Source: an uncultured Gemmatimonadaceae bacterium (lineage in GTDB: Bacteria; Gemmatimonadota; Gemmatimonadetes; Gemmatimonadales; Gemmatimonadaceae). From it: a stretch of DNA of 64,000 nucleotides. The DNA is taken from contig CAWBOC010000010.1 in the NCBI GenBank assembly GCA_963790305.1, forward strand, positions 64,001 through 128,000, in the 5' to 3' direction. Numbering within the stretch: the first letter of the stretch is position 1; the number at the start of each line of letters is the position of its first letter. This document shows, piece after piece, positions 1-64,000 of the stretch. The notes under the pieces were generated by a model. It was not told the origin of the DNA. It saw only the letters and a program-made list of their open reading frames with translations, and ran no database searches. Made by a program: the position numbers and the translations under genes.

Positions 1-437
1 GACGCGTAGGATTGCCCGAGCAGTGGCACCGTCCCGCGTGGCGCGGGCACACGCCGCGTGACCGTGCTGTCGTTGCGCTTCGTCTCCATCACGATCGTGT
101 CGCCGCTGAGGGTAATCAGCGCGGTCTGTAGCGGCGGGCTCGCTGGGGTGTCCGTGGGGCGCCGCGTCGAGAACTCGAGCCGGATGGGGTTCCCCTCGTC
201 ATTGAACGTCATCGCGTACGGACGTCTCACCGTCTCACGCAGTCGCGTCACGACCTCGCCGTCGATCCGTCCGCGGCCAAACCGAAAGCGTTCGGCGGCG
301 ATGGTGTCGCGGCCAAGCGTAACGATGAAGCTCCCCTGGTCGGCGATGGCCGCGGCGAGCGACGGGGAGTCCACCTGACGAGGGCTCGAGGCGCAGCCGA
401 TCGCAAGCGGTAGCAGTAACAGGGGCTGAAGGCGCAT
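1..437 (-). CDS. Putative lipoprotein, N-terminal part (runs off the window start)
   Basis: Read manually from ATG at 437: MRLQPLLLLPLAIGC|ASSPRQ...GSFIVTLGRDTIAAERF. Lipobox-like LAIGC; not in the ORF track because its stop lies outside the window. Confidence 0.65.
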   Translation of the reverse strand, partial: MRLQPLLLLPLAIGCASSPRQVDSPSLAAAIADQGSFIVTLGRDTIAAERFRFGRGRIDGEVVTRLRETVRRPYAMTFNDEGNPIRLEFSTRRPTDTPASPPLQTALITLSGDTIVMETKRNDSTVTRRVPAPRGTVPLLGQSYA

Positions 438-556
438 GGGATGAGTCCGGCGGTGGAAATGGTGCGGTCCAATGTCCCGTGTAGGATGACTGACGGTCTC
501 GGTGGTCGCCAGCGTCGGGGCATGCGGATTGCCCGCCTCGACCCTAGCGAGGAGGG

Positions 557-1342
557 TTGGTGGCCACACGAGTGAAGCCGTACGCCGGAAGCGCCGCGTC
601 CTACGTGCCGGAGCGTCCCACGCTCGAGAAGGCTCGCGCCGCCTCCAAGGCGTGCAAAGCGTGCTGGCTGTGGACGCTCGGGACGCAAACGGTGTTTGGC
701 GAAGGGCCTCGTCAGGCGGACGTCATGTTCGTGGGCGAGCAGCCGGGCGATCAGGAGGACAAGGCAGGCCGGCCCTTCGTGGGTCCGGCCGGAAAGCTGC
801 TCGACCGTGTGCTCGATGAGGCGGGAATCGATCGCACGACCGTCTACCTGACGAACGCGGTGAAGCACTTCAAGTGGGAACGCTCCGAGCGGAGCACCCG
901 CCGCATCCACAAGAAGCCTAACGACGCCGAGATCCGCGCCTGTCGCCCGTGGCTGGATGCCGAGATCGCGCTGGTGCGGCCGCGCGTCATCGTCACGCTC
1001 GGTGCCACCGCATCGCAGGCACTGCTTGGCAAACAGTTCCGCGTGACGAAAGACCGCGGCAAGCCGATCGCATCGCCACTCGCCGAGGCGATCTTCGCGA
1101 CGGTGCACCCCTCGGCGGTGCTACGCGCTCCCGATGCCGCGGCACGAGCGCTCGCCGAGAAGGCGCTCATCGCCGATCTCACCAAGGTCGCCCGACACCT
1201 TCGGGCGCCGACCCGGCAAACATCGCCACGGGCAGCGCGTGCGACTGCGACACGCACCGAGACGCGCGCGACGAAGACACCGGGTACTCGCACCGGCTCA
1301 CGCGAGCTGTCGATGGCCGCGCGCGGCCGGCGGAGCGGCTAG
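557..1342 (+). CDS. udgX: UdgX-type uracil-DNA binding protein (family 4 UDG)
   Basis: ACKAC Fe-S cysteines, GEQPG motif A, GRPFVGPAG, NAVKHFK, R-loop RRIHKKP, HPSAVLR motif B; basic C-terminal tail. Confidence 0.88.
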   Translation: MVATRVKPYAGSAASYVPERPTLEKARAASKACKACWLWTLGTQTVFGEGPRQADVMFVGEQPGDQEDKAGRPFVGPAGKLLDRVLDEAGIDRTTVYLTNAVKHFKWERSERSTRRIHKKPNDAEIRACRPWLDAEIALVRPRVIVTLGATASQALLGKQFRVTKDRGKPIASPLAEAIFATVHPSAVLRAPDAAARALAEKALIADLTKVARHLRAPTRQTSPRAARATATRTETRATKTPGTRTGSRELSMAARGRRSG

Positions 1343-1455
1343 ATACTCCGCAGCAACCAGTACAGCAGCAGGAAAATGAGGACGGTGGTAAAGCAGCCAC
1401 CGCCAAGCTTCTTCGCGCCCCAGCCGGCGCCGAGCGCGGCGAAGAGTCGATTCAT
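1339..1455 (-). CDS. Small (38 aa) membrane protein
   Basis: MNRLFAALGAGWGAKKLGGGCFTTVLIFLLLYWLLRSI; ATG at 1455; one hydrophobic helix; fills the udgX-alkA gap. Confidence 0.65.
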   Translation of the reverse strand: MNRLFAALGAGWGAKKLGGGCFTTVLIFLLLYWLLRSI

Positions 1456-1516
1456 GTCGTAATTGCCCGGTTCGAGGTTGCGGACGGCATGCGCAGGAAT
1501 GGAGCCAAAGGGTGGC

Positions 1517-1635
1517 GAAGATGTCGAGGTCGTCGACGTGATCGAGGGCTGGACCGTTGAGCCACTTCGCGCAACTCGGCATCTTAACGTGCCCCCCTCG
1601 ATCACTTCGACAACATTGACCACCTCGACTACCTC
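1517..1635. repeat. Inverted pair of 9-mer tandem repeats (GAGGTNGTC family)
   Basis: Left 1517-1548 GAAGATGTC GAGGTCGTC GACGTGATC GAGGG; right 1595-1635 CCCTC GATCACTTC GACAACATT GACCACCTC GACTACCTC. Confidence 0.8.
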
Positions 1636-2263
1636 AGCTCTGGAACTCCGCCGCGCCCTCGCGCATCTGCGGAAGACCGACGAGCGCATCGCGCGCGTCA
1701 TTGAGCAGGTTGGGCCCTGTCGCTTCACGCGTCGGGCCGAAGGCACGCACTTCGACGCCCTGCTGCGGGCCATCGTGTACCAGCAGCTCTCCGGGAAAGC
1801 GGCATCGACGATTCTCGGACGGGTGCTCGCCATCTACGGTGATCGGTACCCCACCGCGGCTGAGCTGCTCGCCACTCCCGAAGACCAGCTGCGCGCGGCG
1901 GGACTGTCACGGCAGAAGCTGAGCTACATCCGAGACCTCGCGCGGCACGTGCAGGAGGGGCTGCTTCCCGTCGACGACCTCAATGTGCTGGGGGACGCCG
2001 AGATCATCGAGGCGCTTACGGCGGTGAAGGGCATCGGTCGCTGGAGCGCGCAAATGTTCCTCATGTTCCGGCTCGGGCGGCCGGACGTGCTCCCTGAGCT
2101 CGACCTCGGCATTCGCAAGGGTCTGCAGCGCGCCTACAGGATGCGAAAGCTGCCCACCCCACAGCGAGTGAGGTCCATCGGCGCCCGATGGTCACCATAT
2201 TCCACGTATGCCTGTTGGTACCTCTGGCGGTCGCTCGACGGAGACGCGAACCTCGCCGACTAG
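1589..2263 (+). CDS. alkA: DNA-3-methyladenine glycosylase II (AlkA/HhH-GPD family)
   Basis: AIVYQQLSGKAA, GLSRQK, HhH motif LTAVKGIGRWSAQMFL, PDVLPELDLG, WSPYSTYACWYLW. Start uncertain (GTG 1589 or TTG 1616). Confidence 0.88.
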   Translation: MPPSITSTTLTTSTTSALELRRALAHLRKTDERIARVIEQVGPCRFTRRAEGTHFDALLRAIVYQQLSGKAASTILGRVLAIYGDRYPTAAELLATPEDQLRAAGLSRQKLSYIRDLARHVQEGLLPVDDLNVLGDAEIIEALTAVKGIGRWSAQMFLMFRLGRPDVLPELDLGIRKGLQRAYRMRKLPTPQRVRSIGARWSPYSTYACWYLWRSLDGDANLAD

Positions 2264-3407
2264 GTCGGCCACCGATCGCTTCGACCTGTTCGCGATCGCG
2301 GCCCCGGGACTGGAGCCACTCGTCCAGCGTGAGCTGAAAGCCCTGGGCATCGAGGGCCTCCACGTCGACGCGGGCGGCGTCTCCTTCACCGGCGGACGCG
2401 AGGCGATCTACCGCGCCAACTTGTACCTCCGAACGGCGACCCGCGTCATCGCGCGCGTCGCCGAGTTCGGTGTGAGGGGATTCCCCGAGCTCGTACGGCA
2501 CGCGAAGCGGCAACCATGGGAGCGCTACCTCGTCGCCAACCGTCCGATTCAGCTTCGCGTCACCTGCCGAAAGTCACGTCTCTACCACTCGGGTGCGGTC
2601 GCCGAGCGTGTAGCCGACGCGATATCCCAGCGGTTGGGGGTCGAGGGAGTCGAGGTGATCAAGGGTAGCGAGGACGAGGACGCCACGGGTCAGCTCGTCA
2701 TCGTCCGCGTGGCCCACGACCACTGCGTGCTGAGCGTAGACACGTCGGGCGAGCTGCTGCACCGTCGCGGCTATCGCGAGGCGACAGCGAAGGCACCGAT
2801 TCGTGAGACGCTGGCCGCCGCGCTCCTTCTGGCCGCGGAGTGGCGCGGGGACGCGCCGCTGCTCGACCCGTTCTGCGGATCGGGAACGGTCGCGATCGAG
2901 GGCGCCTTGCTCGCGCGTCACATTGCGCCCGGCCTCAACCGTCGCTTCGCCTTCATGGAGTGGCCCGACTTCGACAGCGCACTCTGGCGCCGCACTCACG
3001 ATGAAGCCGCGCGCGCGGTGGTCGCGCGCGCGCCATCACCCATTCAGGCGTCTGATCGAGACGCGGGCGCCATCGAGGCCGCGCGCGCGAACGCGGCACG
3101 CGCCGGCGTCGCCGACGACATCGTCTTTGAGAAGAGGGCGCTTTCGGCGATCGAGCCGCCGGTGGGGCTGGGCTGGGTCTGCACGAACCCTCCCTACGGC
3201 GTGCGCGTGAGCGAACGCGCCGAGCTGCGAAATCTCTACGCGCAATTCGGCAAGGTCATGCACGCGAAATGTCCAGGGTGGACGGTGGCGATGTATTCGG
3301 CCGACGCGCGTCTCGAGAAAGCGGCGAGACTCCCCTTGCGTCCGGTTCTGCGGACGGTGAACGGGGGAATTCCGGTGCGGGTCGTTAGGGGGATTGTCGG
3401 GCAGTAA
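2208..3407 (+). CDS. rlmL: THUMP-domain 23S rRNA m2G methyltransferase (RlmL/YpsC-like)
   Basis: ANLYLRTATRV, DTSGELLHRRGYR, APIRETLAA, DPFCGSGT, NPPYG. Start uncertain. Confidence 0.85.
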   Translation: MPVGTSGGRSTETRTSPTRSATDRFDLFAIAAPGLEPLVQRELKALGIEGLHVDAGGVSFTGGREAIYRANLYLRTATRVIARVAEFGVRGFPELVRHAKRQPWERYLVANRPIQLRVTCRKSRLYHSGAVAERVADAISQRLGVEGVEVIKGSEDEDATGQLVIVRVAHDHCVLSVDTSGELLHRRGYREATAKAPIRETLAAALLLAAEWRGDAPLLDPFCGSGTVAIEGALLARHIAPGLNRRFAFMEWPDFDSALWRRTHDEAARAVVARAPSPIQASDRDAGAIEAARANAARAGVADDIVFEKRALSAIEPPVGLGWVCTNPPYGVRVSERAELRNLYAQFGKVMHAKCPGWTVAMYSADARLEKAARLPLRPVLRTVNGGIPVRVVRGIVGQ

Positions 3408-3424
3408 CACTCGTGGCAACAGAA

Positions 3425-4030
3425 TCAACAGCCCCGCGCGACCCGATTCCACCACCGCGCAATGCGCTCTCCCGCCAAATGAATCAGCACCGCGATCGTG
3501 AAGAATCGCGCGGCGCGGCCGGCGCCTAACGCCAGGGCGAATACCGGGAAGGGAATCCCGAACGCCCCCGCCGAGACGGAGACCAGCTTCGAGGGGAAGG
3601 GCGAGACCGAGCTGATGACGACGAGCATCCAGCCGTGCTTGGCGAAAAGCGTCTTCAACGTCGCCAGCTCGCTCGGCTCGATCCCGAACACACCGAGCAC
3701 CGGAGCGACCACTTCCTGAAAAGCGTAGGCACCGGCGGTGTAAGCGACGATCCCGCCGAGCGTCGATCCGAGAAGCGCCCAGAGTGCCAGGCGATAGACG
3801 CGTCGCGGGTCGGCGAGGCCGAATGGGATGAGCAGCGCATCGGCCGGACCGGGCATGGCCGAGCCCTGCGCGAACGTCCACCCCGCGGTGGCGGGACCAG
3901 ACCATCCCGATTCCGCCCATCCATGCAGGGCGGAGAGAACCCGACAGGCGCGTCCGCGAAGCCCCCCGAGCTGTGTCGCTGGGGGCGGCGGCGGAAGCGT
4001 CACTTGTCGAGGTGCCGAGGTGGTGGCCAC
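3425..4030 (-). CDS. YqaA/VTT (DedA superfamily) membrane protein
   Basis: PGPADALLIP, GSTLGGIVAY, SPFPSKLVSVSAG...GRAARF pattern; last gene of the signalling operon. Confidence 0.75.
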   Translation of the reverse strand: MATTSAPRQVTLPPPPPATQLGGLRGRACRVLSALHGWAESGWSGPATAGWTFAQGSAMPGPADALLIPFGLADPRRVYRLALWALLGSTLGGIVAYTAGAYAFQEVVAPVLGVFGIEPSELATLKTLFAKHGWMLVVISSVSPFPSKLVSVSAGAFGIPFPVFALALGAGRAARFFTIAVLIHLAGERIARWWNRVARGC

Positions 4031-4033
4031 GGG

Positions 4034-5827
4034 TCAGGCTCTTGGGCGCGTTCCCTCTTGAAACACCGGAGAGGGTACCTGGCGTTCCGTCCGACCCGCG
4101 CCATCGCCGCGATCGGCCACGGGAGTCGCGACCGCGCGGGGCTGCTCGACGTTCGACGGCAGCGAGAGTCGGAACGTGCTCCCTTCGCCGGGCACCGACT
4201 CGACCTCCAGCTTGCCGTTGAGCAGCGTCGCAAGCCGGCTCGAGATCGGCAGTCCGAGCCCCGTCCCCTGCTCGTTGTGCGTCTTCTGCAGCTGCACGAA
4301 CTCGTCGAAGATCTTGGGGATGTCTTCCGCGGCGATGCCGACGCCGTGATCCACGACGTCGATCTGTATGCCACCGTCGTCGATGGCACGGTACACGACG
4401 CGAATCGGGTTGCCGTTGCCGAACTTGATCGCGTTCGAGAGCAGGTTCAGCAGAATCTGCCGGACGCGCCGCGGATCGCTGACGATCTTCCGCGAGTCGC
4501 CTTCCACCACCAGCGATAGCTCCGATCGCCGCTCGTCGGCGAGCGGGCGAACGGTGACGAACAGATCCTCGATGAGCGTGGGGAAGGGAACCGGCTGGAG
4601 CTGCAGCTCGATCTTCCCCGCCTCGATCTTCGACAGGTCGAGCACGTCGTTGACGAGCTCCAGCAGGTGCTTGGCCGCCTTCTGCGCGCGCCGGACGCCC
4701 TGCGTCTGCTTCTCGTTGAGCGGGCCGTAGATGTGGTCGAGCAACAGCGTGTTGTACCCGAGGATCGCGTTGATCGGCGTCCGCAGCTCGTGCGACATCG
4801 ATGCGTAGAAGCGCGAGCGAGCGGTGATCGCCTTCTCGAGATCGATCTGCCGCCGCGCGAGCTCGTCGTTCACTGTCTTGAGCTCGGCCATCGTGTTGGC
4901 GAGGGTCGCCGTCTGGTTTCGGAGCTCGTTCTCGGCCGCCACCCGCTCGGTGATGTCGCGCGCGATGATCGTGTAGACCTTTCCCTCGGCGAGCTCCAGG
5001 CACGACACGGAGCACTCGATCGGGAACGTGTCGCCGGACGCGCGAACTCCCAGTGCGGACTCGAGCTGCGGCGTTACATGCGCGTGCGCGCGGCCGGGCC
5101 GGGCGACGGGGGCCGAGGCGCACACGCGATCGATGAAATCGGCGCGATACTCCGGCGGGAAGAACTCGCCGATCTCTCGTCCCACCGCGTCTTTCGCCGA
5201 GAATCCGAAGACGCGCTCAGCGGCGGCGTTGAAGAGCGTCACGCGCTGCGACTCATCGAACATGATGATCGCGTCGATGGCGGACTCCACGACTTCCGCC
5301 ATGCGGGCCTCGGACTCCGACAGGCGCACGCGGTGCTGGAGCTCGATCTCACGGCGCTCGTGCACACGGAGGCGCTGCTCCTGCTCGCGCAGCTGCCGAC
5401 CCTTCTCGTGCAGCTCCACGAATACCGACACCTTGGAGCGCAGCACGTCGGGGTGGAACGGCTTCGACAGATAATCCACCGCGCCGACGGAATAGCCCTC
5501 GAACACGTACTGCTCTTCCTTGCTGATCGCGGTGAGGAAGATGATCGGCACGTGACGCGAGCGCTCGCGTGACTTGATGACCTTCGCCGTCTCGAACCCG
5601 TTCATCCCCGGCATCTGCACATCGAGGAGGATGACGGCCAGGTCGCGTCGCAGCACCTCGCGGAGCGCTTCCTCACCGGACGAGGCTCGAATCAGGTGGA
5701 GCCCGAGCGGATCGAGGATGGCCTCGAGCGCGAGCAGATTCTCCTGGCGGTCGTCCACCAGGAGGATATCCACGTCCCGATGCGTCAGGGTGCTCTCATT
5801 GTCGGCCCTCGTCTCGATCGCGGTCAT
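4034..5827 (-). CDS. REC-PAS-HisKA-HATPase hybrid sensor kinase
   Basis: ILLVDD...LLDVQMPGMNG receiver, PAS (FNAAAERVFG), [29 protein letters not shown]. Confidence 0.92.
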   Translation of the reverse strand: MTAIETRADNESTLTHRDVDILLVDDRQENLLALEAILDPLGLHLIRASSGEEALREVLRRDLAVILLDVQMPGMNGFETAKVIKSRERSRHVPIIFLTAISKEEQYVFEGYSVGAVDYLSKPFHPDVLRSKVSVFVELHEKGRQLREQEQRLRVHERREIELQHRVRLSESEARMAEVVESAIDAIIMFDESQRVTLFNAAAERVFGFSAKDAVGREIGEFFPPEYRADFIDRVCASAPVARPGRAHAHVTPQLESALGVRASGDTFPIECSVSCLELAEGKVYTIIARDITERVAAENELRNQTATLANTMAELKTVNDELARRQIDLEKAITARSRFYASMSHELRTPINAILGYNTLLLDHIYGPLNEKQTQGVRRAQKAAKHLLELVNDVLDLSKIEAGKIELQLQPVPFPTLIEDLFVTVRPLADERRSELSLVVEGDSRKIVSDPRRVRQILLNLLSNAIKFGNGNPIRVVYRAIDDGGIQIDVVDHGVGIAAEDIPKIFDEFVQLQKTHNEQGTGLGLPISSRLATLLNGKLEVESVPGEGSTFRLSLPSNVEQPRAVATPVADRGDGAGRTERQVPSPVFQEGTRPRA

Positions 5828-6444
5828 GGGCGCACCTCATCCGCGCCACCGGCGGGCTCGCGACGCGGCCGAGCATTCTCCTCGCTCGTCGCAAGCGACA
5901 CCAGATAGGGAGCAATGCGCTCGAGGGGGAGCGTTTGCGCCGCCGGAACGGCTTTCAACGCCGCGCGCGGCATGATCGGACTTTCCGCGGTCCTCGGATC
6001 CTGGACGATCGCCAGTCCTCCGCGGACTGCGATCTGCCGCAGGCCCGCCGCGCCGTCTTCGTTCGCGCCGGTGAGAACAATGCCGAGCGCCGAGGGGCCG
6101 AAGCGCTCGGCTACCGACTCGAAGAAGACGTCGATCGAGGGCCGGCTGTAGCGCACCGGCTCGTCGACGGACAGCGAAAATTCATCACCGTCGACGAGGA
6201 GGTGGTAGTCGGGTGGAGCGAGATACACGTAGCCGCCCATGATGGGTTGTTTGTCCTCCACCTCACACACGATGAGGGACGTGCAATCCTGAAGAAGCTC
6301 GCGCAGTGCGGCGGATTCCTTGCTGCGATGTTGCACGAACGCGATGGGCACGCGGAAATGCGGGGGGAGGCCATGCGCGATCGCGCGCAGCGCCTTGAGG
6401 CCACCCCACGATGCACCCACCGCGATCATTGATAGCGGCTTCAC
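5824..6444 (-). CDS. cheB: CheB-type methylesterase, catalytic domain only (no REC)
   Basis: Catalytic triad motifs GASWGG, VQHR, TGANEDGA; YSRPSIDV; AIVQDP. Confidence 0.9.
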   Translation of the reverse strand: MKPLSMIAVGASWGGLKALRAIAHGLPPHFRVPIAFVQHRSKESAALRELLQDCTSLIVCEVEDKQPIMGGYVYLAPPDYHLLVDGDEFSLSVDEPVRYSRPSIDVFFESVAERFGPSALGIVLTGANEDGAAGLRQIAVRGGLAIVQDPRTAESPIMPRAALKAVPAAQTLPLERIAPYLVSLATSEENARPRREPAGGADEVRP

Positions 6445-7363
6445 TTGACCTTCCGATAGATCTTTTCGCGACGATCCACCGCCTCATAGTCGTCCTCGAA
6501 CCCGGTGAAGCGAAGCGACTCCTTGCTTCCGAGGCCCAGATACCCGTAGACGGGAAGGGATTCGTGGAAAAGCTTGTGCACCCGCTGCTGCAGGGTGCGG
6601 TCGAAATAGATGAGAACGTTGCGGCAGAGGATGACGTTGCACTCGGCGAACGAGCGGTCGGTCACGAGATTGTGCTGCGAGAACACGATGTTCCGCATCA
6701 GCCGCGGGGAGAAGAGAGCCCCGTCGTACATCGCGGTGTAGTACTCGCTGAACGACCGTGTTCCGCCCGCGCGGATGTAATTCTGCGTGTATTCCTGCAT
6801 TCGGTCGAGCGGGAAAATGCCTTCCTTCGCCTTGCGGATGACGACCTCGTTGATGTCCGTGGCGTAGATCCGGGCGCGGTCGTAGAGATCCTCCTCCTCG
6901 AGGAGAATCGCCATCGAGTACGCCTCCTCTCCGGTCGAGCACCCGGCATGCCAGATCCGGATGAACGGGTACGTGCGCAGCGCGGGCACGACATCGCGGC
7001 GAAACGCGACGTAGAACCCGGGGTCGCGAAACATCGCCGTGACGTTGATGGAGAGATCGAGCAGCAGCCGCTCCATCATCGATGGATCGTGCAGCACGCG
7101 ATCCTGGAGCGCGCTGATCGTCTTCAGCCCGTCGCTATCGATGCGCTTCCAAATGCGGCGTCTCAGCGATGCGTAGGCGTACGCCCGGAAGTCGAATCCG
7201 TAGTGGCGGTAGACGCCTTCGAGCAGCAGCTGGATCTCGATGCGCTCGAGATCCGGGCTGTATCCGTTGACCGGCTGCTCGGCCGCCGCGGCGAGGTCGC
7301 TGGCCGTCGGGGTCGCAATGGGCTCGTCCACAGGTGCTGGCGCCGCGTCGGCGGCGGGCAGCC

Positions 7364-7379
<16 letters not shown>
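6441..7379 (-). CDS. cheR: CheR-type protein-glutamate O-methyltransferase
   Basis: [42 protein letters not shown]. Confidence 0.93.
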
Positions 7380-13099
<5,720 letters not shown>

Positions 13100-13341
13100 G
13101 TCACCGATGCCCACGGATTGACTCCTGATGTCTGCGTGTCTTGAGAAGCGACGCCTGGCCCGGAACACGCACAGTGGGGTGCACCGGCCTGGCAGATCTC
13201 GGATTGCTCTCGAGTAATTCGACGCTGTAGTGCAAGAAGCGAGCACTCCGATGCGCGCCCGCTTCCGAGAGGAGATCGACGGTCGCGGCGGCCCGCAGCG
13301 CACCCGATGGACCCGTTACCTTACCCCCAGTCCCGACCCGG

Positions 13342-14074
13342 ATGCGGACCTTGCGTACCTTCGATCTCCGAACGTTCGAGCTCCACGATATGCTCCGGTG
13401 TGGGCTCGATATTCGGCAGGCAGCGCGCAATGCCCCCTCCCTCGAAGAGGCGGCGACCTCGGTCATCCAGTATCTTTTCAACGCGTTTCGAGACCCGGCG
13501 TCAGGCGACCCGCAGCTGGCATTGGTGCGGTTTTACAAGACACTGCCCTATCGGGAGTTGGAGCCCGACCTGCGCCTGGTCGCGAAGACGGCCTTAGGCG
13601 AGGCGCCGCGCGACGAAGGGATGAAGTGTCTCACGCTGCTCGCGACCGCCGGTGTCGAGGAGGCGGTGGAATGACCGCCATCAATCCCGGGGTCACCGCG
13701 CCATTCCGCTCGCGAGCGTCCGTATGGTCCACCGAGCGCCGATGATCGCGCAGCTCATCGAGCAGTTGGGGATGGACGTCGAGCACCTCCTGCAGACGGA
13801 CACCACCCTGTTGCCCGACGCGGAGGGCCGCACCTACAACATTTTCTATGTCGAACGCGCTAAGGGAAGCCCCTACATCCCCGCGCAGGCCGACTTCGTC
13901 GTCCCGTTCGGGATTGAGTCGGTGGTGGGCTTCGGCGGGATCCTGCGGGGTGAGATGTTCGCCGTGGTGTTGTTCAGCCGAGTTCCGATCACCCCTGCCG
14001 CGGCGAACCGGTTTCGGAACATCGCGCTCGAGGTGAAGGCGGTGCTGCATTCGATAGACAGGGTGTTCGCTTAG
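13342..14074 (+). CDS. Uncharacterised protein, possibly a GAF-like sensor domain (one +1 frameshift near 13665)
   Basis: ORFs 13342-13674 and 13652-14074 join into one coherent protein of about 243 aa: LVRFYKT...CLTLLATAG.EEA|WNDRHQSRGHRAIPL...YIPAQADFVVPFGIESVVGFGG. Confidence 0.7.
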
Positions 14075-14162
14075 CGACGCATGCGGAATGCGGAATGCGG
14101 ATTGCGATGGCGCAGCAGCTCCAAGCCTTCAATCCGCAGTCCGCATTCCGCATTCGTCGCTA
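14072..14162. repeat. Inverted 7-mer repeat hairpin (ATGCGGA family) between convergent genes; possible bidirectional terminator
   Basis: 33-bp arms 14072-14104 and 14130-14162 with 2 mismatches; each arm begins with the TAG stop of the flanking gene. Confidence 0.88.
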
Positions 14163-16202
14163 CTCCTCCGCCACAAGCATGTCGTGGAGCTCCGCCATTG
14201 TCCTCGGCCTTTGCCCCCGGTCGCGGTGGAGAGCCGCGATCACGGCATCGGATAACCGCCGAGGGACCTCGGGTACCAGCTCGTGCGGGGGCAACGGGGC
14301 CTGCTCCAGCACGCGCGAGATGAGCTGCATGGGATTGTCAGCGGTGTGCGGCGTGCGTCCCGTGAGGCACTCATAGATCACGACTCCCACCGCGTAGATG
14401 TCGGCGCGCGCATCGACGTCCTCCCCAAGCAGCTGCTCCGGCGCCATGTACTCGGGCGTCCCCACCACCACTCCCGTCTGCGTCATCCCCTGGGTGCGCC
14501 CGAGGAGGCGCGCGATGCCAAAGTCCATCACCTTCAGCACCCCGTCAGGGGCGAGCACCATGTTGTGCGGCTTGATGTCACGGTGGACGATCCCCTGCTC
14601 GTGCGCGACCTCGAGCGCACGGCACAGCTGCCGGGCGATCGGCAGCGTCGCATGCACCGGGAGTCGGCCACGTTCGGTGATCAGCGCCTTGACCGACGTG
14701 CCCTCGACGTACTCCATCGTGATGAAGTACATGCCCTCGGTCTCCCCCAGATCGTGCGTGCGGATGACGTTGCGATGGGAGATGCGGCGCGCCAGGCGCA
14801 GCTCGCTCTTGAAGCGCGCCAGCGCCGTCGAATCGGACACGAATTCCCGCCGAAGCGTCTTGACCGCGACCGGCTCGGACAGCTCGAGATCGAGTGCCCG
14901 GTACACGATCCCCATCCCCCCGCTGCCGATCGTCTCAATGATCTCGTATCGACCGGCGAGCCTCTGCCCGGGTTGCAGCGCGTCACCAAGGTGCTGCGTG
15001 GGTGCGACCAGGGGGTCGCGTGCCATGTCCCGCGAACCGGCGTCCGCGCTCAGGAAGTCCACCAGGTCGCGCTTTTCGCGAAGGTCGGCGAGCATCGCGC
15101 GAACCGATTCGGCCAGCCGGCCGATCTCGTCGCCGCCGCGCACGGGGATCTCCGCCGCATAGTCTCCGTCGGCCGCACGGCGCGTGGCTGCTTCGAGGAG
15201 CCCGACGCGACGGGTAATCGCGCGCGCCATGAGATAGGACAAGCCAAACGCCAGGAGCAGCCCGGCGAGCGTCGCCAGCAGAATGGAGCGCTGCAGCGTC
15301 GTGAATGCCGCCATTTCCTCGTCGAGCGATCGCAGCGCGACGAACCCGCCCAGGGCGACTCCCCCCGCGGATCGAAGTGCCGCGCCGCTCGCGACCCAGC
15401 GCGTCTCGCCTAACGTCACGTCCGTGCGAGACACTGCGCCGGTCGTGTCCAGCTCGCCCGCGGTGGGCGCCGAGGGCGAGCCCGCATCGGCTGCCGCCCA
15501 GATCGGCGCGCGCTCGTCGAGGAACCGCGTGAGCGCAGCATCCCGCGCGACCGACGATCCGCTGATGCGCGGCCGTCCGGTACTGTCGAGGGCGAAGAAG
15601 ACCACGCCACTCGATGTCGCGGTGGTGATCTCGCGCGCCACGGAATCGTCGATTGCCTTGGTCGCCATGAGCACGCCGACGACGCGCGCCGACGCGCCCT
15701 CGATGGGCACGGCCACCGCCTGATGCAGCACGGTGTCGGCGATCACCGCCGCCCCCGCCGATCGGCGACCAGCCAACGCGCGCGCGATGAGCGCCGAGCG
15801 GGCCAGTGTGTCCGCCCCGGCGGCGGGATCGTCGCTGCGTGCGAGCCGCACCCCGTGTGCATCGGTGAGATGCACCGTGCTCGCGCCGATCCGCTCGACC
15901 GCCTCGCCTGCCTGATCGAGAAAGGTCGAGCGCTCGGTGACCGGATTCTCGAACAGCGCGCGAAAGTTGGGATTGCGGGCGAACACCTGCGCGCTCGCTT
16001 CCAGACCACGCTCCCGTCCCTCCAGCAGCGCGCGCACGTGCGCTCGCGTCGCTCCGAGTCCACGCGTCACCGCCACGTCCGCGGCGCGCTCAGCCGATCG
16101 TGCCGTGATGGCGAGCGTGAGGGCGGAAACGGCGGCGACGACCACCACACCGCCGAGGAAAATTTTCCAGGTGAGTGAAAGGGCGGGCGTTCGGCGGGCC
16201 AC
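14160..16202 (-). CDS. Membrane Ser/Thr protein kinase: TM, Cache-like periplasmic domain, TM, HAMP, Hanks kinase
   Basis: IGSGGMGIVY, VAVKT, HRDIKPHN, DFGIA, GTPEYMAPE; HAMP (AADGDY...GGDEIGRLA); two TM segments. Confidence 0.9.
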   Translation of the reverse strand: MARRTPALSLTWKIFLGGVVVVAAVSALTLAITARSAERAADVAVTRGLGATRAHVRALLEGRERGLEASAQVFARNPNFRALFENPVTERSTFLDQAGEAVERIGASTVHLTDAHGVRLARSDDPAAGADTLARSALIARALAGRRSAGAAVIADTVLHQAVAVPIEGASARVVGVLMATKAIDDSVAREITTATSSGVVFFALDSTGRPRISGSSVARDAALTRFLDERAPIWAAADAGSPSAPTAGELDTTGAVSRTDVTLGETRWVASGAALRSAGGVALGGFVALRSLDEEMAAFTTLQRSILLATLAGLLLAFGLSYLMARAITRRVGLLEAATRRAADGDYAAEIPVRGGDEIGRLAESVRAMLADLREKRDLVDFLSADAGSRDMARDPLVAPTQHLGDALQPGQRLAGRYEIIETIGSGGMGIVYRALDLELSEPVAVKTLRREFVSDSTALARFKSELRLARRISHRNVIRTHDLGETEGMYFITMEYVEGTSVKALITERGRLPVHATLPIARQLCRALEVAHEQGIVHRDIKPHNMVLAPDGVLKVMDFGIARLLGRTQGMTQTGVVVGTPEYMAPEQLLGEDVDARADIYAVGVVIYECLTGRTPHTADNPMQLISRVLEQAPLPPHELVPEVPRRLSDAVIAALHRDRGQRPRTMAELHDMLVAEE

Positions 16203-16204
16203 GG

Positions 16205-16897
16205 TCAGTAGCGATCTCGCTCCGTGGGAGGATAGTCCCGGCCGAACTTGTTCTTGTGCGACGCTGGCCGCCAGCCGCGAGCGTCGATCTGCTCATCGAG
16301 TCCCGTCAGCGCTTCTCCGGCCACGACGATCTCGCGTGTGCGCTCGGAGGCGCGCTCGTGCCACACGTGAAGCATGTACGTTCCTGGCGGAACACGCTCG
16401 ATCGTCCACGATCCATCCGCCTGCGCCTGCGTGTAGTGCGTCGTGGGCACTGCGACGACGAAGGCGCTCATCCGCGAGTGGATGTTGCAGAAGATCGGAT
16501 AGACGCCCACGCGGCGAAACGCGGCCGGTCGCGCGGTTCCTCGCGGGTACAGCCCCAGGTCGAAGGTGCCACCCGGCGTGTTCGAGAACACGTTGTGGCG
16601 AAAGGGATCCTGATTGGGGAAATTGACGCGGCTGCCGACCGTCACCACCCGCACGCGAGGCACGAATTGCTTCGATTGCATCGCGATTTCGACGTCCTTC
16701 GCCGCGACCGTCCCCTTGCCACCCGCGGTCGGCTCGAGAAAGATCACCGTGCTGCCGACGTCGGTGGCGACCTTGCCTGGCTGCTCGAGGATCGTGATGC
16801 GGCCGCTCACCGCGACTCCCTCGGGAGCGCGTGGCTGCTGTGCCGCGACAGAAACGGCGCTCACTGCGAGCGCCGCGATCCACATCCACGTCACCAA
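16205..16897 (-). CDS. Exported cupredoxin-like protein with carboxypeptidase-regulatory-like domain
   Basis: Signal peptide; KQFVPRV, FPNQDPFRHNVFS, FDLGLY, FCNIHSRM (His...Cys-x2-His-x2-Met type-1 Cu pattern); VPPGTYMLHVWH. Confidence 0.8.
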   Translation of the reverse strand: MVTWMWIAALAVSAVSVAAQQPRAPEGVAVSGRITILEQPGKVATDVGSTVIFLEPTAGGKGTVAAKDVEIAMQSKQFVPRVRVVTVGSRVNFPNQDPFRHNVFSNTPGGTFDLGLYPRGTARPAAFRRVGVYPIFCNIHSRMSAFVVAVPTTHYTQAQADGSWTIERVPPGTYMLHVWHERASERTREIVVAGEALTGLDEQIDARGWRPASHKNKFGRDYPPTERDRY

Positions 16898-16937
16898 TCA
16901 CCCCACCATTGAAAGAGTTCTCTCCGGGGCGAACACT

Positions 16938-18266
16938 ATGAGCCACCATCGAACGGCGTCAAGCGCGCGCGTCACGCTCCTCATGCTCGTGCTCCTGACG
17001 CGAGCCGTCGCGGCGCAGGAGCCAGACACCGCACGCACTGCGCAGGACTCACTCGCGGCACGGCTCGAGCGCGCCGAAGAAGCGATCGAGCTCCTCCGCC
17101 AGCAGCTCGCGGCGCAGTCGGAGTCGGAGGTTCGAACGGTGTCTCGCGTGAGCCTGGAGCTCACCGGGCGGGCGCTCGTGAATGCGTTCACCAACAGCGG
17201 TCGCGTCAACAGCGCGGACGTTCCGCAGTTCGTGCTCGCCGATGGCGCCGAGTTTCCTCCGCCCGAGGACTTTCCGCGAGGCTCGGTCGGATTGTCGGCG
17301 CGGCAGACGACCGTCGGCCTCATCGTGTCCGTTGCCGACGTGATGGGTGGCGAGCTCATCGGTGACGTCCACGCGGACTTCTTCTCCGTACAGCAGCCCG
17401 GTGCGGGCGGACGGATCGCCCCCACCATGAGATTGCGAACGTTGAAGGCGGCCGTGCGTTGGCCGAACGCAGAGCTTCTGGTCGGCCAGGAGGTACCTCT
17501 GGTGTTGGGCCTCAACCCGGTGGGCACGGCGAGCATCGGGACACCGACCTTCGCGACCGCCGGCAACCTCTGGCTGTGGCTTCCGCAGATTCGCGCGACC
17601 GTCGAGACGGGTGGCGCACTGCGGCTTGCGCTGCAGGGCGCGGTGCTCGCGCCCAACTCGAGCGAGCCCATCAGCGGAACCAATCGCGACCGCGATGCCG
17701 ATGTTGCCGAGCGCTCGCGCCGACCGTTCGTGCAGGGGCGTGTGCGCGCGCGGTGGGGAAGCGAGGAGCGGCCGGGTGAGGTGGGTGTCGGCGTCCATGG
17801 TGGGTGGTTTGCACGGCCCACCGTCGCGGGCGGTCGCGACGACATGCACGAGAGCTGGGCCGTTGCCGCCGACGTCCTGGCACCACTCGGCCCCCTCACG
17901 CTGCGCGCCGAGCTCTATCGCGGCGCGCTGCTCCGCGGCCTGGGCGGAGGCGGCATCGGCCAGAACTTCGCTCCGGATGGCACGCGCCTGCTCGATCGCG
18001 GCGGCTGGGCGCAGCTCGACCTCCGGGTCGCGACGACGACTTCGTTAGGCGGCGGGTGCGGCGTCGATGACCCGCGCGTGGCACGTCCCGCCTCGGGGTC
18101 TGTGCGCACGCGGAATGTGGCGTGCGAGGCCCACGTCCTGGTGCGCCCCGCGGGCCCCCTGGTGCTGGGACTCGAAGCGAGGCGGATGGAGACCACCTGG
18201 GTCGCGGCGGTGGAGCGGAAGTTCGCCAGCGACCACCTCAATCTTGCCGTGGGGTTCGAGTTCTAA
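16938..18266 (+). CDS. Putative outer-membrane porin with N-terminal coiled coil (DcaP-like)
   Basis: Signal peptide, coiled coil LAARLERAEEAIELLRQQL, amphipathic strands, GNLWLWLPQIR, C-terminal AVGFEF. Confidence 0.7.
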   Translation: MSHHRTASSARVTLLMLVLLTRAVAAQEPDTARTAQDSLAARLERAEEAIELLRQQLAAQSESEVRTVSRVSLELTGRALVNAFTNSGRVNSADVPQFVLADGAEFPPPEDFPRGSVGLSARQTTVGLIVSVADVMGGELIGDVHADFFSVQQPGAGGRIAPTMRLRTLKAAVRWPNAELLVGQEVPLVLGLNPVGTASIGTPTFATAGNLWLWLPQIRATVETGGALRLALQGAVLAPNSSEPISGTNRDRDADVAERSRRPFVQGRVRARWGSEERPGEVGVGVHGGWFARPTVAGGRDDMHESWAVAADVLAPLGPLTLRAELYRGALLRGLGGGGIGQNFAPDGTRLLDRGGWAQLDLRVATTTSLGGGCGVDDPRVARPASGSVRTRNVACEAHVLVRPAGPLVLGLEARRMETTWVAAVERKFASDHLNLAVGFEF

Positions 18267-18270
18267 CCCA

Positions 18271-18340
18271 GAGGTTGTCGAGGTTGTCGAGGTGATCAAG
18301 GTGAAGTCGCCCCGACTACTTCGACGACCTCGACGACCTG
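18271..18340. repeat. Inverted pair of 9-mer tandem repeats (GAGGTNGTC family)
   Basis: gaggttgtc gaggttgtc gaggtgatc ... gactacttc gacgacctc gacgacctg; starts 4 nt after the porin stop. Confidence 0.82.
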
Positions 18341-18383
18341 GAAAACAGAAACGCCGGCCCTTTCGGGCCGGCGTTCTGTTTTC
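18341..18383. terminator. Bidirectional intrinsic terminator
   Basis: gaaaacagaa-acgccggccc-tttc-gggccggcgt-tctgttttc between convergent genes. Confidence 0.85.
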
Positions 18384-18395
18384 GACTCGAGCAGC

Positions 18396-19124
18396 TTACT
18401 TCGTGCCGGGGCGGATCGTGAAGCCGAGGCCGAACTGCGTCTCGCCTTCCTCGATGAACACCTTGCGGATACCGACGTTCGCGCCAATGCCATTGGCAAA
18501 GGCGAGACCGACGCCACCACCGACCATGAACCGCTGACCGCTCTCCGACTCATCGGAGACCTTGTAACGGCCGTAGGCAAAGCCAGGCGCCAGGAACGGC
18601 GACACCTTGACGTTCTTGCCAACGGTGAGCTTGATCGGCAGGCTGGCCGCGAGCGCCATCGCCTGCTCTTCCTCGGGGAACCCGAAGCCGAGCTCGCCCT
18701 CGAGACCCACCGCCCAGCGCGAGCCGGAGCGAGCGTCACCCAGCGTACCACCCGTCAGGCGGGCCGAGTAGCGCGAGCCAACGATCAGGTGGCCTTCGCA
18801 ATCGAGGCCCGTGGGGCAGTCGATCGACATGTAACCAGCGGTGAACCCAAGACGGCCAGAGCCGACGCTCAGGTCAAGACCGCCAGCGAACGAGCTCGAC
18901 GTCACGTCCGAGCCCCAGTCCATGCGGCCATACTGCAGGTGCCAGCCAATCCCGCCGGCGCCAGCCAGCGTGTTCGTCGCCAACGGCGGCAGAGCGCCAA
19001 CCGTCGAAGCGTTGATCGCCATGTACGCGGCGACGTCATTGATGCTGGGACCCTCTTCTTGCGCGCTCATCGCCGGGGCGGCGAGTACGAGCGCGGACGC
19101 TGCGATCGCAAAGATCTTCTTCAT
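18396..19124 (-). CDS. Exported protein, probable outer-membrane beta-barrel
   Basis: MKKIFAIAASALVLAAPAMSA signal, GAGG RBS, Gly/aromatic amphipathic strands, terminal QFGLGFTI. Confidence 0.7.
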   Translation of the reverse strand: MKKIFAIAASALVLAAPAMSAQEEGPSINDVAAYMAINASTVGALPPLATNTLAGAGGIGWHLQYGRMDWGSDVTSSSFAGGLDLSVGSGRLGFTAGYMSIDCPTGLDCEGHLIVGSRYSARLTGGTLGDARSGSRWAVGLEGELGFGFPEEEQAMALAASLPIKLTVGKNVKVSPFLAPGFAYGRYKVSDESESGQRFMVGGGVGLAFANGIGANVGIRKVFIEEGETQFGLGFTIRPGTK

Positions 19125-19303
19125 GTGAATGAAGTCCTCAAAGGGGTGGTTCTGGTCCCCGCGTTCGGCGCGAGGGGTGGGCGGAACAACGGCGTTCCGT
19201 AAGCACTCCCCTGCAAGACGAGTCGACTCCGGAATACGCAACGCTATGGAGCCACGTCACATGGCCGCGCTTCGGGTGACGCGCTGCTCCGGCGCCGACT
19301 GCG

Positions 19304-19336
19304 GACGTAACATATTGACAAATAACATGTTACGTC
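19304..19336. promoter_or_regulatory. AT-rich palindrome, possible IHF-like or transcription-factor site
   Basis: GACGTAACAT-N13-ATGTTACGTC, a perfect 10-bp inverted repeat in a 500-bp divergent intergenic region; spacer contains TTGACA. Confidence 0.55.
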
Positions 19337-19628
19337 ATGACAGCCGCATCGGCCCGCGGCGCGGGCGGGCCCGGCTAGCGCCGTAACCGGCGGACCCGCG
19401 TCACATCGCGCCGACGCCCCGACCTCCAGAGTCAGCGGTGCCCATAGTTGCGCGGCGACCCGCCGCCTGCATAACGAGACCGACAGCAGGCACGTCGCAT
19501 GGGAACACGAGGCCCTGGCCCCGGGCGTCCGCGCGAAGGATTTCTCTTGCGGGAATGTCGCGAAATCCCCACCATTCAGGCCGCCGTGCGCCGACGCACG
19601 ATCCCCTTCCGCGCCATCCGACGGGCCC

Positions 19629-20495
19629 ATGGTGGGACGACGTCTCCTTCCATTCCTCGCTGTTATCTCACTCGGTGCCTGCGAGATCGCGCGCACCGAC
19701 GACACCGTCGCGCGCGCGGCGTCCCTGACGCCGGACGCCGCCGGGATCGTGCGCCTCCCCGCGCCCGTCGACTCCGAGATACCGAGCGGCGCCTTGGGAG
19801 AGTCCATCCGACGCGGGCGCGCCCTGCTGGCGGCGACTCCCGATAGCCTTCCGCATAACGTCGGCGGGCGATTGCGTTGCACCAGCTGCCACCTCGATGA
19901 CGGAACGCGGGTCAATGCGGCGCCGCTCGTCGGCGTCTACGCCCGGTTCCCGCAGTTCCGCGATCGCAGTAATTCGGTGGCGATCATCGAGGATCGCGTC
20001 AACGATTGCTTCGAGCGCAGCATGAACGGTCGGGCACTGGCGTACGACTCTCGCGACATGCGCGACATCGTCGCGTGGCTCGCGTTTCTGTCGCGCGGCA
20101 GCCCGGTGCACCGCGACACGACGCCGCGTGGCATTCCACTGCTCGCCGCGATGACTCCGGACAGCGCCGCCGGGCGCTCGCAATTCACGACCATGTGCGC
20201 TGCCTGCCACGGCATGGACGGGCAGGGAACGCCAGCCGGCCCTCCGCTCTGGGGACCGAAGAGCTACAACATCGGCGCGAGCATGGCCCGGCTCCGCACC
20301 GCGGCGTCGTTCATCAAGTACAACATGCCGAATGACCGGCCGGGCACGCTCACGGCGCAGCAGGCTTTCGACCTTGCCGCGTACGTGAACTCGCAGTCGC
20401 GGCCGGATCTCGCTGGCAAGGAGAACGATTGGCCGAGGGGGGACGCACCCTCGGACGTACCGTACACGACTCGGGGCCGTTCGAGCGGGCGGTAA
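19629..20495 (+). CDS. tsdA: Diheme c-type cytochrome, thiosulfate dehydrogenase TsdA-like (lipoprotein signal)
   Basis: CTSCH and CAACH; IEDRVNDCFERSMNG with the active-site Cys; PPLWG.SYNIGASM; KYNMP; signal ISLGAC. Confidence 0.75.
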   Translation: MVGRRLLPFLAVISLGACEIARTDDTVARAASLTPDAAGIVRLPAPVDSEIPSGALGESIRRGRALLAATPDSLPHNVGGRLRCTSCHLDDGTRVNAAPLVGVYARFPQFRDRSNSVAIIEDRVNDCFERSMNGRALAYDSRDMRDIVAWLAFLSRGSPVHRDTTPRGIPLLAAMTPDSAAGRSQFTTMCAACHGMDGQGTPAGPPLWGPKSYNIGASMARLRTAASFIKYNMPNDRPGTLTAQQAFDLAAYVNSQSRPDLAGKENDWPRGDAPSDVPYTTRGRSSGR

Positions 20496-20498
20496 CGG

Positions 20499-20530
20499 AG
20501 ACGTCAGACGTCAAGAGCTCGGAATTCAGA
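20499..20530 (+). repeat. Degenerate 7-mer repeat remnant (AGACGTC family)
   Basis: gagacgtc agacgtc aagagctc ggaattc aga, just after the tsdA stop. Confidence 0.45.
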
Positions 20531-20566
20531 AACGCGACCTTCCACCTGCCCCACAAAGGAGCCCTC

Positions 20567-21265
20567 ATGAGTGACACCATCCTGAACGTTCCTCGGCGCG
20601 AATTCCTCGCCGGGCTCGCCGCGGCCGGCGCCGGCGTGTTCGCCCCCGCCGCGGCCTTTGCCTCGACGCTCGATGACCGCCGCTTCCGCGTGGCGCCGGA
20701 CGAGAAGTGGCTCGAAAGCCTAACGGGCAAACACAAGCAAGTGTTCGACATGCCGAACCCGACCCACGGCCTCGGGATGATTCACATCCGCAATTACCTC
20801 AAGGCGTGGAAGGACAACTACAACCTCGAGCATCCGCAGGTCAACGCGGTCGGCACGCTCTACTTCATGACCATTCCCCTCGGCCTCACCGATCCAATGT
20901 GGGCGAAGTACAAGCTCGGCGAAGCGATCAAGGAGACGGACAAGAAGACCGACGCGTTCGCGGTGCGCAACATCTACCACAAGGCGGATCCGGGCGAAGC
21001 GACGCTCGCGATCAAGGGCATCGCCGACTGGCCCGCTGACACCTCGATCGACGGGCTGCAGAAGAAGGGGACGCTGTTCATCATGTGCAACAACGCGCTG
21101 AACTTCTGGGCGATGAACGTGGCGAAGGCGTCGAACCAGACGATGGAGGCCGTGCGCACCGAGTTCCTCGCGCACCTCGTGCCGGGCGTCGTCGTCGTGC
21201 CGGCAATGGTGATGGCGGTCGATCAGGCGCAGGCGAAGGGGTGCTCGTACATGCGGATGGGGTAA
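20567..21265 (+). CDS. Tat-exported DsrE/DsrF-like protein
   Basis: PRREFLAG Tat motif; AAGGAG RBS; HKQVFD; LQKKGTLFIMCNNAL; LVPGVVVVPAMV...AQAKGCSY. Confidence 0.65.
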   Translation: MSDTILNVPRREFLAGLAAAGAGVFAPAAAFASTLDDRRFRVAPDEKWLESLTGKHKQVFDMPNPTHGLGMIHIRNYLKAWKDNYNLEHPQVNAVGTLYFMTIPLGLTDPMWAKYKLGEAIKETDKKTDAFAVRNIYHKADPGEATLAIKGIADWPADTSIDGLQKKGTLFIMCNNALNFWAMNVAKASNQTMEAVRTEFLAHLVPGVVVVPAMVMAVDQAQAKGCSYMRMG

Positions 21266-21349
21266 GCAGAGGCGCTAGAGGCGCTAGAGGCGCTAGAGGG
21301 CGGTTGCCCCTCAGCGCCTCTAGCGCCTCTACGCCTCTAGCGCCTCAGC
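21266..21349. repeat. Inverted pair of 9-mer tandem repeats (AGAGGCGCT family)
   Basis: (agaggcgct)x3 agaggg ... ccctc (agcgcctct)x3-4; contains the pntB stop. Confidence 0.88.
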
Positions 21350-22751
21350 TTTTCGAAATCTCTCCTACCACCGCCGTCAGCATCTTCTTCGCGTCACCGA
21401 ACAGCATCGCCGTCTTCTCGTTGTAATACAGCTCGTTGTCGATGCCGGCGAAGCCCGGATTCATGCTCCGCTTGATCACGATCACGCTCTTCGCGTGGTC
21501 CACGTTCAGGATCGGCATCCCGTAGAGCGGGCTCGTGGTATCCGTGCGCGCGGCGGGATTGGTGACGTCGTTCGCACCGATCACCAGCGCGACATCCGTC
21601 CGCTCGAACTCGCGGTTGATGTCGTCCATCTCGTACAGCTGGTCGTACGGGACGTCCGCCTCGGCCAGCAGGACGTTCATGTGGCCCGGCATGCGGCCGG
21701 CCACCGGATGAATCGCGTACTTCACGTCGACGCCGCGCTTCTCGAGCAGGCGCGCCAGCTCCTTCACCGAGTGCTGCGCCTGCGCGACGGCCAGCCCGTA
21801 GCCGGGAACGAAGACGACGCTTCGCGCATAGCCGAGCATCACCGCCGCGTCCTCAGCTCGCACGGTGCGGACCGGACGATCCGCGCCATCTCCCGCCGCC
21901 GTCGTCGACGTCGCCCCAAACGCGCCGAAGAGCACGTTGGTGAGCGACCGGTTCATCGCGCGGCACATGATCTGGGTCAGGATGATTCCCGAGGCCCCGA
22001 CGAGCGCGCCGCTGATGATCAGCACGTTGTTGTGCAGCACGAATCCCGCGGCCGCGCCCGCCATCCCCGAGTAGGAGTTCAGGAGCGAGATGACGACGGG
22101 CATGTCCGCGCCCCCGATCGGAATCACCAGGAGGACGCCCAGCGCGAGCGACAGCACCGTGAGCGCGACGAACACCGCCGACATGTCGAAGTCGGCGACC
22201 AGCCACGCCGAGAGGCCGACGGCCACCGCGAGCAGCGCGAAGTTCAGCGTCTTCTGCGCGGGGAACGTGATCGCCCGTCCCGGCATGAGCTCCTGCAGCT
22301 TCGCGAACGCGATCATGCTTCCGGTGAAGGTGATCGCGCCGATGAGCATCGTGGCCATGATGCTGACCACGACGTCGGTCGCGCGCAGATCGGGGTGCAG
22401 GAGCAGCTGGTAGTACTCCGCCGCGGCGACGATCGCCGACGCCGCGCCGCCGAAGCCGTTCAGCAGCGCGACCATCTGTGGCATCGCCGTCATCTTCACC
22501 GAGTGCGCGAGCCAAATGCCGGCGACCGTGCCGATCACGAGGCCGAGCAGGATCCATCGGAACGCGATGATCTGCTGATCGAGCAGCGTCGCACCGATGG
22601 CCAGCAACATGCCGAGCGCGCCAATCGCGTTGCCGCGGCGCGCGGTCCGTGGGGACGACAGCAGCTTGAGCCCGACGATGAACAGGACCGCCGCGACGAG
22701 ATACGTCAGCGCGATGACGAGAGCGATACTGCGGGTGGGCTCGGCGTTCAC
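21345..22751 (-). CDS. pntB: NAD(P) transhydrogenase beta subunit
   Basis: MTAMPQMVALLNGFGG, PIGGADMPVVISLLNSYSG, PGYGLAVAQAQH, HPVAGRMPGHMNVLLAEA. Confidence 0.97.
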   Translation of the reverse strand: MNAEPTRSIALVIALTYLVAAVLFIVGLKLLSSPRTARRGNAIGALGMLLAIGATLLDQQIIAFRWILLGLVIGTVAGIWLAHSVKMTAMPQMVALLNGFGGAASAIVAAAEYYQLLLHPDLRATDVVVSIMATMLIGAITFTGSMIAFAKLQELMPGRAITFPAQKTLNFALLAVAVGLSAWLVADFDMSAVFVALTVLSLALGVLLVIPIGGADMPVVISLLNSYSGMAGAAAGFVLHNNVLIISGALVGASGIILTQIMCRAMNRSLTNVLFGAFGATSTTAAGDGADRPVRTVRAEDAAVMLGYARSVVFVPGYGLAVAQAQHSVKELARLLEKRGVDVKYAIHPVAGRMPGHMNVLLAEADVPYDQLYEMDDINREFERTDVALVIGANDVTNPAARTDTTSPLYGMPILNVDHAKSVIVIKRSMNPGFAGIDNELYYNEKTAMLFGDAKKMLTAVVGEISKS

Positions 22752-22782
22752 GTCAAACGGCGGCTGCGACCTGCGAACAATG

Positions 22783-23081
22783 TCATTCGCGTGGAGTCGC
22801 GGAGCGGCGGAACATTCGCAACATGCGATCGGTCACGAGGAATCCGCCCACGACGTTGATCGTCGCCAGCGCCACCGCGGCGACGCCGAGGATCGTGTCG
22901 TACGGGGTCGACGAGACGTCCGGCGATGATGGATCGAGCCGATGACCGAAATGCCGGAGATCGCGTTCGACCCCGACATGAGCGGTGTATGCAGCAGCGT
23001 CGGCACCTTCGCGATGACCTCGAAGCCGACGAACACGGCCAGGACGAAGATGTACAGAGCAACGAGCAGCGCCTCGGTCAC
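22783..23081 (-). CDS. pntAB: NAD(P) transhydrogenase alpha subunit part 2 (frameshifted near 22925)
   Basis: KVPTLLHTPLMSGSNAISG, then in another frame ATINVVGGFLVTDRMLRMF. Confidence 0.9.
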
Positions 23082-24225
23082 GCGGAGCTTCCCTCCACGA
23101 CGGCACGCACCCGGTCGTTCACGACATGTTGCCCTCGCGCGTGATGCACGCCTCGCGAATGATCTCGTCGTCGAAGTTGAGCGTCAGCGCCCCATCCTTG
23201 ATGAGCAGCTGAAGCAACGCGGCATGATTGCGCGACAGCATTTGGCTGGCGTGCACCGGCATCGACGACACGAGATCGAGAGGCGCATGGATCGTGACGC
23301 CATGCTCGACGACGGTCTCTCCGGGCCGCGACAGCTCGCAGTTTCCGCCCTGCTCGCCGGCGAGATCGACGATCACCGACCCGGGACGCATCGCGCGCAC
23401 CGTCTCGGCCGTGATGAGCACCGGCGCGCGTTTTCCCGGAATGAGCGCGGTCGTGATGACGACGTCCGCCTCACGAGCCCGGCTCGCCACCAGCTCGAGC
23501 TCACGGCGGTGCGCGTCTTCCGAGAGCTCTTTCGCGTACCCGCCCTTGTCCTCGGTTTCCGCGACGCCGAGCGCCGCCTCGACGAACGTGGCGCCAAGGC
23601 TCTGCACCTGCTCCTTCACCACGGGTCGGGTGTCGAAGGCCTCCACGACCGCGCCCAGTCGGCGGGCGGTGGCGATGGCCTGCAGACCCGCGACGCCGGC
23701 GCCGATGACGAACACGCGAGCCGGGGTCAGCGTCCCGGCCGCGGTCATCAGGAGCGGGAAGAATTTCGGCAGCGATCGGGCCGCGGTCAGCGCCGCCGCG
23801 TACCCCGCGATCGATGCCATCGACGAGAGCACGTCGAGCGACTGCGCACGCGCGATGCGCGGGATCGCGTCGGTGCTGAACGATGTCACGCGGCGCTCGC
23901 GCGAGACTGCGAACGACGTCGGGATTCGACAAGCGGCTGCAGGGGCGCGACGAGCACCGTGTTCCTCGCGCAGCAGCCCGAGGACGTCCGGTCCGGGACG
24001 TCGCGCGTGAAGCACCAGGTCACTCTTGGCGTACAGCTCGCGCGCGTCGCCGGCGATTGTGGCGCCGGCCTTCGTATAGGCGTCATCGGCGTGGAACGCG
24101 CGATCGCCCGCGCCGCGCTCGATCATGACGCCGACCCCGGACCGCACCAGCTTCTCGGCGGTCTCCGGGATCAGCGCCACGCGTCGTTCGCCAGGAGCGG
24201 TCTCGCGAGGAACGCCGACAATCAT
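23078..24225 (-). CDS. pntAA: NAD(P) transhydrogenase alpha subunit part 1 (compensating shifts at about 23900-23970 and a shift near 23125)
   Basis: GVPRETAPGERRVAL, RAQSLDVLSSM, GAGVAGLQA, DVVITTALIPG, DLAGEQGGNC. Corrected C-terminus VNDRVRAVVEGSSA* overlaps the pntAB GTG. Confidence 0.93.
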
Positions 24226-24259
24226 GCGGGGAGAGTACCGTCGCGAGAGAGAGTGTCAA
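24226..24259 (-). promoter_or_regulatory. Sigma70-type leaderless promoter of the pnt operon
   Basis: TTGACA(24259-54)-N16-TACTCT(24237-32)-N6-ATG; no Shine-Dalgarno. Confidence 0.75.
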
Positions 24260-24332
24260 GTGTGCGAGTCGGGCCGTGCAGCGCGTAGTTTCCCTGCTCA
24301 CCGTAGCCCGAGCGCCCGTCGCCTTCCGATTG

Positions 24333-24361
24333 TTGACGCTCCCCGTACCCAGCCGTATGCT
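24333..24361 (+). promoter_or_regulatory. Sigma70-type promoter
   Basis: TTGACG-N17-TATGCT upstream of GTG 24388. Confidence 0.65.
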
Positions 24362-24387
24362 GCCCCACCTTCACGCGGAGAACCGGA

Positions 24388-25290
24388 GTGCATTCCCTCG
24401 TCTGTCGCAGAGCGCTCGCGATCGGCTCGATGGTGCGTCGTTCAGGTCGCAACGGCGTGGGCGCAGGAGCGCGTGCGTGAGCGGCACGACTTCGACGACC
24501 CCGAAGGCCGGTTGATCGGCTACTACTCGGCGGCGTTGTTCTACTCTCCCCTCGGTGCGCCGGAGCGCGCGAAGACGTGGGCACTCGATGCCGGGCCTCG
24601 AGATCACCTACATCCCGCAGCTTTCCAAGTCGCAGCGCACGGCGTTCCAGGACAAGCCGGAAGCGACGAATCTGGCGCCGATCCTCCCCCGGCCCGCGTG
24701 TCGCGTTCGTGCTCCCGGGCGCACTGCACGCGCAGCTGAGCTGGGTGCCGCCAATGCGCGTGTTCGATGTCGAGGCAAATCTCATGTCCATTGCGGTGAC
24801 GCGCGCGTTCGAGCCGGGCGGCATCACCATCGCGCCGAGGTTCGTCGCCACCTGGGGGAAGGTGCGCGGATCGATCACCTGCTTCGAGGACCTGATCCGC
24901 GGCACCGAGAATGAAGCGGTGTATTACACGCAGATCTGCAACAGCCGCAAGAGCGACGACCACTTCAAGCCGCAGCACTTCGCGCTCGAGGTCCTCGCCT
25001 CGCGCGCGGTCGCTGCGACTTCCATTTCTCCCGTACGGCGGGGATCGGCGTGCTGCGCGAAAAGACGATCTTCGACATTGGGGTTCTGCGCAACGGATGG
25101 CTCGCGCGATCCCGATCACCCGATCCTCGAGCTGCGCGCGACCCGGCCGTACGGGTTCGTCGGCGGCACGGTGAACGCGTGGCGATCCACGCGGTTCACC
25201 GGCGAGCTCTTCTACGCGCCGGGCAGTCTGTTCACCGCTCGCGTGTTCGCGGGGATTCACCTTCACCGGGAGACGGGCGATGCGCGCTGA
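24388..25290 (+). CDS. Exported protein, probable outer-membrane beta-barrel (several frameshifts)
   Basis: Joined across frames: MHSLVCRRALAIGSM..VATAWAQ, DDPEGRLIGYYSAAL, LEITYIPQLS, NLAPILPRP, SWVPPMRVF, GELFYAPGSLFTARVFAG. Confidence 0.55.
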
Positions 25291-25767
25291 GCCTCGCAGG
25301 ACGACGCCGGCGCACGCGCTGATGCGAGTGGTGACAGCCGGGGTCGGTAACGGCGATCACCCTCGCGTGGGGGTGCGCGGACTTCGAGTCGACCGTCGAT
25401 CCAACGGGAGGGTTGCCCAACGTGGAGATCGCGAACCCGTCGTTTGCCACCGACATCCAGCCGATCTTCACCAGGCGCTGCGCGATCGGTGGCTGCCATA
25501 GCCTCAACTCGGCCCGTGCGGAGATGGTGCTGGTCGCCGGCCACGCCTACGACTCGATCGTGAACAAGCCCTCGTTCCTCAACCCTGCGCTGGACCGGGT
25601 CGAGCCTGGCGATGCGGCGAACTCCTGGCTGGTGCGCATGATCGAAGACGATGAGAATCGCGCGCCTGCAGTACTTCGCGCGGATGCCGCTCGGCGGTCA
25701 GCCGTTGACGCCCAACCAGATCGCGACGATCGTGAACTGGGTGGAGAATGGTGCGTTGCGGAATTGA
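25280..25767 (+). CDS. Lipoprotein with atypical CxxxxCH c-type heme motif (frameshifted)
   Basis: LAWGC lipobox, PSFATDIQPIFTRRCAIGGCH, RVEPGDAANSWL, RMPLGGQPL...TIVNWVENGALRN*; resembles planctomycete-type cytochrome c domains. Confidence 0.6.
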
Positions 25768-25828
25768 GTTCGGCGTATCCGTGGCAAACGTCCGTTGATA
25801 TTGAAGGTTTCTGCGGCCATTTCCGGCC

Positions 25829-26338
25829 ATGCGCGGTTCCGCCGTTCAGCGCTCGCGTTGACGCTGGCGGCGGCGCTCCTCGCATGTGGCGAAGAGCGGT
25901 CGGCAGACACGACGGCGCAAGCGAGCTCGGCGGCCGGAGATTCAGCGGAAGCGCAGACGCCTCTGGCGGCTGCGCGAGGACGAGCCCAAACAATGGACGC
26001 AGCGTGAAGTCGCGAGGCGACTCACCGATGGCGGGCTCGTGGTCACCGATTCCGGTCGCGCGAGCGTGCGGCATTCCTTCCTCGCCGTGGAAGGCCACCA
26101 CATGAAGGTCAGTGGCTCCGACCTTCACGTCTTCATTTATCCGGATCCCCGTACCCGAAAGGCTGACAGCGACCGAATCGATCCCGAGCGCGTCGCGCCG
26201 CCCGACATGATCATCGACTGGGTGGCGACCCCGCATCTCATCGCGTCGGGTAATCTGCTGGCGATTCACCTCACGCCCAACGAGCGGATGGCGGAGCGCG
26301 TGCGACTCATTCTCGAGGCCTGGCACGCCGAGCCCTAA
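25829..26338 (+). CDS. Hypothetical lipoprotein (frameshifted)
   Basis: LAAALLAC lipobox in one frame; globular domain WTQREVARRL...PHLIASGNLLAI in ORF 25886-26338. Confidence 0.55.
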
Positions 26339-26360
26339 CGGGATGTCTCTCCTGGATGCA

Positions 26361-26390
26361 CAACGGGCCAGGCTTTCGCCTGGCCCGTTG
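26361..26390. terminator. GC hairpin between convergent genes
   Basis: caacgggccaggc-tttc-gcctggcccgttg, perfect 13-bp stem. Confidence 0.75.
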
Positions 26391-26419
26391 CCATAGTGGT
26401 CGAACTTCGACGCACTACA

Positions 26420-26788
26420 TTAGGTGCAGATAATCACACCATCGGTGGCCGAACCGTCGCCAACCGTCACCGCGCACGTACGCGGGGTCTGGTTGTGCGA
26501 AGCGTTCGCCGAGTAACCAGCGGCCGGCGGAGGAGCCGGGGTCGCCGTAACCGTCACACCCTGCGACGACGTGAAGTTCACCGCCGCGGCCGAACCGAAC
26601 GCCTGGAAGTCAGCAAAGTAGCCTTCCTCGGCAGTCATCAGGTTGCGGAGGTCGCTCTTCATCGCCGCAACGTACGCCTTCTCCTTCGTGTTCGCGAACT
26701 TGGGGATCGCGATCGCCGCGAGAATGCCGATGATAACGACTACGATCAGCAGCTCGATCAGCGTGAAGCCCTTCCGATTGCTACGCAT
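26420..26788 (-). CDS. pilA: Type IVa major pilin
   Basis: RKG|FTLIELLIVVVIIGILAAIAIP; C-terminal Cys pair; GGAGG RBS. Confidence 0.9.
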   Translation of the reverse strand: MRSNRKGFTLIELLIVVVIIGILAAIAIPKFANTKEKAYVAAMKSDLRNLMTAEEGYFADFQAFGSAAAVNFTSSQGVTVTATPAPPPAAGYSANASHNQTPRTCAVTVGDGSATDGVIICT

Positions 26789-26850
26789 TGTGTCCTTCCT
26801 CCGGTACGAGTCGGCGCGAGCATATGTGCACCGCGCTCGGCCGCTGATAA

Positions 26851-26866
26851 AGCAGGGGCGGTGCCA
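26851..26866 (-). promoter_or_regulatory. Sigma54 (-24/-12) promoter of the pilin gene
   Basis: Minus strand TGGCACCGCCCCTGCT = GG-N10-GC; upstream palindrome GCTAAG-N17-CTTAGC (26881-26909) may be an IHF-like site. Confidence 0.8.
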
Positions 26867-27045
26867 TGTGAGACCCCTGCGCTAAGCACTGGATGGACGA
26901 ACACTTAGCATTCTGAGTCACAGCTAATGGCATCGAATCGCATTGCGTTTCGCCAAAGCGATGCGAAATGCAAGGGGACCTGGCGCCGGTCACGATGCCC
27001 GCCTCGTCTTTACATTGCGAGGAACTTGCCCCCTTTTACGTAGCA

Positions 27046-28621
27046 ATGCCCGCTCCTGACAGCCGCCGATTCTCCGCGTCGTCTCCACCGTTCGATCCCG
27101 AAGGCGCGCTGGACGCGCTCGACGAGCCTCTCTGTGTCGTGTCGACCGCGTGGCGATTGGTGTACATGAACCGAGCGTTCGCCGAGCTCGCGATTCAGGG
27201 GGGCGAAGTCGCCCTGTCGAAAGATCTTCGGGAGATCTTCACCGCGCTCAGCACACGCGATGACTGTGATCTCGCGACCCTCGACAGCGACGCGAAGCGC
27301 CAGTGGCGCATTCCCGCGTTTGGCAGGCCTCCGCGCGCACTCGATCTCAGGGCCACGCGCTTGCGCGACGACGCCGTTCTGCTGCACGTGCGCGACCTGG
27401 GCGACGCTGACGCGATCGAGCGCGCGCTCGCCGAACGGGATGAGGAGAACGCCGCGATGCGCGCAGGTCACTATCGCGCTCGCGCGCGAGGCCGACCTCG
27501 ACTCCCTGCTGCGCGTGATCTGCGAGCAGGCATCGGCGCAGTGCGACGCGAGTGGGGCGACCGTCGTGCGATTGGTCGGAGATCGTGGCGACATCGTGAG
27601 CGCGAGCGGATCGCTCGAGGCCATGGTTGGTACCTTGTTCTCGCTCGCGGGCTCACTCACGCAGCGTGCGATCGACGAGCGACGCCCCGTTCGTGCCGAC
27701 GATTATCGCAGCGAGCATCCCCGGTTTCGCCAGGTCGCCGAGGAGTTCGAGATCGGTCCGGCGCTCTTCGCGCCACTCCTCGCGCATGACCACATGCTCG
27801 GGGCGATGACCGTCGCGCGTCGTCGCGGCGCCGCAGCCTTCTCGACGCGCGACGAGCGCCGCATCTCCGCGATCGCCGATTACGCGGCGCTGGCCTTGTG
27901 GAAGGCGCACCTCACCGACGAGGCGCGCGTGGCGAACAAGGTGAAGGGGGAATTCATCGCCACCATGTCGCACGAGCTGCGGACGCCGCTCACCGCCCTG
28001 CTCGGCTATGAGGAGCTGTTCGCCGAGCATATCCTCGGCCCGCTCACCGATCAGCAGGAAGTCGCCGTCGATCGAATGCGCACGAGCACGCAGCACCTAC
28101 AGGCCATCATCGATGAGGTGCTGACCTTCTCGCGGCTCGAGGCCGGCGAGGAGCGTGTGCACCGTCGTCAGGTGCCCGTTGGCGACATCCTCAATGGCAC
28201 CATGGCGGTCCTCGCGCCACTCGCGCACGCGAAGCGCATCGCGTTGTCGATGGACGCCGCCGAGGAGCCGCAGGTCATCCGCACCGACCCGGACATGATC
28301 CGGCGCATCCTGGTCAACCTGGGTGGCAATGCGGTGAAGTTCACCGAGCAGGGGTCGGTGCGTGTGAACGTGAGGCTCGAGGGTGAGTGGCTCGTGTTCG
28401 AGGTCTCCGACACGGGCATCGGCATCGCGACCGCGGATATCACACGTCTCTTTCAACCCTTCACGCAGCTGGATACCGGCTTCACGCGCCGCTTCGGAGG
28501 GACGGGGCTGGGGCTCTTCGTCTCCCGTCGTCTCGCGGAGCTGCTCGGGGGAGATATCGGCGTGGCGAGCGTCCCGGGTACCGGCAGCACGTTTACGCTG
28601 CGGGTACCCCTGGAGGAGTAG
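27046..28621 (+). CDS. PAS-GAF-HisKA-HATPase sensor kinase (frameshift near 27465)
   Basis: PAS (WRLVYMNRAF) in ORF 26968; [30 protein letters not shown] in ORF 27260. Confidence 0.85.
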
Positions 28622-28623
28622 CG

Positions 28624-28676
28624 CTGCGGGCTGCGAACTGCGAAGTCTCCCCGCCGTGTTCGCAGCTCGCAGTAGC
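28624..28676. repeat. Inverted pair of 7-mer repeats (CTGCGAR family)
   Basis: ctgcggg ctgcgaa ctgcgaa ... ttcgcag ctcgcag; starts 2 nt after the kinase stop. Confidence 0.75.
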
Positions 28677-28712
28677 TTCCGACCCTCTTTCCCCGCGCGT
28701 TAGATTACCCGC

Positions 28713-31483
28713 ATGTCCCCCATCACGGGCGCGTTCAACGACGCCTTCATCGCGGAGATGTACGAGCGCTTTCGGCAGAATCCCGAAAGCGTCAATGCGT
28801 CGTGGCGGCAGTTCTTCGGGTTTGCGCAGTCGCTTGCGGGAACTGCGCCAGGCGCGACCGATGAGTCGCTGCTGCGCAAGGTCGCCGCGGCTGCCGCACT
28901 CGTCGAAGACATCCGTCACTACGGACACCTCGCCGTCCGGCTCGATCCGCTCGGTACGCCGCCCGCGGGTGCACAGGAGCTGACGCCGGAGTATCCACGG
29001 CCTTACCGCAAGCGATCTCGATCGCATCCCCGGGTCCGCGCTCGGCTTCAGCGACGCGACGGCCGCGGACGTCGTGAAGCGCTTGCGCAGCATCTACGCC
29101 TCGACCATTGGCTTCGACCTCGAGCACATCGAGGAAGAGGCGGAGCGCGACTGGTTTCGCAAAGTCCTCGAAGGAGGCGATGCACGCCTCACCCTGACAC
29201 CCGACGAGAAGAAGATCGTCCTCGGTCGGCTCACCGAGGTGGATTCACTCGAGCGGTTCCTCGCGCGCGCGTACGTCGGCAAGAAGCGCTTTTCCATTGA
29301 AGGCACCGACGCGCTCGTGCCCATGCTGGACGCGGCCATCGAGCGCGCCGCGGTCTCGGGCGCTCGTCACGCGGTCATTGGGATGGCGCACCGGGGGCGG
29401 CTCAACGTGCTCGCGCACATCCTGAACAAGCCGTACGCCAGGATCTTCGAGGAGTTCGAGGAGAAGCACGCCAAGTCGGACGCGGTCGATACCGGAGATG
29501 TGAAGTACCATCTCGGGGCCTCGACGACGCGGACTCTCCCGAGCGGCAAAGTCGTCGAGCTCGAGCTCGTGCCGAACCCGAGCCATCTCGAGTTCGTGAA
29601 TCCCGTCCTGGAGGGCGTCGCGCGAGCGCTTCAGCGGACGAACGGCGCGCGCGACGAATCGAGTGTGCTTCCGGTCGTCGTGCACGGGGACGCCGCCTTT
29701 CCGGCCGAAGGCGTGGTTGCCGAGACGCTCAATCTCTCGCGCTTGCGCGGATACCGTGTCGGCGGCACGCTGCACATCATCGTCAACAATCAGGTCGGCT
29801 TCACGACCGATCCGCAGGACGCGCGTTCGACCTACTACTCGAGCGATCTCGCGAAGGGCTTCGAGATTCCGATTTTCCACGTCAATGCGGACGACGCCGA
29901 AGCCTGTGTCGCCGCCGTGTGGCTGGCCATCTCGTACCGCAGCCGGTTCGCAAAGGACGTCCTGATCGATCTGGTTGGATACCGGCGTCACGGGCACAAC
30001 GAGGGTGACGAGCCGGCGTACACGCAGCCGAAGCTCTACGACCGTATCAAGGCCCACGCGACTCCTCGGGAAGTCTGGGCGCAGCGTCTCATCGCGGAAG
30101 GAATCGTCACCGACGAAGAGTCGAAGCGCCTCGCCGACGAGATGATGCGCAAGCTCGACTCGATCCACACCGGGCTCAAGAGCGGCGGTCCCCAGGCGCC
30201 TGCGCAGGAGTCGGAGAAAACGGGCCGGGCTTCCAGGCCCAGGCAGCTCAGCACCTCCGTGAAGGCGGAGACCCTCATCGCCGTGAACGAGCGCCTGCTT
30301 GCGTGGCCATCCGACTTCGTGCCGAACCCGAAGCTGGTCAAGCCGCTCGAGCGTCGCCGCGCCGCCATTGGCGATGAGGGCGGTATCGACTGGGGCCACG
30401 CCGAGGCGCTGGCCTTCGGGTCGCTGCTGCTCGAGGGAACCAGCGTCCGCCTAACGGGGCAGGACACGGCGCGCGGCACCTTCTCGCATCGGCACGCCGT
30501 CCTGCACGACGTCAAGACCGGCGCCGAGTTTATCCCGTTGCAGCATCTCCCGTCGGCGAAAGGCGCGTTCGAGATCTACAACTCGCCTCTCTCGGAGACC
30601 GCCGTTCTCGCGTTCGAGTACGGCTACTCCACCGCCGCGCCCGAATGCGCTCGTGCTGTGGGAAGCGCAGTTCGGCGACTTCGCGAACGTGGCCCAGCCG
30701 ATCATCGATCAGTTCATGGCCGCCGATCGCGCCAAGTGGGGACAGGACTCGAGCGTCGTGATGCTCCTGCCGCACGGGTACGAGGGGCAAGGGCCCGAGC
30801 ACTCGAGCGCCCGCCTCGAGCGCTTTCTCCAGCTGGCGGCCGAAGGAAACCTGCGCGTCGCATATCCGACGACGCCGGGGCAATACTTCCACATCCTGCG
30901 GCGGCAGGCGCAAGTCGAGCCGGGGCGCCCGTTGATTCTCATGCAGCCGAAGAGTCTGCTTCGCCTGCCCGAGGCGGCATCGCGCCTCACTGATCTTGCG
31001 ACCGGGTCGTTCCAGCCGGTGCTCGATGACCCAGCCCGCTCCCCCGTCCCGCGAGAGGTGAAGCGCCTCGTGCTGTGCTCGGGGAAGCTCTACTACGATC
31101 TCGCCGCGGCACGCGCGAACGGCAGCGCGGCGAAGCATGCGGCGGTCGTCCGCGTCGAAGAGCTGTATCCGTGGCCGCACGAAGAGATCGCGCGCATCAT
31201 CGATCGCTACGGCGGAATCGAGGAAGTGGTGTGGGCGCAGGAGGAGCCGAGGAACATGGGCGCCTGGTCGTTCGTGTGGCCGCGTCTCCGCGCGTCGACC
31301 GGAAACGCCATCCCGATTCGGTACATCGGGCGCCCGGAGCGGGCGAGCCCGGCCGAGGGATATCACACTGCCCATGCGGAGCAGCAGGCTCGGATCGTGA
31401 CCGAGGTCCTCGCGCCGTCGAGCGGCGGACGCGAAGCGAGTACTGGCTCGACACGAGCAAAGAAGGAAGCCGGCCGCGGGTGA
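28713..31483 (+). CDS. sucA: 2-oxoglutarate dehydrogenase E1 (two +1 frameshifts near 28995 and 30646)
   Basis: KRFSIEG, GMAHRGRLN, GDVKYHLG, NPSHLE, HGDAAF, GHNEGDEP, LWEAQFGDF, LLPHGYEGQGPEHSSAR; preceded by TAGATT-N6-ATG. Confidence 0.95.
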
Positions 31484-34053
31484 GACACGCGCGACGCCTC
31501 GGAGCCACGCTCTTCCTGCTCTGGTCGTCAGCGGCTCTCGCCCAGGAGCGCGGCTCCGCTGCGCTTGGCGAGCTGGTGGACGGTCTGGGTGTGAGCGCGC
31601 GCGTCCTGCTGATTGCCGCGCACCCCGACGATGAAGACACGGCGCTCCTCGCCTGGCTCGTCCATCGTCAGCACGCCGACGCCGCCTACCTCTCACTGAC
31701 ACGCGGCGATGGCGGACAGAACCTCATCGGCGACGAGCTCGGCGAGGCGTTAGGCGTCATCCGCACCGAGGAGCTGCTGGCCGCACGCCGCCTCGATGGC
31801 GCCACGCAGTATTTCACGCGCGCCTACGACTTCGGGTTCTCCAAGAGTGCGGACGAGACCTACACGCACTGGCCGAAGGACTCGGTGCTTCGCGACGTCG
31901 TGACGGTGATGCGGGCATACCGTCCGCACATCGTCGTCGCAATCTTCAGCGGGACACCGCGCGACGGGCATGGACACCACCAGGTGTCCGGCATCCTCGC
32001 TCGCGAAGCCTACGACGCGTCCGCGGACACGGTCCGCTTCCCGCGCAGCGTCACCGCCGGACATGGTGCGTGGGCTGCGTCCAAGCTCTACCTGGGGCCC
32101 TACCAGTCACGCGATCGCGCAACCGTACGCTTCAACGTCGGTGAATACGACCCCATCCTCGGCCGCTCGTATTACGAGATCGCGATGGAGTCCCGTTCCC
32201 AGCACAAGTCGCAGGCGTTCGGCCGGCTCCAGCGGCGCGGCACGCAGCTCGATTGGCTCATGCTCGAGAAGTCGAGCACGGCCACGACGGCGAACGGCGT
32301 CGCCGAGGCCTCGCCCTTCGATGGGCTCGACACGACGTGGGCGCGTCTACGCCCTGCGACCGCGCGTGCATCTCGCGAGGCCGCCGCCGCGCTGGACTCG
32401 TTGCCCGCGGCGACCGCGGCTGCTCGCGCGACGCTCGATTTTCGACGTCCCGCGGCCGTGGTCCCCGCGCTCGCGCGCGTGCACCGACTGCTCGTGCGCG
32501 TCCGCGAGGCACGCGTGGGCGACCCTGACGTCGACGCCTCGGTACGATCAGGACTGGCGCGCGTGACGCGCGCTCTCATCGAAGCCACTGGTGTCGCGCT
32601 CGAAGCGACCGCGGAGCGAGCATCGGTGGCGCGTGGAGACAGCGTGCGCGTCGACGTAACGCTGCATGCGCGTGGCAATGTCCCGGTCAGCGTTACCAGC
32701 GTACGCGTCGATGGGCCCGACGTGAGCGCCGCGGCCGTGCTTCGTGACGCTCACCAGACGGTCGCACCCGACAGCTCGGCCACCTGGCGCGGAACGGTGC
32801 GCGGGGTGCGCCTGACGCAGCCATGGTGGCTCGCTCATGGCCGCCGCGGCGACCTGTTCGATGTGCCCCGAACCGAAGTCGCTCACCCCGAAAGCGAGCG
32901 TCCAACCGCCGCGGTGGCGCGTGTCACGTTGGCCGTCGACGGCACGACGATCGAAGCGAGTGCGCCGGTGGTCCACCGCCGCGCTGATCCGGTTCGTGGC
33001 GACGTGCAGCGTCCGCTCGCGGTTGTTCCACCCGTCTCGGTCACGCTCGAGCGAGCGGTCGAGTTCGCGCGTGCCGGCGTGCCCCTCGAGCGCGTGGAGC
33101 GGGTGGAGCTGCGCTCAGCGCTGACCACGCCCACGGATGTCACGGTGACGCTCACGGTGCCAGGGGGCCTGACGAGCGATGGGGCGAAGCGGGTGACCCT
33201 CCCCGCCGGCGGAATACAAGCGGTGGAGCTGACCGTGCGAGGCACACCGCGCGCCACACGAGGTGAGATGACCGCCGTCGCCGAAGCACGCGGAGAGCGA
33301 TTCCGCGACGGATTCACCGAGATCGAATACGATCACATCACGCCGCAGCGGATGTTTCGGGAAGCGACGGTCGATCTGCAGGGTGTCGACGTGGCGCTGG
33401 CCTCGCGTCTGCGCGTTGCCTACATCCCCGGCGCCGGCGACAACGTCGCGCCGATGCTGCGCCAGCTCGGTGTGTCACTCACGGTGATAGAGCCGACCGC
33501 CGTTGGAACAACGGATTTTTCTCCGTATGCGACCGTCGTCGTGGGAACACGAGCCCACGAGTCGCACGCCGAGCTCATTCAGCATAACGGGCGACTGCTC
33601 GACTACGCGAGACGCGGTGGGACGCTGGTCGTGCAGTATGGGCAGTACGAGATGATGCAGCCCGGTATCATGCCGTACCCCATCACCATCAGCCGTCCGC
33701 ACACACGCGTTACCGTCGAGGAAGCGCCGGTGACCATCCTCGATCCCGAGCATCGCGCGCTCCGCACCCCGAATCGCATTGGCCCGCGCGATTTCGAGGG
33801 GTGGGTGCAGGAGCGCGCGCTCTACATGCCATCACAGTTCGACAGCGCCTACACGGCGCCACTCGCCATGAGTGATCCCGGCGAGCCGCCCTCGCGCGGG
33901 GCGCTGCTCGTCACGCCGTACGGTCGCGGACTCTACGTCTACACGACGATGGCATTCTTCCGGCAGCTGCCGGCGGGAGTTCCCGGGGCGGCCCGGCTCT
34001 TCATGAACCTTCTCAGCGCGAGAGCAGCTGAGCAGGCGCGCGTCATCCCATGA
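31480..34053 (+). CDS. Exported PIG-L/LmbE family deacetylase with accessory NEW3-like and GATase-like domains
   Basis: Signal peptide; AAHPDDED, LTRGDGGQNLIG, RTEELLAARR, HGHH, SQHKSQ; GTG start overlaps the sucA stop. Confidence 0.88.
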   Translation: MRHARRLGATLFLLWSSAALAQERGSAALGELVDGLGVSARVLLIAAHPDDEDTALLAWLVHRQHADAAYLSLTRGDGGQNLIGDELGEALGVIRTEELLAARRLDGATQYFTRAYDFGFSKSADETYTHWPKDSVLRDVVTVMRAYRPHIVVAIFSGTPRDGHGHHQVSGILAREAYDASADTVRFPRSVTAGHGAWAASKLYLGPYQSRDRATVRFNVGEYDPILGRSYYEIAMESRSQHKSQAFGRLQRRGTQLDWLMLEKSSTATTANGVAEASPFDGLDTTWARLRPATARASREAAAALDSLPAATAAARATLDFRRPAAVVPALARVHRLLVRVREARVGDPDVDASVRSGLARVTRALIEATGVALEATAERASVARGDSVRVDVTLHARGNVPVSVTSVRVDGPDVSAAAVLRDAHQTVAPDSSATWRGTVRGVRLTQPWWLAHGRRGDLFDVPRTEVAHPESERPTAAVARVTLAVDGTTIEASAPVVHRRADPVRGDVQRPLAVVPPVSVTLERAVEFARAGVPLERVERVELRSALTTPTDVTVTLTVPGGLTSDGAKRVTLPAGGIQAVELTVRGTPRATRGEMTAVAEARGERFRDGFTEIEYDHITPQRMFREATVDLQGVDVALASRLRVAYIPGAGDNVAPMLRQLGVSLTVIEPTAVGTTDFSPYATVVVGTRAHESHAELIQHNGRLLDYARRGGTLVVQYGQYEMMQPGIMPYPITISRPHTRVTVEEAPVTILDPEHRALRTPNRIGPRDFEGWVQERALYMPSQFDSAYTAPLAMSDPGEPPSRGALLVTPYGRGLYVYTTMAFFRQLPAGVPGAARLFMNLLSARAAEQARVIP

Positions 34054-35078
34054 GGCGCGCGTGGCTGCTCGGCGCCGCGCTCATCGGGGCGTGCGGCGGT
34101 GACTCGGGGAAGACCGTCCTGACCGTCTATTCTCCCCATGGCAAGGACCTGCTCCAGCACTACGAGCAGGCATTCGAGCGGACCGACTCCACGGTGGATG
34201 TGCAGTGGGTCGACATGGGATCGCAGGAAGTGCTCGACCGCTTGCGCGCCGAAGCGGCGAATCCGCAGGCGGATCTCTGGTTCGGAGCGCCAGCGGAGAT
34301 CTTCGAGCGCGCAGCGAAGGAAGGGCTGCTCCAACCCTATCGCCCGACGTGGGTCAGCGCCGTGCCTGACGACGCACGCGATCCAGGGGACCTTTGGTAC
34401 GGAACGTATCTGACGCCGGAGGTGATCGGATACAACTCGGAGGCCGTGACCGACGCCGAGGCGCCGAAGGATTGGGACGATGTGCTGGATCCCAAGTGGC
34501 GTGACAAGATCATCATTCGCGATCCGATCGCATCGGGGACGATGCGCGCGATCTTCGGGGCGATCATCGCGCGCGAGGCCGCGCGCACGGGGTCGACCCG
34601 GGCGGGCTACGACTGGCTTCTGCGGTTGGACGCGAACACCAAGGAGTACACGCTCAATCCGACCATCCTCTACCAGAAGCTCGGCCGCCAGGAAGGCGTG
34701 GTCACGCTGTACAACATGCCCGACATGGCGACGTTGCAGCAGCGAACGAAGATTCCTGTGAAGTGGGTCGTTCCGGCGAGCGGTACGCCGGTGCTGGTCG
34801 AGGGAATCGCGGTCGTGAAGGGTGCCAAGCAGCCGGAAGTCGCGAAGCGTTTCTATGAGTTCGTGACAACCGCGGAGGCGCTGCGCCGCGCGGCGAATGA
34901 CTTCCTTCGCATTCCCGCCCGCACCGATCTCCCCGCCGATTCGCTGCCTGGGTGGATTCGAGACGCCAAGCGCACGATGAAGACGATGCCGGTCGACCGT
35001 CAGCTGCTCGCCGACTCGCTGGACGTCTGGATGCGCTACTGGGACGCCAACATCCGGAATCGCGGCAAGCGCTCGTGA
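34050..35078 (+). CDS. ABC transporter substrate-binding lipoprotein (Fe3+/thiamine/polyamine class)
   Basis: LIGAC lipobox; LTVYSPH, RLRAEAANPQADLW, PKDWDDVLDPKW, DPIASGT. Confidence 0.88.
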   Translation: MRRAWLLGAALIGACGGDSGKTVLTVYSPHGKDLLQHYEQAFERTDSTVDVQWVDMGSQEVLDRLRAEAANPQADLWFGAPAEIFERAAKEGLLQPYRPTWVSAVPDDARDPGDLWYGTYLTPEVIGYNSEAVTDAEAPKDWDDVLDPKWRDKIIIRDPIASGTMRAIFGAIIAREAARTGSTRAGYDWLLRLDANTKEYTLNPTILYQKLGRQEGVVTLYNMPDMATLQQRTKIPVKWVVPASGTPVLVEGIAVVKGAKQPEVAKRFYEFVTTAEALRRAANDFLRIPARTDLPADSLPGWIRDAKRTMKTMPVDRQLLADSLDVWMRYWDANIRNRGKRS

Positions 35079-36139
35079 CCGCCGCGACGTTGTCGCTGGT
35101 GGGAGTGACGCGCCGGTTCGGCGCACTCACCGCTGGCGGCACCCCCGCGGTCGACAAGCTCACACTCGACGTCCAGCAGGGCGAGCTCCTCGCTCTGGTC
35201 GGTGCGTCGGGCTCCGGCAAGACGACAACGCTTCGCATCATTGCCGGCCACGAAGCGCCTGACGAGGGGCGCGTGCTGCTCGAGGGCCGCGACATCACGG
35301 CGCTCCCTCCTCGGCGCCGCGGCTTCGGGATGGTGTTTCAGCACTACGCGCTCTTTCCACACATGACGGTGGGCGAGAACGTGGCCTTCGGCCTCGAGGC
35401 GCGAGGCATTCCGAAGGCCGAGCGTCGGGAGCGCGCGGCGCAGTCCTTGGCCAATGTCGGCCTCGGGAACGCGGGTCCACGACAGGTGCAATCGCTCTCG
35501 GGCGGCGAGCAGCAGCGTGTCGCACTCGCGCGCGCGCTGATCATCGAGCCCAGAGTGCTGCTGCTCGATGAGCCATTGTCGAACCTCGATCCGACGCTGC
35601 GGCGCACGACGCGCGACGAGCTGCGTGCCATGCTCCACCGGCTCGGCGTCACCGCGGTGTTCGTCACGCACGATCAGGAGGACGCCTTCGCCGTCGCCGA
35701 TCGCGTGGCACTTCTCGAGCGTGGGCGGCTCCTTCAGGTGGGCCGCCCGGAGGAGCTCTACGATCGGCCGGCCACGCGATCGGTGGCCGAGTTCATCGGG
35801 CGGGCGACGCTCGTCCCCGCGCGCATGAACGGTGATCGCGCCGTGGTGACGATTGGTGGGATCGCGCGCGAGGTGCGGGCGGCGCTACCGAATGGCCAGC
35901 CGGCTGAGGGGACTACCTTCGCGGTGTTGCGACCCGATGCCCTGGAAATAGTCACGTCACCCGCGCGAGATGACTGGCGCGGCACCATCGTCGAACGCCG
36001 CTTCGCGGGCGCTCTGCTCGCCTATCGGGTGAAGTTGGCCGAGGACGTCGAGGTGGAGGTGCACACGACGGAGCGCGGCCGCGAGATCGGGGAATCGGTC
36101 GCGGTGCGCGTGTCGCGAGAACCGGTGGCGGTCGTATGA
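35075..36139 (+). CDS. ABC transporter ATPase (FbpC/PotA type)
   Basis: GASGSGKTT, VFQHYALFPHM, LSGGEQQR, LLLDEP, TOBE-like C-terminus. Confidence 0.92.
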   Translation: MTAATLSLVGVTRRFGALTAGGTPAVDKLTLDVQQGELLALVGASGSGKTTTLRIIAGHEAPDEGRVLLEGRDITALPPRRRGFGMVFQHYALFPHMTVGENVAFGLEARGIPKAERRERAAQSLANVGLGNAGPRQVQSLSGGEQQRVALARALIIEPRVLLLDEPLSNLDPTLRRTTRDELRAMLHRLGVTAVFVTHDQEDAFAVADRVALLERGRLLQVGRPEELYDRPATRSVAEFIGRATLVPARMNGDRAVVTIGGIAREVRAALPNGQPAEGTTFAVLRPDALEIVTSPARDDWRGTIVERRFAGALLAYRVKLAEDVEVEVHTTERGREIGESVAVRVSREPVAVV

Positions 36140-37926
36140 CCGAAGGCGCGGGCGCCCCGCGGGCAGGGCGGAATTCGGATCAACGGCGGAAGACGCTTCG
36201 CTTTCCCGTACCCGTCATTGACCCGATTGCCGGAACACGGGGTCCATCCGCTTTCCGCGGTCCGCATTCGGCCACTTGGCTCCTTGCCGCCCCCGTCATC
36301 GCGATTCTCCTCTGGGCTGTTGTCTATCCCAACGTGTCCGTCATCGCCGGATCGCTGGCGGATGGCGCGCGCGCCTGGAAGGAGTTCTTCGCCAGCCCGG
36401 CCGATCGCGAGGCGGTCGTCTCGACGCTCATTGTCTCCGTCGGATCGGTCATCGCCGCCACGCTCATCGGGCTTCCGCTCGCGTTCCTGCTCGCGCGCTT
36501 CGAGTTTCGTGGCCGTCGCACGCTGAGCGCGATCGCGACCCTTCCTGCCGCACTCCCGCCACTCGTTGGCGTGGTGGCGTTCATGTTCCTCTATGGGGAA
36601 AGCGGCGTCGTCACGCGCGTGGTGCAGCACGCACTCGGCCTCGAGCGCGCACCCTGGTCGCTCACGGGCCTCTGGGCCATCGTGTTCGTGCACGCGTACA
36701 CGATGTACGTCTATGTCTTTCTGTTCGTGTCCGCGGGGCTCGAGCGCATCGACACGACCCTCGACGAAGCCGCCGAAGGCCTCGGAGCCTCGCGCGGCTT
36801 CCGGTTACGGCGCGTCACGCTTCCGCTCCTCACGCCGTCGATCGCCGGCGCGATGCTCCTCGTCTTCATGAGCGCCCTCGGCTCCTTCTCCGCGCCGTAC
36901 GTGTTCGGGGGTGGTATCCGCGTCCTCTCGACGCAGATCGTGGCGTCGAAGCTCAACGGGAACCTTGGCCTCGCCTACGCGGAGACGACCGTGCTCGCCC
37001 TTGCCGCGGTCGCCGGTCTGATCATCCTCCGTCGCTTCGAGCGACGACGCAGCTACGCCATGTCCGGCAAGGGCCGTCAGACGCGCGTCGTCGTGACCGC
37101 ACCGCTCGCGCGTGCGCTGCTGCCAGCGCTCGCGTTCGCGACCGTGGCGGTCCTGCTTCTGCCACACGCGATGGTGATTCTCGTGTCGTTCGCGCGCGAT
37201 GGAGCGTGGACGACGCAGGTTCTGCCGCCCGAGTATACGCTCGACAACTTCCGTCGAATGGCGACGGACCCCGCGCTCTGGGTCCCCATTCGCAACAGCG
37301 TATCGATGGCGTTGATCGCGACGGCGGCGAATGTCGTCATCTGCTTCGTCGCCGCGTACCTGATCGTGCTGCGAAGGTTCCCCGGACGTCGATTGCTCGA
37401 GCTCCTCGTCGCATTACCGTGGGCAATTCCCGCCACTGCCATCGCGATCGGGCTTGCCTCGACCTTCAATCGCGACGATCCGCTCACCCTGCGTGTGCTT
37501 CTGGTCGGCACGTTCTGGATTCTTCCGCTCGCGTACTTCATTCGCGGAATTCCTCTGGTGGCGACGGCCGTGGAAGGATCGCTCAAGCAGATGGATCCAT
37601 CCCTCGAGGACGCCGCGCATGGCCTTGGGGCCTCCTGGTGGATGGCGGTGCGCCGCGTGATCCTTCCCGCGGCGCGCCCGGGTCTGATCGCCGGCGCGCT
37701 ACTCGCCGCGGTGACCGCCGTCGGCGAATTCGTCGCGAGCGTCGTGCTCTACACGCACGCGAACCGCCCGATCGCGGTCGAGATTCTGGCGCAGCTGCGC
37801 AACCTCGCCTTCGGCACCGCGGCGGCGTACAGCGTTCTGCTGATCGGGCTCGTGCTCACCATTACGCTTCTCGCAAGGTGGACGGAGGGGAGAATGGGTC
37901 GGAGCAATGCCCCCGTGAACGTGTGA
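36136..37926 (+). CDS. ABC transporter permease (FbpB type, two TM domains)
   Basis: Two EAA loops: LDEAAEGLGA and LEDAAHGLGA. Confidence 0.9.
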   Translation: MTEGAGAPRAGRNSDQRRKTLRFPVPVIDPIAGTRGPSAFRGPHSATWLLAAPVIAILLWAVVYPNVSVIAGSLADGARAWKEFFASPADREAVVSTLIVSVGSVIAATLIGLPLAFLLARFEFRGRRTLSAIATLPAALPPLVGVVAFMFLYGESGVVTRVVQHALGLERAPWSLTGLWAIVFVHAYTMYVYVFLFVSAGLERIDTTLDEAAEGLGASRGFRLRRVTLPLLTPSIAGAMLLVFMSALGSFSAPYVFGGGIRVLSTQIVASKLNGNLGLAYAETTVLALAAVAGLIILRRFERRRSYAMSGKGRQTRVVVTAPLARALLPALAFATVAVLLLPHAMVILVSFARDGAWTTQVLPPEYTLDNFRRMATDPALWVPIRNSVSMALIATAANVVICFVAAYLIVLRRFPGRRLLELLVALPWAIPATAIAIGLASTFNRDDPLTLRVLLVGTFWILPLAYFIRGIPLVATAVEGSLKQMDPSLEDAAHGLGASWWMAVRRVILPAARPGLIAGALLAAVTAVGEFVASVVLYTHANRPIAVEILAQLRNLAFGTAAAYSVLLIGLVLTITLLARWTEGRMGRSNAPVNV

Positions 37927-37934
37927 GGGCTGAA

Positions 37935-38057
37935 AGGGGCAACTTCTGCAGACGTCAGGAATCAGAGGTCAGGTCTCAGCGGGCAGACACGGCGTTTGCC
38001 GCTATCTGACCACTGACACCTGACGTCTGATTCCTGACGTCTGCAGAAGTTGCCCCT
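37935..38057. repeat. 53-bp inverted repeat built partly from TCAG-core 7-mers; MITE/REP-like
   Basis: Arms 37935-37987 and 38005-38057; outer 32 bp perfect, 4 mismatches in total, 17-nt loop. Confidence 0.88.
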
Positions 38058-40095
38058 GACCGCTCTTCCGTGCCGCCGCGATGACCGAATCCCGATCTAT
38101 CCTCTCAAAACGCGGGACCGCCCCCGTGCTCGAATCCGCCGGCCTGAGCAGCCATACCTCTCGCTCCGGATGCTCGGCGAGCAGGAGCGTGTCCCGCTCA
38201 TGAAGATCCCGCGCGTACAGTGTCCCGTCCGAGCCCGCGAGGAACAACGGCGTCAGCAGCGTGAAGCCCCGGCGGTCGTCAGCGATCCGCTGCAGGCAGC
38301 GCGGGACGTACCGCGCGCCGGGAAGCACGCGCTCGCTGGCGTCGGGCGAGAGCGTCGATGGGACGACGCGCATGGAGTCGCGCATCAGCGGCGCGAATGC
38401 GTCGGCGGCGGCCTGACCGCGAACCCCTTGCTGTTCCAGCCGGGCCGCGCCCTGCTCGAGGAGGCAGGCATCGACGCGCGCATAGAGCCGCTCGGTCTGC
38501 GCTCGCGTTAGGCCGAGCGCCCAAAGTCGAGCAACGAGCTGGGAGCCCCAGCTCTCGCGAACGAATACCAGCCCCTGACGGACGCCCGCATCACGCGCGG
38601 CGGCGTCGGCGTCCCAGCGCATCGTCGTGAGCCCCGCCGCGTACTGGCGCGCGCGCTGCGGCACCAGCGACAGCGTCGCGATGGCCGCTGCCGCGGCGAG
38701 CGAATACACGGTCGTTCGCAGCGGGAGTCCATCCCCCAGCCGTTCGTGAATGAACGCGGGGAACCGCGCCGTCCACAGCGACAGGACCGGGGCCAACGGA
38801 TACAGGTACCGAGGGCCGAGGTAGAACCCGTCGTGCCAGAACGCGAAATAGATCGTGACGAGCAGAGCGCCGCTGCCTAACAGATAGCGGTCGAAGCGGT
38901 CGAGGCGTGGAGCGAGCGCGAGGGCGGCGACGGCCGGCAGCAGCGACGGAATCGGCCACTCGAAGAGGTATGTCTGAAGGCGGAGAAAATAGAGATTGAT
39001 GAGCTCGATCCCGCGAGCCGGTGAGTGGGAAGCACCCCACGGCGATGATCGAAACCCGAGCCCGTGCTCCCTCCCCCACAACATCTCGTAGCCGAGCAAC
39101 AACGGATCGCCTGTCGTGCGCGAATTGAACCACGCGAGCGCGAGGAGCGGGAGTGCGACTCCGACCCCTGCCACGCTCGCCTCGAGCCATCGCGCGCGCT
39201 TCCTGATCGCGCGCACGAGAAGCCATGCTCCCGCCGGCAGCGCGAACGCGACCGCATCGATCGGCCGTATCGTCGCGGTGAGGCCGAGGGCCAAGCCACA
39301 CACGAGTGCGGCGACCGGGTGTTGAGCGTCATCCTTCACTGCGTGCGCCAGCGCCGCGATCGCGATCATCAGGCACATCAGGGCAGTCGCGTGATTCATG
39401 TACGTCGCCGACATGAAGGCGACCAGCGGCGCCAGCGCGAAGAGCACCAGCGCGCCGACGCGTACCGTCACGTGTGACTCGGCCACGCGCAGGTAGATCC
39501 CGAACGCGGCGACGGCGACGCCACCGGCGATCGGCACGACGATCCACGGCGCGCCAACGAGCTCGCCCAGCATGAGCAGTGCGGAGTGGCCGGGCGGGAA
39601 GTGCGCGAAGGCGCGCCCCTCCGCCTCGACGCGGTGTATGCCGCTGAAGAATTCCGGGTGCGAGCCCACCGCCGTCGTCAGACGGCCCTCACCGAAGATC
39701 CGCGCTTGCCACACCTGGAAGATCTCATCCACGAGCAGCGGCCTGGCGTCGAACACCAGATGCGCGATGAGCGCGTACACGACGACGCTCACGATCGCCA
39801 AGCCGGCGAGCATCACCGCCGGCGAGCGATCGAGCGTGACCGCGAAGCGCGCACCCAGGCCGTCGTGCCACAGGGCGGGGATTCTCCGCGAGGCGATCGC
39901 GAGCACGAGACCGATGCCGATCGCCAATGCGCTGCCCGTGACCCATGTGGACGCGACGGGGGCGTACCACGGAGCGTGATGTCCCCCCGCCAGCCAGTTC
40001 GCGACTGGAAGAAAGCCGAGCACCGCGATCGCCACAGCAATGGCGAGCGCGAGCGGATCGAACGAGCGAGTATGTGGATGCGGAGGTCCCTGCAT
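38002..40095 (-). CDS. Polytopic GT-C (ArnT/PMT-like) glycosyltransferase-like membrane protein
   Basis: Many TM helices; LLVDE motif, FAHFPPG, ATYMNH, IRP, GPRY. Start uncertain (40095 or 40203). Confidence 0.65.
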   Translation of the reverse strand: MQGPPHPHTRSFDPLALAIAVAIAVLGFLPVANWLAGGHHAPWYAPVASTWVTGSALAIGIGLVLAIASRRIPALWHDGLGARFAVTLDRSPAVMLAGLAIVSVVVYALIAHLVFDARPLLVDEIFQVWQARIFGEGRLTTAVGSHPEFFSGIHRVEAEGRAFAHFPPGHSALLMLGELVGAPWIVVPIAGGVAVAAFGIYLRVAESHVTVRVGALVLFALAPLVAFMSATYMNHATALMCLMIAIAALAHAVKDDAQHPVAALVCGLALGLTATIRPIDAVAFALPAGAWLLVRAIRKRARWLEASVAGVGVALPLLALAWFNSRTTGDPLLLGYEMLWGREHGLGFRSSPWGASHSPARGIELINLYFLRLQTYLFEWPIPSLLPAVAALALAPRLDRFDRYLLGSGALLVTIYFAFWHDGFYLGPRYLYPLAPVLSLWTARFPAFIHERLGDGLPLRTTVYSLAAAAAIATLSLVPQRARQYAAGLTTMRWDADAAARDAGVRQGLVFVRESWGSQLVARLWALGLTRAQTERLYARVDACLLEQGAARLEQQGVRGQAAADAFAPLMRDSMRVVPSTLSPDASERVLPGARYVPRCLQRIADDRRGFTLLTPLFLAGSDGTLYARDLHERDTLLLAEHPEREVWLLRPADSSTGAVPRFERIDRDSVIAAARKSGQGQLLQTSGIRRQVSVVR

Positions 40096-40218
40096 GCGCG
40101 AGGTGGACGAGCCACACGCTCCGTCTGCAACCGGGGGTTGCTTGCCTCGCCCCCGGGACTGCTTCCTCGTAGATTGGGGAGCAGGAAATCCGCGCGATTC
40201 CACAGCTGAGCCACCGAC

Positions 40219-42216
40219 ATGGCCCCCGAGCTCTCGCTAGGCACGGGCGACGACTTTTCCGCGCGTCTAGGGCGTCTCGAGGCCCTTCTCGATGCGATCC
40301 CGGCACCGTTGGCGGTGCTGGATGTACCATCATCGCGCCTGGTGTTCACGAACCGTCGGTTCGTCGAGCTCACCGGTGTCGACGCGTCGGTCTCGAAGGC
40401 CCGCACCTTCCGTCAGGCATTTCCCTCGATGGAAATCGACCTGCGCGAAGCCGTCGCCGAAGCGAGCCAGGGGCAGATTCAGCGTGCGCTGCGCATGACG
40501 GTCCGTAATGGACCGCGCATGCGCGTGCTCGAAGCCGTCTTCCGCGCCCTGGGCGACGAGCGACCGGCCCACGAGGTCGTGTTCGCCGGCGTCGATGTCA
40601 CGGAGCGCGAGCAGCTACGCGAAGACCTGGCGCACCTGGTCGGGCAGCTGACGTCCATTTTCGGCGTGATTCCCAATGCCGTGCGAGTCTTCGACGTCCA
40701 TGGCAACGTCGTTCGCGCCAACGCCCAGGCCATGCGGGACTGTGAGCTGGGCGCTTCCTCGACGCTCCTCGATCAGATCGAGTGCGAGGAACCATACACC
40801 CTGGACGACGTGCCGGTCGATCTCGAGCGCCACCCGACATCTCGCGCGCTTCGTGGAGAGCGCGTTCGCTCCGAGATGCTGCGGGTTGCGCGGGGATCCT
40901 CCACATCGCGTGTGATCGAGGTGAGCGCGAATCCGCTGCATGATGATCTTGGCGAAGTGCGCGGCGCCGTCACTGTCGAGCGGGACGTCACCGACCGCCT
41001 CGCGCTGCTCCGCGAGCTCGAGGAGAAAGCGAAGCAGATCGACCAGCTGTATGCGCGTGCCTCGACCGAGACGGAGCGGCTCGAGCGCATGGTCGGTGAG
41101 CGCACCGCCGAGCTGCTCGCGATTCAGGAGCGTCATGCGCGAGAGCGCCGCCTCGCCGCCATCGGCCAGCTCGCCGCCGGCGTCATGCACGATGTGAACA
41201 ATGCGCTCAACCCGATCATGGCGGCGGCGTACCTGCTCGACCGGCATGCCGATGACCCGAACGCCGTCCGTGAATACGCCGCGCGCATCGCGAAGGCGGC
41301 CGAGACCGGAGCCGCGACGTCGGCGCGCGTGGGCCGGTTCATTCGACAGGATCCGCTCGACGAAGGGAGCGAATCGGAGCTCGACCTCGGCACGCTGGCC
41401 GGGGAGGTCGTGGCGATGATGCGGTCGCTGTGGGCCGAGCGCCAAACGGGCGGTCCGATCCAGCTCGAATTGCGGCTCGCGTCGGCGCCAGCGGTCGGTG
41501 TGGCCGGCGAAGTGCGCGCGGCGATCATGAACCTCATCCACAACGCGCTCGATGCAACCGTCGATGGAGGCACCATCACCATCGAGACGCGCACCGACGG
41601 CGTCGAATCCATCGTCGAGGTCGGCGACACGGGAGTCGGCATGACCGAGCACGTGCGTGAGCATGCATTCGAGCCGTTCTTCAGCACCAAGGAGGCGACA
41701 GGGAGCGGACTCGGCCTCGCCGAGGTGTACGGGATCATGAAGCGCCATCGTGGATCCGCCGAGATCGTGAGTCACCCCAATGCGGGCGCCACGGTGCGGC
41801 TTCGCTTTCGCGCGCACGCGACCCCGACGCGGGAATCCACGCTGGCGGTGGCTTCTCCAGCGTCCAAACGTCGCATCCTTCTGGTCGAGGACAATGACGA
41901 CGGCCGCGAGTTCCTGAGGCTCATCCTGCAATCCCACGGGCATCACGTGGAATCCGTCGCGACGCTCGGCGAAGGCCTCTCGCTGCTCGAGGCATCCACG
42001 TCGTCCCCATTCGAGGTGCTCATCAGCGACATCGGGCTCCCCGACGGCAGTGGCTGGGACCTCGTGCGAAAGGCGAGGGCGCGCTGGCCTCACATGCGCA
42101 TCGGTGTCGTCACCGGCTGGGAAGGAAACCGGTCGACCACGACCGAGGCGGACTTCGTGCTGCGCAAGCCCATCCCGCCGGCTGAGCTCGTTGCGCTCGT
42201 TGCACCCACATCATGA
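40219..42216 (+). CDS. PAS-PAS-HisKA-HATPase-REC hybrid kinase
   Basis: GQLAAGVMHDVNN, NLIHNALDA, DTGVGM, FEPFFSTK, GSGLGL, ILLVEDN...SDIGLP. Confidence 0.9.
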   Translation: MAPELSLGTGDDFSARLGRLEALLDAIPAPLAVLDVPSSRLVFTNRRFVELTGVDASVSKARTFRQAFPSMEIDLREAVAEASQGQIQRALRMTVRNGPRMRVLEAVFRALGDERPAHEVVFAGVDVTEREQLREDLAHLVGQLTSIFGVIPNAVRVFDVHGNVVRANAQAMRDCELGASSTLLDQIECEEPYTLDDVPVDLERHPTSRALRGERVRSEMLRVARGSSTSRVIEVSANPLHDDLGEVRGAVTVERDVTDRLALLRELEEKAKQIDQLYARASTETERLERMVGERTAELLAIQERHARERRLAAIGQLAAGVMHDVNNALNPIMAAAYLLDRHADDPNAVREYAARIAKAAETGAATSARVGRFIRQDPLDEGSESELDLGTLAGEVVAMMRSLWAERQTGGPIQLELRLASAPAVGVAGEVRAAIMNLIHNALDATVDGGTITIETRTDGVESIVEVGDTGVGMTEHVREHAFEPFFSTKEATGSGLGLAEVYGIMKRHRGSAEIVSHPNAGATVRLRFRAHATPTRESTLAVASPASKRRILLVEDNDDGREFLRLILQSHGHHVESVATLGEGLSLLEASTSSPFEVLISDIGLPDGSGWDLVRKARARWPHMRIGVVTGWEGNRSTTTEADFVLRKPIPPAELVALVAPTS

Positions 42217-42229
42217 CGACGTTCGATTC

Positions 42230-42871
42230 ATGCCTACTCTTGCTTCCGACAGTCGCATGACAGACGTGGCGCCCCTGATTCGCGTCCTCGTTGCCGAAGA
42301 TGATGAGAACGCGCGCGCGCTACTGGTGGAGTTGCTGCGCGAGCTTGGTCACGACGTCGTCGCCGAGGTGGGAACCGGCGAGCAGGCGATCGCCAGCGCC
42401 CGCGCCTCGCGTCCCGACGTCGTGCTCCTGGACGTTCACATGCCCGGCCAGTCGGGGATCCAGGCCGCCGAGGCCATCGCGAACGAAGTCGACGAGGCAG
42501 GCGTTGTATTGTTGACGGGCGACAGCTCCCTCTCGTTGAGCGACCGCGACGCGGTCGCGACGTCGGCCATCGCGTTCCTCGCCAAGCCGGCGTCTCCCCG
42601 CGTCATCGACTCGACGGTTCGACTTGCCGCGCGACGCGCTCGCGAGCTGGTGAAGGCGCGGCGGGATGTGATCGCCGCGCGCCGCGAGCTGGAGAATCGC
42701 AAGATCATCGAGCGCGCGAAGGGAATCCTGATGCGCCGCACCGGATCATCGGAGCAGGAGGCCTATCGTATTCTGCAGCGCACGAGCCAGGACCGCGGCG
42801 AGCCGATGGTCGACATTGCGCGCGCGGTCATCGACAGCGAGCCGAGCCCTTCGAATCCGGGACGAAAGTAA
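42230..42871 (+). CDS. REC-ANTAR response regulator (RNA-binding antiterminator type)
   Basis: VLVAEDD...LLDVHMP receiver; LENRKIIERAKGILM...SEQEAYRILQRTS ANTAR. Confidence 0.92.
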   Translation: MPTLASDSRMTDVAPLIRVLVAEDDENARALLVELLRELGHDVVAEVGTGEQAIASARASRPDVVLLDVHMPGQSGIQAAEAIANEVDEAGVVLLTGDSSLSLSDRDAVATSAIAFLAKPASPRVIDSTVRLAARRARELVKARRDVIAARRELENRKIIERAKGILMRRTGSSEQEAYRILQRTSQDRGEPMVDIARAVIDSEPSPSNPGRK

Positions 42872-42898
42872 TCGGGGCCTAACCGACTTTTCGAACGT

Positions 42899-44152
42899 AT
42901 GAAGTCGCACCTCCCTCACGTCGTCATCCTCGGCGGCGGATTCGGCGGCACGCGCGCCGCACGCGGGCTCCGCACCGCACCCGTGCGCGTCACCCTGATC
43001 GATCGCACGAATCATCACGTCTTCCAGCCGCTGCTGTATCAGGTCGCGACCGCGGGGCTGGCGGGAAGCGACATCGCGTCGCCGATTCGTTGGATGCTGC
43101 GACGCCAGCGCAACGCCACGGTCCTCATGGCCGAGGTGACAGCCGTGGATCCGGAGCGGCGCGTGGTTCGGCTGGACCATGGCGAGGAACTGGCGTATGA
43201 CTACCTCATCGCCGCGACTGGGGCACGCCACTCCTACTTTGGCCACGGAGAATGGGAAGCGCATGCGCCCGGTCTCAAGAGCCTCGAGGACGCGCTGGAG
43301 ATTCGCCGTCGGTTTCTCGTCGCGTTCGAGATGGCGGAGAAGATCGAGGACTCCGAGGAGCGGCGCGCCCTGCTGACGTTCGTGCTCGTCGGAGGCGGTC
43401 CAACCGGCGTCGAGCTCGCCGGCGTCATGCAGGAGATCGCGCGCGCCATGCGCAGCGATTTCCGACGGATCGACACTCGTGGGACGCGCGTCATCCTGCT
43501 CGAGGGCGGGCCGCGCGTTCTTCCATCCTTTCCCGAGTCGCTGTCGGCGCGCGCGCGAGCGGATCTGATCGACCTGGGTGTGGAGGTGCGGACGAATGCG
43601 CTCGTCACTCGCGTCGAGCCCGGAGTCGTGTGGGTCGGGGATGAGCGGATCGCGGCCCGCACGGTCTTCTGGGCCGCCGGCAACGAGGCGTCGCGCGTCG
43701 GCCAGTCGTTAGGCTCGCGTCACGATCGGGCGGGACGCGTCGAGGTCGAGCCCGATCTTTCGGTGTCGGGGCACCCCGAGATCTTCGTCGTCGGCGACCT
43801 GGCCATCGTCACCAAGGACGGTAAGCAGGTCCCCGCCGTCGCCCCCGCGGCCATGCAGATGGGTTCCCTGGCCGCCCGGAACATCCGCCACGATCTTCGC
43901 GGCGACCCACGGGTATCATTTCGATATCGCAACAAGGGCGATCTGGCCACGATCGGCCGCTACAAGGCCATCGCCGATTTCGGAACGTTCCACGTCACGG
44001 GGCGGCTCGCATGGTGGTTCTGGCTGTTCGTTCACATCATGTATCTCGTCGGCTTCCGCAACCGCCTGAGCGTGCTGCTCCAGTGGGCGTACGCGTATTT
44101 CACCTACCAGCGTGGCGTGCGGCTCATCACCCCGGACTCGCGTCTCTGCTGA
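42899..44152 (+). CDS. ndh: Type II NADH:quinone oxidoreductase
   Basis: VILGGGFGG, FQPLLYQVAT, VGGGPTGVELAG, VWVG..WAAG, GDLA, APAAMQMG. Confidence 0.92.
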   Translation: MKSHLPHVVILGGGFGGTRAARGLRTAPVRVTLIDRTNHHVFQPLLYQVATAGLAGSDIASPIRWMLRRQRNATVLMAEVTAVDPERRVVRLDHGEELAYDYLIAATGARHSYFGHGEWEAHAPGLKSLEDALEIRRRFLVAFEMAEKIEDSEERRALLTFVLVGGGPTGVELAGVMQEIARAMRSDFRRIDTRGTRVILLEGGPRVLPSFPESLSARARADLIDLGVEVRTNALVTRVEPGVVWVGDERIAARTVFWAAGNEASRVGQSLGSRHDRAGRVEVEPDLSVSGHPEIFVVGDLAIVTKDGKQVPAVAPAAMQMGSLAARNIRHDLRGDPRVSFRYRNKGDLATIGRYKAIADFGTFHVTGRLAWWFWLFVHIMYLVGFRNRLSVLLQWAYAYFTYQRGVRLITPDSRLC

Positions 44153-44487
44153 GAGCGCTGGTAGCCGCCGCGCTCCCCGCGGCGCTGCTCGCCTGCGGCG
44201 ATGCGCCCTCCGGCCCATCGAACACCGGTGTTCCGGTGGCGCGCGTCATCATCGTTCCCGATAGCGTCTCGCTTCCGCGCTCTCAGACGATGCGTATCGA
44301 GGCGCTCCTCGTGGACGCGGCGGGGAATGAGCTGGGCGGTCGTACGATTCTCTGGACCAGCTCCGACACGATGCGTGTGAAGGTGGCGTCGGGTGGAACG
44401 GTCACCGCCGCCGACGTCGGCTGGTCACTCGTGCGGGCGTCGAGCGAGGGGAAGGTGGATAGCGTCAAGGTGATAGTGACCCAATAA
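44146..44487 (+). CDS. Small lipoprotein with Ig-like (Big_2) domain
   Basis: AALLAC lipobox; VARVIIVP, WTSSDT, GTVTA, ASSEGK. Start codon unclear. Confidence 0.6.
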   Translation: MLRALVAAALPAALLACGDAPSGPSNTGVPVARVIIVPDSVSLPRSQTMRIEALLVDAAGNELGGRTILWTSSDTMRVKVASGGTVTAADVGWSLVRASSEGKVDSVKVIVTQ

Positions 44488-44551
44488 GGCGCTGGAAAAG
44501 CGCTGGGGCTAGCGCCAATCCAGCGCTGTCCCAGCGCTATTCCAGCGCTCC
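44488..44551. repeat. Inverted pair of about 11-mer repeats (AGCGCTGG core)
   Basis: ggcgctggaaa agcgctggggc ... ccagcgctgtc ccagcgctatt ccagcgctcc; includes the MFS stop and last codons. Confidence 0.65.
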
Positions 44552-45853
44552 TTGTTTCTTCAGCGCTTCTCCCGCGCCTGTGTCTTCCGGCACCTTCACC
44601 GCCAGGAGCGCTGTCGACGCCACGAGCGCGGCGGAAGCGAAAAACGGGATGTACGAGCCTGCCTGTCCCAGGTGCGCATGGCCCAGGTCCCAGACCGTTC
44701 CGGCGAAAAGCGCGTACAACACGCGCGTGATGTTGCCCACCGTCTGCTGCAGCCCCATGTACAGCCCACGCTCGTGATCGCCGACCACCTGCGAGAGCAT
44801 CGCCGTCACGCACGGGAAGAGCAGCGTCGCGCCGAGGGGCAGCAGGGCGGTCGCGATCGCCAGCGTCACGAGCGAGCTCGTGAAGGGCATCACCACGAAG
44901 CCTAACGCGAGCGAGATGATTCCCAGGCGTGTCGTGCGCGCCTCCCCGACGCGATCGATCACCTTCCCGAGCAGGCCAATACGGAACACGACGTTGAGCA
45001 CGCCCAGGTAGGCGAAGAACGGGCCGATCGTCTTCTCCGTGATCCCGTGGCGCTCCATCAGAAAGAACGGCATCACCCCCGACAGCGTGAGCCCGTAGAA
45101 CGCGCCAATCGCGATGGCGTATACCCAGATGAATCGCTTCGCGAAGTCGGGGTTCGGGTGCGTGAGGCTCGCCGCGCCCTGCGCGCCGAGCGTCCACCGC
45201 GTCACCAGCGTGACGGGCCAGACGGGAGCGATGCGCCACACCCCTTTGACCGTGGCCCACTGCTCCCGGCGCGCCTTCGCCTTTGCCGCCGCGCCGTGCG
45301 ATTCGCCGAGGAAACGCGACGCGAAGGCGATGTTCAGGAGACAGACCGCGGCCGCGATCAGTCCCGGCGCGTGGCGTCCCCATGTCGATGCCGCGGAGCC
45401 GATGAGCGGGCCGATCATGACGCCGACGTTGGTCGCGGCGGACAACCATCCCAGCCCCTTCGCGCGATTCTTCGGCTCGACGACGTCCGACACGTATGCC
45501 TGGATGACGCCAACCGTTCCGCCGCCAGCGCCCTGAATAATGCGCGAAACGAACAGCAGCCACAGCGAGTCCGCGAAGGCGAACACGACGTAGGCGACGG
45601 CGGATGCGGAAAGGCCGATGATGAGCGCCGGCTTGCGTCCATAGCGATCGGAGACGCGTCCCCAAAGCGGGGCACTGATGAGCTGGGCGATGAGGAACGA
45701 CGATCCCAGCCATGCCATCACGAAGCCGGTCGCGCCGAGGTCCTTCGCGTAGAAGGGCAGCAGCGGCAACAGCATCAGTACGCCCACCATGTCCATGAAC
45801 GCCGTCAACATCAGGACGGCGAGGCCGGCGGGAATGGCGGACGGACGCTTCAA
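44537..45853 (-). CDS. MFS transporter, DHA1/TetA-like
   Basis: WGRVSDRYGRKP motif A, SRIIQGAGGG, GVMIGP, 12-TM pattern. Confidence 0.9.
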   Translation of the reverse strand: MKRPSAIPAGLAVLMLTAFMDMVGVLMLLPLLPFYAKDLGATGFVMAWLGSSFLIAQLISAPLWGRVSDRYGRKPALIIGLSASAVAYVVFAFADSLWLLFVSRIIQGAGGGTVGVIQAYVSDVVEPKNRAKGLGWLSAATNVGVMIGPLIGSAASTWGRHAPGLIAAAVCLLNIAFASRFLGESHGAAAKAKARREQWATVKGVWRIAPVWPVTLVTRWTLGAQGAASLTHPNPDFAKRFIWVYAIAIGAFYGLTLSGVMPFFLMERHGITEKTIGPFFAYLGVLNVVFRIGLLGKVIDRVGEARTTRLGIISLALGFVVMPFTSSLVTLAIATALLPLGATLLFPCVTAMLSQVVGDHERGLYMGLQQTVGNITRVLYALFAGTVWDLGHAHLGQAGSYIPFFASAALVASTALLAVKVPEDTGAGEALKKQGALE

Positions 45854-45859
45854 AAGGGC

Positions 45860-45978
45860 AAGGCGCTAAAAGGCGCAAAGGCGCGAAAGGCGCGAAAGGC
45901 GCTGACGGCGTAACGTGGCTCACGCATCAACATCATGGATGAATTGCCTCTAGCGCCTCTAGCGCCTCAAGCGCCTCA
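45860..45978. repeat. Inverted pair of 9-mer tandem repeats (ARAGGCGCK family)
   Basis: (aaaggcgcg/t)x5 ... gcctct agcgcctct agcgcctca agcgcctca; supplies the permease TGA. Confidence 0.82.
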
Positions 45979-46863
45979 GTCTTCCGTCTTGCCCAGCGCC
46001 GCCGGCGGGGTCGACCGCGCCACGAAACCACCCACCGCGACAATGGTGAGAACATAGGGGATCATCTGTACGAACTGGCTTGGGATCCCCTGCATGCCCT
46101 GAAGCTGAATCTGCAACGTCTCCGCGGCGGCGAAGAGCAGGCATGCGAGGCCGGCGCGCACCGGCTCCCATCGCCCGAAGATGATCGCCGCCAGCGCAAT
46201 GAACCCGCGTCCAGCGGTCATCGAATCGGTGAACTGGTGCTGGTCGAGCGCCAGATACACGCCGCCGAGCCCCGCGAGAATTCCCGAGAGGGCGACCGCG
46301 AGATAGCGGACCCGTCGGACGGGAACGCCTAACGTCTCGGCCGCGGCGGGATGCTCGCCGACCGCGCGCACGCGCAGGCCGAACGGCGTGTAGTGCACCA
46401 GCCACGCGACGGCGGGAATCGCCATCAGGCCGAGCCACACCAGCGGGTTCCGCAACAGCGCTCCCGTCAAGCTCACCGCATCCCCGGTGATGCCGAAGCC
46501 TGGCACGCGTGGCGAGTTCGACGAGCTGTCGAACGCCATGAGCAGGAAGAACCGCGTGAGGCCGACGGCGAGCAGGTTGATCGCGATGCCCGTGACGATC
46601 TGGTCGGCGCGATACCGGATCGAGGCGACCGCGTGGATCAATCCGAACAGCAACCCCCCGCCGACGCCACACAGCACGCCGATCCACGGGCTGCCGCTGT
46701 AGAAGCTGCCGAGAGTGGCGGCGAACGCGCCCGTCAACATGAATCCCTCGAGCGTGAGGCTCACCACGCCCGCACGCTCGGCCACAACCCCCCCTGAGGC
46801 CGCGAACAGGTAGGGGATCGCGATGCGGATCGTCTGGGCAATGAAGGCGGCGATCTCGCTCAT
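45976..46863 (-). CDS. Nucleoside ABC transporter permease 2
   Basis: AERAGVVSLTLEG, GLRVRAVGEHP, GRGFIALAA, IPYVLT. Confidence 0.92.
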   Translation of the reverse strand: MSEIAAFIAQTIRIAIPYLFAASGGVVAERAGVVSLTLEGFMLTGAFAATLGSFYSGSPWIGVLCGVGGGLLFGLIHAVASIRYRADQIVTGIAINLLAVGLTRFFLLMAFDSSSNSPRVPGFGITGDAVSLTGALLRNPLVWLGLMAIPAVAWLVHYTPFGLRVRAVGEHPAAAETLGVPVRRVRYLAVALSGILAGLGGVYLALDQHQFTDSMTAGRGFIALAAIIFGRWEPVRAGLACLLFAAAETLQIQLQGMQGIPSQFVQMIPYVLTIVAVGGFVARSTPPAALGKTED

Positions 46864-47927
46864 TCGGCGACTCCGCCTCTCGCGCCGCGCACCAGCCGCC
46901 GAACCTCCGGCACCGCCGCGGCCACCGCGAGGATGACCACGCCCTGAAGCACCTCGACCATCTGCTTCGGCACCAGCGCGTGAATCGCCAGCCCACCCTG
47001 CGACAGGGTTGCGAAGAGGAAGGCGGCGATGATGACGCCTAACGGGTGGTTCCGGCCGACCAGGGCGACCGCGATCCCGAGAAAACCGGCTCCGGCGCCG
47101 AATCCTTCCTCGTAGTAGTGCTTGTAGCCGAGGACGTAGTTGATGCCGCCGAGTCCGGCCAACGCCCCGGAGATGACGAACGCCTTGATCCAGACGGTGC
47201 CGACCCGCACGCCTCCATATTCGGCCGCGTCCGGCTGAAGACCGACCGCGCGCAGCTCGTAACCGGCGCGGGTGCGGAAGAGCATCCAGCCCACGACGGC
47301 CGCCGCGACGATCGCGATGAACAGTGAGACGTTGACGGCCGATCCGTGGAACGGCGACACCCAGTCCATCAGCCGCGCCACGGTCCCCGCACGCATATCG
47401 GGCGTGTGCAGCGTTTCCGGAACGTGAAGGTGGGACGCCACGATCCAGTTGAGCAACGCCAGCACGATGAAGTTCAGCATGATCGTGACGATCACTTCGT
47501 GCGCGCCGAAGCGTGCCTTCATCACGCCGGGAATCGCGCCGACGAGCCCGCCGGCCGCGAGGGCCGCCGCAATGCACAGCGGGATCGCCAACACCCCCGG
47601 TGTGCCAGCGGGCAGCACGAGGCCCATGACTGCGGCGGCGAATCCACCCGCCGCGAGCTGCCCTTCGCCGCCAATGTTGAACAGCCCCGCGCGGAGGGCA
47701 ACCGAGACCGCGAGGCCCGTGCAGATGAGCGTCGTTGCCTTGTAGAGCACCTGGCCGAAACCGTACCAGTTTCCCCAGGTGCCGCTGAGCATCAGGCGAA
47801 ACACCGCGCTTGGCGACTGCCCAACGAGGATGATGAGAATGTCCCCGACCACCAGCGCCACGAGCAGTGCCACGAGTGGCGGCAGCAGGGCTTCCTCCAC
47901 GCGCCGGCGCGCGACGGTCGTCGTCAC
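46860..47927 (-). CDS. Nucleoside ABC transporter permease 1
   Basis: GLFNIGGEGQ, HEVIVTIMLN, GYELRAVG, GFLGIAVALVG. Confidence 0.92.
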   Translation of the reverse strand: MTTTVARRRVEEALLPPLVALLVALVVGDILIILVGQSPSAVFRLMLSGTWGNWYGFGQVLYKATTLICTGLAVSVALRAGLFNIGGEGQLAAGGFAAAVMGLVLPAGTPGVLAIPLCIAAALAAGGLVGAIPGVMKARFGAHEVIVTIMLNFIVLALLNWIVASHLHVPETLHTPDMRAGTVARLMDWVSPFHGSAVNVSLFIAIVAAAVVGWMLFRTRAGYELRAVGLQPDAAEYGGVRVGTVWIKAFVISGALAGLGGINYVLGYKHYYEEGFGAGAGFLGIAVALVGRNHPLGVIIAAFLFATLSQGGLAIHALVPKQMVEVLQGVVILAVAAAVPEVRRLVRGARGGVAE

Positions 47928-49513
47928 GCGGCGGGTCTCGTCGTGTCGGTCGCGCCCGTCATCAGGGGACCGAGCCGTTCCTCCGTTGCTTCGCGCCGCG
48001 GGAGCGTGGCCACGATGCGGCCGCCGTACATGACGGCCACACGATCGGCGAGCGCGAGAATCTCGGAGAGCTCCGCCGAAACGAGAAGAATGGCCTTGCC
48101 TGCCTCACGAGCGGCTCGAATCTGGGCGTGGATGAACTCGATCGCGCCGACATCCACTCCGCGGGTAGGCTGCGATGCGAGAAGAACCGCGTAGGCGCCG
48201 CCCATTTCGCGCGCAATGACGATCTTCTGCTGATTGCCGCCCGACAGTGAGCGGGCCGGGAGCACCCCGTCGGGTGGGCGGATGTCGAAACGCCGGATCT
48301 CGTCCTGGGCGTTGGCGCCGATGCGCGCGTCGTCGAGGGTCCATGCGTTCCGCACACCGCGCGCGTACTTGTGCTGATCCCCCAGGATGAGATTGTCGGC
48401 CACGGAGTAGTCGAGCACGAGCCCCCGGCGATGCCGGTCTTCGGGGATGTGGGCGAGGCCGGACTCCGTGCGCTCGCGGACCGAAGCGTTCGTGACATCC
48501 CGCTCCCCGAGCTTGATCGTTCCCTCGCCGACGGCGCGCAGGCCCGCGATCGCTTCGATGAGCTCGGTCTGTCCGTTTCCCTCGACGCCCGCGATGCCGA
48601 GGATTTCCCCCGGGGCGACGGTGAGCGAAACGCCGTCGACGGCGCGGAGGCCGCGGTTCATCACGACCAGGTTGCTCACGAGCAAGGAAGATTGCGGATT
48701 GCGCGCGTGCCCTTGGGGCAGGGCGGACTCAGGTGACGACAGCTCATCATCCGCAATCCGCAATCGCACGTCGCGTCCAACCATCGCGCGCGCGATGCTG
48801 TCCGGTGTCGCCTCGCTCGTCTGCATCCGCGCCACCGTCTCACCGTGACGCATGACGGTGATGCGGTCGGAGATGTCCATGACCTCGTCGAGCTTGTGCG
48901 TGATGAGCACGATCGTCGCCCCATCGTCGCGCAACCGGCGCAGAACGCCCCACAGCTCCTTCACCTCGAGCGGCGACAGGACGGCCGTCGGCTCGTCGAG
49001 GATGAGAATGCGCGCCCCACGGAACAGCGTCTTGAGAATCTCGACGCGCTGCGCTTCCCCCACTGAGAGCTCGCCGACGAGACGCTCCGGTTCGACGCGC
49101 AGTCCATACTGCTCGCCGATCCGCCGCACGTCGCTGAGCGCCCGTGCGACGTCGAGCATCGCACCGCGCACCGGCTCACGGCCCAGGACCACGTTCTCGG
49201 CGACCGTGAGCGTTCGGACGAGCATGAAATGCTGGTGGACCATTCCGACGCCGGCCTTGATGGCGTCGGCGGTGGACCAGCCAGTGACGTCGCGCAGCTC
49301 ACCGTTCGGCGCCGCGATCTCGATCGTGCCGGCGTCGGGGGCGTACAGGCCCGCGAGCAGACGCATGAGCGTCGACTTCCCCGCGCCGTTCTCGCCGACG
49401 AGTGCGTGGATCTCCCGGCTGCCGACTTCCAGGCTGGCACCGCGATTGGCGTGAACGGGACCGAAGGACTTGTGGATGCCGCTCAAGCGAACGGCGAGCG
49501 CGGGTCCCGTCAT
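47924..49513 (-). CDS. Nucleoside ABC transporter ATPase (two ABC domains)
   Basis: GENGAGKST, MVHQHFML, LDEPT, GVEGNGQ, LSGGNQQK, QPTRGVD. Confidence 0.93.
   Translation of the reverse strand: MTGPALAVRLSGIHKSFGPVHANRGASLEVGSREIHALVGENGAGKSTLMRLLAGLYAPDAGTIEIAAPNGELRDVTGWSTADAIKAGVGMVHQHFMLVRTLTVAENVVLGREPVRGAMLDVARALSDVRRIGEQYGLRVEPERLVGELSVGEAQRVEILKTLFRGARILILDEPTAVLSPLEVKELWGVLRRLRDDGATIVLITHKLDEVMDISDRITVMRHGETVARMQTSEATPDSIARAMVGRDVRLRIADDELSSPESALPQGHARNPQSSLLVSNLVVMNRGLRAVDGVSLTVAPGEILGIAGVEGNGQTELIEAIAGLRAVGEGTIKLGERDVTNASVRERTESGLAHIPEDRHRRGLVLDYSVADNLILGDQHKYARGVRNAWTLDDARIGANAQDEIRRFDIRPPDGVLPARSLSGGNQQKIVIAREMGGAYAVLLASQPTRGVDVGAIEFIHAQIRAAREAGKAILLVSAELSEILALADRVAVMYGGRIVATLPRREATEERLGPLMTGATDTTRPAA
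48690..48767. repeat. Intragenic inverted 7-mer pair (ATTGCGG family)
   Basis: gattgcggattgcg ... atccgcaatccgcaatc, in the inter-domain linker of the ATPase. Confidence 0.7.
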
Positions 49514-50547
49514 CGCGTGCTCGGCACCTGGATGCGACCGGCGATGATCTCCGCCTTGATCTGTTCGACCCGCGCAATCACGTCCGCCGGAATGAGAGCG
49601 CGGTTGTTGTCGTCGTAGATGTAGCCGACGCCACCCTCCTTCAGCCCGTACGAATAGATGCCCCCCTGAAACGTTCCCTCGCGGGCCCGGCGAATGGCGT
49701 CGAAGGTCACCGCGTCGACTCCCTTGACCATCGACGTCATGATGTGCCCTGGCGCTTCGCTGTACTGATCGGCATCGACGCCGATGGCGTACTTGCCTGT
49801 CTGCCGCGCCGCCTCGAACACACCGAGTCCCGTCGAGCCCGAGGCATGGAAGATCACGTTGACACCCGACTGGTACTGGCTGAGCGCGAGCTCCTTCCCT
49901 TTGCCGGGATTGCGGAAGGCCTCCGGCGTCACCCCGGCGTACTGGGCGATCACCGTGCAATCGGGGCAGACGTGCCTAACGCCGGCACGAAACCCGGCCT
50001 CGAACTTGTGGATGAGCGGGATATCCATGCCGCCCACGAAGCCCACGCGCTTCGATCCGCCGGCGAGCACCGCGATCGCGCCGACGAGGAACGAGCCTTC
50101 CTCCTCGCGGAACTTGAGCGCCGCGAGATTCGATGGCGGCTGAACGACAGTGCCCTGCTCGTTGACGGTCACCGCGTAGTCGACTCCGGCGAACTTGACG
50201 GCCGGATACTCGACGGCGAGATCGGTGAGATCATCGGTGAAAATGAAGCCGACGCCGATGACGAGGTCCATCCCCTGCGCGGCGAGCAATCGCAAGCCCG
50301 CCTCCCGATCGCTCCCCTCACCCGGCTCGATGAAGCGGATGTCGGCGCCCAGAACGGCCTTCGCGGAGTCCGCTCCCTTGTAGGCGCCGTCGTTGAACGA
50401 CTTGTCACCCCGTCCGCCGACGTCGAACACGACCCCCACGACGACGGCGGCCGAGTCCGACTCGGCAACCGCGCCGCGCGGCTGCACGAAGAGCAATGCA
50501 ACGTGGGCGACGAGCAATACCGCGATCAGGATGAGAAGACGGCGCAT
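49510..50547 (-). CDS. BMP/PnrA family ABC substrate-binding protein
   Basis: GGRGDKSFND, FREEEGSFLVG, GFVGG, AIGVDADQ, TSMVK. Confidence 0.93.
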   Translation of the reverse strand: MRRLLILIAVLLVAHVALLFVQPRGAVAESDSAAVVVGVVFDVGGRGDKSFNDGAYKGADSAKAVLGADIRFIEPGEGSDREAGLRLLAAQGMDLVIGVGFIFTDDLTDLAVEYPAVKFAGVDYAVTVNEQGTVVQPPSNLAALKFREEEGSFLVGAIAVLAGGSKRVGFVGGMDIPLIHKFEAGFRAGVRHVCPDCTVIAQYAGVTPEAFRNPGKGKELALSQYQSGVNVIFHASGSTGLGVFEAARQTGKYAIGVDADQYSEAPGHIMTSMVKGVDAVTFDAIRRAREGTFQGGIYSYGLKEGGVGYIYDDNNRALIPADVIARVEQIKAEIIAGRIQVPSTR

Positions 50548-50657
50548 GGGTCGCTACGTGAAAGTGGGGCGCGGGCGGTCCAGAATCTGATCGACAGACG
50601 AGGGGGGAGGGAAGAGCGCCGTTCGCGCGACCCGACTCTTGCTATCTTGTCTCCCCC

Positions 50658-52187
50658 ATGCCTGAGCGCCTGCGCACTCGTTTTCTCGTTGTCGGGAGCG
50701 GCATCGCCGGCCTCCACACCGCCTGGCGCGCCGCCGAGGACGGCAACGTGGTTCTCCTCACCAAGCGGTCGCTCTTCGACAGCGCCACCGCCTACGCGCA
50801 AGGAGGCATCGCCGCGGCGCTCGGCGCCGGGGATTCCCCGGCGCTCCACCGCCGTGATACGCTCGCGGCGGGAGCAGCGCTCTGCGACCGGGAAGCGGTG
50901 GAAGTGCTTGTCGAGGAAGGGCCGGCCCGCGTGCAGGAGCTCTTCGCGGCCGGGGCCCGGTTCGACCTTGCACCGGGCGGGCGCTTCAAGCTCGGCCGCG
51001 AAGCGGCCCATTCCCGGAACCGGATCGTACATGCACACGGCGATCAAACGGGGGCCGAGGTCGCGCGCACGCTCATTGAGCGCGTGCGTGAGAGCGAGCA
51101 TGTCGACGTGATCGAGGCCGCGCGCGTTCTCGACCTCATTGTGCGTGATGGAGAATGCCTCGGGGTCCGTGCCAGCGTGTCAGGGCGCCCGGTCGAGATC
51201 ATCGCCGACGCCACGGTGCTCGCGACCGGTGGATGCGGACAGGTCTATCGCTACACGACGAACCCGGTGGTCGCGACGGGCGACGGGTATGCGATCGCAT
51301 GGCGCGCGGGCGTCCGCCTCGTCGACATGGAGTTCGTGCAGTTCCACCCGACGGCGCTCGATACGCCGGAGAATCCGCTCGCACTCATCTCGGAGGCGGT
51401 GCGCGGGGAGGGCGCGGTGCTTCGCAACGATCGTGGTGAGCGATTCATGAAGAAGCGGCACCGCCTCGCCGACCTCGCGCCACGTGACATCGTCGCGCGC
51501 GAGATCTTCCGCGAACAGCGACCGGCGCGCGCGCGCGGGAAGCCGCGCCGCGTCGTCCTCGACGCGACAGAGCTCGGCGAATCATTCATGCATCGCTTTC
51601 CTGGAATCTTTGCCCTCTGTGAGGCTCGCGGGATCGATCCGCGTCGCGATCTGATCCCGGTCACGCCGGCAGCGCACTACATGATGGGCGGCATCGTCAC
51701 CGACCTTGCCGGACGCACGAGCATGAAGCGCCTGTACGCGTGCGGCGAAGTCTCGAGCACGGGGGTGCATGGCGCGAACCGGCTTGCGTCGAACTCACTT
51801 CTCGAGGGATTGGTGTTCGCCGAGCGAGTGGCACGGGACGTTCAGCGCGCTGAGCGGGTGCAACGAATTCCGCGTGCGGGCTCGTGGGAGGTTCCGCCGC
51901 TCGTTGACCGGGGGGCGGCGCAGGTAGCTTCCGATGACGTCCGCAGGACGATGTGGCAGCACGCGGCGATCGATCGCTCTGCGCGGGGCCTCCGTACCTG
52001 TCTCGAGGATCTGGCGTCCATCGAATCGCGCCTTCCTCAAGGGGCGACGGAGGAGCTCAACCTGGTTCAGTCGGCGCGGCTCATCGCCCAGGCGGCGCTG
52101 ATGCGCGAGGAATCCCGGGGTGGGCACTTTCGGTCGGATTTTCCGAAGGCGAAGCGGTCGTGGGCGGGAAAGCACATCTTGTGGTGA
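50658..52187 (+). CDS. nadB: L-aspartate oxidase
   Basis: GSGIAGL, AQGGIAA, EAAHSRNRIVH, EFVQFHPT, SEAVRGEG, HYMMGG, HGANRLASNSLLE; upstream TG-n-TATCTT extended -10. Confidence 0.96.
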   Translation: MPERLRTRFLVVGSGIAGLHTAWRAAEDGNVVLLTKRSLFDSATAYAQGGIAAALGAGDSPALHRRDTLAAGAALCDREAVEVLVEEGPARVQELFAAGARFDLAPGGRFKLGREAAHSRNRIVHAHGDQTGAEVARTLIERVRESEHVDVIEAARVLDLIVRDGECLGVRASVSGRPVEIIADATVLATGGCGQVYRYTTNPVVATGDGYAIAWRAGVRLVDMEFVQFHPTALDTPENPLALISEAVRGEGAVLRNDRGERFMKKRHRLADLAPRDIVAREIFREQRPARARGKPRRVVLDATELGESFMHRFPGIFALCEARGIDPRRDLIPVTPAAHYMMGGIVTDLAGRTSMKRLYACGEVSSTGVHGANRLASNSLLEGLVFAERVARDVQRAERVQRIPRAGSWEVPPLVDRGAAQVASDDVRRTMWQHAAIDRSARGLRTCLEDLASIESRLPQGATEELNLVQSARLIAQAALMREESRGGHFRSDFPKAKRSWAGKHILW

Positions 52188-52203
52188 AGAGCGCCTACTC
52201 TCC

Positions 52204-52238
52204 TTGCCCCAACGTCTCGGCCCGCATACGCTCCTCCC
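52204..52238 (+). promoter_or_regulatory. Internal leaderless sigma70-type promoter of nadA
   Basis: TTGCCC-N17-TACGCT-N6-ATG. Confidence 0.6.
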
Positions 52239-53231
52239 ATGAGCCACGATCTACCGGCCGAGATCCGCTCGCTCGCCAGGGAGCGCAACGCGGTCATCCT
52301 TGCGCACAACTATGAGCGCCCCGAGGTGCAGGACGTCGCCGACTTTGTCGGCGACTCGCTCGGACTCTCGCGCGAGGCAGCCCGCACCTCGGCCGAGGTC
52401 ATCGTCTTCTGCGGTGTCCACTTCATGGCGGAGACGGCGGCCATCCTCTCCCCCGAGAAGGTCGTGCTGTTGCCCGATCTCGCCGCGGGATGCTCGCTCG
52501 CCTCGACCATTGACGGCGAGCAGCTGCGTGCGTGGAAAGACGAGCATCCGGGCGCGGTGGTCGTGTCGTACGTCAACACGACCGCCGAGGTGAAAGCGGA
52601 ATCCGACTATTGCTGCACGTCGGGAAACGCGGTCGAGGTCGTGAACTCGATTCCCGCCGACCGCGAGATCCTTTTCCTCCCCGATCTGTTCCTCGGCGCT
52701 CATGTGCGGCGCGTCACCGGTCGCGAGAACATGCACGTGTGGCTCGGGGAATGTCACGTGCACGCCGGCATCAGTCCGGAGAACATCGCATTACAGCGAA
52801 CGATGCACCCCGAGGCCGAGTTTCTCGTCCACCCCGAGTGCGGATGCTCCACCAGCGTGCTCGAGGCGATGTCGGCCGGCGACGTCGACGCCAACGGTGT
52901 CCACATTCTGTCGACGGAAGGGATGATTCGGCGGCCGGCGGTTTCGCCGGCGCCGGAATTCATCGTCGCCACCGAGGTCGGCATCCTGCACCGTCTACGC
53001 AAGGAGAATCCCGAGAAGCGCTTTTTCGCCGCGAACGATCGCGCGAGCTGCGCCTACATGAAAGTGACGACGCTGCCGAAGGTGCTCGAGTCGCTGGAGA
53101 CGCTCACTCACCACATCACCGTTCCCGCGGACGTCGCGGCGCGCGCATACCGGGCCATCGAGCGCATGATCTCGATCGGCGGCCCGGCCCCGGCGCCCCT
53201 GCTGCCCGGCGAGGACGATCCGGGCGAATGA
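52239..53231 (+). CDS. nadA: Quinolinate synthase
   Basis: [40 protein letters not shown]. Confidence 0.97.
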
Positions 53232-53232
53232 C

Positions 53233-54171
53233 ATGATGAATCAGGAACCGTCGGAGCGCGCGCAACCGCCGCGCCGCGTCACGCCGCTGGCCGTCACGCC
53301 GGTCCAGATGCCTGACGAGCTGCTCTTTCCACTCACGCGGGGGGCAGTGGAGAAGCTGGTGCACCGCGCGCTGCTCGAAGATGGCGCCTATACCGACATC
53401 ACCACGATCGCGACGGTGCTGTCGAATCGACGCGCGCGCGGGACGCTCGTGGCACGGCAGTCGGGCGTCGTCGCCGGCATCCCACTCGCGCTCGAGGCGT
53501 TTCGGCTGGTCGATCCCAAGGTGTCCATTCGCATCGACGTCGAGGACGGGATTCCCGTTGCGGCAAATCATCCGGTGTTGTTCGTCACCGGCCATGCGCG
53601 CGAGATTCTGTCCGCTGAGCGGGTGGCGCTCAACTTTCTCGGGCGCCTGTCGGGCATTGCGACGCTCACCGCTCGGTACGTCGACGCGGTCGCTGGGACC
53701 AGGGCGCGCATCGTGGACACGCGCAAGACGACGCCGGGATGGCGCAAGCTCGAGAAGTACGCCGTACGCGCCGGTGGCGGCCTCAATCATCGCATGGATC
53801 TCGCGACGGGCGTCCTCATCAAGGACAATCACCTCGCGGCCGTCGATGGGGATGTCGCGTTGGCGGTGCGCCGCGCACGAGAGAAGGCTCCGGCTGGGAT
53901 GCGCATCGAGGTCGAGTGCGAGCGCCCCGAGCAGGTCGAGGCCGCGGTCACCGCCGGAGCAGACATCGTGATGCTCGACAACATGCACATCACCACGATG
54001 CGGGAATGCGTGCAGCTGGTGAACGGCCGCGCGATCGTCGAGGCGTCGGGAGGCGTCACGCTCGAGTCGGTTCGCGCGATCGCCATGACCGGCGTCGACT
54101 GGATATCCATCGGCGCGCTCACGCACTCGGCGCCCTCGTTGGATGTTGCCCTGGAGTTCGATCCGGCGTGA
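53233..54171 (+). CDS. nadC: Nicotinate-nucleotide diphosphorylase (quinolinate PRTase)
   Basis: AERVALN, DTRKTTPG, NHRMDL, IKDNH, IEVE, MLDN, EASGG. Confidence 0.97.
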   Translation: MMNQEPSERAQPPRRVTPLAVTPVQMPDELLFPLTRGAVEKLVHRALLEDGAYTDITTIATVLSNRRARGTLVARQSGVVAGIPLALEAFRLVDPKVSIRIDVEDGIPVAANHPVLFVTGHAREILSAERVALNFLGRLSGIATLTARYVDAVAGTRARIVDTRKTTPGWRKLEKYAVRAGGGLNHRMDLATGVLIKDNHLAAVDGDVALAVRRAREKAPAGMRIEVECERPEQVEAAVTAGADIVMLDNMHITTMRECVQLVNGRAIVEASGGVTLESVRAIAMTGVDWISIGALTHSAPSLDVALEFDPA

Positions 54172-54821
54172 GCACGCTGCTGATCACGGCGCTTTTGCTT
54201 GGCGCCGCGCACTCCTTCGCCCCCGATCATCTGGCCGCCATCGGCGTCTTCGTGAGCCGAAGACCGCACTGGAGGCGCGCCCTCGCCGTCGGCGCACGCT
54301 GGGGAGTGGGACACTCCCTGGTGATCCTGATTGTCGGCGGGGCCCTCGTGCTCACCGGATGGCGCTTTCCGGCACCGATGGCGCCCTGGGTCGAGCGAAT
54401 CGTCGGTGTGACGCTCGTCGTCGTCGGTGTCGTTGCGCTCGTGCGCGCCTTGCGGGTTCACGCCCACCGGCATGAGCACGACGGCGTCGCGCACTGGCAC
54501 CTGCATTCGCACCGCCGCTCCGAGGAGCACGACCACATCCATCATGCAGCGCTCGGGATGGGGATGCTCCACGGTCTCGCCGGGACGGGCGCACTCGTGA
54601 TCGCGCTGCCTCTCGCGGCAACCGAGTCCGCGCCCCTCGCCCTGGGCTACCTTCTCGCGTTCGGCATCGGGACCACGCTCGCAATGGCTGCCTTCGGCGT
54701 CGCGGCTGGATGGGTAGTTCGCGGCGCTGGGCGCCCGTCCCCATCACTCGTGCGTGCGACTTCGTCGGTCGCCGCGCTGGCCAGCGTGGTCGTCGGCGTG
54801 TGGTGGGTCATTGCCGCCTGA
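54168..54821 (+). CDS. UreH/NiCoT-like nickel/cobalt transporter
   Basis: AHSFAPDH, WGVGHS, His-rich loop, GMLHGLAG; GTG overlaps the nadC stop. Confidence 0.8.
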   Translation: MSTLLITALLLGAAHSFAPDHLAAIGVFVSRRPHWRRALAVGARWGVGHSLVILIVGGALVLTGWRFPAPMAPWVERIVGVTLVVVGVVALVRALRVHAHRHEHDGVAHWHLHSHRRSEEHDHIHHAALGMGMLHGLAGTGALVIALPLAATESAPLALGYLLAFGIGTTLAMAAFGVAAGWVVRGAGRPSPSLVRATSSVAALASVVVGVWWVIAA

Positions 54822-54954
54822 CGAGCCACCCCCCGAGCCGGAAGAGATCTGTGAGGTCTGCGGGTCGGTGGACGTGGTGTGGATGCAGTGCAAGCTGTTA
54901 TGCAGGAACTGCGGGTCGATCGTCAAGTCGTGCGCGGATCTGAGGCGGGTTTGA
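54811..54954 (+). CDS. Small Cys-rich zinc-ribbon protein (47 aa)
   Basis: CEVCG...CKLLCRNCG...SCAD; TTG start overlapping the transporter end. Confidence 0.6.
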
Positions 54955-57007
54955 ACGGCGAAGACGTCGTAGCAGCCTCCTCCAGCAGCGACCTCAGCCT
55001 ACCCGGATCGGAAGTCGGCTCCGAGCAGAGATAGTGACGGCACACGTACCCCGTGGCGCTTCCGTCTCTGGCGACGCGGTCCTCGAGGAGCGCCACGGTG
55101 GCTCCTTCACCGGGGGCACCGCCGGCCAGGACGAGCGCGGGCAGATACTGCCGAGCCACCTCCGCCGTGAGCGCGCGAAAGTCCTCACGTTGCGGGTCGC
55201 CAACGATCGCGACTTCAGTGGCACCGTTGATCGCCAGATCGGCTGCACCTAACAAGTACCCGAACGCGGCCCCGTGCTGCGCCAGTGGAGCGGCCAGGGT
55301 CTCGAGCATCCACGTCGCTCGGCGCTGCATGTCGGAGTCACGAAAGAGCTCGGCAAGGCGCAAGAGAAGCTCGACTGCGAGAGAGGTCCCGGCGGGGGTC
55401 GCGTTGTCGGTCACCTCGCGAGGGCGGGTGATCAACCGCTCGTGGTCGTGCGCCGTATCGAAGAACATGTTGGCGCTTTCGTCCCAGAAGGACGCGACCA
55501 TCGCATCGCCCAGTAGGCGAGCCCGCGTGAGCCACGAAGCGTCGAACGTGAGCTCGTAGAGCGAGAGAAACGCCAGCGCGACGGCCGCATGGTCCTCGAG
55601 AAAACCAGCGATGCGCGCTCGCCCATCTTTCCACGAGCGAGAAACCTTGTTCTCCTGAACCAGCTCGCGCGCGAGAAACTCGCCGGAGTGTAGTGCCGCG
55701 GCACGCCAGTCTTCGCGGCCACCCACACGAGCACCGTCGGCCAGGGCACGAAGCATGAGGCCGTTCCACGATGCGAGCACTTTTTCATCGCGTCCCGGCC
55801 ACACGCGCGCCGCCCGGCGCTCGTACAGCTTCGCCCGTGCTCGGCGAACCGCGTCCTCCAGGTGGGAGCGCTCAATGCTCTCCCGTGCAGCGACCGCGGA
55901 GGGCTCGTTGGGCACGTGAAGGATGTTGTGTCCCTCGAAGTTTCCACCCGGGCTCACACCCCAATACTTCGAGACGAGTGCGGCGTCTTCCCCCACGACT
56001 TCCTCGAGCTCGGCAGCACTCCATACATAGAACTTGCCTTCCTCACCCTCGCTGTCGGCGTCGAGCGAGGAGTAGAAGCCGCCCTCGGGTGAGCGCATTT
56101 CCCGAAGGGCCCAATCGATGGTGTCCTCCGTCACGCGTCGGGTCTCGTCGTCGCCGGTGGCCTGCCAAAGATGAACGCCGAGGCGCGCCAGGAGCGCGTT
56201 GTCGTACAGCATCTTCTCGAAGTGCGGCACCAGCCACACCGCGTCGACTGCATAACGATGAAAGCCCCCGCCCACCTGATCGTATATCCCGCCGCGTGCC
56301 ATCCGTCGGAACGAGTGAGTGGCGATCTCGAGGGCGTGCGACGTCCCGGTGCGACGCCAATAGCGCAGCGAGAAGTCGAGCGCCATGGCCTGCGGGAACT
56401 TGGGTGCCCCTTCGAATCCCCCCTGGCGTGCGTCGTACCGCTGCGCGATCGAGCGCCAGGCGCGGTCGAGCAGGGCGGGGCTGAGCCCACCGGTACTGCG
56501 GGGAGCGGTCGTGGCAGCAACGTAGATGCTCTTGAGCTGCTCCCCGGAGCGCATGACCTCCTCGCGCCGGGTGCGATACGCATCCGCCACCCCGGCGAGG
56601 ACGCGCCGGAACGACGGCATCCCCATGCGATCGTCGGGCGGGTAGTACGTGCCGCCGAAGAATGGCACGCCCTCGGGCGTGAGAAACATCGTCATCGGCC
56701 AGCCGCCATGTCCGGTCATTGCCTGGACGGCGCTCATGTAAATCCCGTCGAGATCGGGACGCTCTTCGCGGTCGACCTTGATGTTGACGAAGTGATCGTT
56801 CATGACGCGCGCCGTCGCCTCATCCTCGAACGATTCGCGCTCCATTACGTGGCACCAGTGACAGGCCGCGTAGCCAATGCTGAGAAGAATCGGCTTGTCC
56901 TCGCGCTGTGCGCGCTCCAGCGCCTCGCTGCCCCACGGGTACCAGTCGACCGGGTTGTGGGCGTGCTGAAGGAGATAGGGACTCGTCTCGTGAGCTAGTC
57001 GGTTCAT
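54923..57007 (-). CDS. yyaL: YyaL/SPATA20-like thioredoxin-domain (DUF255) protein
   Basis: [46 protein letters not shown]. Confidence 0.93.
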
Positions 57008-57102
57008 GCGGCGCGGAATGCGGAATGCGGATTGCGGATGGGGACTGCTTGCCTCATGGTGTCATCACGCATGCCGCATTCCGCAATCCGCAATCCGCAA
57101 TC
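57008..57102. repeat. Inverted pair of 7-mer tandem repeats (ATGCGGA family) filling a divergent intergenic region
   Basis: gcggaatgcggaatgcggattgcggatg ... ccgcattccgcaatccgcaatccgcaatc. Confidence 0.85.
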
Positions 57103-57107
57103 AGACC

Positions 57108-58482
57108 ATGCCCCTCGCTCCTGAGCTCGACCGCTTCCTCGCTGACAACGATGGTCGCATCCACGACGAGCTGTTCGAGTTTCTCCGCATTCCCAGCGTC
57201 AGCGCTCGCTCCGAGCATCGGCCGGATACGCTGCGCGCTGCGGAGTGGCTCGCGGCGCGAATGCGCGACGTGGGGCTCACCACCGAGGTCGTGCCAACCG
57301 ACGGACATCCGATCGTCATCGGTGAATGGCGCAAGGCGGGCGAGGGCGCGCCCACGGTGCTCATCTACGGACACTACGATGTGCAGCCCGCGGAACCGCT
57401 CGAGCTCTGGGAGTCGCCGCCCTTCGAGCCAACGGTGCGGCGCGGGCGCATCTATGCGCGCGGCGCTGTCGACGACAAGGGACAGCTGTATCTACACGTC
57501 AAGGCGCTCGAGGCGCATCTCCGCACTCGCGGCACGCTCCCCATCAACGTGATCGTTCTCGCGGAGGGCGAGGAGGAGATCGGCAGCCCGAACCTCGCCA
57601 CCTTCGTCGAGACCCAGGCCAAACGGCTCGACTGCGACGCCGTCGTCATCAGCGACTCGTCGATGTTTGCGCCGGGCCTGCCCTCGATTCTGTCGTCCCT
57701 GCGCGGGATGACCTATCTGCAGATCGACCTTCAGGGCCCGGCGGTCGATCTGCACTCCGGGTCGTACGGCGGTGCGGTGATCAATCCCGCCACGGCACTC
57801 GCGCGCATCATTGCGAGCTTTCACGATGAGAACTATCGCGTCGCCATCCCGGGCTTTTACGACAAAGTGCGTGAATGGTCACCGGACGCTCGCGACCGAA
57901 TCCGCGCACTCCCGTTCGAGGAGTCGAAGTTCGGCGACGAGGTCGGCGCGCCCGTCGCTTGGCGGGGAGAAGGGTCAGTCGACGCTGGAGCGCATCTGGA
58001 CTCGCCCAACGTGCGAGATCAACGGGTTGCTGAGCGGCTACACCGGCGAGGGCGCGAAGACCGTTCTGCCGGCGACGGCGATGGCGAAGGTGAGCTGCCG
58101 CCTCGTCCCCGACCAGGATCCGGATGAGATCGCCACGCTCGTGCGCGCGCACGTCGAGCGCGTGGCGCCGCCTGGCGTCACGGTCACCATCCGCGCGCTG
58201 CACGGCGGGCGGCCATGGCGCGCGGACCTCAAAGGCCCGCTGTACGACGCCGCCCGCCGTGCGCTCGCGGCGGCTTTTGGACGAGAACCCGTCATCGTCG
58301 GCGAAGGCGGATCCATTCCCGTCGTCGGGGACTTCGAGCGCATTCTCGAGGCGCCTGTTCTCCTGGTCGGATTTGGGCTTCCGGGGGAGAACGCGCACGC
58401 TCCGAATGAATGGATGAGCGACGAGAACTTCGTGAAGGGAACGCGCGCGATCGCTGCACTCTGGGACGAACTGCGGGCCTAA
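57108..58482 (+). CDS. M20 family dipeptidase (frameshift near 57953)
   Basis: RIPSVS, YGHYDVQP, RGAVDDKG, EGEEE, DLHSG, then GYTGEGAKTV, GGSIP, HAPNE in the next frame. Confidence 0.92.
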
Positions 58483-58519
58483 AATCGGGCTGAACGACCG
58501 GACGGGCCTCGAAAAGGGC

Positions 58520-58552
58520 TTGACGCGGGCTGTAATTTAGGCTATCCTAAAT
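58520..58552 (+). promoter_or_regulatory. Sigma70 promoter overlapped by a DtxR/MntR-type operator
   Basis: TTGACG(58520-25)-N17-TATCCT(58543-48); perfect palindrome ATTTAGG-CTAT-CCTAAAT at 58535-58552. Confidence 0.8.
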
Positions 58553-58670
58553 CTGCCGTTATCTGTTACTAATTCTGCCTTTCGGTCCGTCTATTAGGTG
58601 GTTGAACCGGATAGCTGAACTCACAATACGGCGCGAACGCTGGTCGTAGCGCGTAGCGCATCGGATCCAC

Positions 58671-59708
58671 ATGTCCAAGGACTCGCCCCTCTCACGTCGC
58701 GCCCTGCTCAAAGCGGGCGCACTCGGCACAGTGGCAGCCGGCGGTGCCGCAGCCCTCCGCACCCTTCACGGCGTGGCCGAGGCCCAGCAGCGCGTCGACA
58801 CGACCGGCGGGCGCGCGGTCGTGCACGGATCGCACGACGCCATGATCGCGGTCGGCGAGCTGACTCCCGGCCAGTTCGACCCCACCGCCTTCCTCACCCA
58901 CTTCGATTACGGGACCGTCTCCCGCCTGCCTAACGGCCAGACGTTGCGCGAGTATACGATCGTCGCCGAAGATCGGGAGATCGAGGTCGCCCCGGGGGTG
59001 TTCTACCCGGCGTGGACCTACAACGGCCAGGTTCCCGGTCCGACCATTCGGTGCACCGAGGGTGACCGCGTACGCATCCACTTTACGAATAACGGCAAGC
59101 ACATCCACTCGATCCACTTTCACGGAATTCATCCCGCGAACATGGATGGCGCATTCGAGATGATTCCGCCGGGTGAGCGGTACGTCTACGAGTTCGACGC
59201 CGAGCCGTTCGGGCTGCACCTGTATCACTGCCACACCGTCCCGATCAAGCGCCACATCCACAAGGGATTGTACGGCGCATTCATCATCGATCCGAAAGAG
59301 GGCCGCCCAGCGGCGAACGAGCTCGTGATGGTGATGAACGGGTTCGACACGAACTTCGACAACGAGAACGAAGTTTACGCCGTGAACACGGTGGCCTTTC
59401 ACTATCAGAAGCATCCGATTCCGATCAAGCTCGGCGAGCTGACACGGGTGTATCTCATCAACATTACCGAGTTCGATCTGCTCAACTCGTTGCACATTCA
59501 CGGCAACATGTTCCGGTTGTACCGCACCGGCACGAGCCTGACGAACTCCGAATTGACCGACATCGTGACGCTCGGGCAGGGTGAGCGCTCGGTGCTGGAG
59601 TTCACGTACAAGTTCCCGGGCCAGTTCATGTTTCACGCGCATCAGAGCGAGTTCGCCGAGCTCGGGTGGAGCGGGATCTTCCGCGTGGAGGAGCCCGCCC
59701 GTGTCTAG
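58671..59708 (+). CDS. Tat-exported two-domain multicopper oxidase
   Basis: SRRALLK Tat motif; HSIHFHG, YHCH...RHIHKGL, NSLHIHG, FHAHQ. Confidence 0.9.
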   Translation: MSKDSPLSRRALLKAGALGTVAAGGAAALRTLHGVAEAQQRVDTTGGRAVVHGSHDAMIAVGELTPGQFDPTAFLTHFDYGTVSRLPNGQTLREYTIVAEDREIEVAPGVFYPAWTYNGQVPGPTIRCTEGDRVRIHFTNNGKHIHSIHFHGIHPANMDGAFEMIPPGERYVYEFDAEPFGLHLYHCHTVPIKRHIHKGLYGAFIIDPKEGRPAANELVMVMNGFDTNFDNENEVYAVNTVAFHYQKHPIPIKLGELTRVYLINITEFDLLNSLHIHGNMFRLYRTGTSLTNSELTDIVTLGQGERSVLEFTYKFPGQFMFHAHQSEFAELGWSGIFRVEEPARV

Positions 59709-60906
59709 CGCCTCTAGCGCGTCTAGCGCCTCTAGCGCCTCTAGCACTCGTACGAACCGCCTCCTCCTCGGGCTCGGGCCGCTCGCGCTGCTCGCGCTGC
59801 TCATCTTCGCATTCCTCAAGGTCGGGCCGCTGGGCGTCTTCCGCGCCGCGTTTCCCCCGGTCGAGGAGCTGACGATCGAGCGCGTGACGCTGCCGAAGGC
59901 GGGAGAGATGGTCGTGCACGTCGTCAACGGCGGTCCCGAAGCGGTCACGGTGGCCCAGGTGCTCGTCGATGACGCGTCGTGGCTCCATTACATCGATGGT
60001 GAGCGCACCATTAGCCGGCTCGAGCGTCGCGCGATTCGCATCCCGTACCCGTGGGTCGAGGGCGAGCCGCACGTCGTGCGTCTCATCACCAGTACCGGTC
60101 TCACCTTCGATACGACGATCGAGGTCGCGACGACAACCCCGACTGCCAATGCGCGATACCTCACCACGTTTGCGCTCCTTGGCGTGTACGTCGGTGTCAT
60201 CCCGGTGTTTCTGGGACTCCTCTGGTTTCCCTTTCTGCGGACGGCGAGCCGCCGCTGGCTCGACTTCTTCCTGTCACTCACCGTTGGCCTGCTGATCTTT
60301 CTCGGGGTCGACGCGTTCGCTGAGGCGCTCGAGACTTCCGCGCGCGTCGCGGGCGCCTTTCAGGGCCTCGGCGTCGTCTTGTTAGGCGTGCTCGGAACGC
60401 CCCTCGCGCTCGCCGCGATCGGCCACCGCAATCGCGGGACAGGGAAGGGAACTTCCGCGTTTCACGTCTCGCTGTTGATCGCCATCGGCATTGGCTTGCA
60501 CAACCTCGGTGAGGGTCTCGCGATCGGGGCCGCCTACTCCACCGGCGCGATCGCGCTCGGCACCTTCCTGATCATTGGCTTCCTGCTACACAACACGACG
60601 GAAGGGCTCGGGATTCTCGCGCCCATCGCGACCGAGCGGCCGAGTATCGCGCGGCTCGCGATGTTGGGAGCGATCGCGGGAGTGCCGACCGTCCTCGGTG
60701 CCTGGATCGGCGCCTTTACGTACTCGCCGCTGTGGACGACGCTGTTCTTCGCGGTCGGCGCGGGTGCCATCGTGCAGGTCGTGTGGGAGCTGATCAAGCT
60801 GTTCTCCCGTCGTTCCGAAGGCGGCCTCACCGCGCCGTTGAATGTCGCTGGAGTGATGGCGGGGCTGCTGATCATGTACGTCACCGGTCTCCTGGTTCCC
60901 GCATGA
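59701..60906 (+). CDS. ZIP family metal transporter with N-terminal extracytoplasmic domain
   Basis: GIGLHNLGEGLAIG and LHNTTEG; GTG 59701 overlaps the oxidase stop. Confidence 0.88.
   Translation: MSSASSASSASSASSTRTNRLLLGLGPLALLALLIFAFLKVGPLGVFRAAFPPVEELTIERVTLPKAGEMVVHVVNGGPEAVTVAQVLVDDASWLHYIDGERTISRLERRAIRIPYPWVEGEPHVVRLITSTGLTFDTTIEVATTTPTANARYLTTFALLGVYVGVIPVFLGLLWFPFLRTASRRWLDFFLSLTVGLLIFLGVDAFAEALETSARVAGAFQGLGVVLLGVLGTPLALAAIGHRNRGTGKGTSAFHVSLLIAIGIGLHNLGEGLAIGAAYSTGAIALGTFLIIGFLLHNTTEGLGILAPIATERPSIARLAMLGAIAGVPTVLGAWIGAFTYSPLWTTLFFAVGAGAIVQVVWELIKLFSRRSEGGLTAPLNVAGVMAGLLIMYVTGLLVPA
59704..59745 (+). repeat. (TCTAGCGCC)n 9-mer array, single arm, translated as SSASSASSASSASS
   Basis: Same unit as the right arms at 21308-21347 and 45946-45978. 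Confidence 0.85.
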
Positions 60907-61718
60907 GAATCCGTTCGCTCGCGGCCGTGGCGGCATGCGCGCTCGCATCGGTGGTGGACGCGCAGGTGGCAGGGCAGAGCACCGGCCCCCGGCCGCCGGT
61001 CCGCGACAACAGCTTCCTCGTCGAGGAGGCGTACAATCAAGAGGCGCGCGTCGTTCAGCACGTCAGTGTGCTTTCAGTGACGCGCGAGAGTGACGGCTGG
61101 GAGTATGGGTTCACGCAGGAGTGGCCCGCGGGCAGTCAGCGCCACCAGCTGAGCGTCACCGTGCCGATCGTGAATGCGGCGGATGCGACCGGCGTTGGCG
61201 ATGTCGCCCTCAACTACCGGTACCAGCTCGCCTTCGACGACGCGAGCGGCAATGCCGTGGCGCCGCGCGTGAGTCTCGTGCTTCCCACCGGGGACGCCGA
61301 GCAGGGGCGCGGGACGTCGTCGTTAGGTCTTCAGGTGAATCTGCCGGTGAGCTGGGGATGGCACCGTACCTTTGTCACGCACTGGAACGTCGGCGGGGCG
61401 TGGACGCCATCGGCCCGCGCACCGTCGGGGGGAAGAAGTGCCACGCGCGATGTCACGGCGGCCGCCAGCGCGATCTGGCTGGCGAGGCGCGCGGTCAACC
61501 TGATGCTCGAGTTCGCCTGGGCGCGTGAAGAGTTCGCCGTGGGAGCCGATGCACGCGTTGCGGAAGAATCGGCCTGGATCTCGCCGGGCGTGCGTGCCGC
61601 GATCGATTTCCCCAGCGGTCTCCAGATTGTTCCCGGTCTCGCGTTTCCCATCGGCATCGGTCCGAGCGATGGCGAAAAGCGCGTGCTGGTGTACCTCAGC
61701 TTCGAGCACGGCTTCTAG
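60903..61718 (+). CDS. Outer-membrane beta-barrel 'transporter'-like protein
   Basis: Signal peptide; DNSFLVEEAYNQE, GVGDVALNYRYQ, LVLPTGD, terminal YLSFEHGF. Confidence 0.7.
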   Translation: MRIRSLAAVAACALASVVDAQVAGQSTGPRPPVRDNSFLVEEAYNQEARVVQHVSVLSVTRESDGWEYGFTQEWPAGSQRHQLSVTVPIVNAADATGVGDVALNYRYQLAFDDASGNAVAPRVSLVLPTGDAEQGRGTSSLGLQVNLPVSWGWHRTFVTHWNVGGAWTPSARAPSGGRSATRDVTAAASAIWLARRAVNLMLEFAWAREEFAVGADARVAEESAWISPGVRAAIDFPSGLQIVPGLAFPIGIGPSDGEKRVLVYLSFEHGF

Positions 61719-61850
61719 GGGTCAGGAGTCAGGGGTCAGGGATCAGGGGATGTCGGGGGAAGCGGTGCCAGGAGAGCGACGTGTCGTTCCCTCCTGCGAC
61801 CCAACCCCTGCCCCCCCTGATCCCTGACCCCTGACTCCTGACCCCTAGAA
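61713..61850. repeat. Perfect 37-bp inverted repeat made of TCAGGRR 7-mers, including both convergent stop codons
   Basis: 61713-61749 ttctaggggtcaggagtcaggggtcagggatcagggg is the exact reverse complement of 61814-61850. Confidence 0.92.
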
Positions 61851-64000
61851 ACGCCATTCCCGAATCACGAACGCGCCCAGGATGTTCTTGCGCGGCGGGT
61901 CCGCCTGGGCGGCGAGCGTCGGCTCACGGATGAGATACCGAGGTACGTAGCTCATCTCCAGGCGGAGCCCCTTGGGCATCCGGTGCACGAGACGAATACC
62001 AAACGGGTTCTTGTTCGCCGGCTGCGCCTGAATGGCGACGAACGTTCGGCTGCGATTGATGTACTTGCCTGCCTCGATCTCGGTGAGACTGAGCGAGCTG
62101 ATCACGCTATTCGACGACAGCTCCGCCGGGACGTCGGCGGGTGTGAGTCTGAACTCGTCCGTCCCTAACGAGCGCGCCGCGTCCTGCTCGAGCTCGTTCG
62201 TCAGCACGTCCAGCGCCGTGCCGGCCAGCTGACGCGTGGCAATGCTGGCCACCGCGCCCGCCAGCTCGCCACTCCCCGATGACTGTCCCGAAAGCGCCGA
62301 TCCCTGGGCGGTCAGCAGTGACGATGACGACTTGCCGAATGCGAGATAGCTCAGCAGGTCGGACTGCGAGATCGGCGGTTGCGCGGTGCTCTCGAGCGTG
62401 AGCTTCGGATTGCGCAGGGTTCCGCCGATGATCACCTGGATGTCGAGCGCCCCGGACCCCACGAGCGAGACCTCGTGGATGGCGGTGATCTGCAACATCG
62501 GGTTGATCTCGGGATCGCCAATGAAGGTCGCCGAGCCGCGGTTGATGACGAAGCGCCGGCCCATGAACTCGTACGTCCCCTGGTCGGCGTTCACCACCCC
62601 CTCGAGCGTGAGGGCCTGCTTGCTGCGGTCGACGTGAATCGTGAGTGCGCCATACCGCTCGGGCGTGTACACCTCGACGTTCGCCTCGGGCGATCGCACC
62701 CAGGTGTCGCGCGACACGTTGAGCGTGACATCCACGCGCAGGTTGTCCATCAGCGGTGACTGCCCCGGCAAGACCTCGCGCTCGGCGATGATCGAGGTAT
62801 CCACGACCGCGAAGACCGCGGGGTCATCGGCGTTGATGACATCCTTTCCGTCGGACTTCGGGATGTAGATGACGCCGTTGCGGATGTTCGCCGTCCCGGT
62901 GACGTACACGGCGTCGAAGGGTCCCTCGATGCCGATGTTCGCGTCCGCGTTGATGCGTCCCTGCTCGTTGTCGAGCACGCGTGCGTTCGTCGCCACCAGG
63001 CGCAGATCGAACGAGGGGCGCGTGAGCTCCGCGACGCCAATGCCGCCGCGGATGCGGATGGGACCGTTCGCGCGCCCAACGAGCGAATCGATGACAATGG
63101 TGTCGCCGTTGAGCCGCACCAGCCCATTGATGTCGCGCATCGTGACGCCGAGCGGCACGATCCGGAACGACGCGAAGTCGAGGGCCATCAGCCCCGTCAG
63201 CTCCGGCGAGCGTGGCGTGCCTCGCGCGGTGAGCACCCCCACCAGCTCCCCGCGCACCTCGCTGATCGCGTCGGTGAACTTGGGCAGCACATCCAGCGGA
63301 AGCGAATCGGCGCGGAGCTCGAATTCCAGCGGCCGGTCGAGCAGTCGCGGGCCGGTGACTCCGGCCAGCGCGAGGTTCACCGGGATGACGCCCTCGGCGA
63401 CCGCCACCGGCGTGCCGTTGCCCCGCAGCATTTCGGCCTGCGCGTCGAGCACTTCGTCGGAGTAGGTCAATCGCGCACGGACGTCCGGCACCACCGTGCC
63501 CCGATACGATACGCCCGTCACGCCTAACGCCGCACGCACTCGCGGGTCGCGCGTCGTTCCCTCCACCCGCGCCACGACCTGGAGCACGCCGGTCGCCTCG
63601 ATGTCCGACTGCAACAGCTCGACGACATGCGACACCTCGAGCCCGGAGATCTCGATGTCGAGACGGGCCGTCCCCTCGGTGGGCACGAGTCCATTCACGT
63701 AGATGCGGCCGCGCGTTCCCTGGCGAAGATCGAGCGCGAGAATCTCGACACCACGGCCTCCCCAGCGGACGGTGCTCGGACGCGCCGACACCCAGGTCGT
63801 CGTGTCGAATCGGAGGTGCAGTTGATCGAGGTGCACTTCGCGGTGATCGGTGTGCAGCGCGAAGCTGCCGCTCAATCGATAGTCATGCGACTCATGCTGA
63901 TGAATGGCGACGTCGATCTTGCCGGTCGTCCCGCGTGCCGTGATACGGGCTTCGACGCTGTCCAGCGCAAACCCCGCTGCCTGCACCGTGTCGAGCGAGA
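61845..64000 (-). CDS. tamB: Translocation and assembly module TamB (DUF490), C-terminal part
   Basis: Beta-taco repeats, GTYEFMGRRF, GDPEINP.L.I.A, IGGTLRNPKLTLES.PP.SQSDLLSYL.FG; starts beyond the window. Confidence 0.85.
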   Translation of the reverse strand, partial: SLDTVQAAGFALDSVEARITARGTTGKIDVAIHQHESHDYRLSGSFALHTDHREVHLDQLHLRFDTTTWVSARPSTVRWGGRGVEILALDLRQGTRGRIYVNGLVPTEGTARLDIEISGLEVSHVVELLQSDIEATGVLQVVARVEGTTRDPRVRAALGVTGVSYRGTVVPDVRARLTYSDEVLDAQAEMLRGNGTPVAVAEGVIPVNLALAGVTGPRLLDRPLEFELRADSLPLDVLPKFTDAISEVRGELVGVLTARGTPRSPELTGLMALDFASFRIVPLGVTMRDINGLVRLNGDTIVIDSLVGRANGPIRIRGGIGVAELTRPSFDLRLVATNARVLDNEQGRINADANIGIEGPFDAVYVTGTANIRNGVIYIPKSDGKDVINADDPAVFAVVDTSIIAEREVLPGQSPLMDNLRVDVTLNVSRDTWVRSPEANVEVYTPERYGALTIHVDRSKQALTLEGVVNADQGTYEFMGRRFVINRGSATFIGDPEINPMLQITAIHEVSLVGSGALDIQVIIGGTLRNPKLTLESTAQPPISQSDLLSYLAFGKSSSSLLTAQGSALSGQSSGSGELAGAVASIATRQLAGTALDVLTNELEQDAARSLGTDEFRLTPADVPAELSSNSVISSLSLTEIEAGKYINRSRTFVAIQAQPANKNPFGIRLVHRMPKGLRLEMSYVPRYLIREPTLAAQADPPRKNILGAFVIREWRF

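Follow-up and report, generated by a model that had tools for sequence, protein, structure and literature searches.

What keeps one short word in the genes of a bacterium, at the price of rare codons, is the question raised by a 64-kb stretch of an uncultured Gemmatimonadaceae genome, the whole of which we call the window. An initial annotation had listed 15 exact copies of the octamer GCCTAACG there and nine further sites sharing its CCTAAC core; we recovered all 15, with no others, as well as the nine near-copies at the places given for them (Table 1). Eleven octamers lie on the plus and four on the minus strand, where dinucleotide shuffling of the window predicts 0.72 copies (s.d. 0.84, maximum 3) and yields 15 or more in 0 of 100 shuffles. 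The 24 CCTAAC cores, against 5.28 expected, are made up of the octamers and the near-copies (three each of GCCTAACA and CCCTAACG and one each of ACCTAACG, ACCTAACA and GCCTAACC), and 24 of the 40 CTAA/TTAG words of the window fall inside CCTAAC, in line with the earlier count of more than half. According to gene calls made in this analysis, 15 of 15 octamers are genic, on both strands and in several frames that impose rare codons, as had been described: nine are read as xCG-TTA-GGC, three as xGC-CTA-ACG, two as CCT-AAC and one as GTT-AGG.

Table 1 Octamers and near-copies in the window, with their reading in genes and their state in orthologues of the genus
Word	Position	Strand	Location	Frame	Orthologues
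GCCTAACG	916..923	+	sense, UDG-family gene (572-1342 +)	AAG CCT AAC GAC	
GCCTAACG	3524..3531	+	antisense, VTT/DedA-like gene	GCG TTA GGC	
GCCTAACG	15408..15415	+	antisense, Ser/Thr kinase gene (14160-16202 -)	ACG TTA GGC	
GCCTAACG	18043..18050	-	antisense, gene 16938-18266 +	TCG TTA GGC	
GCCTAACG	20718..20725	+	sense, gene 20429-21265 +	AGC CTA ACG	
GCCTAACG	30449..30456	+	sense, E1 dehydrogenase gene	CGC CTA ACG	
GCCTAACG	31748..31755	-	antisense, PIG-L-domain gene	GCG TTA GGC	
GCCTAACG	38506..38513	-	sense, gene 38002-40035 -	GGC CTA ACG	
GCCTAACG	43707..43714	-	antisense, NDH-2-like gene	TCG TTA GGC	lineage-specific, kept in 0/6
GCCTAACG	44900..44907	+	antisense, MFS transporter gene	GCG TTA GGC	CCTAAC core in 8/8; first base G or A
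GCCTAACG	46327..46334	+	antisense, ABC permease gene	ACG TTA GGC	replaced by GCCGAGCG (Leu CTC) in some
GCCTAACG	47037..47044	+	antisense, ABC permease gene	CCG TTA GGC	
GCCTAACG	49974..49981	+	antisense, Bmp/PnrA-like binding-protein gene	GGC GTT AGG CAC	retained in 6/8
GCCTAACG	58928..58935	+	sense, multicopper oxidase gene	CTG CCT AAC GGC	
GCCTAACG	63522..63529	+	antisense, TamB-like gene	GCG TTA GGC	
CCCTAACG	3383..3390	-		GTT AGG	
GCCTAACA	8851..8858	+			
CCCTAACG	26333..26340	+	intergenic / gene edge		
GCCTAACA	38875..38882	+		TTA	
GCCTAACC	42877..42884	+	intergenic / gene edge		
ACCTAACA	55247..55254	+		TTA	
GCCTAACA	60380..60387	-		TTA	
ACCTAACG	61321..61328	-		TTA	
CCCTAACG	62163..62170	+		TTA	

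A genome-wide excess at the DNA level

The octamer is hyper-abundant throughout the 4.31-Mb source genome (G000), where it occurs 855 times (436 on the plus and 419 on the minus strand), about 20 times chance, and is the most over-represented 8-mer (z 122). Markov models of order 0, 1, 2 and 3 predict 166, 68, 40 and 44 copies, respectively; orders 5 and 6 (750–878 expected) are uninformative because the six- and seven-letter sub-words are almost confined to the motif. Shuffling synonymous codons within genes leaves 42.6 ± 4.8 copies (maximum 52 in 30 shuffles) where 692 are observed. The enrichment persists under both corrections, and the earlier proposal of selection at the DNA level is upheld: the target of selection or drive is the DNA and not the protein. 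The word is written into genes against the genome's own codon preference, TTA accounting for 334 of 1252 leucine codons (26.7%) in the context NCG-Leu-GGC and for 0.9% of all leucine codons, and its coding copies occupy all four of its stop-free frames with strong bias (334, 152, 145 and 59).

GCCTAACG is a discrete, orientation-neutral 8-mer accompanied by graded one-off variants, with ACCTAACG at 9.6x, GCCTAACA at 9.3x, GCATAACG at 6.9x (253 copies) and the remainder at or below about twofold. This grading looks like that of a putative reader with a weight matrix, tolerant at positions 1, 3 and 8. Full-text literature searches for the word, its complement and the 9-mer returned only primers and similar matches, in agreement with the initial annotation, which knew of no described function; nor did we find literature linking a DNA uptake sequence with names beginning Gemmatimon.

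Turnover, spread and placement

Conservation in orthologues, to which the initial annotation had pointed as telling, is above background across six sites in related genomes (8-mer 19/41 against 22%, six-letter core 29/41 against 31%; p about 0.03), with gains and losses alongside. Within the genus, shared sites coexist with lineage-specific gains, the word being both gained and lost, and orthologues frequently differ by changes that take two substitutions, CTC to TTA being one example. Enrichment is patchy within the order (16 of 41 relatives) and was found in 0 of 45 genomes outside it; density spans about 30-fold among enriched genomes, the densest being G016 with 6360 copies (1.2 per kb in a 276-kb sample). 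The same word, in the dialect GCCTAACGA, is hyper-abundant in a clade of Verrucomicrobiota, in 37 of 37 nearest relatives and 0 of 24 farther ones. The word had been described as lineage-specific, which is supported; its sharing with Verrucomicrobiota and its identity with one end of integron attC sites had been missed.

Strand polarity is absent with respect to GC skew in G000 (161+/181− where skew is positive, 264+/234− where it is negative), on either side of an origin-like skew switch on C5 and along 1.2 Mb of the Verrucomicrobiota chromosome G178 (322+/314−). Spacing, the regularity of which had been put forward for testing, is more even than random in G000 (4 pairs closer than 200 bp against 34 under a Poisson model, and 34 against 82 closer than 500 bp) and in G016 (9 pairs closer than 100 bp against 37 expected), but not in the Verrucomicrobiota sample, where short-range repulsion is absent (CV 1.2; 18 pairs closer than 200 bp against 23 expected). 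G000 holds a single pair closer than 100 bp and no inverted terminator pairs. Density there is lower in the fifth of genes with the lowest GC3, likely newer DNA, than in the top two fifths (0.126 against 0.22–0.25 per kb). Counts in integron cassette arrays are small, with 1 copy in 16.5 kb in G000 and, in G178, 2 copies in 9.5 kb of array, the neighbouring 10 kb having 8.

A possible uptake-like word

We favour, at a probability of about 0.4, the reading of GCCTAACG as an uptake-sequence-like genome word that accumulates by biased DNA transfer. New copies would arise by point mutation; when DNA passes from cell to cell, a sequence-specific step would favour word-bearing fragments, so that copies of the word would reach relatives and recombine there more often than the alternatives, accumulating where the protein sequence tolerates them, at rare-codon cost. 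We infer that transmission bias, not a function at each site, maintains the word, with uptake as the biased step. The sole precedent known to us is the uptake step of natural transformation; to our knowledge, Pasteurellaceae (USS) and Neisseriaceae (DUS) are the only families with established genome words of the uptake type, and we know of no report of competence in the lineages studied here.

Among the analogies that had been offered, these uptake sequences come closest. The likeness extends to a short asymmetric word in 20- to 80-fold excess at 0.2–1.4 copies per kb, equal between strands, mostly intragenic, in several frames with bias, with graded one-off variants, lineage dialects (8-mer and 9-mer) and fairly even spacing. 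The lower density in likely newer DNA, seen in small counts, may be a further resemblance. Published work places USS and DUS at about 1 per kb, which the densities of our word match, and gives even spacing as the expected outcome of uptake drive (PMC7811141); another paper describes their occurrence on both strands and in several frames with bias (PMC2817400). Density is highest in convergent intergenic spacers (0.47 against 0.18–0.24 per kb), where constraint is least, which also counts in favour of the uptake reading, as does the turnover of sites within the genus.

Several observations stand against it. No ComP-type receptor, a pilin that might have been expected to follow the word, was found in the five genomes searched (G000, G016, G178, G180 and G010), the best match to ComP_DUS (PF16732) scoring 23.5 bits against a Pfam cut-off of 27.3. 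No gene tracking enrichment was found among those compared (ComEC, prepilin-type genes and IntI): the ComEC channel, in keeping with uptake, occurs in 41 of 41 relatives, but in enriched and non-enriched ones alike, prepilin-type genes number 13 in G000 and 13–14 in all five other genomes compared, and pilin sets are similar between enriched and non-enriched genomes across the 30 of 66 pilin loci compared. USS and DUS further differ in their inverted terminator pairs, and uptake bias is argued here by analogy. Word-encodable peptides are slightly more frequent than reversed controls ([SPTA]LG, 3303 against 2905; PN[VADEG], 902 against 774), a point in favour of uptake, but the excess is absent in two of the four frames of the word. 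In G000 the longest gap between copies, 54 kb, carries core housekeeping genes, not foreign DNA, and one phage-like contig reaches a density like that of hosts, at 12 copies in 7.8 kb. One identical word in two phyla, patchy within one order, is likewise unlike USS and DUS and would not be predicted by a private self-recognition tag; since the word also fills the Verrucomicrobiota clade, the specificity would have to be portable between phyla or tuned to a feature common to both.

Other possible readers of the word

The word might instead be a cis-acting binding site for an abundant chromosomal protein (nucleoid-structuring, condensin-loading or similar) with weakly selected copies, a reading that we consider rather unlikely. 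Neutral orientation, the above-random evenness in two Gemmatimonadota genomes and the conservation above background all agree with it, as does a thin zone on C6, where 120 kb around a terminus-like GC-skew switch hold 8 copies and about 24 would be expected. However, the wide density range and the patchiness within the order are odd for a core architectural role, and thousands of weakly selected coding sites would be hard to maintain without drive. A word-free 20 kb of G000 is not an excluded zone, because the orthologous regions of eight genus genomes hold 20 copies in 167 kb.

A link to integrons, in which the integron integrase or some other factor recognizing attC ends would read the word, is in our view unlikely, despite an exact match of sequence. 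Such a link could take the form of a specificity of DNA transfer suited to cassette arrays, or of dispersed attG-like sites. The attC boxes R'' and R' have the consensus RYYYAAC/GTTRRRY and form an inverted pair 50–150 nt apart, accompanied by L boxes. GCCTAACG is identical, letter for letter, to the first eight bases of attC sites, made up of the R'' box and one further base, in the arrays of four non-enriched relatives (G027, G025, G026 and G032), which have GTTAGGC at the opposite end. Verrucomicrobiota arrays carry ACCTAACG/GTTAGGT, the second dispersed word, GCATAACG, is one of two R'' boxes in the attC sites of G000, and an R box conserved across phyla would account for one word in two phyla. 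All four enriched Verrucomicrobiota genomes checked have IntI, and PMC12614218 indicates that genomic attG sites can also receive cassettes and that transformation feeds cassette recombination. Enrichment nevertheless does not follow the integrase: among relatives, IntI (TIGR02249, above cut-off) occurs in 12 of the 16 that are enriched and in 16 of the 25 that are not, G012 and G020 lack it although enriched, and G016, the densest genome, carries just three fragments. The G000 array is mostly GCAGAAC, a word not enriched when dispersed (1.16x). Dispersed copies sit in frame inside ordinary genes with neither L boxes nor hairpin, and their flanks carry no information; a partner R' box within 40–140 nt accompanies one GCCTAAC site genome-wide in G000 (on GCCTAACC) and 0 of 855 octamers. 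Efficient integration sites within genes, moreover, should be harmful.

The integron and uptake readings could also be joined. The two soil phyla may share a transfer specificity, probably for uptake, directed at the ends of integron cassette sites, and may so import arrays preferentially, with the octamer driven into their own genes as a side effect and the specificity either moved between phyla or evolved twice on the same universal target; we regard this as a long shot.

A self-DNA mark tempering a nuclease or defence system, Chi-like but for its polarity, appears quite improbable. Chi and KOPS/AIMS are octamers as well, E. coli Chi also occurs about once per 5 kb, as GCCTAACG does in G000, and both the clade specificity of the word and the phage-like contig would suit such a mark. 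Yet Chi and KOPS/AIMS are co-oriented with replication, and polarity was absent from every replichore examined, leaving the suggested analogy without a counterpart in G000 or G178; among 80 viral loci examined, of 117 stretches found, 54 hold a chance pair only and one appears dispersed and dense.

Least probable of all is sequence-specific biased repair or gene conversion, with or without methylation, a drive without cell-to-cell transfer that would enrich the word in any frame and orientation and in terms of which the cyanobacterial HIP1, likewise a clade-specific, hyper-abundant octamer in genes, has been discussed. HIP1 is palindromic and linked to GATC-type methylation; GCCTAACG is asymmetric, not its own reverse complement. 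Canonical Vsr (PF03852) was found in only 3 of 41 relatives (G009, G014 and G034), none of them enriched, so that the analogy with methylation and Vsr-type repair also fails. Single-mismatch repair gains only from one-off neighbours, which even taken together are expected far fewer than 855 times, and orthologues often differ by two substitutions.

Implications

Two phyla are newly joined here by one word, and neither Chi/KOPS nor canonical Vsr repair is supported as its explanation. That word dominates the genomes of an entire clade of Verrucomicrobiota and of scattered genera of Gemmatimonadota, both of them major uncultured groups of soil, and if the uptake reading is true, soil bacteria would here for the first time show signs of exchanging DNA with a sequence bias. 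The identity of the word with the end of attC makes a connection between natural transformation and gene-cassette spread concrete and open to testing. The combined patchy and clade-wide pattern over >250 genomes amounts to a rare natural experiment, in which gene association could reveal the putative reader.

Abundance and anatomy of the octamer

The octamer is the most over-represented 8-mer of the Gemmatimonadaceae genome G000 (13 contigs, 4.31 Mb, 66% GC), in which every contig carries it at 0.13–0.30 per kb, for a total of 855 copies (436+/419−). The window corresponds to G000:C10:64001-128000. The 15 exact copies that the initial annotation had placed in it were all recovered exactly where claimed (shuffle expectation 0.72, maximum 3 in 100 shuffles), as were its nine near-copies. 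Genome-wide, Markov models of orders 0, 1, 2 and 3 predict 166, 68, 40 and 44 copies, respectively. Models of orders 5 and 6 reproduce the observed count because the 6- and 7-letter sub-words are found almost solely within the octamer, so the high-order Markov correction first suggested as a refutation test is uninformative here; CCTAAC itself occurs 1547 times, 1105 of these as GCCTAAC. The relevant test is a codon shuffle, in which synonymous codons are permuted within each gene. A simple gene finder based on codon usage called 3827 genes (85% coding), for which the shuffle predicts 42.6 ± 4.8 in-gene copies versus 692 observed; the excess claimed initially withstands it.

Apart from a slight bias toward C or T over G at the base immediately before the octamer, the flanks hold no information. 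The octamer thus stands alone as an 8-mer instead of forming the core of some longer repeat, and on the same evidence a hidden longer repeat or mobile element around it was ruled out. Variants are graded, the first base running G > A > C (ACCTAACG, 194 copies, 9.6x), the last G > A (GCCTAACA, 115 copies, 9.3x) and the third C > A (GCATAACG, 253 copies, 6.9x), with the remaining one-off variants at about 2x or less. GCATAACG, too, is scattered through genes contrary to codon usage (191 copies versus 65 after codon shuffle).

Called genes hold 690 of the 855 copies, the other 165 being intergenic or at gene edges, and all four stop-free frames are occupied: xCG-TTA-GGC (334 copies), xxG-CCT-AAC-G (152), xGC-CTA-ACG (145) and xxC-GTT-AGG-C (59). 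Where the context is NCG-Leu-GGC, 26.7% of Leu codons are TTA versus 0.9% overall, and where it is NGC-Ile-ACG, 15% of Ile codons are ATA versus 2.5% overall. The density of the octamer is 0.47 per kb in convergent, 0.24 in tandem and 0.18 in divergent intergenic spacers, and the genes hosting the window copies are ordinary and unrelated (UDG, Ser/Thr kinase, E1 dehydrogenase, NDH-2, MFS transporter, ABC permeases, multicopper oxidase, TamB and others).

G000 contains further over-represented, mostly intergenic words, AATGCGGAA (301 of 384 copies intergenic), GCGCTAGAGGC (158 of 173) and CCTGACTCC (262 of 301), which, like a ~42-nt element in the window, look like REP-like or regulatory repeats. 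Coordinates are collected in the table.

Coordinates of features in G000, the window and other sources (G, genome; C, contig; L, extracted locus)
Feature	Coordinates	Observations
~42-nt element	window:59704-59745	Many G000 sites at 90–98% identity; recurs in genus relatives G004, G005, G008
Type IV pilin-like gene, N-terminus	window:26705-26776, − strand	TIGR02532, E 1.9e-9; G000 has 13 prepilin-type genes, this one included; counterparts 52–62% identical in Gemmatimonadales relatives, enriched or not
Longest stretch without the octamer	G000:C6:288265-342699	54 kb, core housekeeping DNA
Terminus-like switch	G000:C6 ~140000-260000	GC skew flips near 180 kb, as does gene orientation; octamer ~three times sparser, 8 copies in 120 kb
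Integron integrase	G000:C9:694911-695922	TIGR02249, E 1e-134
Chromosomal integron	L009:1911-20000 (G000:C9:694911-713000)	Array reaches ~C9:724 kb; at least 26 cassettes downstream of integrase, same strand
Split uvrB	L388:9234-11281 (G000:C13:131234-133281)	Two overlapping frames: 157-aa ResIII-type N-terminal piece; 526-aa second frame with UvrB domains
Viral contig	L258:1-7780	Virion structural proteins, endolysin; 12 copies in 7.8 kb, both strands, host-like density
Tandem repeat with GCCTAACG	L147:5001-5425	Period 52 nt; source label Myxococcales
Tandem repeat with GCCTAACG	L118:5001-5260	Period 50 nt; source label Chloroflexia
Tandem repeat with GCCTAACG	L095:4953-5200	Period ~24 nt; source label Aliinostoc
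Paired repeat, Acidobacteriota genome	L077:5001-9010 (G182:C4, also ~1.248-1.383 Mb)	Many GCCTAACG pairs exactly 25 nt apart; one-orientation blocks across ~130 kb

Polarity, spacing and turnover

Replichore polarity is absent in G000 (161+/181− at positive GC skew, 264+/234− at negative), with no strand bias on either side of an origin-like skew switch on C5; a Chi or KOPS role was rejected on this absence, in G000 and in a sample of the Verrucomicrobiota genome G178. Across all gaps between copies, the CV is 1.0. Close pairs are scarce, with 4 versus 34 expected below 200 bp, 34 versus 82 below 500 bp and 108 versus 155 below 1 kb, and 55 genes carry at least two copies versus 72 expected. 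For a 20 kb piece of the 54 kb octamer-free stretch on C6, orthologous DNA in eight genus relatives contains 20 copies in 167 kb (0.12 per kb); the gap is therefore a lineage-specific loss and no excluded zone, and a fixed terminus exclusion zone was rejected.

When positions 40001–60000 of the window were aligned to eight genus genomes (78–86% identical), the octamer was retained in 19 of 41 comparisons versus a 22% background and its six-letter core in 29 of 41 versus 31%, in each case over six sites only among genomes that are kin (p about 0.03). Other lineages of the genus hold private copies where G000 has none. Gain and loss are thus both ongoing, and the alternative states in orthologues are often two bases apart (for example, CTC versus TTA).

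Distribution in two phyla

The same octamer is contained in genome records labelled Gemmatimonadaceae. Scored as enriched where its count exceeded that of the reversed word, 16 of 41 relatives qualified: all nine genomes of the genus; G012, G016 (6360 copies), G021 and G022 of the same family; and G036, G038 and G040 of a second family. The remaining 25 have 6–194 copies each. Across a phylum-wide sample, six of 151 genomes lay above the control, G000 among them, all within the order and one in a third family, while none of 45 genomes outside the order exceeded it (largest count 70). These tallies take in the unpublished G015, G084 and G123, and no conclusion hangs on these alone. A 276 kb sample of G016 contains 334 copies versus 7 expected, with a tolerance profile like that of G000 and gaps more even than random (CV 0.87).

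A scan for two copies 170–200 nt apart, with one genome per species, returned at least 123 stretches. Further copies were counted in 79 loci from 64 source genomes; among these listed matches, additional copies reached a density of 0.2 per kb or more in 21 of 23 genomes labelled Verrucomicrobiota and likewise in 16 of 17 carrying a Gemmatimonad* label, 14 of the 24 others had no additional copy, and the rest were tandem repeats, one array (L127, in one orientation and not the dispersed octamer) or a paired repeat. The tandem repeats are unrelated to the dispersed octamer. The Acidobacteriota pairs, which may represent a cassette array of very large size or a different family of repeats, are likewise distinct from it, in a genome not enriched overall (135 versus 475 for the control).

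Whole-genome counts in four Verrucomicrobiota are 2136–3510 versus 247–357 for the reversed controls. Among 61 relatives of G178 (including the unpublished G185 and G207), the first-listed 37 carry 1155–5186 copies apiece, compared with 4–78 in the remaining 24. The form in this phylum is a 9-mer, TCGTTAGGC, an A following the octamer in 90% of copies. An unselected 400 kb yielded 185 occurrences versus 2.3 expected (114+/109−), with short-range repulsion absent in that sample, and 1.2 Mb of G178 gave 322+/314−. No Verrucomicrobiota-derived island was found in G000, where dense 8 kb windows are native in GC and free of the 9-mer form.

Candidate readers and the match to integrons

G027 and G025, two relatives without enrichment, have few copies, and these are clustered in one orientation every 500–650 bp and belong to integron cassette arrays. 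The attC sites of the arrays start with GCCTAACG, identical to the octamer in every letter, and finish with TGTTAGGC about 90–135 nt on, with inner inverted repeats between; those of G026 and G032 are similar. An integron-linked reader of the octamer would be a rival explanation. By a post hoc comparison, GTTAGGC would be present in about 8 of roughly 33,000 strand-collapsed 8-mers. The attC sites of G000 itself are ~135 nt long with ends GCAGAAC/GCATAAC ... GTTCTGC/GTTATGC. Of the 16 enriched relatives, 12 have an integrase above cut-off, as do 16 of the 25 others, and one GCCTAAC...GTTAGRC pair exists in the whole of G000, involving 0 of the 855 octamers. The dispersed octamer is therefore no attC site and the integrase no evident reader; paired attC sites were ruled out by the missing partner boxes and the integrase by a presence that does not follow enrichment.

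The octamer might instead be the product of a biased repair system; Vsr, detected in three of 41 relatives, none of them enriched, was rejected. New DNA tends to hold few copies, though the numbers are small. Phage mimicry was set aside, 54 of 80 loci in the viral scan having a chance pair alone. ComEC, universal among the 41 relatives, is uninformative and was dropped as a discriminating reader, and ComP_DUS gave zero matches above cut-off. When 13 pilin-like proteins of G000 were set against pilin loci of five genomes (30 of the 66 loci), no pattern with enrichment emerged, and among the loci compared similarity across phyla was confined to the N-terminal helix.

The 3827-gene G000 proteome was also compared by BLAST with 1.2 Mb (30%) of the G178 chromosome, at identities of at least 58% in the first 400 kb and 55% in the next 800 kb. 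No horizontally shared reader was seen in this portion: of the 29 best matches, one of which spans two loci, the 28 annotated were all housekeeping or common metabolic genes (including CarB, GcvP, DnaK, GroES, RpoC, UvrB, the Pst transporter, ABC ATPases, UDG, ferritin and a sigma-54 regulator pair). The uvrB gene of G000 is split by a frameshift or an assembly error.

Discussion

No description of the octamer was found in the literature searched. The analogies to Chi and HIP1 drawn initially fell to their respective tests, as did KOPS, attC and Vsr repair. Rival explanations would be a cis-acting protein site and a self-mark for a nuclease, besides the integron-linked reader and the biased repair system named above. 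In nearly every genomic respect the pattern matches that of uptake sequences (PMC2817400, PMC7811141). This likeness, together with the failed alternatives, favours transmission bias: tentatively, with a probability of about 0.4 and by analogy, we propose that the octamer may accumulate through biased transmission, which would most likely act at DNA uptake.

Follow-up and report, generated by a model that had tools for sequence, protein, structure and literature searches.

The window analysed here, 64,000 nt of DNA from an uncultured Gemmatimonadaceae soil bacterium, contains tandem units of 7-11 nt at all 14 sites listed in an earlier note, mostly as inverted arms that form long hairpins; a tandem and inverted repeat scan recovered at each site what had been described. 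Eleven of the elements are inverted pairs, and single arms or remnants lie at 8581-8614, 20499-20513 and 59704-59745. RNA folding of 11 window elements gave predicted energies of about -37 to -116 kcal/mol and z-scores of -3.8 to -14.1, with no shuffled sequence (200 per element) as stable. None of the 14 carries an ORF, and thus no PF05635 ORF lies between their arms, so we class them as gene-less counterparts of the gene-bearing cassettes described below rather than as cassettes.

Most of the window elements can be placed relative to annotated genes. A hairpin of ATGCGGA heptamers (14072-14162; 33-nt arms, 94%; -60.6 kcal/mol, z -8.9) occupies the whole gap of two convergent genes, whose stops are at 14074 and 14160. 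A AGAGGCGCT 9-mer hairpin (21264-21351; -71.7 kcal/mol, z -10.2) also lies between convergent genes (stops 21265 and 21345), and the AGGGGTC/AGGAGTC heptamer hairpin (61713-61850; 46-nt arms, 91%; -115.7 kcal/mol, z -13.6) spans convergent genes from stop to stop, providing the TAG at both ends. Directly 3' of the stop at 18266 is a GAGGTTGTC 9-mer hairpin (18267-18346; -48.9 kcal/mol, z -8.4), which is followed by a separate GC hairpin with a T-run. The CTGCGRR heptamer hairpin (28618-28682; -36.7 kcal/mol, z -5.1) comes after the stop (28621) of a histidine-kinase gene, and the first unit of the single TCTAGCGCC array (59704-59745, 4.7 copies) contains the stop codon of a multicopper-oxidase gene. 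TCAG-type heptamers form the hairpin at 37926-38066 (62-nt arms, 87%; -109.2 kcal/mol, z -14.1), the loop of which contains the end of a minus-strand gene (ORF 38002..40203). A hairpin of 11-nt AGCGCTGG-type units (44486-44552; -51.1 kcal/mol, z -8.1) lies upstream of the stop (44537-44539) of a minus-strand MFS transporter gene, and the plus-strand ORF ending there at 44487 has no Pfam match. Inverted arrays of AAGGCGC and GCCTCTAGC 9-mers (45852-45980; 43-nt loop; -55.2 kcal/mol, z -3.8) are found between two minus-strand genes, and a second ATGCGGA hairpin (57006-57104; -56.7 kcal/mol, z -5.6) between divergent genes. The ATTGCGG hairpin (48688-48768, minus strand; z -4.0) is in frame within an ABC transporter gene, in the linker between its two ATPase domains (two ABC_tran stretches), and the reading frame stays open across it. 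The degenerate inverted 9-mer element of GAGGTCGTC type (1509-1634; arms 1509-1548 and 1595-1634, 75% complementary; -57.2 kcal/mol, z -5.9) is flanked by a UDG-family gene on one side and an HhH-GPD gene on the other. Finally, the CTGCGRG array at 8581-8614 (4.9 copies) is without an inverted partner, and the remnant at 20499-20513 consists of two AGACGTC units (2.1 copies).

Short tandem arrays number 1800 in the genome. Within 200 nt, 425 of them have a partner in inverted orientation and 24 one in direct orientation, an excess of inverted over direct partners far beyond chance. A strict set comprises 423 non-overlapping gene-less elements, about 1% of the DNA, with a unit period of 7 nt in 214 and 9 nt in 170 and a median stem of 25 nt. 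Their left arms start a median of 4 nt 3' of a stop codon, and their density per kb is 1.05 in convergent intergenic regions, 0.46-0.59 in tandem and 0.22 in divergent ones. In 394 of the 423, the 5' arm is the G-rich one. Most are intergenic; 22 are candidates within called ORFs, with one verified in-frame case, that at 48688-48768. Within a family the order of variant units and the arm ends are conserved and inner modules recur, while the cores are mostly unique. The units had been called unrelated, but not all of them are: several form series differing by one to three bases (AACGAGG / AATGAGG / AATGCGG / ATTGCGG and AGAGGCGCT / AAAGGCGCT / GAAGGCGCT). Independent slippage products were considered as an origin and rejected, as the elements fall into families with fixed arm sequences. 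Independent assemblies contain the elements too: one soil metagenome contig spans the 14072-14162 hairpin with a 7-letter gap and a second has a shorter hairpin with the ATGCGGA unit at that site. Unit number differs between near-identical metagenome contigs.

The same arms surround small genes elsewhere in the genome. In a full cassette, which measures about 0.5 kb, three to five G-rich tandem units of 7 nt or of 8-10 nt make up the 5' arm, and a small gene separates this arm from its reverse complement. The gene encodes a protein of one of two kinds, a four-helix bundle (PF05635, the family of 23S rRNA intervening-sequence proteins) or a GxxExxY PD-(D/E)xK-like protein (PF13366). The gene-less form consists of arms and a short, mostly unique core. 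The genome has nine cassette genes, six of PF05635 and three of PF13366. Gene-filled copies had been proposed as something to look for, and tandem-unit arms of the families of gene-less elements indeed adjoin 6/6 PF05635 and 3/4 PF13366 genes; among the three armed PF13366 loci both arms were seen in two and one is cut by a contig start. Cassette arms measure 24-41 nt and their inner distance is 408-533 nt. The closest solved structure to the PF05635 protein is Xanthomonas XCC0516 (2GSC, E 4e-19). In the eight congeners that, with this genome (G000), make up our comparison set of nine related genomes, tandem-unit arms are present at 45 of 47 PF05635 loci examined, the other two being cut by contig ends. 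For PF13366 the arms are present at 16 of 21 testable loci. Among PF05635 loci from different phyla, 76 were testable, and 53 of these lie above the 99th percentile of a null of 400 windows.

Most gene-less elements can be assigned to a cassette, and most of their families correspond to a single resident one. An exact 11-mer is common to the arms of one of the nine resident cassettes and 338 of the 423 elements; another 25 match only cassettes of congeners and 60 match neither. The hairpin at 37926-38066 belongs to the family of the cassette at C9:163279-163780, and for the CTGCGAA family, to which the single array at 8581-8614 belongs, cassettes are confined to two congeners, G005 and G008. 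The elements at 37935 and 61713 match different cassettes, so their grouping as one TCAG-core family in the earlier note does not hold. Points against reading the elements as cassette copies include the 60 elements with no cassette match and the related unit series, which could arise in place by mutation and homogenisation with no movement.

REP, BIME and REPIN sequences are short palindromic repeats that lie behind genes and number in the hundreds, and every family of them has one cognate gene in the genome. The elements here are likewise palindromic, located behind genes in hundreds of copies, and in families tied to a cognate gene. Classical non-autonomous transposable elements of this kind or MITEs, moved by a transposase or RAYT encoded elsewhere, would account for inverted terminal arms of 20-35 nt, dispersal, high copy number and lineage-specific abundance, but the arms here are tandem repeats, the cognate genes are of other families, and no mobiliser that would move them was detected. 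The 33 ORFs scanned in the window contain none, as had been noted. RAYT (Y1 transposase, PF01797) has no match in this 94% complete genome, with a control search positive in 6 of 14 genomes; no DDE_Tnp_1 (PF01609) or reverse transcriptase gene was found in it; PF07282 gave one match below threshold; and no paired element lies within 2.5 kb of any of the three rve loci. Apart from one 299-nt pair (C7:189542-189910), only PF05635 and PF13366 genes were found between matching arms in the genome, cores are mostly unique within a family, and the flanks of the listed family members show no visible target duplication. We therefore regard a MITE- or REPIN-type origin as highly improbable. We know of no DNA-cleaving or DNA-joining activity for PF05635 or PF13366.

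Across the nine genomes, arm families are abundant mostly only where the matching cassette is present. GGGCCAR arms have 107-218 matches in five genomes with the cassette and 0-3 in the other four, and AGGGTSCTC arms 99-285 in four genomes with the cassette and 0-18 in the other five. AATGCGG arms are matched 151 times in G000, 54 in G006 and 37 in G001 (0-3 elsewhere in the genus), and AACGAGG arms 192 times in G005, 141 in G008, 61 in G004 and 22 in G003 (3-5 elsewhere). There are exceptions: G004 has GATTGCGG arms at the common cassette locus yet AACGAGG at its sampled sites, and G001 has its 37 AATGCGG matches but other arms at that locus. Because all nine genomes are related, shared ancestry could account for the association of arm counts with cassettes. 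Gene-bearing cassettes are at syntenic sites throughout the genus, and a match between protein tree and arm family can therefore be plain vertical descent. At one orthologous cassette locus the arms are GAATGCG in G000 and G006, GAACGAGG in G005 and GATTGCGG in G004.

At all seven orthologous sites compared, an element is present in every congener recovered, and the unit family turns over between species. The site of the 14072-14162 hairpin has other units in five congeners, that at 21264-21351 three related and three unrelated unit families, and that at 61713-61850 five different families in seven genomes (G000 and six congeners). An in-frame hairpin of different units is at the place matching 48688-48768 in 8/8 congeners. 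At 57006-57104 a crcB-like gene lies between the two arrays in G004, G007 and G008, with a remnant in G005. The full hairpin is kept at the 59704-59745 site in G004, G008 and G005, and the single array of G000 thus looks like a deletion remnant. No site was empty in any congener recovered, and consequently no insertion event or target duplication was seen. Fixation without polymorphism or associated genes had been named as evidence against an unusual system; throughout the genus the sites are indeed fixed, but their sequences vary and associated genes exist.

This fixation fits host hairpins (terminators or 3'-end stabilisers) evolving in place by slippage, imperfect-palindrome correction and occasional inter-locus gene conversion, with the small genes as passengers in, or inserting into, hairpins. 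Proximity to stop codons and enrichment between convergent genes also speak for it, and a stable GC-rich hairpin just 3' of a stop codon, a feature of intrinsic terminators, is present. At a given site the units make up series with steps of one to three bases, unit number varies among the near-identical metagenome contigs, and within the genus the gene-bearing cassettes stay where they are. Evolution in place sits poorly, however, with a genome that has up to 151 arm matches of identical variant-unit order and ends where four congeners have none, and with families that track cassette presence. Copies are also found in a coding linker and between divergent genes. By eye, T-runs are not evident after most 3' arms of the listed family members, and one family has A-runs there. 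At 18267-18346 the element has units of another family in G001, G002, G005 and G006, yet all genomes keep the canonical terminator next to it, so termination at this site does not need the element. On balance we consider host hairpins evolving in place unlikely.

Intergenic heptamers are known from Xanthomonas, where GGGAATC units form about 185 intergenic arrays per genome, 70-75 of them convergent inverted pairs, according to Rehm et al. 2015 (PMC4692102). These arrays are mostly kept in the same gene context between two species with differing lengths, and are read in that work as quadruplex-forming; the part available reports no unit-family turnover and, as the terms "S23" and "four helix" are absent from its text, does not connect the arrays with cassette genes. 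The genome studied here likewise has tandem heptamers as inverted convergent pairs between genes, in gene contexts conserved between species, although nine or more families occur instead of one and the G3 tract that the quadruplex reading requires is present in some only. A role as regulatory G-quadruplex or i-motif elements, which has been proposed for the Xanthomonas repeats, would agree with the 5' position of the G-rich arm, with the G3-G4 tracts of some families (e.g., AGGGGTC) and with the quadruplex formation measured for a similar heptamer (PMC4692102). We hold it to be very improbable here, as AATGCGG, the family with the most members, and the families of 9-mers lack runs of three G, and the complementary arms are predicted to form hairpins of -37 to -116 kcal/mol that would compete with any quadruplex.

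The cassettes resemble the intervening sequences (IVS) of 23S rRNA. The Coxiella burnetii IVS is 428 nt long and bears an ORF, and its terminal inverted repeats pair into a stem of some 28 bp, in which the number of tandem heptamers varies between strains (PMC4990558). Both are cassettes of about 0.4-0.5 kb with an inverted terminal stem containing tandem heptamers, and their ORFs belong to the same family, S23p / PF05635. The median stem of the elements here falls within the 20-30 bp or so of IVS inverted repeats. Unlike IVS, the cassettes and hundreds of gene-less copies are located between protein genes instead of in rRNA; mutual alignment and a tandem repeat scan detected no tandem-armed insert in either 23S copy, and units of 8-10 nt and a second gene family (PF13366) also occur. 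The rRNA versions of intervening sequences are excised by RNase III. We found no RNase III domain in G000 or in 39 of 40 relatives, so this part of the analogy does not carry over to the lineage.

Two further designs are comparable. Rickettsia palindromic elements can sit in frame inside coding sequence, like the copy at 48688-48768, although that is one verified case and most elements here are intergenic. In the foldback (FB) elements of Drosophila, too, short tandem repeats make up long inverted arms, which enclose a variable middle; these eukaryotic elements are of kilobase size, and the likeness of arm design implies no relation. In print we found only pieces of the design, namely the Xanthomonas heptamer pairs and the rRNA intervening sequences. 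The system had been called a candidate undescribed one, which is right in part only: inverted heptamer arrays (PMC4692102) and heptamer stems around a PF05635 ORF (PMC4990558) are on record.

Taken together, we favour, as the reasonably probable reading, a genome-wide population of gene-less palindromic elements that are ORF-less counterparts of IVS-type cassettes, with arms kept like those of the master by some copying process. A shared generating process had been suggested from the window, and it gains support from the cassette-tracking counts, the turnover of unit families and the common orientation of the G-rich arm. Gene conversion or re-seeding from the cassette may keep the dispersed arms like the master's arms, and the protein of a cassette probably acts on the repeats of that cassette's arms; we infer that the cassette proteins act in trans. 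Copies would persist behind stop codons, where a long hairpin may be harmless or useful as a transcript 3'-end structure.

More tentatively, and with considerable doubt, the four-helix-bundle and GxxExxY proteins could be the trans-acting parts of a new mobile system that copies the arms instead of the gene. By recognising the tandem-unit arms of its own cassette, each protein would cause these to be copied or converted onto hairpin sites genome-wide, always with the G-rich strand 5', while the cassette would stay put and no transposase, RAYT or reverse transcriptase would be involved. If such arm copying is real, one master cassette sets the sequence of hundreds of hairpins between the genes of a species and of one coding linker, and hairpin elements that match cassette arms would point to a barely described way in which DNA spreads.

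The sites that the earlier note named as inverted short-tandem-repeat elements proved to be arrays paired on opposite strands (Tandem Repeats Finder), as was also seen in the raw sequence and in an inverted-repeat scan, and the sites at 8581, 20499 and 59704 are single arms or remnants, as that note had them. Folded as RNA, each of 11 window elements gives one long hairpin, with energies from -37 to -116 kcal/mol and z-scores from -3.8 to -14.1; for no element was any of 200 shuffles as stable. The source genome, G000 (4.31 Mb in 13 contigs, 66% G+C), in which the window spans C10:64001-128000, contains 1800 arrays with a period of 5-12 and at least 2.5 copies, and 425 of these have an inverted partner within 200 nt versus 24 with a direct partner. 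Merging yielded 423 elements (214 of period 7, 170 of period 9 and 39 of other periods) that comprise 87 canonical units, have a median of 3.8 units per array, a median stem of 25 nt and a median loop of 36 nt, and add up to 41,136 bp, or 0.95% of the genome. The strict detector recovers only 4 of the 14 window elements, thus the true number is greater than 423. G outnumbers C in the 5' arm of 394 of the 423 elements, C outnumbers G in 18, and the two are equal in 11. Recurring inner modules include a double-hairpin core and a GAGGGCTCCG hairpin, although many cores are unique. We ruled out independent slippage products because the order of variant units (e.g., AGGGGTC AGGAGTC AGGGGTC AGGGATC AGGGG) and the arm ends recur identically at dozens of loci per family. 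A tandem repeat of another kind (276 nt, 7.9 copies) is present at 10382-12571, within a 908-aa protein with seven HAMP domains.

A search of G000 for unpaired arrays with distant inverted partners returned 10 pairs. Copies filled with a small gene, which the earlier note had suggested looking for, do exist: three of the four distant pairs examined hold small ORFs of PF05635 (four-helix bundle) or PF13366 (GxxExxY). G000 encodes six PF05635 and four PF13366 genes. Inverted tandem-unit arms flank all six of the former, each with a different family (GAGTGGG, AGGAGTC, TCAG-type, GAGGTCGTC, GAGGCGCT and GAATGCG). Two of the four PF13366 genes have both arms (units CACAGAGGC and CCGCAGATGG); the third is cut on one side by the contig start and has a CGCAGAGGA array on the intact side, and the inverted repeat around the fourth is non-tandem. 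These cassettes have inner distances of 408-535 nt and are packed tightly against neighbor genes; their ORFs have a GC3 of 0.59-0.70, under the threshold of 0.76 first applied for host-gene calls. Among solved structures, Xanthomonas XCC0516 (2GSC, E 4e-19) is the closest; it is the pentameric S23p (PF05635) protein that the Coxiella intervening sequence (IVS) paper cites (PMC4990558). An ATGCGGA array pair 299 nt apart (G000:C7:189542-189910) encloses a sequence without a PF05635 or PF13366 match.

Most gene-less elements share sequence with cassette arms. An exact 11-mer is common to the element and the arms of one of the nine G000 cassettes in 338 of the 423 cases; another 25 elements match only cassette arms of congeners and 60 match neither. 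In the window, the ATGCGGA elements correspond to the cassette at C10:203260-203840, the AGAGGCGCT elements to C9:787676-788209, the GAGGTNGTC elements to C7:227892-228422, the AGGGGTC elements to C5:70534-71055 and the element at 37926 to C9:163279-163780. The cassette of the CTGCGRR family was found in congeners only.

PF05635 genes are present in all nine genomes of the genus (55 matches, 49 outside G000). We examined 47 of these 49 loci, setting aside one that scored under the family cut-off and another next to a contig edge, and found inverted tandem-unit arms at 45; the remaining two run off contig ends. Of the 30 PF13366 matches outside G000, we examined 26; 21 of these were testable, and at 16 the arms exceed the 99th percentile of the null. 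The abundance of a unit family follows the presence of its cassette. GGGCCAR has 107-218 arm hits in the five genomes with the cassette (G001, G002, G005, G006 and G007) and 0, 0, 0 and 3 elsewhere in the genus, and AGGGTSCTC has 99-285 in G003, G004, G005 and G008, which have its cassette, and 0-18 elsewhere. AATGCGG (151 arm hits in G000, 54 in G006, 37 in G001 and 0-3 in the other congeners) and AACGAGG (192 in G005, 141 in G008, 61 in G004, 22 in G003 and 3-5 elsewhere) are complementary in their distribution across genomes. Six genomes share an orthologous cassette locus, which has GAATGCG arms in G000 and G006, GAACGAGG arms in G005, mixed arms in G001 and GATTGCGG arms in G002 and G004; set against the family counts, G004 and G001 are therefore imperfect fits. 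As the nine genomes are kin, these cases are not independent trials.

In a tree of 32 proteins, arm family can be explained by 13 changes, the fewest possible; shuffled labels require 24.0 on average (none of 200 shuffles as low as 13). The 9-mer cassettes all fall in one protein clade. We rejected this co-phylogeny as evidence of specific recognition because cassettes of the same clade are syntenic between species, so that vertical descent suffices to explain the fit. Within the genus, the cassettes that carry a gene do not seem to move.

Seven window sites were compared between G000 and its congeners, and no empty orthologous site was detected among them in the congeners recovered. At 14075-14159, five congeners were recovered, and none has the ATGCGGA units of G000: G004, G005 and G008 have AACGAGG there, and G002 and G007 have AATGAGG-like units. 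Five unit families occur at 18267-18395 among G000 and four congeners, and an adjacent GC hairpin with a T-run is kept in all. This hairpin (18344-18386) resembles a canonical bidirectional terminator, with an A-run, a GC hairpin and a T-run (-29.2 kcal/mol, z -6.4), and is kept in G001, G002, G005 and G006 while the adjoining 9-mer element switches family. The site at 21266-21344 has related 9-mers in three genomes and GGGCCAG or GGGATCGAA arms in four, around a common double-hairpin core. Five families are found at 61719-61844 in seven genomes (G000 and six congeners), where the hairpin constitutes the entire spacer from stop to stop codon. The single arm of G000 at 59709-59760 compares with a full hairpin in G004, G008 and G005. 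At 57008-57110 there is one hairpin in G000, G001 and G003, a remnant in G005, and in G004, G007 and G008 a gene between arrays; the arrays here mark gene loss or gain. The enclosed ORF (~400 nt, between two ATTGCGG-type arrays) is crcB-like (fluoride channel). Lastly, the element at 48688-48768 is part of the reading frame of an ABC protein, in the linker that joins its two ATPase domains. A hairpin of 124-142 nt, likewise in frame, occupies this place in each of the eight congeners, with unit families of their own. Contigs from soil metagenomes match the window in short pieces only (90-99% likeness); they were used only for two contigs that bridge the 14072-14162 hairpin and for two 1-nt indels.

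The constant occupancy of these sites is accounted for by the main rival explanation, that useful hairpins evolve in place, and so are the series of units that differ by one to three bases. In-place evolution leaves unexplained the abundance linked to cassettes and the arm ends fixed at up to 151 places. The best fit is that the elements are gene-less counterparts of IVS-type cassettes, maintained like the arms of the master.

With genes called by a crude GC3-based caller (3800 genes, 86% coding), elements were found in 127 of 697 convergent regions (1.05 per kb of spacer), 164 of 2400 tandem regions (0.46-0.59 per kb) and 34 of 690 divergent regions (0.22 per kb). A further 97 fall within called genes: 57 lie no more than 150 nt from a called start that is uncertain, 18 lie no more than 60 nt from the 3' end, and 22 are internal. 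The median distance from the upstream stop codon to the left-arm start is 4 nt. Units of several families contain TAG or TGA, and the element at 61713-61850 provides the stop codons of both convergent genes. A 733-aa ORF on the minus strand runs through the right arm of the element at 37926-38066 and ends in its loop, thus ~21 C-terminal codons (38002-38066) are derived from the element.

Candidate mobilizers were searched for in G000, of which the assembly covers 94%. RAYT/REPIN was rejected because no PF01797 gene was found, and retro-mobility because no PF00078 reverse transcriptase gene was. No PF01609 (DDE_Tnp_1) gene was found, three rve loci lack matching arms, and the sole PF07282 (TnpB) match is below threshold. 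Neither 23S rRNA copy of G000 contains an IVS. An alignment of the two genes (G000:C9:615825-618869 and G000:C6:138470-141485) has 3053 columns, 148 of which differ, a 17-nt indel among them; this is high for a single genome and may reflect real operon divergence or a mixed bin. The RNase III domains PF14622 and PF00636 have no match in G000. Among 40 relatives from the same order, a single one had PF14622, on a contig of 1.5 kb, and tblastn with this protein gave no match in G000 better than E = 2. The apparent absence of RNase III and the abundance of long perfect stems in this lineage may be no coincidence.

Outside the genus, a scan of species genomes by alignment of 14 PF05635-type proteins identified 80 loci in many phyla, 76 of them with testable flanks. 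In 400 random windows, inverted arms score a median of 9 and at most 19, with a 99th percentile of 13; at 53 of these 76 loci the flanking arms score above 13. Nearly all of the 53 have period 7 and inner distances of ~380-640 nt; as judged by eye, G-rich arms lie on the upstream side of the gene. One four-helix-bundle cassette (L102) has AGGGTTT/CCCTAAA arm units, the heptamer also known from plant-type telomere repeats. Together with the G-rich-5' rule, these units raise the question of whether arms are made by templated repeat addition. Inverted-tandem elements were found twice in a 112 kb sample of the congener G008 and four times in 126 kb of a genome from another genus (G014). In G008 (locus L001:8992, contig C1), TTCCTCG arrays and their reverse complement surround ~130 nt that look like a tRNA gene by eye.

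The Coxiella IVS is described as 428 nt long, with a terminal stem of 28 bp, an S23p ORF and three tandem heptamers variable from strain to strain; it is cleaved by RNase III (PMC4990558). For Xanthomonas, Rehm et al. reported 70-75 inverted heptamer pairs per genome and made no link to S23p (PMC4692102). The TAACTGA repeats of Beggiatoaceae are a different phenomenon, being direct and upstream of start codons with one inverted case only (PMC4679880). Among open-access papers, we found none that ties PF05635 or PF13366 to dispersed inverted tandem repeats. G000 adds the one-to-one pairing of families with cassettes, the presence/absence pattern at genus level, unit families that change at fixed sites (a coding linker among them), units of 8-10 nt linked to particular protein clades, the polarity rule (G-rich arm 5') and the apparent absence of RNase III.

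Most convergent gene ends are shaped by these hairpins, which can also lie in frame within proteins and mark sites of gene loss (crcB-like gene); they thus bear on genome annotation and assembly and on how 3' UTRs are interpreted in soil bacteria. The small bacterial proteins of PF05635 and PF13366, both very large families, lack a known function, and bacterial genomes have an unexplained excess of 7-nt repeats. G000 ties the two together unusually cleanly, with nine cassettes and nine matching families of gene-less hairpins that make up ~1% of its DNA, and with a genus in which hundreds of matching arms accompany a cassette and almost none occur where it is missing. If the link between cassettes and arms is causal, it would represent a mode of DNA propagation without a recognized recombinase and would also explain the origin of rRNA intervening sequences.
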